Notes under the pieces: generated by a model | The model's input: only the letters and a program-made list of their open reading frames with translations | Databases searched by the model: none | Told to the model about the DNA's origin: nothing | Made by a program: the position numbers and the translations under genes | NCBI RefSeq assembly: GCF_023055435.1 | Contig: NW_025963857.1 | Location: 12,896,001 to 12,960,000 of the forward strand | Direction of reading: 5' to 3' | Source: Haliotis rufescens | Lineage: Eukaryota | DNA length: 64,000 nt | Shown: positions 1 through 64,000 of the stretch, piece by piece | Layout of the letters: each line of letters begins with the position of its first letter | Numbering within the stretch: the stretch's first letter is position 1

Positions 1-1171
1 GTTGTGCTTGTATAGGTCTGAGTCGATCCAGAAAACTGTCAAATACTTCTTTTTCTTCTTCGGAAGATTTTTAAGGAACTTACCAATTTCCTGACTTAAT
101 CTTCCTGGCATGAGCCTTTTCAGGTGCCGACGGATGTTGAGCGATTTTCCTATGTAGATTGTCTTGTGTTTATAGGCAATCTTATACACACCTTTCATTG
201 GCTGTTTGTCGGGAAGCTCATAGTATGGCATGTGATTTGATTGGAGGAGCTCGCATGGTGGTACCTGAGTAGAAGGAATATAACATACAATACAAGATAC
301 AAGATGCAAACAAAGTATACAGTACTATACGCCCATGTTTGATGGTGGCTAAAATGAAACAAACATAAAATGGTTATTCGATGGCGATGTATTTGATATG
401 GATCTCATAGTTGTGTTTTTGACCTTACGTCTGCTGTGTTTTTGATGACTGTTTTAGGCCTAGTAACGTTTTGATAATGTTTGTAATTTTGTCATCAAAG
501 CCAATTTTCCAGTGTATACTTTTCTTTTGTTGGGCATTTTACATAATTTTATCTACACCTATGCACATATTTTCATCCTTATAGTCCTTGTCATGGAATC
601 ATTTAAATGATGAAGTGAAGTTAAGACTTGTCATTGTTGCTTGGCATGCTGATGGCCGAAGTATATAAACACAAGCATTACTGAACAAATTCTAAAACCT
701 ATATATTACCTCCGTAACCCTGTCTATACTTTTATATTTTGGAAGCTTCATATTCTGAGATCCATGAACTTGACTATCCTGTGTTGATTTAGCCAGGCCC
801 ACATCATTTGGGATTTTGTCTGTATTGTCTGATCCCAAATCGCTGTGCATCTTTGTACCACTGGCTGTGGTTGTATCCTGTTCAGAGTTCCAGACTGGTG
901 CATCCAATCTGTCTGGAAAATCTTTTGTTTTTCTGGGTCGACTTGGGCCAAGTATGACAGGAAGTTCATCTTCTGAAGCAATTTCGGTGTCTGTTTCAAG
1001 AATTGGAAATGACTTTTGAAGGTTTGCGATTTTCCTGAGGTCTTCATGCTGAACTGGCAGACAGCCACAATAGCCGCATGCGTGCCCCTCAGTTTGTGGT
1101 ACATAATGGGCACATTGTCCACAGCTGCAGCTACCCCGAGGAACCCCACGCTTGTCTTTGACGTAGGACAT
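1..1171 (-). CDS. Cys-finger + GIY-YIG-like protein, paralog 1 (exon 1 1171-710, exon 2 264-<1; runs off the window edge)
   Basis: Exon 1 is MSYVKDKRGVPRGSCSCGQCAHY...CGYCGCLPVQH, ending at donor GAG|GTAATA (710/709). The acceptor CTCAG| precedes 264. Manual translation of exon 2, which is not in the ORF track: VPPCELLQSNHMPYYELPDKQPMKGVYKIAYKHKTIYIGKSLNIRRHLKRLMPGRLSQEIGKFLKNLPKKKKKYLTVFWIDSDLYKHN. The join is phase 0. Confidence 0.85.
330..495. repeat. Dispersed ~165-bp repeat in the paralog 1 intron; diverged inverted copy at ~24150-24309
   Basis: CGCCCATGTTTGATGGTG...ATGGTTATTCGATGG matches the reverse complement of 24150-24309. Confidence 0.6.
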
Positions 1172-1671
1172 CAGGAAGTCTCCAGCAACCTACATTATTG
1201 CAGAACATTTAGGCAGATCAATAGTTTTTCTCTTGCCATCCCGTATGTAATCAGTTCAACTATTTGTACTTGTTATGCAACAAACTGAATTTAATGTGTT
1301 TACATGCACATTTTCTCTTAAAGGCAATAATTATTTCCTAATTCTGTGGTATAACACTGGTACTCTTAAACAATAAATGACATATATATCTGAAACATCT
1401 CAAAACTTAACCATATTCAATGTACTTGTAAGTGCCCTGATAATTGTTAATGGTTTCTACAAACAAAGACAAATCTGACCTATATCAATATGTTCTAATT
1501 ATGGTACACATAAAGATAATTAGAATTGGCTTTTCGAAAGACGCAACCAACTTTCACTGGATCAGGTGGTTTAGTGCGAACTTAGGGCTGAATATCGGCC
1601 TTTGTGCAGGTTTAGATAAATCCTTGAAAACATACATATTTCTTTAGGAACTCCGAAAGGTGACGTTTTTG

Positions 1672-2025
1672 AGGTGAGGTGAAATGGGGTTCAAAGTCGC
1701 GTCCAAGATTATTGCACTTATATAGCGACGTGCATGTACGTGTGTGTGTGTGTGTGTGGCTGCTTGTACTAGTCTGGACTGATGCCGATCAGAGTGCTAG
1801 CACACTGAGATACCATGCCGCAGTTAAACATGAATACCCCACTTAGACATAGTATACTGACTCCGAGCCGACCAGTCTATGTTTTAGCCCCTTAATGCCG
1901 AGCACCAGACAGGGTAACAACAAGTACCATCTTTTAACGTCTTTTGGTATGACGCGGGCGGGGATCGAACCCCGGACCTTCCGGTCTCCGTGCGGACTCT
2001 ATACCACCAGACCACGGAGGCGGTC
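1672..2025 (-). mobile_element. tRNA-derived SINE, family D (partial copies at ~36503-36773, ~43690-43945, ~57433-57690)
   Basis: A-box-like GTGGTCTGGTGG and B-box GGTTCGATCCC are followed by a body AAAAGATGGTACTTGTTGTTACCCTG that recurs in the window. Confidence 0.7.
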
Positions 2026-2449
2026 TGATGTTTTTTAAGCTTAATTTGATTTTCAATTACGAAAACGTCCATGGTGTCTACAGCACACATCTAACCTTTT
2101 GACTACTTATAGGGGGTCCAGTGCAGAAATGAAGACTCATGTTTCACCAAAATCAGTTTTTGTGTAGTCGAAATATGTGACCAAGGAGATTTTTTATCAC
2201 CATACCTGACAGTTTGGATGGTTTTTGTTTCTAGTGACCTCTCGCCTAATTGTCCTAGCCAATAATTTGTCATTTGCAGGTTGCCGTGATACAGCAGGAT
2301 ATAGAAAAGTTTCACTCTTACACTGTCATACACTCATGGCGCAAAATTGTTTTTTGAGTCAAAAGAATTTTGATTTCTTTACCTAGGATAATTTTAAAGC
2401 TTTTGAAATAAATTATGTGGTTCTGTGGCCACTGAAATATATGGACAGT

Positions 2450-2712
2450 AGTGAGTAAGTTGGATTTAAGGCAGCTTTGAACAGTATTCCAGATATATCA
2501 CAGTGTTTCAGTTTAATGTGGGAGGAAAGCCCAAAGCGATGCAGGTCTGCGACATTTGCCACTTTTTGAAACACATTGGCACGAAATGGTGCGGACAAAC
2601 CCGGAAGCATTATCTGGGTTAACCAGGATTCGAACCCAATAATAGGTTTCTGGCATGCCCAAGGTATGTAACTCTGCACAGTGAATTGTGGCAACTCAGA
2701 CAACTGTGCCAC
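2450..2712 (-). mobile_element. SINE family B, diverged copy
   Basis: Matches the reverse complement of 32921-33180 (GGTTCGAATCC, CTTTCCTCCCACATTAA). Confidence 0.65.
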
Positions 2713-2732
2713 CAATGACCTGCACAGTGGTT

Positions 2733-2900
2733 GAGTTAGTGAGTGAGTTTGGTTTTATGCCGCTTTTAGCAATATTCCAGCAATATCACGGCGGGGGACA
2801 CCAGAAATGGGCTTCACACATTGTACCCATGTCGGGAATCGAACCCGGGTCTTCGGCGTGACGAGTGAATGCTTTAACCACTAGGCTACCCGACCGCCCC
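2733..2900 (-). mobile_element. tRNA-derived SINE, family A (~165 bp)
   Basis: GGGGCGGTCGGGTAGCCTAGTGGTTAAAGC...GGTTCGATTCCC...(ACTC)n tail; many near-identical copies in the window. Confidence 0.85.
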
Positions 2901-3433
2901 ATGCACACTGACAGTGGTTGAAATAGGAACATATTGAAATTATTACATCTTGTTAAATTTTGCTTTTATGGAGTTTGTGTATTTGCAACATTACCCGTCA
3001 AATGTACATGCATTTCAATGGAATATAACAACAAAAAACAAATCATAATTTGTAATGCACCAAATTTTGAAACAAAAACATTTTTTTGTTCCACTGCTTA
3101 AAGCCTATCAATTATGTATTTATTCACATCACAAAATAATGACTACTACCACTATTTTAACTGTATTATTTAAAAATAAGTTGTTGTTTGTCATAAAAAT
3201 AATTACTGATGTCACAAATTTGATTTTCAGATTTTCTAGATCTATAAACAAAATTCAATTATTAATATCATTATCAATAAATTCATTTATTGATAACTAA
3301 AAACATAATTTATTGTATCAACTAATGTACTATAAGGAAAAAACCTTAAACAACACCGCGCTTCACAGTGTCAGACCACACAGCTATGATAGGAAGAGTT
3401 GCCTCCCCTAAGCTTGTGGGCGATGGAATAGGG

Positions 3434-3660
3434 TGTTTGTTTGTTGTTTAACGCCGCACTCATCAATATTCCAGCTATATGACGGCGGTCTGTAAATAAT
3501 CGACTTTGGGCCAGACAATCGAGAGAATGATATCATGAGTATCGATCCACGCAATTGGGAAGCGATGACATGCATCAACCAAGTCAGCAAGCCCCCCATT
3601 TGGTCGCTTAATTATTACAACAAGTATGAGCTAGCTATTCTAACCTGGTTCTTCAAGGGT
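3434..3660 (-). mobile_element. SINE-like family C, diverged copy
   Basis: (AAAC)n tail and body match 40613-40882 and 9699-9977. Confidence 0.7.
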
Positions 3661-5050
3661 GGGGCGATTGAATAACTATCACCTTTGCTCTTGTTCATGT
3701 GCCTATCTAAAATTTATAATATGAGAAGATGACATAAAAAATACTGCCAACACACACAACAGTCGGTGACGAGCTGCTATATATTTCTTTAGGTTTAATT
3801 CCGGATTTTTGTCAATATTTCGGGCCCGCGTATTCCTGATTATTTTTGATGATCCCGTGTTAATTTTAATTAATTTCAATTTTACGCACTCTAACATATA
3901 ACAAGCATTAGAGGAAATCGATTTTGCATTCAACTACAACATCTATTCTTACCTCAAACGCGGCTGCCAGCTGCCATCTAAAACGTACCGAACACCAACA
4001 TGTGCTTTTCGTCTTTACGAAATGACACGCGGTCAAGGTCATAAAGGGAAGGGCGGGTAACTCTGAGTCACTTTTAATATAGCGTGCAGGTTGCAGTTGT
4101 ACTTCTTTTCAGACGTTATGATTGTTTGTTTTTGTTTGTTTGTTGTTTTACGCCGCACTCAGCAATATTCCAGCTATATGACGGCGGTTCAGACGTTATG
4201 AGATATTAATGATGTAACTATACCAATAAGTCATACCAACACATTTTTATTGACACATTTATGCTATTACGGCCTGCTATTTTGATAAGTGACCTTAACT
4301 GAATATTTTTTTTATAAATTAAGAGGCCTATACAATAATCTTGGCTTGTTTGTTCACAGTCTGTCGACGTATCGATTGTGTGTAAGCATTAGTGATGAGA
4401 CAAAATTTAATGCAATGATTGTGATGTATATTTTATCTCAGCAGAAGAAAAAAAGACACCTTTCTTTTGGATCTAAAATGATCGCATGTTTTCGTATTTA
4501 TATTAAATTCTGGTCATCGACATATATTATGTGACTGAGTGGTTGGTTGCCGATTTTTGAAGGAGAGTATAGTAGCACCGTTGTACTTCTCAGACAGTCA
4601 AATTGCGTCATTTATTATTCAGGCAAACAAACTGCTTGAAAGAACAATGTTCTCACTGTGAAATTATCGAAACTTTGATTCAATCACCATCTTTCTCCCA
4701 CTTGGGTAATACTTGTACCTAAACACGTGTAATGCCGATCTATGTACAAGTGTTGTCAGTACTACAATATCTGATCGAATCCAAATAACCAAATAAAAAA
4801 AAACAAATAAAAAAAAGAACAATGGCACGATAGCATATTTTTCAGTTTCTATCTTTTTATTCAAACTCAAAACATTATCGGAAACACTATGATAATGAAA
4901 GTGATAGGGTAAAGCGAGGGTAGAGGGAGGCGTATGTCAGTTATGGGTGTCTCATATTTCTTTTTTTTTTACATGTATATCCACTGGTGGACCCAAGCAC
5001 GTTGATGTCGGGTATTGACTACATCTATAAAAGAACTGATTGTGTTATTC

Positions 5051-6263
5051 TTATTGGATATTGCACCACCATTTAGAAGTGTTTTTTTTGGGAAGTAGTC
5101 CATTGAATTTGGGTTTGGTCCCTTGCATGTCTTCAATACACTTCATATAACTTTTCTTTGGGCAATTGTGGACGTACATTGTTTCGTCCAGGTAATACAC
5201 TGTCACCTTCTCCAGGTCCCTCTGGCTCAGACTTTTGATAAACTCGAACAAATCGGATCGACCGTGGCCGCTGAAATGACTCTTCAGTGTTTGTTTGACA
5301 TTGCAGGAACCCGAGCCCACGTAGATCGTCTGCCAGTTATAGGCGATCTTGTACACTCCTCGGACAGAATATGGGATACGGTCCAGCTCGGTGAAGGGGA
5401 TGTGGCCCTTCTGTAGGACCTTGCAGGGCTTCAGCTTCAGCAGCCCCTAGAACAGATGGACAGAATGTGACCCAAGGTTGCATCACCTATTGCGATAAAA
5501 CAAACAGGAAATTATGTTTTCATACAGGACTTTTATACAGATCCAACCATACTTGAAACTTGATACACTGTGATACCCTGGCCTGATTGTCAAGTTTGAC
5601 CCGATTACAAGTATTAATACGCGTGAGTTGCGTTTAAGGAGAGTCTGAGCTCCATATGTCAAGCTGGGCTCTGGGACTGGTAATTTATTGTCGGAGTGGG
5701 TGAAAGTGCGTGTTTTATTTTGTTTCTGTCTTTGTTTTGGAGAGGGGGGGGGGGGGGGGGGGGGGGTGTCATCTGGAAAGTGGGGGTCATGAAACATACA
5801 GTCCTATGACCATTCCCTAGGAGTTAATATCAACAATACAGTTTGAAGATCATACCTCAATCCCAAGAGAATACGTGTACGTGTCTGCGTTTTGTCCAGT
5901 CGTTGTACCCTTCAGCTTTTTCTTTGCAGGTCCGGCGCTGACATCATCCAAAGCTCGTTTCTTGGAGTCAAATAGACTTCCTAAGTCGGATGATGACCAT
6001 GACGTTGTACCCAACAGTGGGAATGATGTTGTGCCTGATACAGCCTCAGAGGATGCAGTTGGCATCCCTGAATCACTAGAGGACTCAGAGACGTCAGCGT
6101 CATCGTCAACCACATCAACAGGACTGTTCCTCATGATGATGTGGTCAATGGGAGGACATCCACATTTGGCACAGTCCGTCGTTTCATTACTGTCAGGACT
6201 GATGTAGCTGTAGCAGTTCCGACATTTGCAGCCGAATTTGGTGTGGAGTCCTGATGTTTCCAT
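5051..6263 (-). CDS. Cys-finger + GIY-YIG-like protein, paralog 2 (exon 1 6263-5856, exon 2 5446-5051; ~267 aa, ends CNIQ)
   Basis: Exon 1 contains CKCRNCYSY...CAKCGCPPIDH and ends at donor GAG|GTATGA; acceptor TTCTAG|GGG. Exon 2 reads GLLKLKPCKVLQKGHIPFTELDRIPYSVRGVYKIAYNWQTIYVG...SYMKCIEDMQGTKPKFN...WWCNIQ*. Phase 0. Confidence 0.85.
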
Positions 6264-7157
6264 CGCAATGAACTGAAAGATAAGGTATATTGACCTTTTG
6301 GATCAACATCTTCACACAAAAATTGCATCGTTTACAAGTATTCGATGTGAACAGTGTTATATGCCGCAATCGGGACCAGGCAAACGTGTTGGTCATAGCC
6401 GACCATGCTGTCGTGTCACAGTGACACGCAATTATCCCGGCAACACATTTAAATCACCACATCTTCAAAATAGTCGCCCTTGGTGTATATATCGCGTCCC
6501 TTGAAGCGCGAAGACTAATGTGGAGGTTCACAGCATTTAGATAGATTTGGACTTTGGATACATTTAGTCACAGAAATACAGTTATCTAACCCCTATCCCT
6601 ATCCCCGTGGTTCGCGCAATCTCAAATTACCCGCCCTGGATTTCCTTCAGCTGATTTGATTGGCTACTATGCTACTATATAACAAAATGAAATTCAAATG
6701 GATTCCAGAAAAATGCTTAATTTTCAGCCTACAGCTGAGCAATCTGAATTGCCAAACCATTCCAGACTTGAGTTGGATGTTTGACTTTATAGATTCTCAA
6801 GAGAAACAGAATAGGATTGATCGTCCATTAAACTTAGGGGTTAACTGTTGCCAATTTCTTTTAATGCGTATTCATATACTGAACCAAATTAAAAACTTCA
6901 CAATCCTAAAATTTTAACATTTTGACCAGTTATCATTGTGGGCCCTTATTGTGTATTTAAACAGTAATGGCCACGTATTGTCTTCAGACAACACCCGTTT
7001 TTGTGCATGCGAATCGATCAAAATCATGTGCGCAGCACTATAGTGGCAAAAGTGGTTTTCACGTGCAACTGGCCACGTGGCCTCAATACCGCACGTGTTT
7101 TCAGCGCTACTTGTTAGCAGTCATGAACAAAAAAAGAAAAACACAAGAAAATTTGTC

Positions 7158-8119
7158 ATGCCACGCCTTTCAAATGTGCAACGTGAACGTGCCATCGGCA
7201 TGTTGCAGACGGGAACGTCCGTAGCTGAAGTCGCAAGGATGATGGGTTGTAGTCAACGGACTGTTTATGATTTACAGACGCGTCTACAGCAAACAGGTAC
7301 CATCGCTGATCGCCCTCGGCCAGGTTGACCACGTGTGACGTCACATGCAGAGGATCGTCAGATTGTCTTACGTCACCTCCGTAACCGATTTTTGACGGCT
7401 ACATCAACCAGAATGAACTGTTTAGGGGTAGACTGAGTGCGCAAACTGTTCGAAACCGTCTGAGAACTGCTCACCTTCAAGCACGACGGCCATACTGCGG
7501 GCCGATTCTGACTCAATTACACAGACAATGTGTCAATTGTGGGCACAGCGACACTTACGATGGACTCAGAGGAATTGGAATCAAGTCGTCTTCAGTGATG
7601 AATCCCGATTTAATCTTTGATTTGCTGATGGTAGGGCGTGGGTGTGGAGACGCCGTCATGAACGTTACGCCCAGTGTTGTGTACAAGAAGTTGACAGATT
7701 TCGAGGCGGAAGTGTCATGGTGTGGGGTGCTTTCTGTGGCAATGCACGTTCCAGGCTTCCAGGTACTGGCACCAGAACTTCTGCCTTTTATGGCAGCACA
7801 TGGACCTGGTTTGATCTTCCAACACGACAATGCCAGACCCCACAAAGCAATTTTGACAAGGAATTTCCTTCAGAATGCGGGAGTCAAAGTCATGGACTGG
7901 CCGTCTCCCGACCTCAATCCCATCGAACACGTCTGGGATGCTCTTGGCAGAAGTCTGCGCACTCTCCAGAACCAACCACAGAATTTGCAAGATATTGGCA
8001 CCATTTTGCAGCAACAATGGCGTCGTCTTCCCAATCATGTGTTCACAAGCATCACAAGGTTCATGCGGAGGCGTTGTGTGGCAGTTGTCAACGCACATGG
8101 TGGCCATACCCGCTACTGA
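7158..8119 (+). mobile_element. Decayed Tc1-like transposase
   Basis: MPRLSNVQRERAIGML HTH start, FSDESRF, GGSVMVWG, FQHDNARPH, SPDLNPIEHVW, GGHTRY*; carries stops and frameshifts. Absent from duplicate copy B. Confidence 0.9.
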
Positions 8120-8171
8120 ACTTGTGTGCCATCAGATTCTCGTGCTTGGGACTTATGATTTAAACTGTTGA

Positions 8172-8552
8172 TGTGGGGTGGTGTGTGTGTGTGTTATAAT
8201 GTACGTATGGTGTGTATTTGTGTGTGTGTGTGTGTGGTATAAAGTACGTATGGTATGTGTGTGTGCGTGCGTGTGTGTGTGCGTGTGTGCGTGTACTTGT
8301 GCGCGTAATTGTGCGTGTATGCGTGGTATGGGGTGGGGTGGGTGGGTGGGTACCTACGTGTTTGTGTATGATTGTGTGCGTGACTTTATAAGTAGTTTGG
8401 CGTGTGTGTGTGCGTGTGCGTGTGCGTGCGATTACGTTAAATGTGTTCCTGGCTACTAATGATCTACACTGCTTAGTAACAGTGTGTACACACACACACT
8501 CACACACGCCCGCACACACACACTCACACACGCCCGCACATACACACATACA
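8172..8552. repeat. (GT)n/(CA)n-rich low-complexity tract (counterpart at ~16450-17135)
   Basis: Dinucleotide runs read directly. Confidence 0.85.
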
Positions 8553-9317
8553 CCAGCTGTATGAGAGCCATTTACATCGTCTTTATTTCTCATTAGATGG
8601 GTTTGAAAGGGGAACCATCAAGGTGTGGTTGTCTAAGTGACCCCAATACACATTACAACAGCAACTGCACTGGCCTGTCTTGCCAACTGGTGTGTTGTAC
8701 ACACAGTATTGATCGATTTGTTTCCAGGAAATTGAAACGGTCTTCCCCAGCTGCGCCCAACTTTGGGAAAAGTGGGTTAAGAGATAAGAGTATAGCCTGT
8801 ATTAAACTTTGTTCAGCTTGTCAGAGAAAACTAAAATAAATAGTGTAAGATGTGAAGAAGAAGAAGAAGAAAAACTTATTTCATTAGTGTTTCACGTACT
8901 GTCTACATATCATATATCATGTCTATTTATATAACATACTTAAGCATACACTGAACATACTAACTAAAATACTACTACTTATACATATTTAAACATTGTA
9001 ATGTTGTAGATTGTCACATGAAACTAAAACAAATAGCGTAAAATATGTATGTTATATAACATACTTAGGAATAACAGTAAGTATGTTAACTAGAATAGGA
9101 CTATATTTTTGTCCACCTTGAGCATTAGCGATGTACAAGATATTAACCTGTGCGTTAGCAATTGTAATGTGGTGAACGGTGCATCTGTGACGAACTCTTA
9201 TATGCCCACCCATGTCAAGTCTAGTAATTAGTGTAACTGATCCAGCAGTTAAGTCCAGCAATTTTGACATGAACAGCTTTCACATGATTATGACTTCAAC
9301 TCATTCACTAGCACATC

Positions 9318-9578
9318 GGCTGCACGGGTGGCCGCACACACTGTGCAGAGTTGCGTCTCTTGGATACGCCAGAAACCTATGATTGTGGATTCGAATCCCT
9401 GTTCGCCCCAATTATGTTTCTAGGTTTGTCAGCACCAAACCGGTGCTCGTGGGTTTCACCGAAGTGGTAAACGTCTAAGACCTGCACCACTTCAGGCTTT
9501 CCTCCCACATTAAGCTGACACGCCGTGATATAACTGGAATACTGTTAAAAGCAGCGTAAAACCCAACGCACTCACTCA
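9318..9578 (+). mobile_element. SINE family B (counterpart at ~17750-18010)
   Basis: Matches 32921-33180. Confidence 0.75.
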
Positions 9579-9698
9579 TTAGCACATCAGGGTCAGGGTG
9601 AACACTGTCACCAGAAACTGACTATAACTAATCCCGCTATCGTTCTAAGGTCCACTGCTTGTTGTTTTTCAACGTTGATCACTCTGAGTGGTCAACAA

Positions 9699-9977
9699 AG
9701 TTTGTTTGTTTGTTTGTTTGTTTGTTGTTTAACGCCGCACTCAGCAATATTCCAGCTATATGACAGCGGTCTGTAAATAATCGAGTCTGAACCAGACAAT
9801 CCAGTGATTGACATCATGAGAATCGATCTACGCAATTGGGATATGATGACATGCATCAACCAAGTCAGCGAGCCTGACCACCCGATCCCGTTAGTCGCCT
9901 TATACGACAAGCACAGTCGCCTTTTACGGCAAGCGTGGTTTGCTGAAGACCTATTCTACTCCGGATCTTCACGGGTC
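9699..9977 (-). mobile_element. SINE-like family C, near full length (counterpart at ~18133-18390)
   Basis: GACCCGTGAAGATCCGG 5' end and (AAAC)n tail. Confidence 0.8.
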
Positions 9978-10362
9978 GTGGTAACCATTGAAACAGATAC
10001 AATCAAACCAGGCAAACCAGGTATTGCCGATTGTTAGCTGTACACCTGAATCTACTGTCGGATGCATTATCGATGTACACATATGCACAAACCACCTACC
10101 TTTTAACACCAGTCTTACTGCTTGGACCAAGGACGTGCATTGGTGTTCCCCTGATAAGAAATTGACGCTTATCTGTGGGCGGGGCTTTGTGACTTTTCCT
10201 GGAAACTTTGACAGCTCATTCGTGTCAACATATCACTAGGCAAACAATGCATATCGAGCACTACGGGTAGGCGTCACGTAGTTTAAAGATATTAATTTAT
10301 TCACCTAACTGGCTTATGTCAACAACGCACTCTTACACCATTACATTTGTGTTGATATCAAA

Positions 10363-11893
10363 ACTTTAAGGCCCAGAAAAATTAAAATAGTAGCAAGACC
10401 ATTCATGTTACCAACACTAAAGCCATGTGCGTATAATCTTGACAGATATTTAACTCAATGTACAAACCCACCACTGTTTTCTATAAAATCATCTACAGAC
10501 ATGTTATGGTTGACATCTCTTGTTAAATCCTGTCACCATACAATGCTGTTGTCATACCAAAACCCTTTATATAGTAGTACATAGTGCTTCTAGTGTTACG
10601 ATAAATAAGTAAAGGAAGTGAAGTGGAGACTCCCAATAAAAACCGCACTGACATACTGCAATATTTGAAATATATGTCTTTCAACTTTTTGACTATTGGG
10701 GGCGGGTCGGGTAGCCTTGTGGTGTTCGCTCGTCACGCCGAAGACGGGTTCGATTCCCGACATGGGTAGAATAGTGCTGGAATATTGCTAAAAGCAGCGT
10801 AAAACCGTTCTCACTCACTATGTCTATTGAGATAACTGTATCAAAAAGTTGTTTTTTTTTTAAATCAGCGTACGTGCTAGAATGCGTTACATCATCTGGT
10901 TACAGATTCTAAAGGCGGGTAGCAGCTTGAAGAAATAACTTGGTGCAAAACGAAGTTTTACAAAATATTTCTTGTAGCTGCATACCATTTCTTAACTTGT
11001 AGGGAGGGTGGGGTATCCTAGTGGTTAAAACGCATTCCCTCGTCATACCGTAGATCCGGGTTCGATTACCCAACATGGGCACAACTTTAAGGTCCAGAAA
11101 AAATAAAATAGTAGCAAGACCATTCATGTTACCAACACGTATAAGCTTGACACATATTTAACTCAATGTACAAACCTACCACTGTTTTCTATAAAATCAT
11201 CTACAGACATGTTATGGTTGACATCTCTTGTTAAATCCTGTCACCATACAATGCTGTTGTCATACCAAAACCTGTTATGTAGTAGTACATAGTGCTTCTA
11301 GTGTTACGATAAATAAGTAAAGGAAGTGAAGTGGAGACACTGACATACTGCAATATTTGAAATATATGTCTTTCAACTCTATGACTACTTGGGGCGGGTC
11401 GGGTAGCCTTGTGGTGTTCGCTCGTCACGCCGAAGACCCGGGTTCTATTCCCGACATGGGTACAATGTGTGAAGCCCATTTCTGGTGTCCCCCGCCATGA
11501 TATTCCTGGAATATTGCTAAAAGCAGCGTAAAACCACACTCACTCACTATGTCTATTGAGACCACTGTATCCAGTTCTTAAACGAGCATGAACAATTTTA
11601 CAATATCAAGTACCGTAATTGAAGTCAAAGTATACACAATTTCCAGAAGTATAAAAAAGTTGGGTTTTTTAATCAGCGTACGTGCTAGAATGCGTTACAT
11701 CATCTGGTTACAGATTCTAAAGGCGGGTAGCAGCTTCAAGAAATAACTTGGTGCAAAACGAAGTCTTACAAAATATTTCTTGTAACTGCATACCATTTCT
11801 TAACTTGTAGGGTGGATGGGGTATCCTAGTGGTTAAAACGCATTCCCTCGTCATGCCGTAGATCCGGGTTCGATTACCCTACATGGGCACAAT
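10363..11893. repeat. Local tandem duplication (~10363-11083 and ~11084-11893) containing family A SINEs
   Basis: AACTTTAAGG(C/T)CCAGAAAAA...AGTAGCAAGACCATTCATG occurs at about 10363 and 11084, but only once in copy B (~18781). Confidence 0.8.
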
Positions 11894-12339
11894 GTGTGAC
11901 GCCCATTTCTAGTGTCCCGGGTCGCAATATTGCTGGAATATTGCTGAAAGCGGTGTAAAACCTTACTCACTCACTCTTAAATTGTAATGATTATCTATAC
12001 TCACTGCCAAAAGAAACGCGAACCATCGAAACTTATAGAGAAGTATGTACGTTAAGAAGAGAGTTTTCCAACGTGTACCAATTAATGACAAAACTAACCA
12101 TCAGTCCAGTGTTACAACAGAGTGTCTTTATTCTTTGCACGATATACTGCACGTGATTTAAAACGACTTTACACGCTAATCCTGCACGAGACAAATGGTG
12201 CATCTCGAGTCATGGATCTATGACGTCACATGTGATGTGTTCATGAGCATTGGTTCACACAACATACCAGTTTATTCCTTTGTGCATTATCTAAAGCATT
12301 ATGTATCTCGCTGTATACGTACGTGAGTTGACTTTACAT

Positions 12340-13135
12340 GGAATCTCCAGATATAAAACCCGAGTGCAATTTTGACAAAGTATCATTATCTCTAAGAATA
12401 ATAAAGACATACTTGAAGACACACGTCTCGATGCCTTGGTTAAGCATTGCAATCATTGCAAGTCTTTCTTACACTAACATGTGCAAATACTGGACAGTGG
12501 TCAGTGCAAATAGGATCAAGTACTCCAGACTTCACAACTTTATTTTTGTGTGTGCAGAAAATTATATCAATTAATGTGCTGGAATGCGACGTGGTTGCTG
12601 TTGGTTCTTTAATTATCTGCCTTAGACCACGTGTGTCCTCCAAATTTAAGACACCTGCCTTCTGATTTCAAAGACAAGCAACATTAAAATCACCTTTCAT
12701 AATTGTGATCATATTAACATCGACAACATTTACCAATAGATTCCTCTATCATATTAGAATAATTTATGCTTTTATCTGCACGGTACATGGTACCTGTGAG
12801 CAAATTTTCATTTTCAGTTTTTACTTGTACCCAAACTGCCTCAAGATCCACTTGTACTAGATCATCAAGTCTTTTAGCAGATAGACAGTTTTTAACATAT
12901 GTAACTACATCGCCTCCCCTTGCTGGTCTGTCACACCTAAATGGTATTTGGAAGCCAGGTAATGCAATACCACAGCCAGCCAGGTCTCACTCAAACATAT
13001 CACATCATATTTTAATAATTCAGCTGCTATGCTATCTGTTTTGTCCTTGAGACTACAGACATCAATATGGATTACCTTCATGTCTGCATATGTCTTTGGT
13101 CCAGGTTTAACTCTATATCCCCACAAGTAATACAA
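12340..13135 (-). pseudogene. Decayed LINE apurinic-like endonuclease fragment (CR1/L2-type ORF2 N-terminus)
   Basis: MKVIHIDVCSLKDK, DVICLSETWL, EPT..TSHSSTLIDIIF and DHCPV motifs lie in broken frames. Confidence 0.8.
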
Positions 13136-14854
13136 GTATCAAGTAAAAAAACAGCTGCATGAATATAGAGATAACATTGCGCACTAAAATTGAAATAAAC
13201 TGAAATTGCATAAGCATTTGTAGTAGATCATGCAACAAAAGATACCAACTGCAAGCCAGTATTGTACAACGTCAACCCACATTATCAATTCGGAATGAAT
13301 AAATCCTACATGCCAACTTGCAAATAGAACTATATTACTTTTAGTACTTTTAGTACTTTTGATACACATTACTTAGAAGTTGACGGATGACAAAGTAGAC
13401 ACAATTTATGGATGACAATTTCTTTAATTACTCTAAAAGCGAAGTTTCGGTACAGATCCTTATACCGTTGTCAAGCAAGACTGAATGAAGAACATGGTAC
13501 AGAATTTGTATAGTAGGTGGAGGATTAACAGTAACAACAATTGCATACATGAGTGGGATGCTTACTCATGTTACCCCACTTGTGACCATGACAAGCAAAT
13601 AGCAGATATCAGCGGGCAATTTCAAACGTGCTGGTGTACACTAGTCAATTGCAAGTTTGGATTACGAAGGGAAATGACTTGAAGATGATAACAGATAAAG
13701 GATATCAGTGGGAAATTTCAAAAGTGCCAGAGTACACTCATTCGTGACCAACTCGTGTTATTCCGGGACAAGCCCAATAGCGACTCGTGCCCCCCTCATG
13801 GACATTTTTGCGACCGGGTTCCGTCTTAGCGCAAACGGGCATACCTAAAACATTTGTCAACTCGTTGCGTAATGGATATTTCCCCATATTTCCCCATATA
13901 TTATATATATTTCAGATGGAATTTAAAGCACATCGGGACATGCAGAATTATCCAGAATGATTGAACACATGTAACTGTGTTTTGAGTATATCTTTAGATG
14001 GAAGATAAATATAAAATCAAAAAATATTTCTGAGGGATTCTTTGACGAAGAACTTGAAATCATACGCGCATTCTGATTGGTTTGTCGTATTTCGTACATA
14101 ACATTCATCGATAGGGGGACGAGTCTTCTTGCGGGTTACGAAGGGAATTGCTTGATGGTGATAAGAAGGTGAGTAGAAATATAATGTACATTCAGATTTA
14201 TTAAGGTGACTACGTTATATATAAATGTTCTCACTGTGAAATGATCGAAACTTTGATTCAATCACCATCTCGCTCCAACTTGGGTAATACTTAAATACGT
14301 AAACACGTGTAGTGCCGATCTGTGTACAAGGGTCGTGAGTACTACTATATCTGATCGAATCCAAATAAGCATCAACAAAAAAAGAAGAAGAACAAAACCA
14401 CCCCAAGAAGAATAGTCTTTTTATTTGGAATGGTGCGACAGCATATATTTCAGTTTTAATTCAAACTCAAAACAAAATCGCAAACACTATGCTAATGAAA
14501 GTGATAGCTGTGAGGTCATTTGAGTATTAGGGACCAACCATTTGATATTTTGTGTGTGTGTGTGTGTGTGTCTGTGTGTGGTGGAGAAAGGGAGGGAAGA
14601 GGGGTATGGGGGTTATTATGGATATTTTTTCAGCTGCAGCTACTTTAACATTTTTTTTATAACTACGAACCTAAAAACTTTTTGAAATGGATCTTGCAAC
14701 AATATGTTGTTAATGTCAAATATCAACATGATCGGTACCTTAGAACTAATTACGGTAGCAGGAGGAGCATGGTATGCCAATTTCTCGCTCGTGGACCCAA
14801 GCATTTTGATGTCGGGCATTGAGTATTTCTATAAAAGAACTGATTGTGTTATTC

Positions 14855-16118
14855 TTATTGGATATTGCACCACCATTTAGAAGTGTTTTTTTTGGGAAGT
14901 GGTCCATTGAATTTGGGTTTGGTCCCTTGCAAGTCTTCAATACACTTCATATAACTTTTCTTTGAGCAATTATGGTCGTACATTGTTTCGTCCAGGTAAT
15001 ACACTGTCACCTTCTCCAGGTCCTTCTGGCTCAGACTTTTGATAAACTCGAACAAATCGGATCGACCGTGGCCGCTGAAATGACTCTTCAGTGTTTGTTT
15101 GACTTTGCAGGAACTTGAGCCCACGTAGATCGTCTGCCAGTTATAGGCGATCTTGTACACTCCTCGGACATAATTTGGGATATGGTCCAGCTCGGTGAAG
15201 GGGATCTGGCCCTTCTGTAGGACCTTGCAGGGCTTCAGCTTCAGCAGCCCCTAGAACAGATGAACAGAATGTGACCAAAGGTTGCATCACCTGTTGCGAT
15301 AAAACAAACAGGATTTTGATGTCATACAGGACTTTTAATCAGATTGAGATCCAACCATACTTGAAACGTGTTGTCGTGATACACCGTGATACCCTGGCCT
15401 GATTGTCAAGTTTGACCCGATTACAAGTATTAACACGTTTCACTTTCATTGAATTGGTTATTGCTGGCGTGAGTTGCGTTTAAGGAGAGTCTGAGCTCCA
15501 TATGTCAAGCTGGGCTCTGGGACTGGTAGTTTATTATCGGGGTGGGTGAGATTGCCTGTTTAATTTTGTTTCTGTCTTTTTTTGTGGAGGAGAGGGGGTG
15601 GGGGGTGAGGGGTGGGGTGGGTGGGGTGCAGGGGTGTTACCTGGGTGGTGGGGGCATGAAACATACAGTCCTATGACCATTCACTAGGAGTTAATAATAA
15701 CAATACAGTTTGAAGATCATACCTCAATCCCAAGAGAATCCGTGCCTGCTTTTTGTCCAGTCGTTGTACCCTTAGGCTTTTTGTTTGCAGGTCCGCCACT
15801 GACATCATCCAAGGCTCGTTTCTTGGTGTCAAATAGACTTCCAAAGTCGGATGATGACCATGCCGTTGTACCCAACAGTGGGAATGATGTTATGCCTGAT
15901 ACAGCCTCAGAGGATGCAGTTGGCATCCCTGAATCACACGTGGGCTCAGAGACGTCATCGTTATCCACCTCAATAGGGCTGATCCTCATGATGGTGTGGT
16001 CAATGGGAGAACATCCACACTTAGCACAGTCCGTCGTTTCATTGCTGTCCGGACTGGTGTAGCTGTAGCAGTTCTGACATTTGCAGCCGAATTTGGTGTG
16101 GAGTCCTGATGTTTCCAT
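14855..16118 (-). CDS. Cys-finger + GIY-YIG-like protein, paralog 3 (exon 1 16118-15723, exon 2 15250-14855; ~263 aa, ends CNIQ)
   Basis: Duplicate of paralog 2 with the same splice sites and intact frames. Confidence 0.85.
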
Positions 16119-16872
16119 CGCAATGAACTGAAAGATAAGGTGTACTGACCTTTTGGATCAACATCTTCACACAAAAATTGCATCGTTTACAAGTATTCGA
16201 TGTGAATAGTGTTATATGCCGCAATCGGGACCAGGCAAACGTGTTGGTCATAGCCGACCATGCTGTCGTGTCACAGTGACACGCAATTATCCCGGCAACA
16301 CATTTAAATCACCACATCTTCAAAATAGTCGCCCTTTGTGTATATATCGCGTCCCTTGAAGCGCGAAGACTAATGTGGAGGTTCACAGCATTTAGATAGA
16401 TTTGGACTTTGGATACATTTAGTCACAGAAATACAGTTATGGGGCTATAATGTACGTATGGTGTGTGTTTGTGTGCGTGTGTATGGTATAATGTACGTAT
16501 GGTATGTGTGTGTGCGTGCGTGTACTTGTGCGTGTGTGTGTGTTTGTGTGTGCGTGTACTTGTGCGTGTGTGTGTGTGTGTGTGTGTGTGCGTGGTATGG
16601 TGTGGGGTGGGTGTGTGGGTACCTACCTGTTTGTGTATGATTGTGTGCGTGACTTTATAAGTAATTTGGCGTGTGTGTGTGCGTGCGAGCGTGCGTGTTC
16701 ATTACCCAACCTTAATTTTAAACATTGTGTTAGTATTTGTCTTATTTTACCTTACCCAGATCATGACGTTATAATTTGCTTTTATGTCTAAGTGCCTGGT
16801 AGGCCATACCTGGTCGGATGTTATATTTTACTGTTCGTGTACGTGTTTTAGTATGAAGTGTATATAACATGT

Positions 16873-17019
16873 NNNNNNNNNNNNNNNNNNNNNNNNNNNN
16901 NNNNNNNNNNNNNNNNNNNNNNNNNNNNNNNNNNNNNNNNNNNNNNNNNNNNNNNNNNNNNNNNNNNNNNNNNNNNNNNNNNNNNNNNNNNNNNNNNNNN
17001 NNNNNNNNNNNNNNNNNNN
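16873..17019. other. Assembly gap
   Basis: Run of N. Confidence 1.
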
Positions 17020-19939
17020 ATGTGTTCCTGGCTACTAATGTTCTACACTGCGTAGTAACAGTGTGTACACACACCCACTCACACACGCCCGCACATACAC
17101 ACTCACACACGCCCGCACATACACAGTTGTACACACAGTATTGATCGATTTGTTTCCAGGAAATTGAAACGGTCTTCACCAGCTGCGCCCAACTTTGGGA
17201 AAAGTGGGTTAAGAGATACGAATATAGTCTGTATTAAACTTTGTTCAGCGTGCCAGAGAAAACTAAAACAAAAAGTGTAAGATGTGAAGAAGAAGAAGAA
17301 GAAGAAACTTATTTCATTAGTGTTTCACGTACTGTCTACATATCATATATCATGTCTATTTATATAACATACTTAAGCATACACTGAACATACTAACTAA
17401 AATACTACTACTAATACATATTTAAACATTGTAATGTTGTAGATTGTCACATAAAACTAAAACAAATAGCGTAAAATATGTATGTTATATAACATACTTA
17501 GGAATAACAGTAAGTATGTTAACTAGAATAGGACTTTACTTTTGCCCACCTTGAGCATTAGCGATGTACAAGATATTAACCTGTGCGTTAGCAATTGTAA
17601 TGTGGTGAACGGTGCATCTGTGACGAACTCTTATATGCCCACCCATGTCAAGTCTAGTAATAAGTGTAACTGATCCAGCAGTTAAGTCCAGCAATTTTGA
17701 CATGAACAGCTTTCACATGATTATGACTTCAACTCATTCACTAGCACATCGGCTCCACTGGTGGCCGCACACACTGTGCAGAGTTGCGTCTCTTGGGCAC
17801 GCCAGAAACCTATGATTGTTGGTTCGAATCCCTGTTCGCCCCGATTATGTTTCTAGATTTGTCAGCACCATACCGGTGCTCGTGGGTTTCACCGAAGTTG
17901 TAAACGTCTAAGACCTGCATCACTTCGGGCTTTCCTCCCACATTAAGCTGACACGCTGTGATATAACTGGAATACTGTTAAAAGCGGCGTAAAACCCAAC
18001 GCACTCACTCATTAGCACATCAGGTTCAGGGTGAACACTGTCACCAGAAACTGAATATAACTAATCCCGCTATCGTTCTAAGGTCCACTGCTTGTTGTTT
18101 TATCAACGTTGATCACTCTGAGTGGTCAACAATGTTTGTTTGTTGTTAAACCCCGCACTCAGCAATATTCCAGCTATATGACAGCGGTCTGTAAATAATC
18201 TGAACCAGACAATCCAGTGACTGACATCATGAGAATCGATCTACGCAATTGGGATATGATGACATGCATCAACCAAGTCAGCGAGCCTGACCACCCGATC
18301 CCGTTAGTCGCCTTTTACGACAAGCACAGTCGCCTTTTACGGCAAGCGTGGTTTGCTGAAGACCTATTCTATTCCGGATCTTCACGGGTCGTGGTAACCA
18401 TTGAAACAGATACAATCAAACCAGGCAAACCAGGTATTGCCGATTGTTAGCTGTACACCTGAATCTACTGTCGGATGCATTATCGATGCACACATATGCA
18501 CAAACCACCTACCTTTTAACACCTGTCTTACTGCACAAGGACCAAGGACGTGCATTGGTGTTCCCCTGATAAGAAATTGACGCTTATCTGTGGGCGGGGC
18601 TTTGTGACTTTTCCTGGAAACTTTGACAGCTCATTCGTGTCAACATATCACTAGGCAAACAATGCATATCGAGCACTACGGGTAGGCGTCACGTAGTTTA
18701 AAGATATAAATGTTTTCGCCTAACTGGCTTGTGTAAACAACGCTCTGTCTCTTACACCATTACATTTGTGTTGACATCAAAACTTTAAGGCCCAGAAAAA
18801 TTAAAATAGTAGCAAGACCATTCATGTTACCAACACTAAAGCCATGTGCGTATAAGCTTGACACATATTTAACTCAATGTACAAACCTACCACTGTTTTC
18901 TATAAAATCATCTACAGACATGTTATGGTTGACATCTCTTGTTAAATCCTGTCACCATACAATGCTGTTGTCATACCAAAACCCTTTATATAGTAGTACA
19001 TAGTGCTTCTAGTGTTACGATAAATAAGTAAAGGAAGTGAAGTGGAGACTCCCAATAAAAACCGCACTGACATACTGCAATATTTGAAATATATGTCTTT
19101 CAACTTTTTGAAGATTGGGGGCGGGTCGGGTAGCCTTGTGGTGTTCGCTCGTCACGCCGAAGACGGGTTCTATTCCCGACATGGGTAGAATAGTGCTGGA
19201 ATATTGCTAAAAGCAGCGTAAAACCGTTCTCACTCACTATGTCTATTGAGATAACTGTATCAAAAAGTTGGGTTTTTTTAAAATCAGCGTACGTACTAGA
19301 ATGCGTTACATCATCTGGTTACAGATTCTAAAGGCGGGTGGCAGCTTGAAGAAATAACTTGGTGCAAAACGAAGTTTTACAAAATATTTCTTGTAGCTGC
19401 ATACCATTTCTTAACTTGTAGGGAGGGTGGGGTATCCTATTGGTTAAAACGCATTCCCTCGTCATACCGTAGATCCCGGTTCGATTACCCTACATGGGCA
19501 CAATGTGTGACGCCCATTTCTAGTGTTCCCCGCCGCAATATTGGTGGAATATTGCTAAAAGCGGTGTAAAACCTTACTCACTCACTCTTAAATTGTAATG
19601 ATTATCTATACTCACCGCCAAAAGAAACGCGAACCATCGAAACTTATAGAGAAGTATGTACGTAACGAAGAGAGTTTTCCAATGTGTACCAATTAATGAC
19701 AAAACTAACCATCAGTCAAGTGTTACCACAGAGTGTCTTTATTCTTTGCACGATATACTGCACGTGATTTAAAACAACTTTACACGCTAATCCTGCACGG
19801 TGCATCTCGAGTCATGGATCTATGACGTCACATGTGATGTGTTCATGAGCATTGGTTCACACAACATACCAGTTTATTCCTTTGTGCATTGTCTAAAGCA
19901 TTATCTATCTCACTGTATACATACGTGAGTTGACTTATG

Positions 19940-20736
19940 TGGAATCTCCAGATATAAAACCCGAGTGCAATTTTGACAAAGTATCATTATCTCTGAGAAT
20001 AATAAAGACATACTTGAAGACACACGTCTCGATGCCTTGGTAAAACATTGCAATCGTTGCAAGTCTTTCTTACACTAACATGTGCAAATACTGGACAGTG
20101 GTCAGTGCAAATAGGATCAAGTACTCCAGACTTCACAACTTTATTTTTGTGTGTGCAGAAAATTATATCAATTAATGTGCTGGAATGCGACGTGGTTGCT
20201 GTTGGTTCTTTAATTATCTGCCTTAGACCACGTGTGTCCTCCAAATTTAAGACACCTGCCTTCTGATTTCAAAGACAAGCAACATTAAAATCACCTTTCA
20301 TAATTGTGATCATATTAAGATCGACAACATTTACCAATAGATTCCTCTATCATATTAGAATAATTTATGCTTTTATCTGCACGGTACATGGTACCTGTGA
20401 GCAAATTTTCATTTTCAATTTTAACTTGTACCCAAACTACCTCAAGATCCACTTGTACTAGATCATCAAGTCTTTTAGCAGATAGACAGTTTCTAACATA
20501 TGTAACTACATCGCCTCCCCTTGCTGGTCTGTCACACCTAAATGGTATTTGGAAGCCAGGTAATGCAATACCACAGCCAGCCAGGTCTCACTCAAACATA
20601 TCACATCATATTTTAATAATTCAGCTGCTATGCTATCTGTTTTGTCCTTGAGACTACAGACATTAATATGGATTACCTTCATGTCTGCATATGTCTTTGG
20701 TCCAGGTTTAACTCTATATCCCCACAAGTAATACAA
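19940..20736 (-). pseudogene. Decayed LINE APE fragment (duplicate of 12340-13135)
   Basis: Same motifs (HINVCSL, CLSETWL, TLIDIIF, DHCPV). Confidence 0.8.
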
Positions 20737-23348
20737 GTATCAAGTAAAAAAACAGCTGCATGAATATAGAGATAACATTGCACACTAAAATTTAAATTAA
20801 CTGAAATTGCATAAGCATTTGTAGTAGATCATGCAACAAAAGATACCAACTGCAAGCCAGTATTGTACAACGTCAACCCACATTATCAATTCGGAATGAA
20901 TAAATCCTACATGCCAACTTGCAAATAGAACTATATTACTTTTAGTATGGTGAGGAAAGGTTTGATACACATTACTTAGAAGTTGACGGATGACAAAGTA
21001 GACACAATTTATGGATGACAATTTCTTTAATTACTCTAAAAGCGACGTTTCGGTACAGATCCTTATACCGTTGTCAAGCAAGACTGAATGAAGAACATGG
21101 TACAGAATTTGTAGAGTAGGTGGAGGATTAACAGTAACAACAATTGCATACATGAGTGGGATGCTTACTCATGTTACCCCACTTGTGACCATGACAAGCA
21201 AATAGCGGATATCAGCGGGTAATTTCATACGTGCTGGTGTACACTAGTCAATTGCAAGTTTGGATTACGAAGGGAAATGACTTGAAGATGATAACAGATA
21301 ACGGATATCAGTGGGAAATTTCAAAAGTGCCAGTGTACACTCATTCGTGACCAACTCGTGTTATTCCGGGACAAGCCGAATAGCGACTCGTGCCCCCCTC
21401 ATGGACATTTTTGCGACCGGGTTCCGTCTTAGCGCAAACGGGCATACCTAAAACATTTGTCAACTCGTTGCGTAATGGATATTTCCCCATATTTCCCCAT
21501 ATATTATATATATTTCAGATGCAATTTAAAGCACATCGGGACATGCAGAATTATCCAGAATGATTGAACACATGTAACTGTGTTTTGAGTATATCTTTAG
21601 ATGGAAGATAAATATAAAATCAAAAATTATTTCTGAGGGATTCTTTGACGAAGAACTTGAAATCATACGCGCATTCTGATTGGTTTGTCGTATTTTCGTA
21701 CATAACATTCATCGATAGGGGGACGAGTCTTCTTGCGGGTTACGAAGGGAATTGCTTGATGGTGATAAGAAGGTGAGTAGAAATATAGTGTACATTCAGA
21801 TTTATTAAGGTGACTACATTATATATAAATGTGTAGTGATGTTATCTCGATAGAAACGTATAATGTTATGGCATTATGAGTGAACCATATAAGGATTCAC
21901 TATCACGTCATTACCTAAAGCAGCCCAAGGATCGTATGGGCTATGCTGTAAAGTAATACTGAGATATAAAATCATGTTTGGTAGCAGGCGCAACGTACAC
22001 ACTTTAACAGCAATGCATATTAATCAACAATGTTTTCCTGGAGATTTGCTCAAGGATTCGGAGTAATGTGGCAATTTTGAAGTAGAATATATGAGTAAAC
22101 ATTGACCGTTAACAGTTAGTTAGCAAGATAAAAAGATGGCTTGTTGTTGTTCCTCATCAACTTGGCTGCTGGCCCTTTCATGCTGTGAAGCTTTGTTAAT
22201 TACATAGGTGTGTGTGGACAACATGTAACTATATACAACGTGTGTGTGTGTGCGCGTGCGCGTGCGCGTGCGCGTGCGTGCGCATGCGTGCGCGTGCTTG
22301 CGCGTACACTCGTTTAGCATGTAGAACTACCGTTTAACACAAACTCACATTGCAGTGTAATCTATCATATCTGTTACAGACTTGACTTTCACAATTCAGA
22401 CATAACGCATGCACTGATACTGCCCGCGATTTATAACTACATACGTTATCAGTGTGAACTTGGTGAAAGTTTACTGTGACACTGCACTCGTATAATATAG
22501 CATAATCTTTTTAGAGGGAGTGGGCACTCGGCGATTTCCGATGGATCTTATGCACGACTTCTGCGCATGCTCGGTAACATCAAATGGCTCCTACCTTACT
22601 TGACAAATTTAACTTGTTTGATACGCATTACTTAGAACTTGACCGGTGACAAGGTACACACAGTTTTGTGGATAACATCTTCTTTTAAACTGTAAAAAGC
22701 GACGTCAACATGGTTACGCCGGGTGATTGTTAAAATCAGAAGTCATAGCTACAGCCAGACAACATGGCACTCCATACTCATTTCTAATATTCTCTGATTA
22801 TTGGTAGCAAAGTTTAGTAGAACACCTGAAAATATATCCGGAGCAAACCACGAAGCTTCCTCTTATTAATTTCTAACAAGAAAAATGTGGGGAATTGTCT
22901 TGACCCTGTTTTTAGCTACGTAGATTTGTGGCTTGGTAAGTCTATAGCGTTATAAACCGAAATAAATTACGTGTACATGTATTTTTTTAATTATGTTTCT
23001 TTATATTGATATCAGTCTTGAAACGTTTTCTGTTTTAGATGATGTGGCTAGAACCGGCAGAGACACCATGAGCAGGAAGTAAACAGCAACAAAGGGACGT
23101 AACGCTATGGGATTAAATTTCTGCTGTTTTTGCTTGTTTCCGGCGGTATTCCGATTCTGTCTTCCTGTATTTCCGAGTGACTACGGGAACCAGCGAACAG
23201 AGATATTCCCATTTCCAGCAACGAATCGACCATGAGTGCACCGGAGCGGGACCATCTTCCAGCGGTTCCACTATACAGCAGACCTCGTCACTATATGGCT
23301 GAGATACTGCCGATGTGACGTTAAATTTGAACTCACTCACTCACTATA

Positions 23349-23523
23349 CAGTAGACTACGGTTAAAACAAACACGCTTATAACGAACTGACGGATATAAC
23401 GAACTTACATTTTGGTCCCGACTATTTGCTGTAGTTATGCTGTTTATATGCTTATAACGAACTACGGTTATAACGAACTAAAATAAGTAGTCCCTTTGAT
23501 TTCGTTTTAACAGTAGTTTACTG
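23349..23523. mobile_element. 175-bp MITE with CAGT-start TIRs and TA flanks (Tc1/mariner/pogo type)
   Basis: TA|CAGTAGACTACGGTTAAAAC...GTTTTAACAGTAGTTTACTG|TA; same-length copies at 49234 and 62940. Confidence 0.85.
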
Positions 23524-25370
23524 TATATTGTAGATAAATGACTAATAAGTGTCCACTCTCTCTTTGTATAGTCTCCATGACGGCATATATCAACATAGGT
23601 AAAGTAGTTCACAAATATTTAGCATAACGCTTTCATAGTCCCGGAAGGTCCCGACAACTGATATATGCAGCTATCTTAGTAGGTGCATTGAGATAACGTT
23701 GATTTATCAGTCAGCACACATGTAGCAACAATATGAATATAAAAACGTATCGCTGCCGACCCAGCAACATAAAAATTACAATCAGTAATAAATCAGATCC
23801 TCTTACCTGCCGCCGATCAAGTAATGTGTCTAACGCAGGTGATATCCAGCCAAACGACTTTCAGAAACGAAGATACCGGTGTTAAGTCAGTTTTGTTACA
23901 CCTTGCAGAGGGTCCATATCAGCAAAACATCTAGTTGGGTAATCAGCCGGGCGCATGGTGTTATCTCGTATGGTGACCGAAGAACGAAAATTTGAGATCC
24001 TGTGCCAAGGATTGATAGCTAGCCAAACGTGGCTACCCTTACTTAGGCTGGGCAAACATATAGTGATATACCTTAAGCTTGGCTCTCCCTAGACTAACAC
24101 AAACTGCCGGGCAAAAGAAAGGATACACTGCAAACGTGGACTTGACCAAAACATTACAAACATCATCAAAACGTTACAAGGCTGAAACAGTCGCCGAAAT
24201 ACTGCAAACTTAAGGTCCAAAAGACACATATAATATCCGTATGAAATACATCACCATCGAATAACCATTTCTTGTTGGTTTCATTTTTATCACCATCAAA
24301 CATGGGCGCATGTTTTCATTTCCCTGCCGGCTAATGTATAAATAACGTTATGTGTAAGGTTTATATATATAATAATTCTCTAAAGGAACCCCAAGTCTCT
24401 TCATTCAAAAATTTGACGTTGTTGTTCGGGTTCCAAACAAACATATCTTTCTGCAATCTGTTTTGACTGATATGTGATATTGCCTCAATACATTTGTCAC
24501 CGAGTGACCTTCTTTGTTAAACTATGTTTGGTGTAATTGTATAGTCTACTATAGTGACGTCATATCTGTCACGTGGCTGTGCTTCTATGTCAGTCAGCCA
24601 ATCAGCCAATTGCTACCCAAATCTTACTGTACAACAGCTAAAGTCAATATGGCCCCTCCTAGTTATTCTGCGCTTAATCCCCATCGCAGATAATTGATAG
24701 TGCTTTGTTACAGGTTATTTTTATGTTTATATGATGGTATTCCGCACACCATGTACACAAAAAAACATTTGAGACGGCTCGATCCCCGCTCGCGCCATAC
24801 CTAAAGACCTTAAAAGATGGTACCTGGCTCTATTCTATAACAAAATGTTTCTTTTTATAGAGAGGTTGCATTGTTTTCACAACAAGAAGATGTCAGTACA
24901 ACTGTAACACTTTATGAGTACAACTGGACTCAAACATAAATATAGTTATCATTCTTATTTGAAGTTGTTCTCAGGGTTTATACGCCAATATATAAACTCT
25001 AAAGATGAAAAGCAAAAACTGACGCAACTGTAGGTCATTATGCAAAGCTATAGAGAAATTATATCAACCATACCATGATTTAAGTCGGAAAACAATCACT
25101 CGACTCTGTTCATTCCGGAAGTAGAATCAACTCGACCCTTTGGGGCTCGTTGATTCTATTACCGGTTTCTACAGATTCTCATGATTTGTCCATCACGGAA
25201 TCATTCGAGAAAGGACACGAGTCCCCTTTCGGCTTGTCCTGGGGTGATGTGTGTCACAAATGTATTGTCGGAGCAAGGCCATGAAATATAAAGCCACCAG
25301 AACACAAAGTCTGGAGGAGAAATACATAACTTATCGAACTTATACACCCAGACATAGGTATACATGCATG

Positions 25371-28300
25371 TGTATTCTCTGGAGCATCGACAGACACGTG
25401 TGTAGTCTGGAGCACCAACAGACACGTGTGTAGTCTCTGGAGCATCAACAGACATATGTGAATTTACTGGAGCATCAACAGACGCGTGTGTAGTCTCTGG
25501 AGCTTCAACAGACATATGTGTAGTCTCTGGAGCATCAACAGACACATGTGTTGTCTCTGGAGCATCAACAGACACATGTGTAGTCTCTGGAGCATCAACA
25601 GACATATGTGTAGTCTCTGGAGCATCAACAGACACATGTGCAGTCTCTGGAGCATCAACAGACACATGTGTAGTCTCTGGAGCTTCAACAGACATATGTG
25701 TAGTCTCTGGGGCACCAACAGACACATGTGTAGTCTCTGGAGCATCAACAGACACATGTGTAGTCTCTGGAGCATCAACAGACATATGTGTAGTCTCTGG
25801 AGCATCAACAGACACATGTGCAGTCTCTGGAGCATCAACAGACACATGTGTAGTCTCTGGAGCTTCAACAGACATATGTGTAGTCTCTGGGGCACCAACA
25901 GACACATGTGTAGTCTCTTGAGCATCAACAGACACATGTGTAGTCTCTGGAGCATCAACAGACACATGTGCAGTTTCTGGAGCATCAACAGACACATGTG
26001 TAGTCTCTGGAGCTTCAACAGACACATGTGCAGTCTCTGGAGCATCAACAAACATATGTGTAGTCTCTGGAGCATCAACAGACATATGTGTATTCTCTGG
26101 AGCATCAACAGACACATGTGTAGTCTCTTGAGCATCAACAGACATATGTGTAGTCTCTGGAGCTTCAACAGACATATGTGTAGTCACTGGAACATCAACA
26201 GACATATGTGCAGTCTCTGGAGCATCAACAGACACATGTGTAGTCTCTGGAGCTTCAACAGACATATGTGTAGTCACTGGAGCATCAAAAGACATATGTG
26301 CAGTCTCTGGAGCATCAACAGACACATGTGTAGTCTCTGGAGCTTCAAGAGACATATGTGTAGTCTCTGGGGCATCAACAGACATATGTGTATTCTCTGG
26401 AGCATCAACAGACACATGTGTAGTCACTGGAGCATCAACAGACACATGTGTAGTCTCTGGAGCATCAACAGTCATATGTGTAGTCACTGGAGCATCAACA
26501 GATATATGTGTAGTCTCTGGAGCATCAACAGACACATGTGTAGTCACTGGAGCATCAACAGACACATGTGTAGTCTCTGGAGCATCAACAGATATATGTG
26601 TAGTCTCTTGAGCATCAACAGACATATGTGTAGTCACTGGAGCATCAACAGACATATGTGTAGTCTCTTGAGCATCAACAGACACATGTGTAGTCTCTGG
26701 AGCTTCAACAGACATATGTGTAGTCTCTGGAGCATCAACAGACATATGTGTAGTCATTGTAGCATCAACAGACACATGTGTAGTCTCTGGAGCATCAACA
26801 GTCATATGTGTAGTCTCTTGAGCATCAACAGACATATGTGTAGTCTCTGGAGCATCAACAGACATATGTGTAGTCACTGGAGCATCAACAGACACATGTG
26901 TAGTCTCTGGAGCATCAACAGTCACATGTGTAGTCTCTGGAGCATCAACAGACATATGTGTAGTCACTGGAGCATCAACAGACACATGTGTAGTCTCTGG
27001 AGAGCATCAATAGACACTTGTGTAGTCTCTGGAGTATCAAGACCAAATATGTGTAATGTCTGGAGCATCAACAGACATATGTGTAGTCTCTGGAACATCA
27101 ACAGATATATGTGTAGTCACTGGAGCATCAACAGATATATGTGATGTCTCTGGAGCATCAACAGACACATGTGTAGTCTCTGGAGCATCAACAGACATAT
27201 GTGTAGTCTCTGGAGCATCAACAGACACATGTGTAGTAACTGGAGCATCAACAGACATATGTGTAGTCTCTGGAGCATCAACAGACACATGTGTAGGCAC
27301 TGGAGCATCAACAGACACATGTGTAGTCACTGGAGCATCAACAGACACATGTGTAGTCACTGGAGCATCAAGAGACATATGTGTAGTCTCTGGAGCATCA
27401 ACAGACACATGTGTAGGCACTGGAGCATCAACAGACAGATGTGTAGTCACTGGAGCATCAACATACATATGTGTAGTCTCTGGAGCATCAACAGACATAT
27501 GTGTAGTCACTGGAGCATCAACAGATACATGTGTATTCTCTGGAGAGCATCAATAGACACTTGTGTAGTCTCTGGAGTATCAAGACCAAATATGTGTAAT
27601 GTCTGGAGCATCAACAGACATATGTGTAGTCTCTGGAACATCAACAGATATATGTGTAGTCACTGGAGCATCAACAGACATATGTGATGTCTCTGGAGCA
27701 TCAACAGACACATGTGTAGTCTCTGGAGCATCAACAGACATATGTGTAGTCTCTGGAGCATCAACAGACACATGTGTAGTCACTGGAGCATCAACAGACA
27801 TATGTGTAGTCTCTGGAGCATCAACAGACACATGTGTAGGCACTGGAGCATCAACAGACACATGTGTAGTCACTGGAGGATCAACAGACACATGTGTAGT
27901 CTCTTGAGCATCAACAGACATATGTGTAGTCTCTGGAGCATCAACAGACACATGTGTAGGCACTGGAGCATCAACAGACACATGTGTAGTCTCTTGAGCA
28001 TCAACAGACATATGTGTAGTCACTGGAGTATCAACAGACACATGTGTATTCTCTGGAGCATCAACAGACACATGTGTAGGCACTGGAGCATCAACAGACA
28101 CATGTGTAGGCACTGGAGCATCAACAGACACATGTGTAGTCTCTGGAGCATCAACAGACATATGTGTAGTCACTGGAGTATCAACAGACATATGTGTAGT
28201 CTCTTGAGCATCAACAGACATATGTAGTCACTGGAGCATCAACAGACACACGTGTAGTCTCTGGAGCATCAACAGACACATGTGTAGTCTCTTGAGCATC

Positions 28301-28506
28301 AACAGACATGTGTAGTCACTGGAGCATCAACAGACACACGTGTAGACTCTGGAGCATCAACAGACACATGTGTAGTCTCTGGGGCATCAACAGACATATA
28401 TGTAGTCACTCGAGCATCAACAGACACATGTGTAGTCTCTGGAGCACCAATAGACACACGTGAAGTCTCTGGAGCATCAACAGACACATGTGTAGTCTCT
28501 GGAGCA
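25371..28506. repeat. 30-bp minisatellite (~100 units; GGAGCATCAACAGACACATGTGTAGTCTCT)
   Basis: Clear 30-bp periodicity. A variant block recurs 543 bp apart (26998, 27541). Confidence 0.97.
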
Positions 28507-30219
28507 TGGATTTCAAAGACTTATAAAATAGTTGATAATTTTTTATTCTTTAAATTACTGAAAACATAACGTGATAAAAGGTAAAACTCAGTATACATGT
28601 ATACCACCAGCTACAAATAATACCAGCATTTTCATACATTTCATAGCATATGATACATACATGTAGTTTGCTGACAGAACAAACTTTCATAGAATATTAT
28701 TTTACATACCTATGTAAAATACATGTGCATATGAACGGGGTCTTAGATTGTGAAACAAATTTACAGTTTTGTGTATATAATGGACGATGTAATATTTAGC
28801 GATTCAGTATGCTGTTATTTCGAAACAATTATTTGTCCATATGATTTTCTTGTAAGATTCCAACAAACATTATTCTTCATGGTACTTAACTATTTTCAAT
28901 AATATTATGTTTTGTATGTTAAGAAAAAATACGATTCGCTTAAAACAAATATTCACCACTGCAGAGATACACCAACACTATCAGATGTTACTTTTAAACA
29001 CATACCTATAAACATACATAGTACTATATTCTTTACTAGGATTATACTAGACTGTACATGGAATCATTTGAAGTGGTATTTACAGCCGTGAACATATTTT
29101 CAGAAACAAAAGAAAACCACGGAAGGTGCCGAGAAGATAGGGAAACATGCCTCATAGTTGAACCGAGGGTTACTTGGAAACCAACGTCCCTGCTATAAGG
29201 AGATCTTCAAATTTGTGACAGATTTCATAGCATATGGAAATGGGTTTCTGTGCTTGTAATTAACCAATCGCCTTTTACAAGATATCATTACTTATAGTCA
29301 ACACTAGTATACAGTACACAGCAAATAAATGCTGAAGAAACAATATAACAAACAACTTTGATTAAATACGGAATCCATATTGGGGCATTAACACTGAAAA
29401 AAGAAACAACATAAACGTGTTTCGATAGATCACTAGCCTCCATCAGGGGTATCGATAATCGACGTTTTTTCGCCTGCAACGAATGCCTGTTCTCAGGACT
29501 CTCTGGTTCCACATTGGTCCATCAGAATCTCCATGATGTCGTTTGCCGTCTTCAAACACCTTTGGCGTCGACTTTATACCCCCTTGTGAAGGCATGTCTG
29601 ATGTACCAACCACTCCTGACTTGGAAGTTTCCCCAGACGATCTAACATTTACCACTATACGGATTTACACAGTGTGCACCCCGAAATTGTCGTTCCATAA
29701 ACGCAAAAGAAATGTTGAAGTCAGTTCTAAACATGGAGCAAAATTAAGTTAACTATTTGCTCCTCTCTTACGAAACCATACACATCAATTGATGATCACT
29801 GTACACTTAAGAATTCATTTTATGCAAGAAAACAAGACCTTGAAAATATAACTTGATATCAATTGACAATTATCACAACTGGCTGTATAAAAAGGCCGCA
29901 TCTTTTGAATGCTGTCGGTTCAGTCCCAGTTATAATCATCGCGAGTCTTCGCAACAGCATAACCTGCCCGATGAGGGCTCACCAGTGACCTTGAATATAT
30001 GAGATATTTCATTGATATATAATTGCGATTCGTTAAGGTATTAAGTGTCCTTGATACAAGATGAAATAATAGAAGTCAATTCAGGACACATATATAACAA
30101 AACAATACAACAGGCGTCAACGTCTCATGTCACCCATTTTGAAGGGCGACCACCCCGAACACTGACACTTCCGCAAAACACAATCAGGGATATAACAAGT
30201 TTGTCAGAAAGGATGAGAG

Positions 30220-30470
30220 TAAGTGAGTTGAGTTTAACGCCGCTTTTAACAGTATTCCAGTTATATTGCGGCGTGTCAGCTTAATGTGGGAGGAAAGCCC
30301 GAAGTGATGCAGGTCTAAGACGTTTACCACTTCGGTGAAACCCACGAACACGGGTATGGTGCTGACAAACCTAGAAACATAATTGGGGCGAACCGGGATT
30401 CGAACCCTCAATCATAGGTTTCTGGAGTGCCCAAGGGACCCAATCTGCACAGCGAATAGCGGCACTGCAG
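30220..30470 (-). mobile_element. SINE family B
   Basis: Reverse complement of 32921-33180. Confidence 0.75.
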
Positions 30471-30684
30471 ACGTAAGGTCTAAAACACAACAGTTTACTG
30501 TGATACCTGTATCAAATACATCACCATAGAATGACCATATCTTGTTTGTTTTATTCATCATCAGCCTCGGGTGAATACTCTCTTTTGTCCGACAGAGTAC
30601 ATCAGTTTGGGCTGCTGCCGCGCATCAACTGAACTCATGTTCAAAGCAGTGTATAAGCTCAGTGTTGTTTGAGCGTTTGCAACC

Positions 30685-33600
30685 CTACTGACCATCGTTT
30701 GGAGTTACAAATGGGTTCATCATATTCAAAACTTTCGAGCCAAAGGTCTTGAGCACTGAGAATACCCCAACACCTTGCGTTGAATCTGTGCCTTTCTTAA
30801 GCAATTGTCGTGCCCTGATTTTACGTGTTTCTCCGGATGTTTTGTTTCTAACTTTTGTCTGAGAGTGTTGGATTGAAGAATATGTTTGCGTACTGGAGAC
30901 AATGGACTCACAAACCAAAGTCTTTCCAGTATGGGAGCCTCGGCCTTTGTACTGTGGATTCTTGGTTTTACAGCTTCTACCTTCACCAGGCGTTTTTGTC
31001 TGACCAAGAAAGTTTGGTGGGTTCTGCTGGGTTGGTGCAGCCTTTAACATTCTCTCCAACAGTTTGGACACATTTAGTTCTGGTTTCTGGTTTACAGCAT
31101 TAGGCGTGATCACAGACGGTTTGTTTGCAAAACTGTTATCGGAAATTGATTCGGAAGACACTGGAGTCATTTTCTTGTTCTTAGTAGGGTCATTTCCACT
31201 TGTTGTTGATACTTTCTGTTCTTGATCTGAATAGACATTGCCCCTCGTTCTCTTCTCAGGCTGCATAAGCTCATATCGAGGTGTTATTTTTGTGTGTTGA
31301 GAATGTGCAGAACCGACAGTGTGTTTCTGGCCCTTCTCTGCAGAGGATGGTTCGAAACAAGGGGATCCTGTCTGTGAATGTTTCCCTAGAACCGTTGAGT
31401 GATCTCTTAATGTCTCTTTACTGGGAGATTTACATTTTCTTCTGATGCTCTGTCGTTGTAGCTTCTTTGGGGAATATTTATTTACCTGTATTGTGGTAGG
31501 ACAGGCAGGTTGGTACTCTTTAGTGACAGTTGAAAGTGTCGCATCTACTCTTTTATCTTTTCTAATGATGTTCGTTGGTACAGCATGTCCAGTCACTTTC
31601 CACATATTATCATTTTCGGTCCTGGCTTCAAATTCTGGTGACCGGGGAGAAATACCTAACTGCTGAAGCACATCATGGGTTGTCTGATTTTCATGAAAGT
31701 TTTGAAGGTTCATTGACTTATCTTCAGAAGCTCGTATTGGTTGAGATCTTTGTCCGGATGAGACGGCCAAGGCTGGTATTGTAGAAACATTGCTCAGTGA
31801 CATCTCAGTTATTTTCATATTCAAGTTCATTACTGTACTCGGCACTGTGGCTGAAGAAGATAAGGTTGTTTGACGTCGACAGATGGGAATGTCCTTGGGA
31901 CTCTTTGTCGGAAGATGCCTTGACAGTTGTCCATGTTGATCATACTTTATTTTCTTTGCATCTGTATGAAACTGTGATTTCTCTCCATCATCACAGGCAG
32001 GTCTCTTTCTCGGCATCAAGCTGAATGTAGGTGCACTATGATCATCTAATGGGCTATATCTGTCAGCATCTTCAATATGATGGCTAGGTAGGATAGATAC
32101 ATGCTGTGATTGTTCTCTATCATCTTTTGAAGTTTTGGAATCATTATTGATAACTGTCACGCCGGCATTTGTCATCGAGCAGAGAATCGGTTGTATGTCG
32201 TTAAGCATTGGTTTCTTTCCCTGCAGGTCTTTGATACATTCCAGGTAGGACCTTCCACAGTGATGGACATGTATGCTCTCATTAAGCCAGAACACTGACA
32301 CCATCTCAAGTTCCTCCTTGGTAAGATTCAGCAAGAACTTTACTATCTCCTGCTTGCCATCACCACTGAACTGTTTCCGAAGCTCCTTGATGATATTGCT
32401 TGTTGGCGAACTGACATAGACAGTTTCCCACTTGTAGGCTATCTTGTACACACCACTTGGCCTGCGCGTCGTCCGCACGATGACTGAGTATGGTACATGA
32501 CCTCTGTGCAACAGCTTGCATGGTTTCATCTGGAATAAAAAGCAGTATTTTGGTAACACCTCAATACAAGTCAGTAAGCCAGCCAGTAAAACATTATGAG
32601 TGAGTGGGTGAGTTTGGTTCAACACCGATTTGAACAGTATTCCTGTCTTATCACGGCGTGTCAGTTTGACATGGGAGGAAAGCCCGAAGTGATGCAGGTC
32701 TTGGATGTTTACGAATTTGACAATCCTAGAAACATAATCAGGAGAATCTAGATTCAAACCCACGATCATAGTTTTCTGGCACGCTTAAGGAATTTCAGCG
32801 CCTTAGGCGACTATGACATAGACAAGCGGCACATTGTTGGTGTTCATGACGAGTTGATGACGAAATGAAATCAATGGGAAATTAACTAATATTGTTCATG
32901 AAACATTCCTATTACTTCTTGGGGCACGGGTGGCCTAGTCGTCTAAGGCGCCGCGATTCGCTGTGCAGCAGAGTTGCGTCCATTGGGCACGCCAGAAACC
33001 TATGATTGTGGGTTCGAATCCCGGTTCGCCCCGATTATGTTTCTAGGTTTGTCATCACCATTCCCGAGCTTGTGGGTTTCTCCGAAGTGGTAAACGTCTG
33101 AGTCCTGCATCACTTCGGGCTTTCCTCCCACATTAAGCCGAGACGCCGCGATATAACTGTCACTCAACTCACTCACTCAGTCACTCCTATTACTTCGTTA
33201 CGCCGAAGGCCCGGTTCGATTCCCCATATGGGTCCAATGTGTGAATCCCATTTCCGTTGTTCCCCGTCGTGATATATTGCTGGAATATTGCTAAAAGTGG
33301 CGTAAAGCCATACCACTTCATTCATTAAAACTACTTACGGCAATCAAGGGTATCGACATGCGGACTGTTTTTGGCACCATAGCCTGTTTGTCTTGTTTTC
33401 TATTCAATGGCCGCTCTGTCTTCGAAGATCTCTCTGTGTCCATATCTTGTCCTTTATTAATGCACGGTGTCTGGAAGTCCTTTAAACGTTCACACTCTTG
33501 TTTGGTATTTGTTTCAGGTTGCGACGTAACGTCATCAGAAGCACTAGCTTTCAGCCCCAGTGCTGTCTCAGCAGTTCCCTGTTCGTCCTGGCAATGCAAT

Positions 33601-34034
33601 ACCCCATGTGCTGCAGGAGTCGGACAGTCATTCCTCTGTGTGTGATCTCTTGGTTTTTCTCGAGGAACAGAGCTGTTTTGAACATGTGCAACAACCTTTG
33701 TTCCCTGTTCGTCCTGGCAATGCAATACCCCATGTGCTGCAGGAGGCGGACAGTCATTCCTCTGTGTGTGATCTCTTGGTTTTTCTCGAGGAACAGAGTT
33801 GTTTCGAACATGTGCAACAACCTTTGTCTGTTGGATTGAACCGTGCAAACTCGTACGAGATGTCGAGACCTGGCTCGGTTCCTGTTCAACCAGCTCCAGA
33901 TTAGTCGGCCATGGGTGCTGGACATACACTGGTATGAAGTGTGAGTACAGCTTTATGTTGTGTGAGTTGTAGAGAGGATGCACCTGTGGCTTTCCAGAGT
34001 CATTCGTCCCAGGCAACACACCACGGTTATTCAT
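30685..34034 (-). CDS. Long GIY-YIG-like paralog 4 without Cys finger (exon 1 34034-33339, exon 2 32529-30685; ~846 aa)
   Basis: Acceptor TTTCAG| just upstream of the ATG; donor GCC|GTAAGT at 33339; acceptor TTCCAG|ATG at 32529. Exon 2 reads MKPCKLL...GVYKIAYKWETVYVS...HHCGRSYLECIKDLQGKKPMLN plus a ~500-aa S/T/K/Q/P-rich tail with an open frame. Confidence 0.8.
32921..33180 (+). mobile_element. tRNA-derived SINE family B (other copies at ~32597-32815 -, ~34072-34290 -, ~34411-34687 +)
   Basis: A box TGGCCTAGTCG(TCTAAGGCG), B box GGTTCGAATCCC and (ACTC)n tail. Confidence 0.8.
33574..33825 (-). repeat. In-frame 126-bp tandem duplication (42 aa) in paralog 4 exon 1
   Basis: TKVVAHV.N.SVPREKPRDHTQRNDCP.PAAHGVLHCQDEQG occurs twice; the units start at 33574 and 33700. 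Confidence 0.92.
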
Positions 34035-36071
34035 GACTGTGCTGAAATGGAAAGTGTACATAAATGTATTGAGCGAGTGGGTGAGTGAGTCTGCTTTAAC
34101 GCCGCTTTGAACAATATTTCAGTTATTTCATGGCGTTCCAACGAGTGGGAGTAAAGCCCAAAGTTATGCAGGTCTTAAACGTTTAGTGCAGTCCACGACC
34201 ACGGGATTCGAACAACTGATCATGAACGATACGCTTAAAAAAACCCACTACTCTGCACAGCGCATTGCAGCGCGTTGGAAGACTGGGCCGCCAATACAAT
34301 TGATACCCCATTACTTCATAACTGTAATAAAGTCACAACCTTGACTTCTATTGCTGAAAACAAGACTTGATAAACATTACATATTAACACATAATAAACA
34401 TTAATAATAATGGGGGCACGGGTGACCCAGTCGTCTTAGTCGCCACAATTCGCTGTGTAGAGTTGCGTCCCTTGGGTACGCCAGAAACCTATGATTTTGG
34501 GTTCGAATACCGGTGTGTTCAATTATGTTTCTAGTTTATCTAGCACCAAACCCATTACCGTTTGACAAAAGTGGTAAACGTCTGTGACCAGCAGCACTTC
34601 AGCCTTTCCTCCAACATTAAGCTGACACGCCCTGATATGACTGGAATATTGTTCAAAGCGGCGTTAAACCCAACTCACTGTCTCACTTAATAACAATGCT
34701 GATCGGAAATGTAATGTTTACTCCAATTATTAAAGTTTCAAAATTTCAAAAGTTAAAAAAATCTCTCTAGAATAAAGTGTGCGTGTGAAATAACGTTCAA
34801 TAACACTCGACCCACAAAAGTGTGGGTTTCAGCTGCATGCTAAGATTGCTGGCAGGGGCCGACTGTGTGTTATCAGGGTCACGGTGACATTATACAGCTT
34901 GTTTCATAACACTGAATCGCTCAGATGAATCATTCTATGATTACTCCTCCTTACATTATATATCATCCGTTCTAAATCCCTCATTCATAATTGCTGACAT
35001 TTGCTATATTCTAATTTACGACAGAATGGGGTATTATATGTTATATGTTATATATTGTTACATTATATATTAATTGGCAAAAAGGATACATAATTACCCA
35101 CCTTTAGATGTAGTGTAGTTATCAACGAAAGGACATTTAGTCAGAGTGACACTACAAGTACGCATATCCATGTACGCTACTTCTCGCTAAGCTGTTGTCA
35201 ACTAACGCTGTTGAAAACAGTTCTTAAAATGAACTAGATCGGGATTTACTCACCGCTGTTGGCTTTATCAGTGTTTTCAGCCTTCCTTACGAACAGCAAT
35301 GTCAAGGACTTTCCGATTGACGATTTGTTTGTCGGCGAAGAGTCATATCGCTCCTTGTAAAATTTAGTCACTCCACATGAATGAACTGAATGATCTTGTT
35401 TGTTTGTTTCTTTGTTTGTTTGTTTGTTGTTTCATGTCGCATTGAGTGATATTTCAGCTATATGACGGCGGTCTGTAAATAATCGAATCTGGACCAGACA
35501 ACCCTGTGATTGACATCAAAAGCATCATTCTTCGCAATTGAGATAAGATGACATGCATCTGAAAGGTCGGCGAGCTTGACCACACACTGATAGATGTCAA
35601 TGAAAAAGCACATACTGCCTAGTCAATGTACATGCTGTTTTTTTTAATAGTCGCTGATTGGTGATTAAAGAAATAGCGCCTTACTTACAGTGTGCTAGGT
35701 TTTGCAAACGGCTTCCGGCAGAGGGAGCCGCAAGCAGACGCAGACAGGTATACTACTATTCACATAGTTAAATAACGTACAGGGTTTATTTAGAAACAGG
35801 TTTTCAAGTTAAAATGCTCAGATGTCAAGAAATAGGTGGGTTAAGAAAAATTCAAAACGCTCTAAAATTTGTTGATACCCAATCAAAATCAAACCCCTGG
35901 GTAAAATACCCAAAAAACCAAAAGCCTATTTATAGCTCTGCAATTGGGATATATCAACATGTGGGACATATGTGTATCTCTCACAAACCCCGGTTCATTG
36001 TATTGTAGCATTGTATCTCAGTGGGCTAGCGCACTATTATACGACATTAATTCGAACTTGTTCAAGCAAGT

Positions 36072-36121
<50 letters not shown>

Positions 36122-36824
36122 AAGGACTGATTGTCGTTATGCAGGGCTGTTCTCGTCAGGATATGGCTGAAATACTGCCGATGTGACGTAAACTTTTAAC
36201 TCACCCACTCTTCGACCCTTATATCACAGGGTGGCTGTTGTTGACGGCATACCTCCGTTGAGGACTGATTGAATTGTCGTTATGCAGGGCTGCACTACTA
36301 AGAATGTATCACAACGGAAGAGAAAGTAGATTTCCCAGAACACTGACGCCTATATGTAGGTCAGGTGCACAGTCTTACAACCGGGTGCAGGAGACGCAGT
36401 GTGCAGACATCCTAGATTCCTATTTCAGAACCCAAATACACCCCTCACGTTCCACACAGGTAAGACATGTTTATTCAGTGTTTATGTATAATTGCTCTTA
36501 TCGTTAAAAGATGGAACTTGTTGTTACCCTGTCTGGCGCTCGGCATTAAGGGGCTAAAACAAGGACTGGTCGGCTCGGAGTAAGTATGCTGTGTCTGAGT
36601 GGGGTATTCATGTTAAACTGCGGCATGGTATCTCAGTGAGCTTGCACTATAAATCGGCATCAGTCAGGACCAGTACAACCAGCCACACACACACACACAC
36701 ACACACACACGCATGCACGTCGCTATATAAGTGCAATAATCTTGGACGCGACGTTAAACCCACCTCACCTCACTTGTTGGTATCGGCGACAGTGTGAGTG
36801 ACAGGGGTGGGAGAACGTAGATAG

Positions 36825-37199
36825 GCACTAAATGGCTCATACAAAATTGCCGAGAATGGTCGGACAATATATGTGGTCAATGCCAAAATTGCATCAATCA
36901 GAAGAGCACTGAGGAAACATTTCAAAGGAATAGACAAACAACACATAGGAACATATCTAAGCATCCTACACGAAGCATACAAAGAGGAATTTATAACAGT
37001 GTTTTGGCTTGATATTAACATTAAACATGCCTGTAATTGTAGCTACCTTAAGTGTTTTGAAAGAATGGAAGGAAGAAAGCCACTGTACAACATGCAGGGC
37101 CATGCCTTCATCGCGCGACCAAAGCGAGTCGGTTCTTGTTCTGAATCTGGCCCAGATGATCACAAAATGGATACTCATGAAATCGAAAAATCGGAGTAA
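36825..37199 (+). pseudogene. 5'-deleted GIY-YIG-like paralog 5 (exon 2 remnant only)
   Basis: Nearly identical to ~46192-46566 but joined directly to sequence homologous to ~44340. Exon 1 and the acceptor are missing, and YVG has become YVV. Confidence 0.8.
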
Positions 37200-38039
37200 A
37201 GGATACTTTGCGAACATTTTGAATTTGAAACGGGCAAATGTATTCTCATTTGCATAAGTTGTGGTTAATTACTGTTTCTTTGTCTGACCAATTTCTTTTT
37301 ATAATACTTGGTCGAGCTGAATAAAGATTTCGTCAAAAGCAAGATTAACTTCGTTATTATTGAGGTCATTATTTGATATGGCATCACCTTTACTGACATG
37401 TTTGGTTATTAATATAGCCAGTCAGCTTATCAGAGTGAGTGAGTGAATTGAGTTTAACTTCGCTTTTAGCAATATCACGGCGATAGACACCATAAATAGG
37501 CTCCACACATAGTACCTATGTGGGGAATCGAACAAAGAGCTTCAACGTGACGAGTGAACGACGGACCATTTGCAGAGATTGAAAAGATATCAATTCACAG
37601 AATAAGTGCATGTTGTTGTTTTTATGATAAGAAGTGACCAAAAAATATTACGAAAGGTAAGGGTTAAGGGTGTTGTTATTTTGTGCGGCATTGGTGAATT
37701 CGTCATGGCATTTGGATAGTAGGGTTCATTATGCATGCTGTCGTCCAATAGTTTGTCTTGATCTGGCATGATTTGGAACAGGCCACAGACCGTTATCGTC
37801 ATAACATTGCTGACTGCGGTTGAAACAGCGTTATACTCGGTTACATTTTTTAATGACAATATTGTTTGTGGTAGGTTTAAGTATTACTGTTACTTATTGT
37901 TTGTTGTTTAACTCTGCATTCAGCTCAGGAATAGTCCAGCTGCATGATGGCGGCTTCTTTTTAACCTTTTTTCTGTACGATCCCGAGTCGTGCTGTCCAA
38001 CAAATAGCCAAACTTATTGTATTTGTTCTCGTTTCAGAC

Positions 38040-39182
38040 ATGGCAAAGTTCACGGACTTCAACCGAGACAAGTACGGAGTTGTTCGGGGTAGGTGTCGAG
38101 ACTGCCCCGAGGACTGTCCTCAGTATTCCCTACCTGTCCTCAGACACAACTGTACATATTGCGGGTGTCCGGCGGGTCAGCATGAGAGGGTGGAACCTCG
38201 ACCTGAACTCATCATCAAGATTGAACCAGGGGAGGAGGGGGCAGGATCTCCGGGGCGGCCTGTTGGAAGATCACAACCTGGTCTGTCGAGAAAACAGGAC
38301 GGGCTGCCTACAGCTCAAGCCCAACCTCGTTCCTCCAGGCGAAATAAGACGCCAATTGTTTCACGAAAACATCCGGATACATCGGGAGCAGTAACCCAGG
38401 TATAATTTCAGTTTAATTAGTTCTTGAGCTTTTGAATGTTTTTAGAAGTTCTTTGTTATTCTTGATTATCTTCGTTTCATCTAACCTTATGGCTACTACT
38501 GTGTGACCACAAGTGATCGAGGGCAAACGTTATTAATTTATGTTTAATCTCAGCTGCAAACGAGGCTTTGAACATAGCACATATTTACGTCGGTTATTTG
38601 TTGTCATACTAAATGGTGTTTTCCCCAAACCCCTCCACCACAAGATATTTAGTAGTTGGTCTCTTAGACATTAGATGCTGAGTATTTATACTTAGGTTTG
38701 TGCAATTAAATATTGAGTTTGGTTGATTAAACGAATTTTCATAACTAACCTTTTTAAATTTTACTTGTATATTTCAGAAACGTTGTGAGACGTTATTTGA
38801 GGATACTGGCGTCAATGTTTCTCTTCTTAAAAGAAACCTTAGAAAAACACAACGTGGCGTGTTCACAATCCTATGGAAGGGATATATAATTTATGTTGGT
38901 GAGCCAAAGAAAACGCCCATATTATCAAGCCTCCGTAGTATCTTTGCTGGTAGAAGCAACCAAGACATCAGCACATTTTTGAAAAGTCTACCCAAAGATT
39001 TGAAAAAGAAGCACATCAGATTCGCCTGGCTGAAACGCATGGATGACGACCCACATCGCCAAACTTGTGGCAAAGGCAAGAAAAAGGTGGTCTCGTACCG
39101 ACAGTGTATTTCAAAACTGCAAGGGAAGACTCCAAAGGATATCCTCAGGTATTACATGAGTGGACAAAACATCAGGCGATAG
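38040..39182 (+). CDS. Cys-finger + GIY-YIG-like protein, paralog 6 (exon 1 38040-38399, exon 2 38778-39182; ~254 aa)
   Basis: TTTCAG|ACATGG; CRDCPEDCPQY...CTYCGCPAGQH; donor CAG|GTATAA; acceptor TTTCAG|AAA. Exon 2 reads KRCETLF...RGVFTILWKGYIIYVG...SYRQCISKLQGKTP. Phase 0. Confidence 0.85.
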
Positions 39183-40612
39183 AATCAAAATGGTTGTCGT
39201 GTTTTAACATTCATCACCACATGTGTCCGTGATCTACAACAAGGCTCGTCCACCTCAAGGGCCGCCATGCGTCTCAACGGCGCAAGCCAATCAGAAGGCA
39301 CGTCAGGATATGGGTACTACATTCAGTGTAATATCGTTTTTGTTGGTATACCAAGAGATTGACAATGTATCAAAGAAATTCAGTAATCACCTATCTCAAA
39401 ACAAATTATCTAATCACAGACACACACACAATGCTTTGACAATGATGTTTAGAGCGGCGTTAAACCAAACTCACTCACTCACTCTAACGTAACTATCATG
39501 GACTATCCCTGGTCGCCTTCAAGTGTACCAGCAACATATGCTTGTGGTAAGAGGCGACTTCGTAGATTGGTGGCATCATATGCCGAATGCGTGGCTGGGG
39601 CGTTGCTTATAATATATATCACTGGTTTGTCTGGTCCAGATTCTATTATCTATATGGTTGGGGCTAGGAATTCTCATCGTAGCTGTTAAAACGTGTTTAT
39701 ACTAAAAATACCAATCACTGGTTTATCTAGTTCAGATTAGTATTCACCGCCTTTCTGTACACAGTATGCAGTGTTTAATATGTTTTGTACTTTAGACTAG
39801 TATATGTCTGACATTTGATTTTGCACTTTGACCATGCCTTTATGTTTATACTTTAGGCGAGTATATGTTTTTTGTTATGATAAATAACAAATTTTACCAA
39901 TATGTCGACAGAAAACCAAACGTCTCAGCATAACTTGTTTTTAAAAAAGATATTTCTGTTAACCTTATATTCCAATAAAATTTGCTTATGGAGAATGCCA
40001 TCTTTATTCCTTGGGGTTTTGCTGCTGATATTACAGGAAGATAATAACTCATACCCCTGCAATGAAGAAGCCAAACATGAATGTTAATGTAAGGTGGAAC
40101 AATGTGTACTTGTCTAACTGGAGCCTCGGATGATAGAAATGCCAATACGTGAATCATCAACTCATTGGTTAATAATTATTTTTCATGATTTCCTCCACAT
40201 TATATTATCAGCAATTCTTTTTATAAGCCTGGATCTCACTGGTTCAGAAGACATCCTCCTTTCAGATCACGACCTTCACAGAAGAAATAACGTAATTTTT
40301 CCAGCAATACTTTCCGCAAGTTTAGGAAGAGTTGGAAAACTGACGGGCCAAATCTGGTGAAAACGATCTGTCCTGCATTGTCCTGGTGGAACCAGACACT
40401 TCTAGTGAGTTTTCTACAATGACGACGTTTTCCTTGCCATTCACACGCAGTTACCTGTGCAGATGAGCATAATATAGGCCTTTAATAGTCTGACCTTTCG
40501 GGAGATACTCCATCAGTTTGACTCCTTTGGAAAACCAGAAAAATGAAGTCATCATGGTCACCTTGCCAGCTGATGGAACAGGCTTTGCCATTTTCGTCGG
40601 AGGAGACGTCAG

Positions 40613-40882
40613 GTTGGTTGGTTGGTTTGTTGTTTAACGCCGCACTCAGCAATATTCCAGCTATATGACGGCGGTCTGTTAATAATCGAGTCTGGACCAG
40701 ACAATCCAGTGATTGATATCATGAGCATCGATCCACGCAATTGGGATCGATGACATATATCAACCAAGTCAGCGAGTCTGACCACCCGATCCCGTTAGTC
40801 GCCTTTTACGACAAGCATAGTCGCCTTTTACGGCAAGCATGGGTTGCTGAAGACCAATTCTACCCCGGAATCTTCACGGGTC
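40613..40882 (-). mobile_element. SINE-like family C with a target-site duplication
   Basis: Flanked by AGGAGACGTCAGGT at 40601 and 40883. Confidence 0.85.
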
Positions 40883-41179
40883 AGGAGACGTCAGGTGTTT
40901 CAACTGCTTTGACTGTTGTTTAATCCGATAGTGGGGAAGCCAAAACTCGTCCATGGTTACAAATCACTCAACTCATTGAGCTGGGTCTGCTTCAAAACGA
41001 TGTTAAGTCTCACTAGAGAGGATGAACCTGAAGCGTTTCTAATCAGGAATCAGAAGACTTGGAACCCAGCGTGCTGAAACTGTTCACCATTGAGAATGTT
41101 TTCAACTCTGTTATGAGAGATGCTGATTGTATTGGCTATGTCGCGTATGGTGAGTCGTCAATCATCCCTTATCATATCA

Positions 41180-41346
41180 GTGAGTGAGTGAGTATGGTTT
41201 AACGCCGCTTTTAGCAATATTCCAGCAATATCACGGCGGGAGACACCAGAAATGGGCTTCACACATTGTACCCATGTCGGGAATCGAACCCGGGTCTTCG
41301 GCGTGACGAGCGAACGCTTTAACCACTAGGCTACCCGACCGCCCCC
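41180..41346 (-). mobile_element. SINE family A with a target-site duplication (second copy at ~41613-41758)
   Basis: Flanked by CTTATCATATCA on both sides. Confidence 0.88.
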
Positions 41347-42419
41347 CTTATCATATCAAATATTTATATGTTTTCTTTAGCCGTGGCAGTTGAAGGTCTT
41401 CTTGATCTTGAAACATCTTCGAGACCGTCTCTCGTGTCTTCACCTCTTGAACTCCGCTGCCCACCTCTTAAAATTGGCAAAGGAAGGATCGTTATTAGAT
41501 TCAACCTTAACATGAAGGGATATTTATTCGGTGCAAGGCCGATCGACTTTCAAGTCAACGGTGGGTAACTACTGGGCACCTTGGTAACTGATACAATGTA
41601 AGAGTTTGTAATGAGTGAGTGAGTGAGTATGGTTTAACGCCGCTTTTAGCATTATTTCACCAGAAATGGGCTTCACACATTGTACCCATGTCGGGAATCG
41701 ATCCCGGGTCTTCGGCGTGACGAGCAAACGCTTGAACCACTAGGCTACCCGACCGCCCTGATTGTTTTGGAAGTTGTGAGAGATATTATGTTTAATGGCT
41801 TGAATGAAGTTCGGGTCGCCTCGTGGTCGCCAAGTCTATAATTGCATAGGCTGCCTATTGGGTATCCTCCCATTAGTTACACGTCCCATTTGTCACACAC
41901 CTTAAAACAACATTGGTCATGGCTGAAGGCACTGACTGATCTGCACTATGTTACTTAAGTATTAGAGTGGAGTGATCAAAGAAAAGTAGAAACGTAATGT
42001 TGAACTTTATGTCGGGTATGAGAACTGCATGAAGTATATTAAATAGACACTTTAGAATTAATTATTTTAAGCCGTTTAAAATTCAGGCATGAATTTTATA
42101 CTGTTTGAAATTCATGAGGCACAGCATATGAAGAGCTTCCATACTTAGAAGAATTTTCGATAATAATACATTTAATAGTTTTTAAAGGAAGAGAAGATTA
42201 ATCACATCTATAAAATGATTAGTATACAACAGTATACTACAGTAGGATGCGTATTGTGTTGAGTAGGGGTTAGCCCACAGTGTGAGAAGAAAATTGTCGG
42301 GTTTGTGGTAGTAAAAAAGACTTAGGTAATACGTCAGAATCATTTTCTGGCAAAGCACAATTCCAAGTGACCGGAAAATGTATGCGGCTGTGTACAGTGA
42401 AACAGTATATGCTGATGTT

Positions 42420-42612
42420 CCAAACGGCCATGGTCAGCAAGAAGGGGAACACAACTGATGCCCATGAAGATGCCTAGTTCGTGCCCAAATGTCTCATACA
42501 CACATTTCACTAAGGTGTTATTGGTGAGGAAGTCCATGGCCAGAATTTCACTTATTGTGTGTCCGTGGGTCTCGTAGCGACAGTCCAGGTTTGGCATATA
42601 GCGTGTCTCCAA
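42420..42612 (-). pseudogene. Possible old reverse transcriptase fragment (Penelope-like)
   Basis: MDFLTNNTLVK...GIFMGISCVPLLAD resembles the RT motif (F)LIDNIFV...GIPMGTNCAPLLAD, from recall. Confidence 0.5.
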
Positions 42613-42695
42613 CTGTCTACACCCTGCTGGGCGATCTTGGTGTCAAATGAAACCCTAAAGCGGGGCGTGTTCATATGGAGTTGGATTATTTAAAA

Positions 42696-43030
42696 CGTAC
42701 GCACAAGCACACACACACGCACGCACGAACACACACACGCACGAACACACACGTACGCACAAACACACGCACGCACGAACACACACGTACGCACAAACAC
42801 ACGCACGCACGAACACATACGTACGCACACACACGCAAGCACGAACACACGTACGCACAAACACGCACACACGCACAAACACAAGCACGCACGAACACAC
42901 GTACGCACAAACACACACACACACACAAGCAAGCATACACCCAAGCACACACACACATACGCGGATACAAATGTATGAACATACACACGCACGTATGCAC
43001 GCACACACTCACGCATTTACATACACATAC
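42696..43030. repeat. (CA)n/(CACG)n low-complexity tract
   Basis: Read directly. Confidence 0.9.
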
Positions 43031-44100
43031 AGATGCTGCAATCAACTGGGTGGAGCCATGTAATGAGACCTAAAAATCTCGACTCCTTCCTGTTGGTTCT
43101 TCCGTCGAAAAATTTGGTCATGTACTTGCTGGCTTTGCGATCGAAGGGTCATTGAAATATCAATGCTCACACACATAGCAACAAAAATCAATGTGTTAAT
43201 ATATTAAACGTTGTCAAACGATACAAAATATATCAAATACAGCCCATGCAAGTCTATAATGTTTGGCAAGTCTAGATACTGCAGTATCTGAAAATAAAGT
43301 GAGTCTCTGGGCTCCCCTTTATTATATTTTTATTAAGATAATTGAACAACTGTTTTTTCTGTACGATATGTTCATTTCAGAGACAAGATGTTAGTCTAAA
43401 TGCTCTGTATCAGGGCGTGTGTCGTGGCGCACACAAATAGGTGTTTTCCCAACCATAACATGAAATAATTATATTACTTTAACTTTTGTCTGTCCAAATT
43501 ATATGGTCAAGATAATTTCGTTTTTATTTTGAGGCTTTTAACCACACCTATTGAGGATTAATTATTTATGTCTTATATTAATGGCGGGTTATGAGTTACT
43601 AAACTCAGTATAGTCCTGTATCTGTATAAAATACTCAGCTAACCTTGGCGATGTGAGATATTCCCCTTTTTGTTTGTCAAAACACTTGCCACCTGCCTCC
43701 GTGGTGGATAGAGCGTCTGCCCGGAGACGGAAGGTCGGTGTTCGATCCCGTTAAAAGATGGTACTTGTTGTTATCCTGACTGGCACTCTGTGGGCTAGCG
43801 CACTATTATACGGCATTAGTCCGGACTAGTACAAGCGCGCGCACGCACGCACACACACATGCACGCACACCCACGCACATATGCATACGTGTCGCTTTAG
43901 ATAATCGCAATAGTCTTGAATGCGACGTTAAAACCCCCATCAACTAAACACAAGTCTTGCAACATCTCCATGCATACACGCACGATCGGCGTTTTTTCCT
44001 CGACCCTTATATCACAGGGTGGCTGTGGTTGACGGCATACCTCCGTTGAAGACTGAATGAGTTATCGTTATGCAGGGCTGCACTATTAAGAATTTATCAC

Positions 44101-44124
44101 AACGAAAATGAAAGTAGATTTCCC
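44101..44124 (+). promoter_or_regulatory. IRF-element/ISRE-like motif next to a kB-half-like site, upstream of a putative non-coding first exon (donor at 44248)
   Basis: AACGAAAATGAAAGTAGATTTCCC matches GAAANNGAAA; donor CAG|GTAAGA lies ~135 bp downstream. Confidence 0.4.
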
Positions 44125-44357
44125 AGAACACTGACGCCTGTATGTAGGTCAGATACACAGTGATAACGCCGGGAGCAGGAGACGCAGTGTGCAGACATCC
44201 TAGATTCGGACATCAGCACCCAGACACACCCCTCACGTTCCACACAGGTAAGACAAGTTTATTCAGTGTTTATGTATAATTGCTGTTATCTACGTTTGTT
44301 GGTATCCGCGACAGTGCGAGTGATAGAGGTAGGGAGGTAGAACATAGGGAGGTAGAA

Positions 44358-44500
44358 NNNNNNNNNNNNNNNNNNNNNNNNNNNNNNNNNNNNNNNNNNN
44401 NNNNNNNNNNNNNNNNNNNNNNNNNNNNNNNNNNNNNNNNNNNNNNNNNNNNNNNNNNNNNNNNNNNNNNNNNNNNNNNNNNNNNNNNNNNNNNNNNNNN
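44358..44500. other. Assembly gap
   Basis: Run of N; the equivalent U3 region (~58090-58185) holds a (GT)n tract. Confidence 1.
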
Positions 44501-45282
44501 TTTTGAAACACTAGTAGGGTGACCTCACCTCGAAGCCACTTGCATTGCTCTGTGTTACCCCAAAACAGACATTGAATAAACTTTGACAATGCAGGGGAGG
44601 CAACTCTGAGTTGGCGTCTGAAGCGAATTTCCTAAAAATCGGTGGCATGTTGTTGTTTAACGCTGCACTCAGCAACGATTGTGAACTGTGGTTTGCTCAC
44701 TTATTTCATAATTCGGGATCCGTCTCCGAATTGTATTACACATCAGTGCAAGGGAAGCATGTCTGTTTTGTGCAGTTTTTCACGGACAAGATTCAGTTCG
44801 ACCCCAAACGAGTTAGCGACCGGTCATTATATATTTTTTTCAAAGCGATTGGTGATTTTAAGTGTCATACGGTTGGAATTTTCCGAGGTAAGAGTCTGAC
44901 GCGATTCCCCCTTTTTCATTCAGTCCTCAAAGAAGACGATTACATTTGGACAGTCATTCATACAGGTAATGATAAACCTATTTTGTTTCATTCAAATACC
45001 ACTGATATTGTTACTGTTTATTATTATCATCATTATTATAATTGTTGTTGTTGCTGTTGCTATTGTTATTATAATACAGGCCAGTATATGCTACAGTCTC
45101 AAAGTTACATTGAATATTTCAAAGATGCAGTTTTGTGACCGATGAATACAGCGATCTTTAAATGTTGGCTTGTGAAGGTGTATGTCCAATGTCTCTGTTT
45201 TCAATTGATTTTTTTAATTGATTGCAAGGTGTAATTATGAGATTGTTCATGTGTTCATATCCATAGACGCAATTCGTCGACG

Positions 45283-46566
45283 ATGTCATTCATCGGGCGA
45301 GGAGGATGTCGCCACTGTGGATGTAGAGAATATGTGAAGCCACCAGAGGGAGAGAAATGTTACCACTGCAACCACGAGATGGACCTTCACGTCGTCAAAT
45401 ATCAACCACAACCAACTGGTGGGACACCAACCAGCAAGACCGGTGAATCATCTGTTCAGAACACAATGGATGCTGCCACGGTGGATGTTAGTCTGATGCA
45501 CACGGGAGAGGCGTTTGAACAAGGAGCCCCTGACGTATGTTTCGAAGAGACGTGGGAAGTCCGCGCACCGTCTGACTTGGCGCATGGAGATTTCGTCAAG
45601 CCCCATGATAGAGGTGCAGTCATCACAAAGCGAGTATCACCAATGACAGGAAAGGATGGAAATATCGGATCTAGTGAAGGTAATAGTCACTCTACTGCAG
45701 CACCAAGATCAATAGATGCGAAGCCAGACAAAGAACAGTTAAGTTCAGTTCTTAAACGAACAGCGTCTGAGATCAGTACCACAAAGAGGACACCGATAAA
45801 GGCATCCAATGTGTTCGTAGCTCCAGCACCTTACAATGGACCGGTATGTATTGGTACTTTGTAATAGATGTTTTTATGACATATCATACAAAAGCTATAA
45901 AGCTTCGACGTGTGATGATAATCTTTGAAGATGATGATCATGGTGTTGGTGGTGGATATATGATGTTTGATGATGATGAAGATGATGAAAAAAATACTAT
46001 TTTGTTTCGGAATACTTTTTTGAGGACCTTTCAAGTGATGAGTCCTTAATTCGGAGCCAACACTGTGAATCATCTTGCCCAGTCACCAAAACATGTCTTG
46101 GTCATAAACACAGTGTTTGCTTTGTTTGTAGAAACCATCTTGCTGGCGTCTTAGAATGAGCCATCTTGCCTACGGAACTGAACCCTCAGAAGCACTAAAT
46201 GGCTCATACAAAATTGCCGAGAATGGTCGGACAATCTATGTGGGCAATGCCGAAAGTGCATCAATCAGAAGAGCACTGAGGAGACATTTCAAAGGAATGG
46301 ACAAACAACACATTGGAGCATATCTAAGCACCCTACACGAAGAATACAAAGAGGAATTTATAACAGTGTTTTGGCTTGATATTACCATCAAACATGCCTG
46401 TAATTGTAGCTACCTTAAGTGTTTTGAAAGAATGGAAGGAAGAAAGCCACTGTACAACATGCAGGGCCATGCCTTCATCGCGCGACCAAAGCGAGTCGGT
46501 TCTTGTTCTGAATCTGGCCCAGATGATCACAAAATGGATACTCATGAAATCGAAAAATCGGAGTAA
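45283..46566 (+). CDS. Cys-finger + GIY-YIG-like protein, paralog 7 (exon 1 45283-45843, exon 2 46132-46566; ~331 aa)
   Basis: GRGGCRHCGCREY...CYHCNHEMDLH; donor CCG|GTATGT; acceptor TTGTAG|AAA. Exon 2 reads KPSCWRLRMSH...GSYKIAENGRTIYVG...HACNCSYLKCFERMEGRKPLYN. Confidence 0.85.
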
Positions 46567-47171
46567 AGGATACTTTGCGAACATTTTGAATTTGAATAGG
46601 GCAAATGTATTCTCATTTGCATAAGTTGTGGTTAATTACTGTTTCTTTGTCTCACCTATTATTTTCATATGACTTAGTTGAGCTGAATAAAGATATCGTC
46701 AAAAGGAAGATCGACTTCGTTATTATTGAGGTCATATATTTGACATGGCATCAAAAGGGTTGTCGTCACGTTTACTGACAATTTTGGTTATTAATATAGC
46801 CAGTCAGCTTATCAGAGTGAGTGAGTGAATTGAGTTAAACGTCGCTTTTAGCAATATCACGGCGATAGACACCAGAAATAGGTTCCACACATTGTACCCA
46901 TGTGGGGAATCGAACAAAGGGCTTCAACGTGACGAGCGAACGACAGACCATTTGTATTGGTTTAAAAGATAGGGCAATAATAAGGATATTTTTTATATAA
47001 TAATAAGTGACCAAAACAATAACCTGTCTCGAACACATACATTTACGAAAGGTGAGGGATAAGGGTGTTATATTGTGTAACATTGGTGATTTCGTCATGG
47101 CAGTCATATTGTGTGATTCATTATGCATGCTGTCGTCCATTAGTTTGTCTTGACCTGGCATGATTGGGAAC

Positions 47172-47341
47172 GGGGCGGTCGGGTAGCCTAGTGGTTTAAG
47201 CGTTCGCTCGTCACGCCGAAGACCCGGGTTCGATTCCCGACATGGGTACAATGTGCGAAGCCCATTTCTTATGTCCCCCGCCGTGATATTGCTGGAATAT
47301 TGCTAAAAGCGGCGTAAAGCCATACTCACTCACTCACTCAT
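47172..47341 (+). mobile_element. SINE family A with 13-bp TSD CATGATTGGGAAC (same insertion at 60832-61001; empty site near 37767)
   Basis: TSD visible on both sides; U1 lacks the insertion. Confidence 0.9.
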
Positions 47342-47609
47342 TCATGATTGGGAACAGGCCACAGGCAGTTATCGCCATAACATTGCTGACTGGTTGAAAC
47401 AGCATTTTACTCGGTTACATTTCTAAATGACAATATTGTTTGTGGTAAATTTAAGTATTAATGTTATTTGTTGTTTAAAGCTGCATTCAGCCCAGTTATA
47501 GTCCAGCTACATGATGGCGGCTTTTTTAAAACTGTTTTTTTTCTGTACTATTCCGAGTCGTGCTGTCTAACAAATAGCAAAACCTATTGTATTTGTTCAC
47601 GTTTCAGAC

Positions 47610-48641
47610 ATGGCAATTTTCACGGACATCAACCGAGACAAGTACGGAGTTGTTCGGGGTAGGTGTCGAGACTGCCCCGAGGACTGTCCTCAGTATTCCC
47701 TACCTGTCCTCAGACACAACTGTACATATTGCGGGTGTCCGGCGGGTCATCATGAGAGGGTGGAACCTCGACCTGAACTCATCATCAAGATGGAACCAGG
47801 GGAGGAGGGGGCAGGATCTCCGGGGCGGAGTGATGACCGACCACCACCCGGTCCGTCGAGAAGAGCCCAGCCAAGTACCCCCAGGCGAAATGAGTCGCCC
47901 ACTGGCTCACGAAATCACCAGGATACATCACGCACAGTAATCCAGGTATCATTTCAACCCGTTAACTTAGAAAGTTTTAGAAGTTAGTTTGTCATTCGTG
48001 AGGTTTCATTTTAATGTAACCTTTCCTATATGGCTTATATTGTGTAAGCATCAGTGATGGATGGAGGACATGATTTACTAACGTTTGATCTTAGCTGCGA
48101 CCGAGGCTTTGAACATAAGCACGTGCATACGTACGTTATTTGTTGTTACACCACAAACCTATGGAATGGGGGATGAAATTGACTTGATTGAACAGGTTTC
48201 TATCAGCTGCACTTTTAATATTTAACTTGTATGTTTCAGAAACGTTGTAAGACGTTATTTGAGGATGCTGGCGTCACATATTCTTATCTTCAAGAGAAAC
48301 TTACAAAAACTCAACGCGGCGTGTTTACAATCCTATGGAAGGGAAAAATAATTTATGTTGGGGAGCCAAAGAAGACGCCCCTATTAACTAACCTTCGTAG
48401 TATCTTTACTGGTGGAAGCACTCAAGATATCGGCAAATGTTTGAAAAGTTTACCCAACGATTTGAAAGAGAAGCATGTCCGAATCGCTTGGCTGACACAC
48501 ATGGATGACGACCCACACTGCCAAACGTGCAGAGAAGGCAAGAAAACGCTGCTTTCGTATCGACAGTGTGTTTCAAAACTGCAAAGCAAGAATCCAAGGG
48601 AGGTCCTCTTGGATCTCAAGACAAAATTTTCACGCCATTAG
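47610..48641 (+). CDS. Cys-finger + GIY-YIG-like protein, paralog 8 (exon 1 47610-47945, exon 2 48240-48641; ~245 aa)
   Basis: Same architecture as paralog 6; donor CAG|GTATCA, acceptor TTTCAG|AAA; intact frames. Confidence 0.85.
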
Positions 48642-49233
48642 AATCAAAATGTTTCTCGTGTTTCAACTGACCACAAATTGTAGTGTTTAGTTTGAAACCT
48701 TTCTAATCCTGGCATCGTCTATGTATTTGTATGTCACTTTATCTCAACAGTCTGTAGCATAATTGTAGTTTTAAGGATTTTCTGGGAAAATATATTTTTG
48801 GGTAAAATCCCAACTCCCCAGTATGCAACAAACCACTCAGGGTATAGCAGAAGATTATGATGTTTGAACATGTATTTGGGTGAAGGAAAATGTCACATCT
48901 CAAAGTTCCTTTACCTTTCAAAGCTCTATTTACAAGACATTTCTACATATCTTGTGATAAGAACATTATAATGCTGGGCAGAATGTGAATTAGAATCACC
49001 TCATCATATTTTGTGTGATCCCCATTTAGGTGGCCTAGCTTTGGTTGCCCGTGGTATACTGTTTTACTGTTCTTTGTCGACAGGAAATTAAAAATAATTA
49101 ACTTGTTTTCATCGCAATATGGCTGCAATATTGCCGATGCGATGTAAAATTTTATATATGATAAAACCTGAGGCAAAGGAAATACGAGAGTATCCAGTAA
49201 TTTAATATGTACTGTTTCCCTACTTTTGAACTA

Positions 49234-49408
49234 CAGTAAACTACGGTTATAACGAACTCAAAGGGACTACCAATTTTAGTTCGTTATAACCGTAATTCGT
49301 TATCAGCATATATACAGCATAACTATAGCATATAGTCGGGACTAAAAAGTTAGTTCGTTATATCCGTTAGTTCGTTATAAGCGTGTTCGTTATAACCGTA
49401 GTTTACTG
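49234..49408. mobile_element. 175-bp MITE with TA flanks
   Basis: CAGTAAACTACGGTTATAACGAAC...GTTCGTTATAACCGTAGTTTACTG form perfect TIRs. Confidence 0.9.
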
Positions 49409-49922
49409 TATGCCTGTGAGTATGTGTTATGAGTAGATGCCCGAACGCGAATAATCCCGAAGGCGTACGTGGTACTTAAAATATCAATCACTGGTTCATC
49501 TGGTTCTGAATCGGTTATCTACGACCGCCGTCATATTGACGTATACGATTTACATTTGACTTAATCATTATCGTTATCATGACGTCTCAGGCAGCATAAT
49601 AAGTACAGGTTGCTAAACAATCGCATCCGAGGTATTTACTGCCTTCCTGTACACAGTATGCTGTGTTTTATATGTTAATACTTTAGACTAGTATATGTTT
49701 GACATTATCTTTTGCACTTTGCATATGTTTTTTTTGTTCTCATAAATAACATATTTTACAGAAAACACATGGTCTTATCATAACTTGTTTTATAAAACAT
49801 ATTTCTTTCAAACTTATATTCAAATAAAATTTGCTCGGAGACTGTCATCTTTATTCCTGGGGGCACTGTTGCTGAAATTACAGTAGCCTCATACTTCGAC
49901 AGCGAAAAAGACAAACATAATT

Positions 49923-50089
49923 AGTGAGTGAGTGAGTATGGTTTTACGCAGTTTTTAGCAATATTCCAGCAATATCACGGCGAGTGACACCAGAAATGGG
50001 CTACACACATTGTACCCATGTTGGGAATCGAACCTGGGTCTTCGGCGTGAAGAGCGAACGCTTTAACCACTAGGCTACCCGACCGCCCC
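49923..50089 (-). mobile_element. SINE family A (counterpart at 63502-63668)
   Basis: Matches the family consensus; flanked by CAAACAT(A/G)A. Confidence 0.85.
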
Positions 50090-50176
50090 ACAAACATAAA
50101 TAGGAAAGCAAGGCGGAACAATGAGTACTTGTACTGGAGCACGGGAAAGCCAGTACCGTGGATCATGAGATCGACA

Positions 50177-50437
50177 GATCCGGGGTAGAAAAGGTCTTCA
50201 GCAACCCATGCTTGCCGTAAAAAGGTGACTATGCTTGTCATAAGAGGCGACTAACGAGATTGGATGGTCAGACTCGCTGACTTGGTTGATACATGTCATC
50301 CTATCTCATTTGCGTGGATCGATGTTCATGATGTCAATCACTGGATTGTCTGGCCCATACGCTATTATTTACAGACCGCCGTCATATAGCTGGAATTGTG
50401 CTGAGTGCGGCGTTAAACAAACAAACAAACAAACAAA
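50177..50437 (+). mobile_element. SINE-like family C (counterpart at 63756->64000)
   Basis: GATCCGGGGTAGAA...(AAAC)n tail. Confidence 0.8.
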
Positions 50438-51151
50438 CATTAGATTGACTCTTCAGCAGCTTCTGCTCTGCATCGACATCTAGGGGTCAAATACTGCCCT
50501 CATGACCTTATATGGGCAGTGAAGTTTCTGTACTCACGACACAGCCATATAGGCAAAACAGTTCCTTCACTCATGAGCAAACTATATCAGCAAAGCAATG
50601 CATGTACTATTGATCCAACTATGTAGCCTGTGTCCACCGAAGTTAAATGCATTTCATTATGCCTTGAATTTTTCGTTTGTCATTATCATGCTCCCAAAGG
50701 TTCAGCTATCTAAACCTCGTGGTTCTTGTGAACAAAACCTTTTTGGTGACATTTGCATCTTTTAATGTTTTCGGCAAAATAAAATAAATGAAATTCGAAT
50801 GATTTGAAAGTATGATGTCATCAAATGAAGAAGCATACATGCCAAAATATCGCTTCCACAATCCGACAGAGGATGGTATTTACACACCCGAAAATGCAAA
50901 TGTCAAAATATATAATATAACGAAAAACGGGATATATATGTTTTTGTTGAATCCGACTACTACACTCTAAACGTCATTACTTTTTGAGTAAAGAGCATAC
51001 AAATGGGTTTTCAATATGGCTTTACGTGTCCAGTAATTTAAAAGGGATAAAATCAGGGCGTGACCGAAATATGCATTTAGATAACATTACGCTTCACTAG
51101 TCAGTCAAGACATGTGATTTGTTTGTTAGATCATTCATTATTATTCACAGA

Positions 51152-51700
51152 TTAATATGAAAAATGCAGCAAAGAGGGTTTGGGTGATCCTGGCACAGTC
51201 AGGCTGGTTAAGCTCATCATCAGCTCAGGGCCCTTGCTCCCTCTACACGCAGCCCAGATAGCGAATGGGACTCCTCCCAGGAAGCGCTGCCTAGTCAAAC
51301 CCACCCAGAACTTTTGGAGAACGTGAAGACTCCCCAACACTGCAGCCTTCTGCATTACCCAGAATGTAAGAAGGGCTGTATTCCTGGTAGAAAACCCGAG
51401 TCGGACAACTTGGTACTTGGGATGCAAACGTGACATTCCGAAAGCGAGGTCCGCACATTTGCCATGTTTTTCCTGAATCCTGTCAATCACATTAACGTCA
51501 ATGATAGAAATGATTTGATTGGATTTATCAAAAAGGACAAGATCAGGTTTGTTGGCTTGGATACGTCTGAGGCTGTGAACGGACCTATTCCAAAGAATTT
51601 TGTATTTATCTTTTTCCATGACCCGCCCTCTACATATTCCGGGTCGTACCATGGGTGTATCAAAACCACAAGCATTGCGAAGACGGTAAGAAAATGATCG
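51152..51700 (-). pseudogene. Non-LTR retrotransposon 3' fragment with a restriction-like endonuclease (R4/Dong-like)
   Basis: KILWNRSV...IQANKPDLVLFDK...IID and MQKAAVLGSLHVLQK are typical of RLE-clade C-termini. Confidence 0.75.
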
Positions 51701-51865
51701 AACTTAAGATACTGTATTCTATATTTACAGACCGCCGTCATATAGCTGGAATATTGCTGAGTGCGATGTTAAACAACAAACAAGCAAACTAGCAAACAAA
51801 CAAACGTTGCATATTCTACATTTCATATACTGAACAACAAAAGGTCTTGTGACATTGAATAAGAT

Positions 51866-52907
51866 TTAATGCAAGGTTATGTTTTTTACTAAATCTGAAA
51901 CAATTTCGGTTTGCAACAGATAAAGGACTCCTGTAAGTTCAAATGGTTTAATTTGCCATACTGACTTCAGAAAATGCGTGATTTCATAAAAAAAACCATG
52001 AACATGCACGATGCAAGCAACACATCTTCGTCTCATGGAATGGACCAGGCGTCGCACAAAGTCCTGTGGGATATCTGTCCATATCTGCTGGAGCATGTTT
52101 CGAAGTTCCTGGAGTGTCTGTGGAACACGTGGTTGACGTCGAAGGCGCCGATCCATCTCATCCAACATGTGCTCGGTTGGTGAGAGATCAGGGGAGCGAG
52201 CTGGCCAGGGGATGACATTCGCGTTGTTTTTGTTGAAGAGAATCCTGAACAAGTCGAGCAATTGAGGCCGGGCGTTGTCATGTTGAAAGGTAATGCCTGA
52301 GCCATGACGACGCAAAAACGATAGAACAACAGGGCCGAAGATCTGGTCGCAGTAGCACCGTCCATTGAGATTTCCCTCTACCACTATCAAACGGGTCCTC
52401 TGTCTTGCTGTAATCACACCCCATACCATAACTCTGCCGCCCCCGAACCGATCTTCTTCCATGCCACAATGATTGACGTAACGTTCACCTCGACGTCGGT
52501 ACACTCGAATCCGTCCATCGCTGTGGCTGAGGGGAAAACGAGACTCGTCAGTGAATAGAACTTGTCCCCACTGAATGGCCGTCCAGCGTAGACGCTGTCT
52601 GCACCACTGTAGACGAGCTTGAAAGATATTCTTCGAAGGCCAGGGATGCTTCTTGCAGTCACTGTTGCTGGCTGGAATCGATTTCGTAGGTGTGTTGTTC
52701 GAATCCAGTTGTCTGTCGATTATTGGTTACGCGTGGCCTGCCACTCCGAGGATGGTCTCTGACTACATTCGTCTGTTGCCAACGTTGCCATAAACACCAA
52801 ATGGTGTTTCTGTGGATGTTAAATTGTCTTACAACATCACGTTGACTCGATCCTGCTTCAAGCATACCAATGGCTCGCAGACGCTCATTTTGGGACAGGC
52901 GTGGCAT
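51866..52907 (-). mobile_element. Decayed Tc1-like transposase
   Basis: MPRLSQNERLRAIGML, RSGRPRVT, GGGRVMVWG, FQHDNARP, WPARSPDLSPTEH, SMRRRC; frameshifted. Confidence 0.9.
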
Positions 52908-53180
52908 TTCGTAATGTTGAAGAATTGCGTAATTTTGTTGTTTTTCTGAGTGGTTGTTGTCAGCACGATGCTAAACAATGCATATGGAATCCCGTTAACG
53001 CACATGTTTTTATACTTATTCTTGGGTAGTGAAATGCATGGGGCTTGCATAAAAGTCAACTTTTGCATGGAATGCATGCTTTTCTGTAGCAGTTGCATTT
53101 TTGTGACATGATTCCATACATGTACTACAATATTGAAAACCAAACTTTACTTGTTTGAAAAAGACACTAAAATATTGGTG

Positions 53181-53602
53181 TCACAGGAACTTTTGTTGTT
53201 GAGTATATTTACATTTTGATGCAAAATCACACATTGACGGTTTCGAGTGGGAAGTGACTGGTCTTGAGCAGCCTTCTGTTTCACATTTCAGGCCAGCCGA
53301 CTTCATCCAAGCGAAGGACTCTGCAGGGTTGATCTTCTCAACACATTGCACATAAACACGATGCAGTGGTCGTTCAGATAGCCTCTCCTTGAAAAACTGA
53401 TTTTGATATGGCACTTCGCTTGGTTCACACTTATTTCTGTACCGTCAAGCAGTACAGAACCATCAACAAAGTCAACACCGACATTGAGATTATGTCCTAC
53501 ATACTTAGCTCGTTTAAGAAAACTGTGGAATGCCTTGTTTTCATCACGAGTCTTGATATGCTTCACAAGACAAATAAATGAGTGCAAAAGTGCACAATAC
53601 AA
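53181..53602 (-). pseudogene. Upstream part of the same RLE-type non-LTR element
   Basis: PLHRVY...ESFAWMKSAGLKCETEG is the motif that precedes the zinc knuckle in R4/Dong-like ORFs, from recall. Confidence 0.65.
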
Positions 53603-54065
53603 TTTTATTAATATTATTTTTATTATTATTAATGTCCTGCTGTCGGTGGGTATATATGATCAAAGCTACATTATCCTTTGAGAATATGCTATGGATATGC
53701 GCTGTGGTTATGAAGAAGAGAGAGTGTTGGGTTTCACGCCTCTTTGAACAGTATTCTAGGTTATCACGGTGTGTCAGCTTGATGTAGGAGGAAAACCCGG
53801 AGTGATATAGGTCTTGATCCTATCTCACTCATGTGTATAGTTTAGTTGGACTCACCTTGACATATCTTTGAAATAACATGTATGGCGTGTTTATGTGCGT
53901 GTTTGTATGTTTGAATGCGTACATGTATTTACCTGCGTGTGCGTTATGTAAGTGCGCGTCAGAACCTAATATTTGCGATGCAGGTCTTTGTTTGAATCTG
54001 CTACAGGACAAATTAATCGGAAATTCTCTAAGAAAGAACTTTCTGGATCAACCAATTTAGGAAGG

Positions 54066-54105
54066 GGTGTGTGTGTGTTTCTGTGTCTGTGTGTGCTTGT
54101 TTGAG

Positions 54106-54140
<35 letters not shown>

Positions 54141-54205
54141 CTGTGTGTGTGTGTGCTTGTGTGAGCTTTTGTGTGCTTGTGTGAGCTTTTGTGTGCTTGT
54201 GTGAG

Positions 54206-54290
<85 letters not shown>
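54066..54290. repeat. (GT)n microsatellite
   Basis: Read directly. Confidence 0.95.
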
Positions 54291-54293
<3 letters not shown>

Positions 54294-55035
54294 GGTAAAA
54301 GCCAATCCCTATACTTCTTCTTAGATATATTTCAGCATTGAATATGTCACCAGTACAATAGCAGACTAATGCTTCTTTGTTGTTTTACGCTGCACTCAGC
54401 AATATTACAGCTATATGGCGGCGGTCTGTAAAAAAATAAATAAATTTGGACCAGACAATCCAGTGATTGACATCATGAGCATTGATCCACGCAATTTGCA
54501 TGAATGCATCAACCAAGTCAGCGAGCCTGACAACCCGATCCTGTAAGTTGCCTTTTACGGAAAGCATGGGTTGCTGAAAACCAAATTCTATCCCAGATCT
54601 TCATGGGTACCCAGACTAATGAAGGGATTCGGTTATTACCATGTGTGAACTGGTTGATTGTTCCTGTAAGGAGTGGACCATTGTCCAGATGATGCACAAG
54701 GTGATTTAGCTATTATATTGCTGACAATGGAATTAAACAACATTCACTCACTCAATCATTATTAATTGATATGTTGTACACACCAAACATTCCCTGGTTT
54801 CCAATCACTCTGGTATGAAATATAAGGTGGAATCTGATTAATAAGTAGTAATTTTGGTATTAATCGATGAAAAATTTGTTTTATTGCACAACACGCATGA
54901 ATATATTTACAGACACTTCGGGAACAATCAAGTGTCCAGTCTTCAATTTTAGGTAAAATCCATTTGCAATTTTCAAAAATGTTGCAAGACGTAATGATTG
55001 TGACTACAGTACTGGGTGTCATGCAATAGGGAATA

Positions 55036-56640
55036 TGACATGGTCACAGAGTGTTCCATCTCGACAACACAACCATGGAGTGTTCCACCTTGAGAACACA
55101 ACCATGGCATGTTCCACCTTGACAACGTGACCATGGAGTGTTCCACCTTGACAACAGGACCATAGAGTGTTCAATCTTGACAACATAACGTAGGTCTGTT
55201 CACAACATGACCTAGGTCTCTGTTTCACCTTGACAACATGACCATGGAGTGAACAGGTTTCACAACACGACCATAGAGTGCTCCATCTTGACAACATGAC
55301 CTAGGTCTGTTCCACCTTCACAACATGACCTTGGTCTGTTCCACCTTCACAACGCGACCATGGAGTGTTTCACCTTGACAACATGACCTACGTCTGTTCC
55401 ACCTTCATACACTACCTGGGCCTGTTCCACCTTGACAACATGACCATGGAGGGTTCCACCTTGACAACACGACCCTAGAGGGTTTCATCTTGACAACATG
55501 ACCTAGGTCTGTTCAACCTTCACAACATGACCTTGGTCTGTTCCACCTTGACAATGCGACCATGGAGTGTTCCACCTTGACAACAAGACCCTAGAGGGTT
55601 TCATCTTGACAACATGACCTAGGTCTGTTCAACCTTCACAACACGACCTAGGCCTGTTCCAACTTGACAACATGACAATCGAGTGAACACGTTTCACAAC
55701 ACGACCCTAGAGTGTGCCATCTTGACAACACGACCATGGCATGTTCCACCTTCACAACATGACCTTGGTCTGTTCCACCTTGACAACATGACCTTTGTCT
55801 GTTCCACCTTGACAACGTGTCCATGGAGTGTTCCACCTTGACAACGTGTCCATGGAGTGTTCCACCTTGACAACGTGACCATGGAGTGTTCCACCTTGAC
55901 AACGTGACCATGGAGTGTTCCACCTTGACAACGTGACCATGGAGTGTTCCACCTTGACAACGTGACCATGGAGTGTTCCACCTTGACAACGTGACCATGG
56001 AGTGTTCCACCTTGACAACGTGACCATGGAGTGTTCCACCTTGACAACACGACCATGGAGTGTTCCAACTTGACAACATGACCATGTAGTGTTCCACTTT
56101 GACAACGTGACCATGGAGTGTTCCACCTTGACAACACGACCTTGGTCTGTTTCATCTTGACAACACGACCATGGAGCGAACGCGTTTCACAACACGACCA
56201 TGGAGTGTTCCGCTTTGACAACACTACCATGGAGTGTTCTACTTTGACAACACTACCATGGAGTGTTTCACAACATGAACATGGAGCGAACACGTTTCAC
56301 AACACAACAATGGTGTGTTCTACTTTGACAACACTACCATGGAGTGGACACATTTAACAACACGACCATGGAGTGAACACGTTTCACAACACGACCATGG
56401 AGTGAATACGTTTCACAACACGTCCATCGAGTGAACACGTTTCACAACACGACCATGGAGTGAACATGTTTCACAACATGACCATCGAGTGAATACGTTT
56501 CACAACACGACCATGGAGTGAACACGTTTCACAACACGACCATGGAGTCAACACGTTTCACAACACGACCATGGAGTCAACACGTTTCACAACACGACTA
56601 TGGCATGTATCAACCTAACAACATGACTATCATGTGTACC
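55036..56640. repeat. 29-bp minisatellite (GTTCCACCTTGACAACGTGACCATGGAGT and variants)
   Basis: 29-bp periodicity with a homogeneous core at ~55800-56050. Confidence 0.95.
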
Positions 56641-57843
56641 ATCTTCACAATACAATCTTGTAATTTCCACCTTGACAACACTTCACATATTTCACATAAT
56701 CAGGGCGTGTAGTCTATAGGCAATGAATGAATCATTGCATTAAATAAACAGCAGATATTCAACAAGATGGCTGTCAATATTAACGAAAATTTACAGAAAA
56801 TATGCATAACAGAAATTTCTTGGGACATACAGCAATGTACAGATGACATTCTCAAATGCTTCATACACAGCTACCCAGTGGTAGACATTAAAACAAACAA
56901 GAGCCTTATAATTGTCAAAACATTCTCGTGAATTCCTATGGATTAAAATCAGTTAGATGTATCTTTAGTACACACATAAAATAGAACTATTCACGAGTTT
57001 CATAAAATTGGTATTACACGACTGCAGTATCTGAAAATGAAGAGAGTCTCTGGGCTCCCCTTTATTATATTTTTATTAAGATAATTGAACAACTGTTTTT
57101 TCTGTACGATATGTTCATTTCAGAGACAAGATGTTAGTCTAAATGCTCTGTATCAGGGCGTGTGTCGTGGCGCACACAAATAGGTGTTTTCCCAACCATA
57201 ACATGAAATAATTATATTACTTTAACTTTTGTCTGTCCAAATTATATGGTCAAGATAATTTCGTTTTTATTTTGAGGCTTTTAACCACACCTATTGAGGA
57301 TTAATTATTTATGTCTTATATTAATGGCGGGTTATGAGTTACTAAACTCAGTATAGTCCTGTATCTGTATAAAATACTCAGCTAACCTTGGCGATGTGAG
57401 ATATTCCCCTTTTTGTTTGTCAAAACACTTGCCACCTGCCTCCGTGGTGGATAGAGCGTCTGCCCGGAGACGGAAGGTCGGTGTTCGATCCCGTTAAAAG
57501 ATGGTACTTGTTGTTATCCTGACTGGCACTCTGTGGGCTAGCGCACTATTATACGGCATTAGTCCGGACTAGTACAAGCGCGCGCACGCACGCACACACA
57601 CATGCACGCACACCCACGCACATATGCATACGTGTCGCTTTAGATAATCGCAATAGTCTTGAATGCGACGTTCAAACCCCCATCAACTAAACACAAGTCT
57701 TGCAACATCTCCATGCATACACGCACGATCGGCGTTTTTTCCTCGACCCTTATATCACAGGGTGGCTGTGGTTGACGGCATACCTCCGTTGAAGACTGAA
57801 TGAGTTATCGTTATGCAGGGCTGCACTACTAAGAATTTATCAC

Positions 57844-57867
57844 AACGAAAGTGAAAATAGATTTCCC
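57844..57867 (+). promoter_or_regulatory. IRF-element/ISRE-like motif (U3 copy)
   Basis: AACGAAAGTGAAAATAGATTTCCC. Confidence 0.4.
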
Positions 57868-58095
57868 AGAACACTGACGCCTGTATGTAGGTCAGACGCA
57901 CAGTGATAACGCCGGGAGTAGGTGACGCAGTGTGCAGACATCCTAGATTCCGACATCAGCACCCAGACACACCCTTCACGTTCCACACAAGTAAGACAAG
58001 TTTATTCAGTGTTTATGTATAATTGCTGTTATCGACGTTTGTTGGTATCCGCGACAGTGCGAGTAATAGAGGTAGGAGAACATAGGGAGATTAAT

Positions 58096-58137
<42 letters not shown>

Positions 58138-58958
58138 TGAACATGTCCTGTTATGTGTTTTCTTCTCTACATGACACTGTATACTTTTGAAACACTAGTA
58201 GGGTGACCTCATCTCGAAGCCACTTGCATTGCTCTGTGTTACCCCAAAACAGACATTGAATAAACTTTGACAATGCAGGGGAGGCAACTCTGAGTTGGCG
58301 TCTGAAGCGAATTTCCTAAAAATCGGTGGCATGTTGTTGTTTAACGCTGCACTCAGCAACGATTGTGAACTGTGGTTTGCTCACTTATTTCATAATTCGG
58401 GATCCGTCTCCGAATTGTATTACACATCAGTGCAAGGGAAGCATGTCTGTTTTGTGCAGTTTTTCACGGACAAGATTCAGTTCGACCCCAAACGAGTTAG
58501 CGACCGGTCATTATATATTTTTTTCAAAGCGATTGGTGATTTTAAGTGTCATACGGTTGGAATTTTCCGAGGTAAGAGTCTGACGCGATTCCCCCTTTTT
58601 CATTCAGTCCTCAAAGAAGACGATTACATTTGGACAGTCATTCATACAGGTAATGATAAACCTATTTTGTTTCATTCAAATACCACTGATATTGTTACTG
58701 TTTATTATTATCATCATTATTATAATTGTTGTTGTTGCTGTTGCTATTGTTATTATAATACAGGCCAGTATATGCTACAGTCTCAAAGTTACATTGAATA
58801 TTTCAAAGATGCAGTTTTGTGACCGATGAATACAGCGATCTTTAAATGTTGGCTTGTGAAGGTGTATGTCCAATGTCTCTGCTTTCAATTGTTTTTTTTA
58901 CTTGATTGCAAGGTGTAATTATGAGATTGTTCATATCCATAGACGCAATTTGTCGACG

Positions 58959-60243
58959 ATGTCATTCATCGGGCGAGGAGGATGTCGCCACTGTGGATGT
59001 AGAGAATACGTGAAGCCACCAGAGGGAGAGAAATGTTACCACTGCAACCACGAGATGGACCTTCACGTCGTCAAATATCAACCACAACCAACTGTTGGGA
59101 CACCAACCAGCAAGACCGGTGAATCATCTGTTCAGAACACAATGGATGCTGCCACGGTGGATGTTAGTCTGATGCACACGGGAGAGGCGTTTGAACAAGG
59201 AGCCCCTGACGTATGTTTCGAAGAGACGTGGGAAGTCCGCGCACCGTCTGACTTGGCGCATGGAGATTTCGTCAAGCCCCATGATAGAGGTGCAGTCATC
59301 ACAAAGCGAGTATCACCAATGACAGGAAAGGATGGAGATATCGGATCTAGTGAAGGTAAAAGTCATTCTACTGCAGCACCAAGATCAATAGATGCGAAGC
59401 CAGACAAAGAACAGTTAAGTCCAGTTCCTAAACGAACAGCGTCTGAGATCAGTACCCCAAAGAGGACACCGATAAAGGCATCCAATGTGTTCGTAGCTCC
59501 AGCACCTTACAATGGACCGGTATGTATTGGTACTTTGTAATAGATGTTTTTATGACATATCATACAAAAGCTATAAAGCTTCGACGTGTGATGATAAACT
59601 TTGAAGATGATGATCATGGTGTTGGTGGTGGATATATGATGTTTGATGATGATGAAGATGATGAAAAAAATACTATTTTTTTTCGGAATACTTTTTTGAA
59701 GACCTTTCAAGTTGATGAGTCCTTAATTCGGAGCCAACACTGTGAATCATCTTGCCCAGTCACCCAAACATGTCTTGGTCATAAACACAGTGTTTGCTTT
59801 GTTTGTAGAAACCATCTTGCTGGCGTCTTAGAATGAGCCATCTTGCCTACGGAACTGAACCCTCAGAAGCACTAAATGGCTCATACAAAATTGCCGAGAA
59901 TGGTCGGACAATCTATGTGGGCAATGCCGAAAGTGCATCAATCAGAAGAGCACTGAGGAGACATTTCAAAGGAATGGACAAACAACACATTGGAGCATAT
60001 CTAAGCACCCTACACGAAGAATACAAAGAGGAATTTATAACAGTGTTTTGGCTTGATATTACCATCAAACATGCCTGTAATTGCAGCTACCTTAAGTGTT
60101 TTGAAAGAATGGAAGGAAGAAAGCCAATGTACAACATGCAGGGCCATGCCTTCATCGCGCGACCAAAGCGAGTCGGTTCTTGTTCTGAATCTGGCCCAGA
60201 TGATCACAAAATGGATACTCATGAAATCAAAAAATCGGAGTAA
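58959..60243 (+). CDS. Cys-finger + GIY-YIG-like protein, paralog 9 (exon 1 58959-59519, exon 2 59809-60243; ~331 aa)
   Basis: Near-identical to paralog 7, with the same splice sites. Confidence 0.85.
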
Positions 60244-61269
60244 AGGATACTTTGCGAACATTTTGAATTTGAAACGGGCAAATGTATTCTCATTTGCATA
60301 AGTTGTGGTTAAATTACTGTTTCTTTGTCTCACCTATTATTTTCATATGACTTGGTTGAGCTGAATAAAGATATCGTCAAAAGGAAGATTAACTTCGTTA
60401 TTATTGTGGTCATATATTTGACATGGCATCAAAAGGGTTGTCGTCACGTTTACTGACATTTTTGGTTATTAATATAGCCAGTCAGCTTATCAGAGTGAGT
60501 GAGTGAATTGAGTTAAACGTCGCTTTTAGCAATATCACGGCGATTGACACCAGAAATAGGCTCCACACATTGTACCCATGTGGGGAATCGAACAAAGAGC
60601 TTCAACGTGACGAGCGAACGACAGACCATTTGTATTGGTTTAAAAGACAGGTTATTGTTTTGGTCACTTATTATTATATAAAAAATATCCTGTCTCGAAC
60701 ACTTACGAAAGGTGAGGGATAAGGGTGTTATATTGTGTAACATTGGTGATTTCGTCATGGCAGTCATATTGTGTGATTCATTATGCATGCTGTTGTCCAT
60801 TAGTTTGTCTTGACCTGGCATGATTGGGAACGGGGCGGTCGGGTAGCCTAGTGGTTAAAGCGTTCGCTCGTCACGCCGAAGACCCGGGTTCGATTCCCGA
60901 CATGGGAAGAATGTACGAAGCCCATTTCTGGTGTCCCCCGCCGTGATATTGCTGGAATATTGCTAAAAGCGGCGTAAAGCCATACTCACTCACTCACTCA
61001 TTCATGATTGGGAACAGGCCACAGGCAGTTATCGCCATAACATTGCTGACTGGTTGAAACAGCATTTTACTCGGTTACATTTCTAAATGACAATATTGTT
61101 TGTGGTAAATTTAAGTATTAATGTTATTTGTTGTTCAAAGCTGCATTCAGCCCAGTTATAGTCCAGCTACATGATGGCGGCTTTTTTAAAACTGTTTTTT
61201 TTCTGTACGATTCCGAGTCGAGCTGTCTAACAAATAGCAAAACCTATTGTATTTGTTCACGTTTCAGAC

Positions 61270-62336
61270 ATGGCAATGTTCACGGACATCAACCGAGACA
61301 AGAGAGGAGTTGTTCGGGGTAGGTGTCGAGACTGCCCCGAGGAATGTTCTCAGTATTCCCAGCCTGTCCTCAGACACAACTGTACATATTGCGGGTGTCC
61401 GGCGGCTCATCATGAGAGGGTGGAACCTCGACCTGAACTCATCATCAAGATAGAACCAGGGAAGGAGGGGGCAGGATCTCCGGGGCGGAGTGATGACCGA
61501 CCACCACGCCGTCCGTCGAGAAGACCGGACGGGTGGTCCAAGGCCCAAGTCCAGCCAAGTACCTCCAGGCGAAATGAGTCGCCCACTGATTCACGACATC
61601 ACCAGTATACATCACGTACAGTAATCCAGGTATTATTTCAACCCGTTAACTTAGCTCTTTAGCTTTAGAAAGTTTTAGAAGTTAGTTTGTCATTCGTGAG
61701 GTTTCATTTTAATGTAACCTTTCCTATATGGCTTATATTGTGTAAGCATCAGTGATGGATGGAGAACATGATTAACTAACGTTTGATCTTAGCTGCGACC
61801 GAGGCTTTGAACATAAGCACGTGCATACGTACGTTATTTGTTGTTACACCACAAACCTATGGAATGGGGGATGAAATTGACTTGATTGAACAGGTTTCTA
61901 TCAGCTGCACTTTTAATATTTAACTTTAATGTTTCAGAAACGTTGTAAGACGTTATTTGTGGATGCTGGCGTCACATATTCTCATCTTCAAGAGAAACTT
62001 ACAAAAACTCAACGCGGCGTGTTCACAATTAAGTGGGAGGGAAAAATAATTTATGTTGGGGAGCCAAAAAAGACGCCCCTATTAACTAACCTTCGTGGTA
62101 TCTTTACTGGTGGAAGCCAACAAGACATCAGCAAGTATTTGAAAAGTTTATCCAACGATTTGAAAGAGAAGCATGTCCGAATCGCTTGGCTGACACACGT
62201 GGATGACGACCCACACTGCAAAACGTGCAGAGAAGGCAAGAGAAAGCTTTCGTATCGACATTGTGTTTCAAATCTGCAAAGCAAGGATCCAAGGAAGGTC
62301 CTCTTGGATCTCAAGAGAAATTTTTCACTCCATTAG
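61270..62336 (+). CDS. Cys-finger + GIY-YIG-like protein, paralog 10 (exon 1 61270-61629, exon 2 61938-62336; ~252 aa)
   Basis: Same architecture as paralogs 6 and 8; intact frames and GT-AG sites. Confidence 0.85.
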
Positions 62337-62939
62337 AATCAAAATGTTTCTCGTGTTTCAACTGACCACTAATTGTAGTGTTTAGTTTGAAACCTTTCTA
62401 CTCCTGGCATCGTCTTTGTAGCTGTATGTCTCTTTATCTCAACAGTCTGTAGCATAATTGTGGTTTTAAGGATTTTCTGGGAAAATATATTTGTAGGTAA
62501 AATCCCAACTCCCCAGTATGCAACAAACCACTCAGGGTATAACAGAAGATTATGATGTTTGAACATGTATTTGGGTGAAGGAAAATGTCACATCTCAAAG
62601 TTCCTTTACCTTTCAAAGCTCTATTTACAAGACATTTCTACATATCTTGTGATAAGAACATTATAATGCTGGGCAGAATGTGAATTAGAATCACCTCATC
62701 ATATTTTGTGTGATCCCCAGTAAGGTGCTCTAGCTTTAGTTGCCAGTGGCATACTGTTTTACTGTCCTTTGTCGATAGGTATTATCAAATAATTAACTTG
62801 TTTTCATCGCAATATTGCCGATGCGATGTAAAATGTTAAGTCGCTCACTCATCATATTTAGATATGATACAACCTGAGGCAAAGGAAATACGAGAGTATC
62901 CAGTAATTTAATATGTACTGTTTCCCTACTTTTGAACTA

Positions 62940-63114
62940 CAGTAAACTACGGTTATAACGAACTCAAAGGAACTACCAATTTTAGTTCGTTATAACCGTA
63001 ATTCGTTATCAGCATATATACAGCATAACTATAGCATATAGTCGGGACTAAAAAGTTAGTTCGTTATATCCGTTAGTTCGTTATAAGCGTGTTCGTTATA
63101 ACCGTAGTTTACTG
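62940..63114. mobile_element. 175-bp MITE with TA flanks (U3 copy)
   Basis: Same TIRs as 49234-49408. Confidence 0.9.
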
Positions 63115-64000
63115 TATGCCTATGAGTATGTGTTATGAGTAGATGCCCGAGCAGGAATAATCCCGAAGGCGTACGTGGGACTTAAAATATCAATCAACGG
63201 TTTATCTGGTTCAGAATCGGTTATCTACGATCGCCGTCATATTGACGTAAACGATTTACATTTGACTTAATCATTATCGTTATAATGACGTCTTTTGCAC
63301 TTTGCATATGTTTTTTTGTTCTCATAATCATATTTTACAGAAAAGACATGGTCTTATCATAACTTGTTTTATAAAAAATATTTCTTTCAAACTTATATTC
63401 AAATAAAATTTGCTCAGAGAGTGTCATCTTTAATCCTGGGGGCACTGTTGCTGAAATTACAGTAGCCTCATACCTCGACAGCGAAAAAGACAAACATAAT
63501 TAGTGAGTGAGTGAGTATGGTTTTACGCAGTTTTTAGCAATATTCCAGCAATATCACGGCGAGGGACACCAGAAATGGGCTACACACATTGTACCCATGT
63601 CGGGAATCGAACCCGGGTCTTCGGCGTGACGAGCGAACGCTTTAACCACTAGGCTACCCGACCGCCCCACAAACATGAATAGGAAAGCAAGGCGGAACAA
63701 TGTGTACTTGTACTGGAGCATGGGAAAGCCAGTACCGTGGATCATGAGATCGACAGATCCGGGGTAGAATAGGTCTTCAGCAACACATGCTTGCCGTAAA
63801 AAGTGACTATGCTTGTCATAAGAGGCGACTAACGAGATTGGATGGTCAGAGTCGCTGACTTGGTTGATACATGTCATCCTATCTCATTTGCGTGGATCGA
63901 TGTTCATGATGTCAATCACTGGATTGTCTGGTCCATACGCTATTATTTACAGACCGCCGTCATATAGCTGGAATTGTGCTGAGTGCGGCGTTAAACAAAC

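What the first reader, a model, noticed from the sequence alone, without database searches (positions are those of the whole stretch)
1..62336. Expanded, rapidly diversifying cluster of intron-containing Cys-finger + GIY-YIG-like genes
Seen: ten loci share an exon-2 domain with the pattern C-x-(L)...G(V/S)(Y/F)xI-x6-(I/V)Y(V/I)G...F-x-G...(V/I)x(V/F/I)x(W/Y)(L/I)...H-x(1-3)-C...SYxxC...(Q/E)xKxP. Nine have a phase-0 intron just before this domain, and eight have an N-terminal Cys/His finger with a disordered linker. They form at least five divergent subtypes (1; 2/3; 4; 5/7/9; 6/8/10). Established: G(I/V)Y-x(9-11)-Y(I/V)G defines GIY-YIG nucleases, which in animals are mainly SLX1, ANKLE1 and Penelope-like element endonucleases. 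None of those has this architecture, and the genes carry no RT or TIRs of their own. Inference: a lineage-specific host gene family under birth-and-death evolution, of the kind often seen in immunity, genome-defence or germline conflict systems. I do not recognise a named family with this architecture.
Basis: partly seen in the sequence, partly recalled or inferred. Interest (0 to 1): 0.92.

Follow-up and report, generated by a model that had tools for sequence, protein, structure and literature searches.

The report
Abalone zinc-finger plus dead-nuclease gene cluster
Red abalone carries a 386-kb tandem cluster of expressed, spliced genes that join a cysteine finger to a GIY-YIG nuclease fold lacking key catalytic residues, so it is probably a fast-evolving abalone-only family of binding proteins rather than DNA cutters.

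Summary
The window (Haliotis rufescens, contig C79) has ten loci with the shared domain. Nine have a GT..AG phase-0 intron just before it, and eight have an N-terminal Cys/His finger. Locus 5 is a 5'-truncated fragment. Both assembly gaps are intergenic.

The ten loci are part of 49 domain copies in one 386-kb cluster. They are not dispersed and have no reverse transcriptase. Spliced contigs from four runs in four studies confirm two introns, and RefSeq models use the same junction.

The domain is a GIY-YIG fold. The family profile hits UvrC at E=5e-5. The seven best structural matches are all GIY-YIG proteins (Z 8.1 to 4.6), then Z drops to 3.7.

Every cluster type lacks the catalytic Arg, and most also lack the Glu. 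A small stand-alone family in molluscs and amphioxus, with five copies in this genome, keeps Arg, His, Glu and Asn without exception. I therefore read the cluster as an abalone-specific, probably non-catalytic offshoot.

Evolution is fast. dN/dS is about 0.55-0.9 between old paralogs and about 1 or more between young ones. Type 8/10 exons differ 3-4 times more than their intron. All reading frames stay open.

The biological role is untested. The finger's relatives remain unknown.

The parts
710..1171 (-). Locus 1 (type 1) exon 1: finger plus disordered linker
   Evidence: ORF. The donor GT follows codon 154, phase 0. The finger is aligned.
1..264 (-). Locus 1 exon 2: start of the GIY-YIG-like domain. 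It runs off the window start into a long disordered tail.
   Evidence: Acceptor AG at 266-265. The open frame is 793 aa in the genome. The tail ORF is in L032. The H. rubra orthologue P0008 has the same junction.
5856..6263 (-). Locus 2 (type 2) exon 1: finger plus linker
5051..5446 (-). Locus 2 exon 2: GIY-YIG-like domain, ending in a CaaX-like CNIQ
   Evidence: The junction agrees with H. asinina P0002.
15723..16118 (-). Locus 3 (type 2 paralog) exon 1
14855..15250 (-). Locus 3 exon 2
30685..32529 (-). Locus 4 (type 4): domain exon followed by a disordered tail of about 500 aa. No finger exon was found.
   Evidence: Acceptor AG at 32531-32530, phase 0. ORF. RefSeq type 4 models P0003 and P0004 also lack a finger.
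36825..37199 (+). Locus 5: 5'-truncated fragment of a type 7 exon 2, likely a pseudogene piece
   Evidence: It matches bases 61-432 of the type 7 exon 2 at 96.8%. There is no polypyrimidine tract or exon 1 upstream. The YVG glycine is changed.
38040..38399 (+). Locus 6 (type 6) exon 1: finger plus linker
38778..39182 (+). Locus 6 exon 2
   Evidence: 378-nt GT..AG intron
45283..45843 (+). Locus 7 (type 7) exon 1: finger plus linker
   Evidence: The spliced joint 45843|46132 is seen in four runs. RefSeq P0001 has the same junction.
46132..46566 (+). Locus 7 exon 2: GIY-YIG-fold domain. This is the sequence that was modelled.
   Evidence: AlphaFold2 mean pLDDT 80.3. Fold matches.
47610..47945 (+). 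Locus 8 (type 8) exon 1
   Evidence: The joint 47945|48240 is seen in four runs.
48240..48641 (+). Locus 8 exon 2
58959..59519 (+). Locus 9 (type 7 paralog) exon 1
   Evidence: 98.6% identical to locus 7 exon 1
59809..60243 (+). Locus 9 exon 2
   Evidence: 99.3% identical to locus 7 exon 2
61270..61629 (+). Locus 10 (type 10) exon 1
61938..62336 (+). Locus 10 exon 2
16873..17019 (.). Assembly gap, intergenic, upstream of locus 3
44358..44500 (.). Assembly gap, intergenic, upstream of locus 7

Best explanation
This is a Haliotis-specific, tandemly amplified host gene family. Each full gene encodes three parts: an N-terminal Cys/His finger (seven invariant columns, six Cys/His plus one Tyr; probably zinc-binding), a disordered Ser/Pro/Arg/Lys-rich linker, and, after a phase-0 intron, a domain of about 110 residues with the GIY-YIG nuclease fold. 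Types 1 and 4 add disordered tails of 500-1000 residues.

The domain descends from a small stand-alone canonical GIY-YIG enzyme family that still exists in abalone, bivalves and amphioxus. In the cluster genes the catalytic Arg is gone in every type. The metal-binding Glu is gone in types 1-5, 7 and 9. It is also gone in window locus 6, although the type 6-like H. asinina protein P0006 keeps it. Types 6, 8 and 10 lack the His and the Asn.

My reading is that these proteins bind something, most likely nucleic acid, rather than cut it. The finger would act as a second binding or targeting module.

The family grows and changes in four ways: tandem and inverted segmental duplication, truncation, recombination inside the conserved intron that re-pairs finger exons with domain exons, and unusually fast change of the coding exons.

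Shown here: gene structure, splicing, expression as RNA contigs, fold, residue losses, cluster layout and substitution patterns.
Inferred: loss of nuclease activity, zinc binding, nucleic-acid binding, and any role in conflict or reproduction.
For: Organism and gene models: RefSeq proteins of Haliotis rufescens on a contig of the same length as C79 reproduce my splice junction.

Splicing: GT..AG joints 45843|46132 and 47945|48240 occur in contigs of four runs from four studies and three organism labels.

Cluster: there are 49 domain matches within C79:12,879,709-13,265,811 on both strands and only six elsewhere. The finger profile hits only inside the cluster, 27 times, even at E<=1.

Fold:
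- The family profile hits UvrC at E=5e-5, and also T4 EndoII and I-TevI.
- Pfam GIY-YIG PF01541 matches 12 of 24 members, best E=1.9e-8.
- The model has mean pLDDT 80.3.
- The seven best of 48,161 chains are all GIY-YIG folds: EndoII Z 8.1, AtGRXS16 N-domain 7.4, UvrC 6.5, Eco29kI 5.9, I-TevI 5.7, Hpy188I 5.0, PD-T4-3 4.6. The next chain scores 3.7.

Residue loss:
- R, H, E and N are invariant in the small proteins, both in the 17-sequence alignment and in all 12 foreign and 5 own-genome small copies tabulated.
- Every cluster type has A, T, E, H, Q, N, S or C at the Arg column.
- That Arg column aligns to UvrC R39.
- R, H, E and N are the residues implicated in GIY-YIG catalysis (PMC8557442, citing Van Roey 2002).
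- Glu-to-Ala or Glu-to-Gln variants are the mutants that were crystallised. Eco29kI E142Q is labelled inactive in its PDB title.

Still under constraint:
- All 11 type 6/8/10 genes I hold have open exons and GT..AG introns, although intron divergence reaches 0.40.
- The finger ligand columns are invariant across types.
- Orthologues of types 1, 2, 4, 7 and 8 exist in H. asinina, H. rubra and H. cracherodii.
Against: No assay was done. Type 7 has other arginines one and two residues from the lost Arg, and glutamates later on the same helix, so a shifted active site cannot be excluded. R.Hpy188I is a known GIY-YIG enzyme with an unusual active site (PMC2630997, title).

The Glu column was placed by multiple alignment and helix position only. 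HMMER alignments to solved structures covered just the N-terminal half.

The finger model failed (pLDDT 52), so zinc binding and the finger's fold are unconfirmed.

dN/dS near 1 among young copies is also what relaxed constraint would give.
Confidence: 0.68

Rival explanations
1. The proteins are still active GIY-YIG nucleases with a non-canonical active site. The finger targets them to a substrate, for example in defence against foreign DNA.
For: The fold is intact and both Tyr motifs are kept in most types. Types 8 and 10 keep the Glu column. Type 7 keeps His and Asn and has neighbouring arginines. Dunin-Horkawicz et al. report that the Asn motif is absent in the active Slx1 family and replaced by Asp in COG1833 (PMC1564403).
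Against: The Arg is replaced by seven different residues across types. That pattern looks like release from constraint rather than a new conserved solution. No type keeps all four of R, H, E and N, while every small relative does.
Confidence: 0.15
2. The loci are remnants of, or were domesticated from, a Penelope-like retroelement endonuclease or another mobile element.
For: Penelope-like endonucleases are GIY-YIG domains with upstream Cys motifs and are abundant in invertebrates (PMC8557442). The weak Pfam hit is to a second GIY-YIG model. Tc1/mariner remnants lie in the window.
Against: [quoted passage not shown] No RT domain appears in the larger window ORFs scanned or in the L031 tail. The copies are confined to one cluster. 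The genes have spliced introns. The nearest relatives are small cellular proteins.
Confidence: 0.04
3. The array is mostly neutral: transcribed but functionless duplicates that are decaying.
For: dN/dS is about 1 among young paralogs. There are 11 truncated type 5 fragments, and two type 4 copies have an in-frame TAG. The catalytic residues are lost.
Against: All 11 type 6/8/10 genes held have open frames and intact splice sites at intron divergence up to 0.40, and their indels are multiples of three. dN/dS is 0.55-0.9 for old pairs. The finger ligand columns are invariant. The same types and the same chimeric isoform occur in H. asinina.
Confidence: 0.1

Closest known systems
Small stand-alone metazoan GIY-YIG proteins (90-170 aa). 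Examples: Haliotis cracherodii XP_071088857.1 'uvrABC system protein C-like'; Crassostrea and Tegillarca 'GIY-YIG domain-containing protein'; a Branchiostoma protein.
   Same: Clear sequence homology to the cluster domain (profile E 1e-17 to 1e-4). Same length, same secondary-structure order, and shared Cys positions around the last helix. Five copies sit elsewhere in this same genome.
   Different: They have no finger, no linker and no tail. They keep R, H, E and N without exception. Some have a hydrophobic, signal-like N-terminus.
UvrC N-terminal domain, T4 EndoII and I-TevI catalytic domain (GIY-YIG superfamily, Pfam PF01541)
   Same: Same fold (Z 8.1 to 5.7). The GIY and YIG strands and the following helix align.
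   Different: The catalytic Arg, and in most types the Glu, are missing. The partner domains differ. The genes are animal genes with an intron.
Penelope-like element endonuclease (cd10442)
   Same: A GIY-YIG domain in animals that sometimes has an upstream Cys-rich linker (PMC8557442).
   Different: There is no CCHH motif inside the GIY-YIG core, no RT and no dispersal. The finger is separated from the domain by 60-150 disordered residues and an intron.
SLX1 and ANKLE1
   Same: They are animal GIY-YIG proteins with extra domains.
   Different: No RING/PHD, ankyrin or LEM domain was found by Pfam. The finger is N-terminal, not C-terminal.
Testin/LMCD1 N-terminal cysteine-rich domain (lead from note s1-813739)
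   Same: From my memory only, the Cys/aromatic/His spacing of the type 6/8/10 finger is the same.
   Different: Not tested. No Pfam or PDB model matched. The finger profile hit nothing outside the cluster, including the contigs that carry the three PET exons of this genome.

Membership tests
GIY-YIG superfamily (fold and homology) | Beta-strand motifs GIY and YIG about 10 residues apart | tested here: met
   G-x-Y/F and Y-V/I-G are present in loci 1-3 and 6-10. Locus 4 has YVS and locus 5 has YVV.
GIY-YIG superfamily (fold and homology) | Significant profile or structural similarity to solved GIY-YIG domains | tested here: met
   UvrC E=5e-5. Pfam PF01541 best E=1.9e-8 among family members. 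The top seven structural matches are all GIY-YIG, Z 8.1-4.6, and the next is 3.7.
GIY-YIG nucleases (active enzymes) | Catalytic Arg on the helix after YIG (UvrC R39 position) | tested here: not met
   The column holds A, T, E, H, Q, N, S or C in all cluster types and R in all 17 small relatives tabulated.
GIY-YIG nucleases (active enzymes) | Metal-binding Glu at the start of the last helix | tested here: not met
   The column holds K, G, R, N or a gap in types 1-5, 7 and 9, and K in window locus 6. Glu is kept only in types 8 and 10 and in H. asinina P0006. It is invariant in the small relatives. The column was placed by alignment, not by a solved complex.
GIY-YIG nucleases (active enzymes) | Conserved Asn after the last helix | tested here: inconclusive
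   Kept in loci 2, 3, 4, 5, 7 and 9. Lost in the type 1 relatives (L031, P0008) and in loci 6, 8 and 10. Window locus 1 is cut off before this column. The motif is dispensable in Slx1 (PMC1564403).
Penelope-like element endonuclease | CCHH motif with two Cys between GIY and YIG | tested here: not met
   No Cys lies between the two motifs in any type. Criterion from PMC8557442.
Penelope-like element endonuclease | Linked reverse transcriptase and dispersed copies | tested here: not met
   No RT appears in the larger window ORFs scanned or in the L031 tail. 49 of 55 genome matches lie in one cluster.
SLX1 | C-terminal RING/PHD-type finger after the GIY-YIG domain | tested here: not met
   The finger is N-terminal and there is no RING/PHD Pfam match.
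ANKLE1/LEM-3 | Ankyrin repeats and a LEM domain | tested here: not met
   No such Pfam match.
Testin/LMCD1 cysteine-rich domain | Sequence homology of the finger to that domain | not testable with these tools
   No reference sequence could be obtained from a tool. Only the recalled spacing agrees.

The most novel reading that the evidence does not exclude
An abalone-specific family of dead GIY-YIG nucleases fused to a new zinc finger acts in a genetic conflict. It might be a DNA or RNA sensor, a decoy, or a germline chromatin factor. In this reading the coding exons are kept hypervariable while the introns stay conserved, as in conotoxin or venom gene families, and recombination in the intron re-pairs finger and domain modules to make new combinations.
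Probability: 0.2. Interest if true: 0.75.

Novelty: new variant of a known kind. Interest (0 to 1): 0.52.

Why it matters
It gives a concrete case of a nuclease fold being recruited, disarmed and massively amplified in one animal lineage. The likely ancestor, the small canonical enzyme, is still present in the same genome for direct comparison.

In one subtype the exons are significantly more divergent than their own intron and the exon forms are re-paired between paralogs. This pattern is usually tied to toxin, immune or reproductive genes, and abalone is a classic system for fast-evolving reproductive proteins.

The genes are currently annotated only as 'uncharacterized', or misnamed from their low-complexity tails. 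This analysis supplies a domain assignment and a testable prediction: they bind but do not cut.

Tried and rejected
- Pfam on single exon peptides gave only a sub-threshold GIY_YIG_2 hit (E=0.012) and nothing for the finger.
- The AlphaFold2 model of the finger, from an 8-sequence alignment, was unusable (mean pLDDT 52). I did not search with it.
- The finger profile against PDB sequences gave only insignificant zinc-ribbon hits (S27ae E=0.08).
- Both ESM Atlas calls on the finger scored under 0.9, so they are leads only.
- The search for homologous proteins on the finger returned only Haliotis proteins of the same subtype.
- Foldseek alone was weak (best E=0.011), although its 13 best rows were all GIY-YIG.
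- PF20815 found nothing in this genome.
- HMMER alignments to solved GIY-YIG chains stopped before the Glu and Asn. Those two columns therefore rest on the family alignment.
- The transposon reading was rejected; see the rival explanations.
I hold 258 of 414 kb around the cluster.
- Exons were searched and analysed one by one, by reference, and dN/dS was computed per exon. Spliced proteins were used only as returned by the databases.


Full report
WHAT IS THERE

The window is Haliotis rufescens (red abalone), contig C79:12,896,001-12,960,000. RefSeq proteins of that species, on a contig of the same length, match the loci.

Eight start with a Cys/His finger. Its invariant columns are C, C, C, Y, C, C and H. 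The spacing in types 6/8/10 is C-x2-C-x3-C-x2-Y-x8-C-x2-C-x-C-x4-H.

A disordered linker of 60-150 residues follows the finger. A canonical GT..AG phase-0 intron of 285-470 bp comes next, and then the shared domain.
- I read the splice sites directly for loci 1, 4, 7 and 8.
- I read them by script for loci 2, 3, 6 and 10 and for seven more genes of the cluster.
- For locus 9 they are inferred from 98-99% identity to locus 7.

Locus 4 has the intron but no finger exon. The RefSeq models of its orthologues also lack one. Locus 5 is a fragment. It starts at residue 21 of a type 7 exon 2, with no acceptor context and no exon 1.

The two assembly gaps are intergenic, 755 and 783 bp upstream of the start codons of loci 3 and 7. 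The sequence on both sides of each gap stays collinear with the paralogous tandem unit. I did not fill them.

EXPRESSION AND SPLICING

Contigs of four public runs, from four studies and three organism labels, skip exactly 45843|46132 and 47945|48240 with GT..AG ends. One 1189-nt contig spans both exons of locus 7. The runs are only guessed to be RNA, but a contig that lacks a canonical intron is what RNA gives. RefSeq protein P0001 has the same junction.

NOT A TRANSPOSON

The domain profile finds 55 places in the 1.33-Gb genome. Of these, 49 lie within C79:12,879,709-13,265,811, a span of 386 kb, on both strands. By type they are:
- 2 of type 1
- 2 of type 2/3
- 11 of type 4
- 11 type 5 fragments
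- 4 of type 6
- 6 of type 7
- 13 of type 8/10

The recurring units are [type 4 reverse, type 5 fragment, type 6 or 8] and [type 7, type 8/10].

The finger profile hits only inside this cluster, 27 times, even at E<=1. None of the larger window ORFs scanned, nor the L031 tail, has a reverse transcriptase. The only transposon traces are two Tc1/mariner DDE remnants.

The mark of Penelope-like endonucleases, two cysteines between GIY and YIG (PMC8557442), is absent.

THE DOMAIN IS A GIY-YIG FOLD

Single peptides gave only a sub-threshold Pfam hit. A profile search of 1.84 billion representative proteins found just 32 relatives.

The finger-bearing relatives that carry a species name are all Haliotis: H. 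rufescens, H. cracherodii, H. asinina and H. rubra. Most of the rest are small stand-alone proteins of 90-170 residues. The named ones come from abalone, oysters, a blood clam and amphioxus.

With these added, the evidence for the fold is:
- The family profile hits UvrC (E=5e-5), T4 EndoII and I-TevI.
- Pfam GIY-YIG matches 12 of 24 members, best E=1.9e-8.
- An AlphaFold2 model of locus 7 exon 2 has mean pLDDT 80.3.
- Against 48,161 solved chains, the seven best are all GIY-YIG folds (Z 8.1, 7.4, 6.5, 5.9, 5.7, 5.0, 4.6), and the next scores 3.7.

BUT THE ACTIVE SITE IS GONE

In the small proteins R, H, E and N are invariant. The five small copies elsewhere in this genome keep them too. These are the residues implicated in GIY-YIG catalysis (PMC8557442, citing Van Roey 2002). 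The R column aligns to UvrC R39.

In the cluster genes:
- The R column holds A, T, E, H, Q, N, S or C.
- The E column holds K, G, R, N or a gap in every type except 8 and 10. The type 6-like H. asinina protein P0006 also keeps E, but window locus 6 has K.
- Types 6, 8 and 10 in turn lack H and N.

No type keeps all four residues. The scatter of replacements looks like loss of constraint at these sites, not a new conserved solution. I therefore read the domain as a pseudo-nuclease, with about 70% confidence.

Two caveats apply. The Glu column rests on the family alignment and on its place at the start of the last helix. Type 7 also has spare arginines and glutamates nearby.

HOW THE FAMILY EVOLVES

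In a maximum-likelihood tree the 17 canonical small proteins form one side of a branch (support 93/93). All cluster types sit on the other side on long branches. H. asinina sequences pair with types 2 and 6/8. The types therefore predate the split between those two species.

Within the window, tandem units are 92-98% identical.

Old paralog pairs (type 6 against type 8):
- intron divergence 0.40
- dS about 0.38
- dN/dS 0.55-0.7 for the domain exon and 0.6-0.9 for the finger-linker exon

Young pairs within type 8/10:
- dN/dS mostly 0.4-3.8 (one pair 5.3) for exon 1
- dN/dS 0.7-1.8 for exon 2

Types 2 and 3 give 0.71 and 1.4. All 11 type 6/8/10 genes I hold are open, with indels in multiples of three. 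Constraint is weak but real.

The most unusual pattern is between the two tandem units that carry loci 7-8 and 9-10.
- Locus 8/10 exons differ by 6.0% and 7.3%.
- Their intron differs by 1.7%.
- The locus 7 gene differs by 0.7-1.4%.
- Other non-coding sequence differs by 2.4%.
- Exons against their own intron give Fisher p=6e-4. Exons against everything else give p=1e-10.

Synonymous change is raised as well. Two exon 1 forms (336 and 360 nt) and two exon 2 forms occur in all four combinations among paralogs. Recombination or gene conversion across the conserved intron is therefore part of the story. Positive selection is possible but not shown.

WHAT IT PROBABLY DOES

There is no signal peptide; the finger forms the N-terminus. 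Types 4, 8 and 10 are basic, with pI 9.6-9.9. I infer intracellular proteins that use a disarmed nuclease fold, and a finger on a flexible tether, to bind a ligand. Nucleic acid is the most likely ligand. The biological setting (defence, germline or other) is open. Run metadata were coded, so I could not place expression by tissue.

COMPARISON AND NOVELTY

The fold and superfamily are known, and the small canonical relatives are annotated. What is new is the finger-linker-domain architecture, the loss of catalytic residues, the restriction to Haliotis, the 49-copy cluster and the exon-biased divergence.

A full-text search for GIY-YIG together with Haliotis found no paper on this family. The finger has no detectable relatives.

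LIMITS
- Only 258 of 414 kb around the cluster could be fetched.
- Exons were never joined for searches. Joined proteins were used only as returned by the databases.

Noticed in passing
window 45679/45680 (internal donor in locus 7 exon 1) and 47607/47608 (acceptor 2 nt before the locus 8 start codon): RefSeq has a 385-aa read-through isoform (P0052, H. rufescens). It joins the type 7 finger and half its linker to a complete type 8/10 protein, giving two fingers and one domain. H. asinina has the same 385-aa form (P0050). GT and AG sites that fit this join, in phase 1, are present in the window.
   Followed up: partly
window 5051-5068 and 14855-14872 (minus strand): Types 2 and 3 end in C-N-I-Q. 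The H. asinina orthologue ends in C-N-V-Q. Two relatives end in the canonical CaaX boxes C-S-I-M (P0005) and C-A-I-L (P0023). Prenylation of some members is possible (lead from note s1-813760).
   Followed up: partly
G000 C35:16.297-16.313 Mb (three copies), C594:5.470 Mb, C79:16.888 Mb (L033-L036): These are five small single-exon canonical GIY-YIG genes in the same genome, with all catalytic residues intact. They are the likely ancestral kind. Some foreign members (P0014, P0017) have a hydrophobic N-terminus that looks like a signal peptide.
   Followed up: partly
G000 C79:12.99-13.054 Mb versus 13.091-13.145 Mb: A block of about 65 kb holding eleven family members recurs at an offset of 91-100 kb, with near-identical scores. 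It is either a very recent segmental duplication or an assembly duplication. The copy number of 49 may be inflated.
   Followed up: no
L031:3719-7039 (upstream of the window) and window 30685-32169: Types 1 and 4 carry disordered tails of 500-1000 aa with tandem peptide repeats. RefSeq names the orthologues 'RBBP6-like' and 'NACA muscle-specific form-like', apparently from the low-complexity tails alone.
   Followed up: partly
window 25360-28507 and 55045-56680: There are two large minisatellites. The first has a period of about 30 bp and stays open in several frames, giving spurious ORFs of up to 594 aa.
   Followed up: no
window 46750-47460: A very high-copy repeat lies between loci 7 and 8. 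Summed contig depth reaches 1.8 million in the RNA-like runs, with many rearranged joints. It is probably a SINE-like element.
   Followed up: no
window 7595-8163 and 51866-52504: Tc1/mariner DDE transposase remnants (Pfam DDE_3, just below the cut-off). The first is present in the locus 2 unit but not in the aligned part of the locus 3 unit.
   Followed up: partly
L037 (G000 C112:17,815,925-17,816,701): A divergent single copy of the domain on another contig. It keeps the Arg, lacks the Glu, and has a disordered tail. Its gene context was not resolved. Other first-reader notes report tandem vWA plus GIY-YIG-derived families elsewhere in this genome.
   Followed up: no

What the first reader, a model, noticed from the sequence alone, without database searches (positions are those of the whole stretch)
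1..62336. All copies appear to have lost the catalytic Arg, with different substitutions per subtype: candidate pseudo-nucleases
Established: active GIY-YIG enzymes have an invariant Arg in helix 1 (e.g. YVGKAxNLxxR), plus a metal-binding Glu and a terminal Asn. Seen by manual alignment, the Arg position is H in paralog 1 (NIRRHL), T in 2/3 (VKQTL), E in 4 (IIKEL), A in 5/7/9 (IRRAL), S in 6 (ILSSL) and N in 8/10 (LLTNL). Paralogs 6/8/10 also have GVF for GIY and lack the terminal Asn, and paralog 4 has YVS. No conserved Glu is visible at the expected place, whereas H-x(1-3)-C...SYxxC is conserved. The frames are still open. Inference: the domain has been repurposed as a nucleic-acid or protein binder, sensor or decoy, possibly with a new Zn site.
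Basis: partly seen in the sequence, partly recalled or inferred. Interest (0 to 1): 0.78.

Follow-up and report, generated by a model that had tools for sequence, protein, structure and literature searches.

The report
Abalone array of dead GIY-YIG nucleases
Red abalone carries a tandem array of about fifty expressed genes whose nuclease-like domain keeps its shape but has lost the residues needed to cut DNA, so it probably now binds rather than cuts.

Summary
The window is Haliotis rufescens DNA.

- **Whole cluster:** 49 copies lie on C79 between 12.88 and 13.27 Mb. 0 of 49 keep the Arg.
- **Canonical relatives:** five small paralogs elsewhere in the same genome keep Tyr, Tyr, Arg, His, Glu and Asn. 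Mollusc and metagenome relatives pass Pfam GIY-YIG.
- **Fold:** AF2 models of types A and B are confident. Their top 17 structural matches are all GIY-YIG-fold proteins.
- **Expression and constraint:** spliced contigs exist. Across species the domain is more conserved than the linkers.
- **Cys pair:** the "new Zn site" Cys are ancestral, not new.
- **Private features:** an N-terminal Cys finger is found only in Haliotis. Type C ends in a CaaX box. A and B neighbours form chimeric isoforms.

Verdict: a real, undescribed GIY-YIG pseudo-nuclease family. Its function is inferred, not shown.

The parts
1..237 (-). p1 (type E) exon 2, degenerate GIY-YIG domain, cut by the window start. In the genome the frame runs on for 785 aa (L037).
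   Evidence: Arg column H, Glu column G, Asn column S
692..1171 (-). p1 exon 1 ORF: Cys finger (1016-1171) plus linker
5051..5446 (-). p2 (type C) exon 2: domain, ending in CaaX box CNIQ
   Evidence: Arg column T, Glu column K; TAG acceptor at 5447-5449
5856..6263 (-). p2 exon 1: finger, acidic and Ser-rich linker, KKR...KKKLK NLS-like stretch
   Evidence: GAG|GTATGA donor; junction matches gene model P0002
14855..15250 (-). p3 (type C) exon 2, CaaX CNIQ
15717..16118 (-). p3 exon 1 ORF (finger plus linker)
30685..32529 (-). p4 (type D): domain (32200-32529) continuous with a long low-complexity tail; no finger exon found
   Evidence: Arg column E, His column Q, Glu column G
36825..37199 (+). 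p5 (type A relic): exon 2 with its start cut off by stops, no finger exon; one of 11 such relics in the cluster
38040..38405 (+). p6 (type B) exon 1 ORF (finger plus linker)
38745..39182 (+). p6 exon 2 (stop-to-stop frame)
   Evidence: GVF, Arg column S, Glu column K
45283..45843 (+). p7 (type A) exon 1; end placed by homology with p9 (no indels)
46132..46566 (+). p7 exon 2; the domain that was folded
   Evidence: Arg column A, Glu column gap
47610..47987 (+). p8 (type B) exon 1 ORF
48219..48641 (+). p8 exon 2 (stop-to-stop frame)
   Evidence: GVF, Arg column N, Glu kept
58959..59519 (+). p9 (type A) exon 1; internal alternative donor near 59355 used by the chimeric A-B isoform
59809..60243 (+). 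p9 exon 2
   Evidence: contigs of X3, X10 and X12 join 59518|59808; GT..AG intron 59520-59808
61268..61629 (+). p10 (type B) exon 1; start codon at 61270, upstream acceptor at 61268
61938..62336 (+). p10 exon 2
   Evidence: joint 61626>61935 (cut +3), GT..AG, in X1, X3 and X12
16873..17019 (.). assembly gap, outside all exons
44358..44500 (.). assembly gap, outside all exons

Best explanation
The window holds part of a Haliotis-specific tandem array of genes. Their C-terminal exon encodes a GIY-YIG-fold domain that can no longer catalyse phosphodiester cleavage. The Arg that defines the superfamily is replaced in every copy. The metal-binding Glu is gone in most copies, and the His, the Asn and the first Tyr are lost in various subtypes.

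The family arose by duplication of a small, catalytically intact mollusc GIY-YIG gene that still sits elsewhere in the same genome. It then gained a private N-terminal Cys/His finger and disordered linkers or tails.

Shown:
- fold and descent;
- loss of the catalytic residues;
- splicing;
- long-term conservation of the domain relative to the linkers.

Inferred: the dead domain works as a non-cutting binding module for nucleic acid or for a partner such as an active paralog. The finger would anchor it. NLS-like basic stretches would take it to the nucleus. In type C a CaaX box would add a farnesyl membrane anchor.
For: Homology.
- The profile of the ten copies finds only 41 proteins in 1.84 billion representatives.
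- 7 of 10 of the small relatives tested pass Pfam GIY-YIG or GIY_YIG_2 gathering scores.
- The best PDB sequence match is UvrC-N, with its Arg aligned to the variable column.

Fold.
- The AF2 type A domain has pLDDT 85.3, with residues 1-110 above 90.
- In the type B model the domain is above 90 outside one insertion.
- In both models the top 17 VIA rows are GIY-YIG folds, Z 4.0-7.1 and 3.8-6.8. The next rows drop to 2.8 and 2.2.

Census.
- Arg 0 of 49; Glu 13 of 49; His 20 of 49; Asn 30 of 49; first Tyr 32 of 49.
- 5 of 6 non-cluster copies keep all six residues.
- Arg, His, Glu and Asn are invariant in 23 canonical relatives.

Literature (passages read).
- The superfamily is defined by GIY, YIG, a central Arg and a C-terminal Glu (PMC1564403).
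- I-BmoI R27A is catalytically inactive yet still footprints DNA (PMC3664794).

Expression. Spliced contigs were laid from 4 runs of 4 studies.

Constraint.
- The type E paralog pair has dN/dS 0.10, with 37 of 79 changes nonsynonymous against 0.80 expected, p=5e-11.
- The domain is 70-81% identical between species against 55-64% for linkers and tails, in 4 of 4 types.

Charge. The domains are basic, pI 8.6-10.4.
Against: - No activity or binding data exist.
- I could not read model coordinates. In types A and E an Arg at i-1 and another at i+3 on the same helix could partly replace the lost Arg.
- 13 type B copies keep the Glu.
- Recent paralogs show dN/dS of about 0.7-2.2, not different from 1. 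In type B the exons diverge about as fast as the introns. Many young copies may therefore be drifting.
- Foldseek alone gave no match at E <= 0.001.
- VIA Z values of 6-7 are in the range the tool calls middling.
- The runs laid are only guessed to be RNA, and contigs show presence, not level.
- The nuclear, nucleic-acid-binding role rests on motifs read by eye.
Confidence: 0.72

Rival explanations
1. The proteins are still nucleases. Catalytic residues have migrated: Arg at i-1 or i+3 in types A and E, the retained Glu in type B, or another metal ligand.
For: - IRRAL-RRH in type A and IRRHL-KR in type E place Arg next to the lost position.
- Both Tyr, the His and the Asn are kept in type A.
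- 13 of 49 copies keep the Glu.
- The abstract of PMC10211241 notes that some pseudoenzymes have migrated catalytic residues (listing).
Against: - No copy has both an Arg at the catalytic column and the Glu.
- Types C, D and B have no Arg on the active face.
- Type B has also lost the first Tyr and the His, and its Glu sits in a loop with pLDDT of about 54.
- The column varies freely (A, N, E, S, T, H, Q), as expected for a released site.
Confidence: 0.1
2. The array is mostly drifting, functionless DNA. It would be a recently amplified segmental duplication whose copies are transcribed but under no selection.
For: - Recent pairs have dN/dS not different from 1.
- Type B exons diverge about as fast as introns.
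- There are 11 truncated type A relics and 2 type D copies with an in-frame stop.
Against: - Orthologous subtypes persist in four Haliotis species.
- The domain is more conserved than the linkers in 4 of 4 comparisons, and the finger is 64-89% identical.
- The type E pair has dN/dS 0.10.
- Between p6 and p10 the finger differs by 6.7% against 30% for the intron.
- 36 of 38 non-relic copies have open frames.
Confidence: 0.12
3. The genes belong to a mobile element or virus: a Penelope-like element endonuclease, a homing endonuclease, or a viral insertion.
For: - GIY-YIG domains are common in such elements (PMC8557442 passages).
- Tc1/mariner remnants lie in the window.
Against: - All 49 copies sit in one 390-kb array. 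Only 6 other places match in 1.33 Gb.
- There are no Cys between GIY and YIG, the mark of Penelope-like endonucleases.
- The genes have a two-exon structure with GT..AG introns.
- A viral-contig scan with one canonical relative found nothing.
- I did not search the flanks for a reverse transcriptase.
Confidence: 0.03

Closest known systems
Small canonical mollusc GIY-YIG proteins (NCBI names them 'uvrABC system protein C-like' in Haliotis cracherodii XP_071088857 and 'GIY-YIG domain-containing protein' in Tegillarca granosa)
   Same: - The same domain with the same three or four conserved Cys and the same N-terminal helix.
- Profile E-values down to 1e-16.
- Present in the same genome: L031-L034.
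   Different: - They are about 115-150 aa and stand alone, with no finger.
- They keep Tyr, Tyr, Arg, His, Glu and Asn.
- The array copies lose these residues and gain a finger, linkers, tails or a CaaX box.
UvrC N-terminal domain, I-TevI, T4 EndoII, R.Eco29kI (solved GIY-YIG nucleases)
   Same: The same fold. Against the type A model: Z 7.1 EndoII, 6.5 Eco29kI, 6.0 UvrC (83 of 89 residues), 5.4 I-TevI.
   Different: - 13-20% identity.
- All of these carry the Arg and Glu that the abalone copies lack.
- Their partner domains differ.
SLX1 and ANKLE1/LEM-3 (eukaryotic GIY-YIG nucleases with extra domains)
   Same: A GIY-YIG domain joined to a zinc finger or another tethering module, in a nuclear protein. 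Their architectures are recalled, apart from the COG3680/LEM passage read in PMC1564403.
   Different: - Neither appeared in any search here.
- The finger is N-terminal and private to Haliotis.
- SLX1 and ANKLE1 are active enzymes.
Fungal Ssd1-type pseudonucleases of the Dis3/RNase II family (PMC8097288; abstract seen)
   Same: Loss of nuclease catalytic residues with the fold kept, and a shift to binding.
   Different: An unrelated fold, single-copy genes, and an RNA-binding role that has been shown. For the abalone family the role has not been shown.

Membership tests
GIY-YIG nuclease superfamily | Compact fold of about 100 aa: three-stranded sheet flanked by helices (beta-beta-alpha-alpha-beta-alpha) | tested here: met
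   AF2 types A and B. The top 17 VIA rows are all GIY-YIG folds in both models.
GIY-YIG nuclease superfamily | GIY and YIG motifs with their Tyr | tested here: met
   YIG Tyr in 49 of 49 copies. GIY Tyr in 32 of 49, Phe in the 17 type B copies.
GIY-YIG nuclease superfamily | Central Arg on helix 1 (PMC1564403) | tested here: not met
   0 of 49 cluster copies: A17, N13, E11, S4, T2, H1, Q1. The column was fixed.
GIY-YIG nuclease superfamily | C-terminal metal-binding Glu | tested here: not met
   13 of 49 copies, all type B, in a low-confidence loop. The others read gap 17, G12, K6, R1.
GIY-YIG nuclease superfamily | Terminal Asn (not universal: absent in Slx1, Asp in COG1833; PMC1564403) | tested here: inconclusive
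   30 of 49 keep it. The feature does not define the superfamily.
GIY-YIG nuclease superfamily | Nuclease activity | not testable with these tools
   Needs a cleavage assay.
Pfam PF01541 GIY-YIG / PF20815 GIY_YIG_2 | Score at or above the gathering cut-off | tested here: not met
   0 of 9 window exon-2 ORFs pass (best 16.1 against 22.4). 0 of 10 database proteins pass: 8 of the array and 2 of the related C112-type locus. 7 of 10 canonical relatives pass.
Penelope-like element endonuclease | CCHH motif with two Cys between GIY and YIG (PMC8557442 passages) | tested here: not met
   No Cys between the motifs in any copy.
Pseudoenzyme (a protein that lacks conserved catalytic motifs by sequence; PMC10211241 abstract) | Fold of an enzyme family with the catalytic residues missing | tested here: met
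Testin/LMCD1 or ZF-HD type Cys-rich finger (for the N-terminal domain) | Sequence or fold match to those domains | tested here: inconclusive
   - Atlas structure leads only: ZF-HD_dimer TM 0.69, LMCD1 0.61, testin-like 0.58 over about 40 residues.
- Pfam finds nothing.
- PDB sequences give only zinc-ribbon or ZZ hits at E >= 0.12.
- AF2 pLDDT for the finger is 44-66.

The most novel reading that the evidence does not exclude
The array is an abalone-private, fast-turning-over system of nuclease-dead GIY-YIG 'readers'. The active site was dismantled independently in several lineages: type B lost the Arg but kept the Glu, a related locus on C112 kept the Arg but lost the Glu, and types A, C, D and E lost both. 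Paired A/B loci splice into isoforms that carry one or two private zinc fingers. Type C is a farnesylated, NLS-bearing form, perhaps at the nuclear envelope. Gene conversion shuffles variants among copies. The system would act as a sensor, decoy or dominant-negative partner, either against invading nucleic acids or for the intact paralogous nuclease.
Probability: 0.2. Interest if true: 0.8.

Novelty: new variant of a known kind. Interest (0 to 1): 0.62.

Why it matters
In the held library I found no paper that treats a GIY-YIG domain as a pseudoenzyme. 0 of the 9 papers that use 'pseudoenzyme' or 'pseudonuclease' together with another search term hold 'GIY-YIG'. The 2 papers that mention both GIY-YIG and Haliotis are about other things.

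This genome offers a natural experiment. It holds intact small GIY-YIG genes next to about fifty derived copies that lost the active site in different ways. These derived copies are expressed and are conserved across four abalone species.

That makes several questions directly testable:
- what a GIY-YIG fold does once it stops cutting;
- whether dead copies regulate live ones;
- why abalone amplified them.

The family also shows why Pfam thresholds miss it.

Tried and rejected
- **Penelope-like endonuclease origin:** rejected. No Cys lie between GIY and YIG.
- **Mobile element:** rejected on distribution. There is one array plus six other places in the genome.
- **'New Zn site':** rejected. 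The Cys are ancestral.
- **dN/dS among recent paralogs as a test of constraint:** set aside. Type B copies are mosaics, with 0-30% divergence patchwise within single pairs. This points to gene conversion, and the counts are small.
- **Exons diverging faster than the intron in p8 against p10:** this looked like positive selection. It did not hold across the other pairs.
- **Origin of the canonical relatives:** left open.
  - Single-protein scans of metagenome contigs (P0011) and viral contigs (P0010) found nothing.
- **N-terminal finger:** Pfam, PDB sequences, Atlas features (all under 0.9) and AF2 (low pLDDT) gave no firm family.
- **Literature searches:** one search was badly framed and none of the 15 listed papers holds GIY-YIG, so it says nothing. 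(LMCD1) was seen as a listing only and not used.
- **Active-site geometry:** not checked, because model coordinates cannot be read.
- **Supplements:** none were opened. The supplementary alignments of PMC8557442 could bear on the comparison with Penelope-like endonucleases.

Full report
**What the window is.** The profile of the ten copies matches the window's own assembly at G000:C79:12896001-12960000, in a genome of 1.33 Gb. Identical gene models are named 'uncharacterized protein LOC124127963 [Haliotis rufescens]' on a contig of 32,824,957 bp, the length of C79. So this is red abalone DNA. GC content is 0.37-0.46.

**The observation.** ORF listing and translation recover all ten paralogs. 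Eight have an upstream exon with a Cys-rich motif, C-x2-C-x1-3-C-x2-Y-x9-11-C-x2-C-x6-H. I call the subtypes A (p5, p7, p9), B (p6, p8, p10), C (p2, p3), D (p4) and E (p1). The two assembly gaps lie 755 and 783 bp upstream of the start codons of p3 and p7 and touch no exon.

**Is it a GIY-YIG domain?** The abalone proteins alone do not show it.
- 0 of 9 window ORFs reach a Pfam cut-off. The best is GIY_YIG_2 at 16.1 bits against 22.4.
- 0 of 10 database proteins reach one either: 8 of the array and 2 of the related C112-type locus.

The link runs through relatives.
- A profile of the ten copies, scored against 1.84 billion representatives, gives 41 proteins at E <= 0.001, 14 at <= 1e-10 and 7 at <= 1e-30.
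- I set five aside as repeat proteins with several short matches (P0018, P0027, P0030, P0031, P0034).
- Nine are abalone array proteins.
- One more (P0029, with its isoform P0057) is a longer H. asinina protein whose H. rufescens counterpart lies on C112.
- The rest are small proteins of about 90-170 aa.
- 7 of the 10 small ones I scanned pass Pfam GIY-YIG or GIY_YIG_2 gathering scores. P0011, P0014 and P0016 do not.
- Named examples are 'uvrABC system protein C-like' of H. cracherodii, a GIY-YIG domain protein of the clam Tegillarca granosa, and an H. rubra protein.
- The best PDB sequence match of the profile is UvrC-N 1yd6 (E 0.11). It is weak but ranks first, and it aligns UvrC's Arg to the variable column.

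**Fold.**
- AF2 on p7 exon 2, with 45 aligned sequences, gives mean pLDDT 85.3 and pTM 0.74. Residues 1-110 are above 90, with the order helix, two strands, three helices, strand, helix.
- Foldseek against PDB has no hit at E <= 0.001. Its first 15 listed rows (ranks 1-16) are all GIY-YIG nucleases: T4 EndoII at E 0.013, UvrC-N, Eco29kI and Hpy188I. I-TevI is at rank 42.
- VIA-align on 887 chains gives 17 top entries that are all GIY-YIG folds: EndoII Z 7.1 over 94 residues, Eco29kI 6.5, UvrC-N 6.0 over 83 of 89, I-TevI 5.4. The next row falls to Z 2.8. That 2lwf, the plant Grx N-domain, has a GIY-YIG fold is recalled.
- A model of the type B protein P0006 (H. asinina) has its domain above pLDDT 90, except for the insertion at 211-222 (about 54). 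It gives the same 17 families on top (Z 3.8-6.8), then 2.2.
- The tool warns that Z under 8 can be a common arrangement. Here the clean step down and the agreement with the sequence chain make the assignment firm.

**Catalytic residues.** PMC1564403 defines the superfamily by GIY, YIG, a central Arg and a C-terminal Glu. It notes that the Asn is not universal (passages).
- In 23 canonical relatives Arg, His, Glu and Asn are invariant.
- I took all 55 matching places of the genome (the remaining DNA was fetched) and aligned them to the family profile.
- The 49 copies of the array span C79 12.88-13.27 Mb. Two type D copies are split by a stop.

| Column | Counts among the 49 array copies |
|---|---|
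| Arg | R 0; A17, N13, E11, S4, T2, H1, Q1 |
| Glu | E 13; gap 17, G12, K6, R1 |
| His | H 20 |
| Asn | N 30 |
| GIY Tyr | Y 32; F 17 |
| YIG Tyr | Y 49 |

- The 13 copies that keep the Glu are all type B and include p8 and p10.
- Of the six places outside the array, five keep all six residues. The sixth, on C112, keeps the Arg but not the Glu.
- No copy has both the Arg and the Glu.

**Descent.** An IQ-TREE tree of 47 domains puts the array plus the C112-type locus on one side of a branch (support 90/86) and all canonical proteins on the other. I left out p1, p5, p9, P0017, P0023, P0040 and P0041 as partial or duplicate rows. Type B is sister to a group (97/91) that holds A, C, D, E and the C112-type locus. 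Type B keeps the Glu and the C112-type locus keeps the Arg. The simplest reading is that their common ancestor had both, and that the active site was lost more than once. This is inference from a short domain with a midpoint root.

**The Cys.** The H-x-C...SYxxC Cys pair and a Cys in the N-terminal helix are present in the canonical relatives too. They are an old structural feature of this mollusc subfamily, not a new site. I could not tell a Zn site from disulfides.

**Expression.** Contigs of four runs from four studies, under four organism labels, were laid on 58800-62400. The runs are only guessed to be RNA.
- Records of X3, X10 and X12 join 59518 to 59808.
- Records of X1, X3 and X12 join 61626 to 61935, with GT..AG ends.
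- The sequence gives GT..AG introns at 59520-59808 and 61630-61937, in frame with gene models P0001 and P0006.
- Contigs show presence, not level.

**Constraint.** The picture is mixed.
- Recent paralogs have NG86 dN/dS of 0.66-0.90 (A), 0.67-2.2 (B) and 1.43 (C, 13 changes). None differs from 1.
- Type D gives 0.09-0.43 on a few changes.
- The older B split gives 0.44-0.71 (40 of 61 nonsynonymous, p=0.018; another pair p=0.21).
- The type E pair gives 0.10 at a saturated dS of 1.6 (37 of 79, p=5e-11).
- Type B copies are mosaics, and their exons diverge about as fast as their introns.
- Between species the domain is 70-81% identical against 55-64% for linkers and tails, in 4 of 4 types. The finger is 64-89% identical.
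- Between p6 and p10 the finger differs by 6.7%, exon 2 by 23% and the intron by 30%.

So the domain is kept over the long term, while young copies may drift or diversify.

**Architecture.**
- The finger profile hits 27 places in the genome, all inside the array.
- A search of 5.8 billion proteins with the finger of P0006 finds 12 proteins, all from Haliotis.
- Type D has no finger. Types D and E carry tails of 500-1000 aa.
- Eleven type A copies, p5 among them, are relics without a finger exon.
- P0071 (H. rufescens) and P0070 (H. asinina) are chimeric models: part of A exon 1 joined to B exons 1 and 2. The window has the fitting donor (GAAG|GTAAAA near 59355) and acceptor (TTTCAG|AC at 61268). 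Contigs start at 61265-61268 with unplaced letters in front.
- Types C end in CNIQ, CNVQ or CSIM.

**How it most likely works.** The I-BmoI paper calls R27A catalytically inactive yet uses it for DNA footprints. It also says the domain itself binds DNA weakly and needs an anchor (passages). By analogy the abalone domain would be a non-cutting binding module tethered by its finger. Its basic charge (pI 8.6-10.4) and NLS-like stretches would fit a nuclear role. None of this was tested.

**Novelty.** Searches of the held library found no paper on an abalone GIY-YIG family and none joining GIY-YIG with pseudoenzyme or pseudonuclease. I file it as a new variant of a known kind.

Noticed in passing
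window 5051-5065 and 14855-14869 (- strand ends of p2 and p3): Type C proteins end in a CaaX box (CNIQ). It is kept in H. asinina P0002 (CNVQ) and in P0003 (CSIM). Upstream lie basic residues and a KKR...KKKLK NLS-like stretch in exon 1. The combination of NLS plus CaaX recalls lamins (recalled).
   Followed up: partly
window about 59355 (donor) and 61268 (acceptor); proteins P0071, P0070: Neighbouring A and B genes are joined in predicted 385-aa isoforms of two species: finger A plus finger B plus domain B. Fitting splice signals are in the window, and contigs begin at the acceptor.
   Followed up: partly
window 36825-37199 and 10 further places on C79: Eleven type A exon-2 relics lack a finger exon. 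Stops cut off the first helix, yet each still sits next to a type B gene.
   Followed up: partly
loci L003-L021 (type B copies): Divergence between copies is patchy along the gene. One example shows 0% in a flank next to 4-5% in the exons. In another, the 3' flank is 30% diverged in two copies. This is the pattern expected from gene conversion or recombination among copies.
   Followed up: partly
window 25201-28221: A minisatellite of about 3 kb with a 30-base unit. It reads as long open frames on both strands (for example VDAPETTHMS repeated, 594 aa).
   Followed up: no
window 60494-61098 (and the matching stretch after p7): A short repeat between p9 and p10 with summed contig depth of 1e5-1e6 in all four runs laid, and many rearranged joints. 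It is probably a very abundant interspersed repeat.
   Followed up: no
window 7595-8171 and 51866-52504: ORFs that look like remnants of Tc1/mariner-type transposases. This was read by eye and not searched.
   Followed up: no
window 44611-45138 and 58295-58822: An identical 175-aa ORF lies upstream of both p7 and p9. Its function is unknown. It is part of the duplicated block of about 13.7 kb.
   Followed up: no
L035 (G000:C112:17815936-17816367); P0029 and P0057: A separate long protein (720-771 aa in H. asinina) carries a related domain that keeps the Arg but has lost the Glu, the His and the Asn.
   Followed up: partly
P0014, P0019 (canonical relatives): Some canonical small relatives start with a hydrophobic, signal-peptide-like stretch. 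If these are secreted, the conserved Cys could be disulfides.
   Followed up: no
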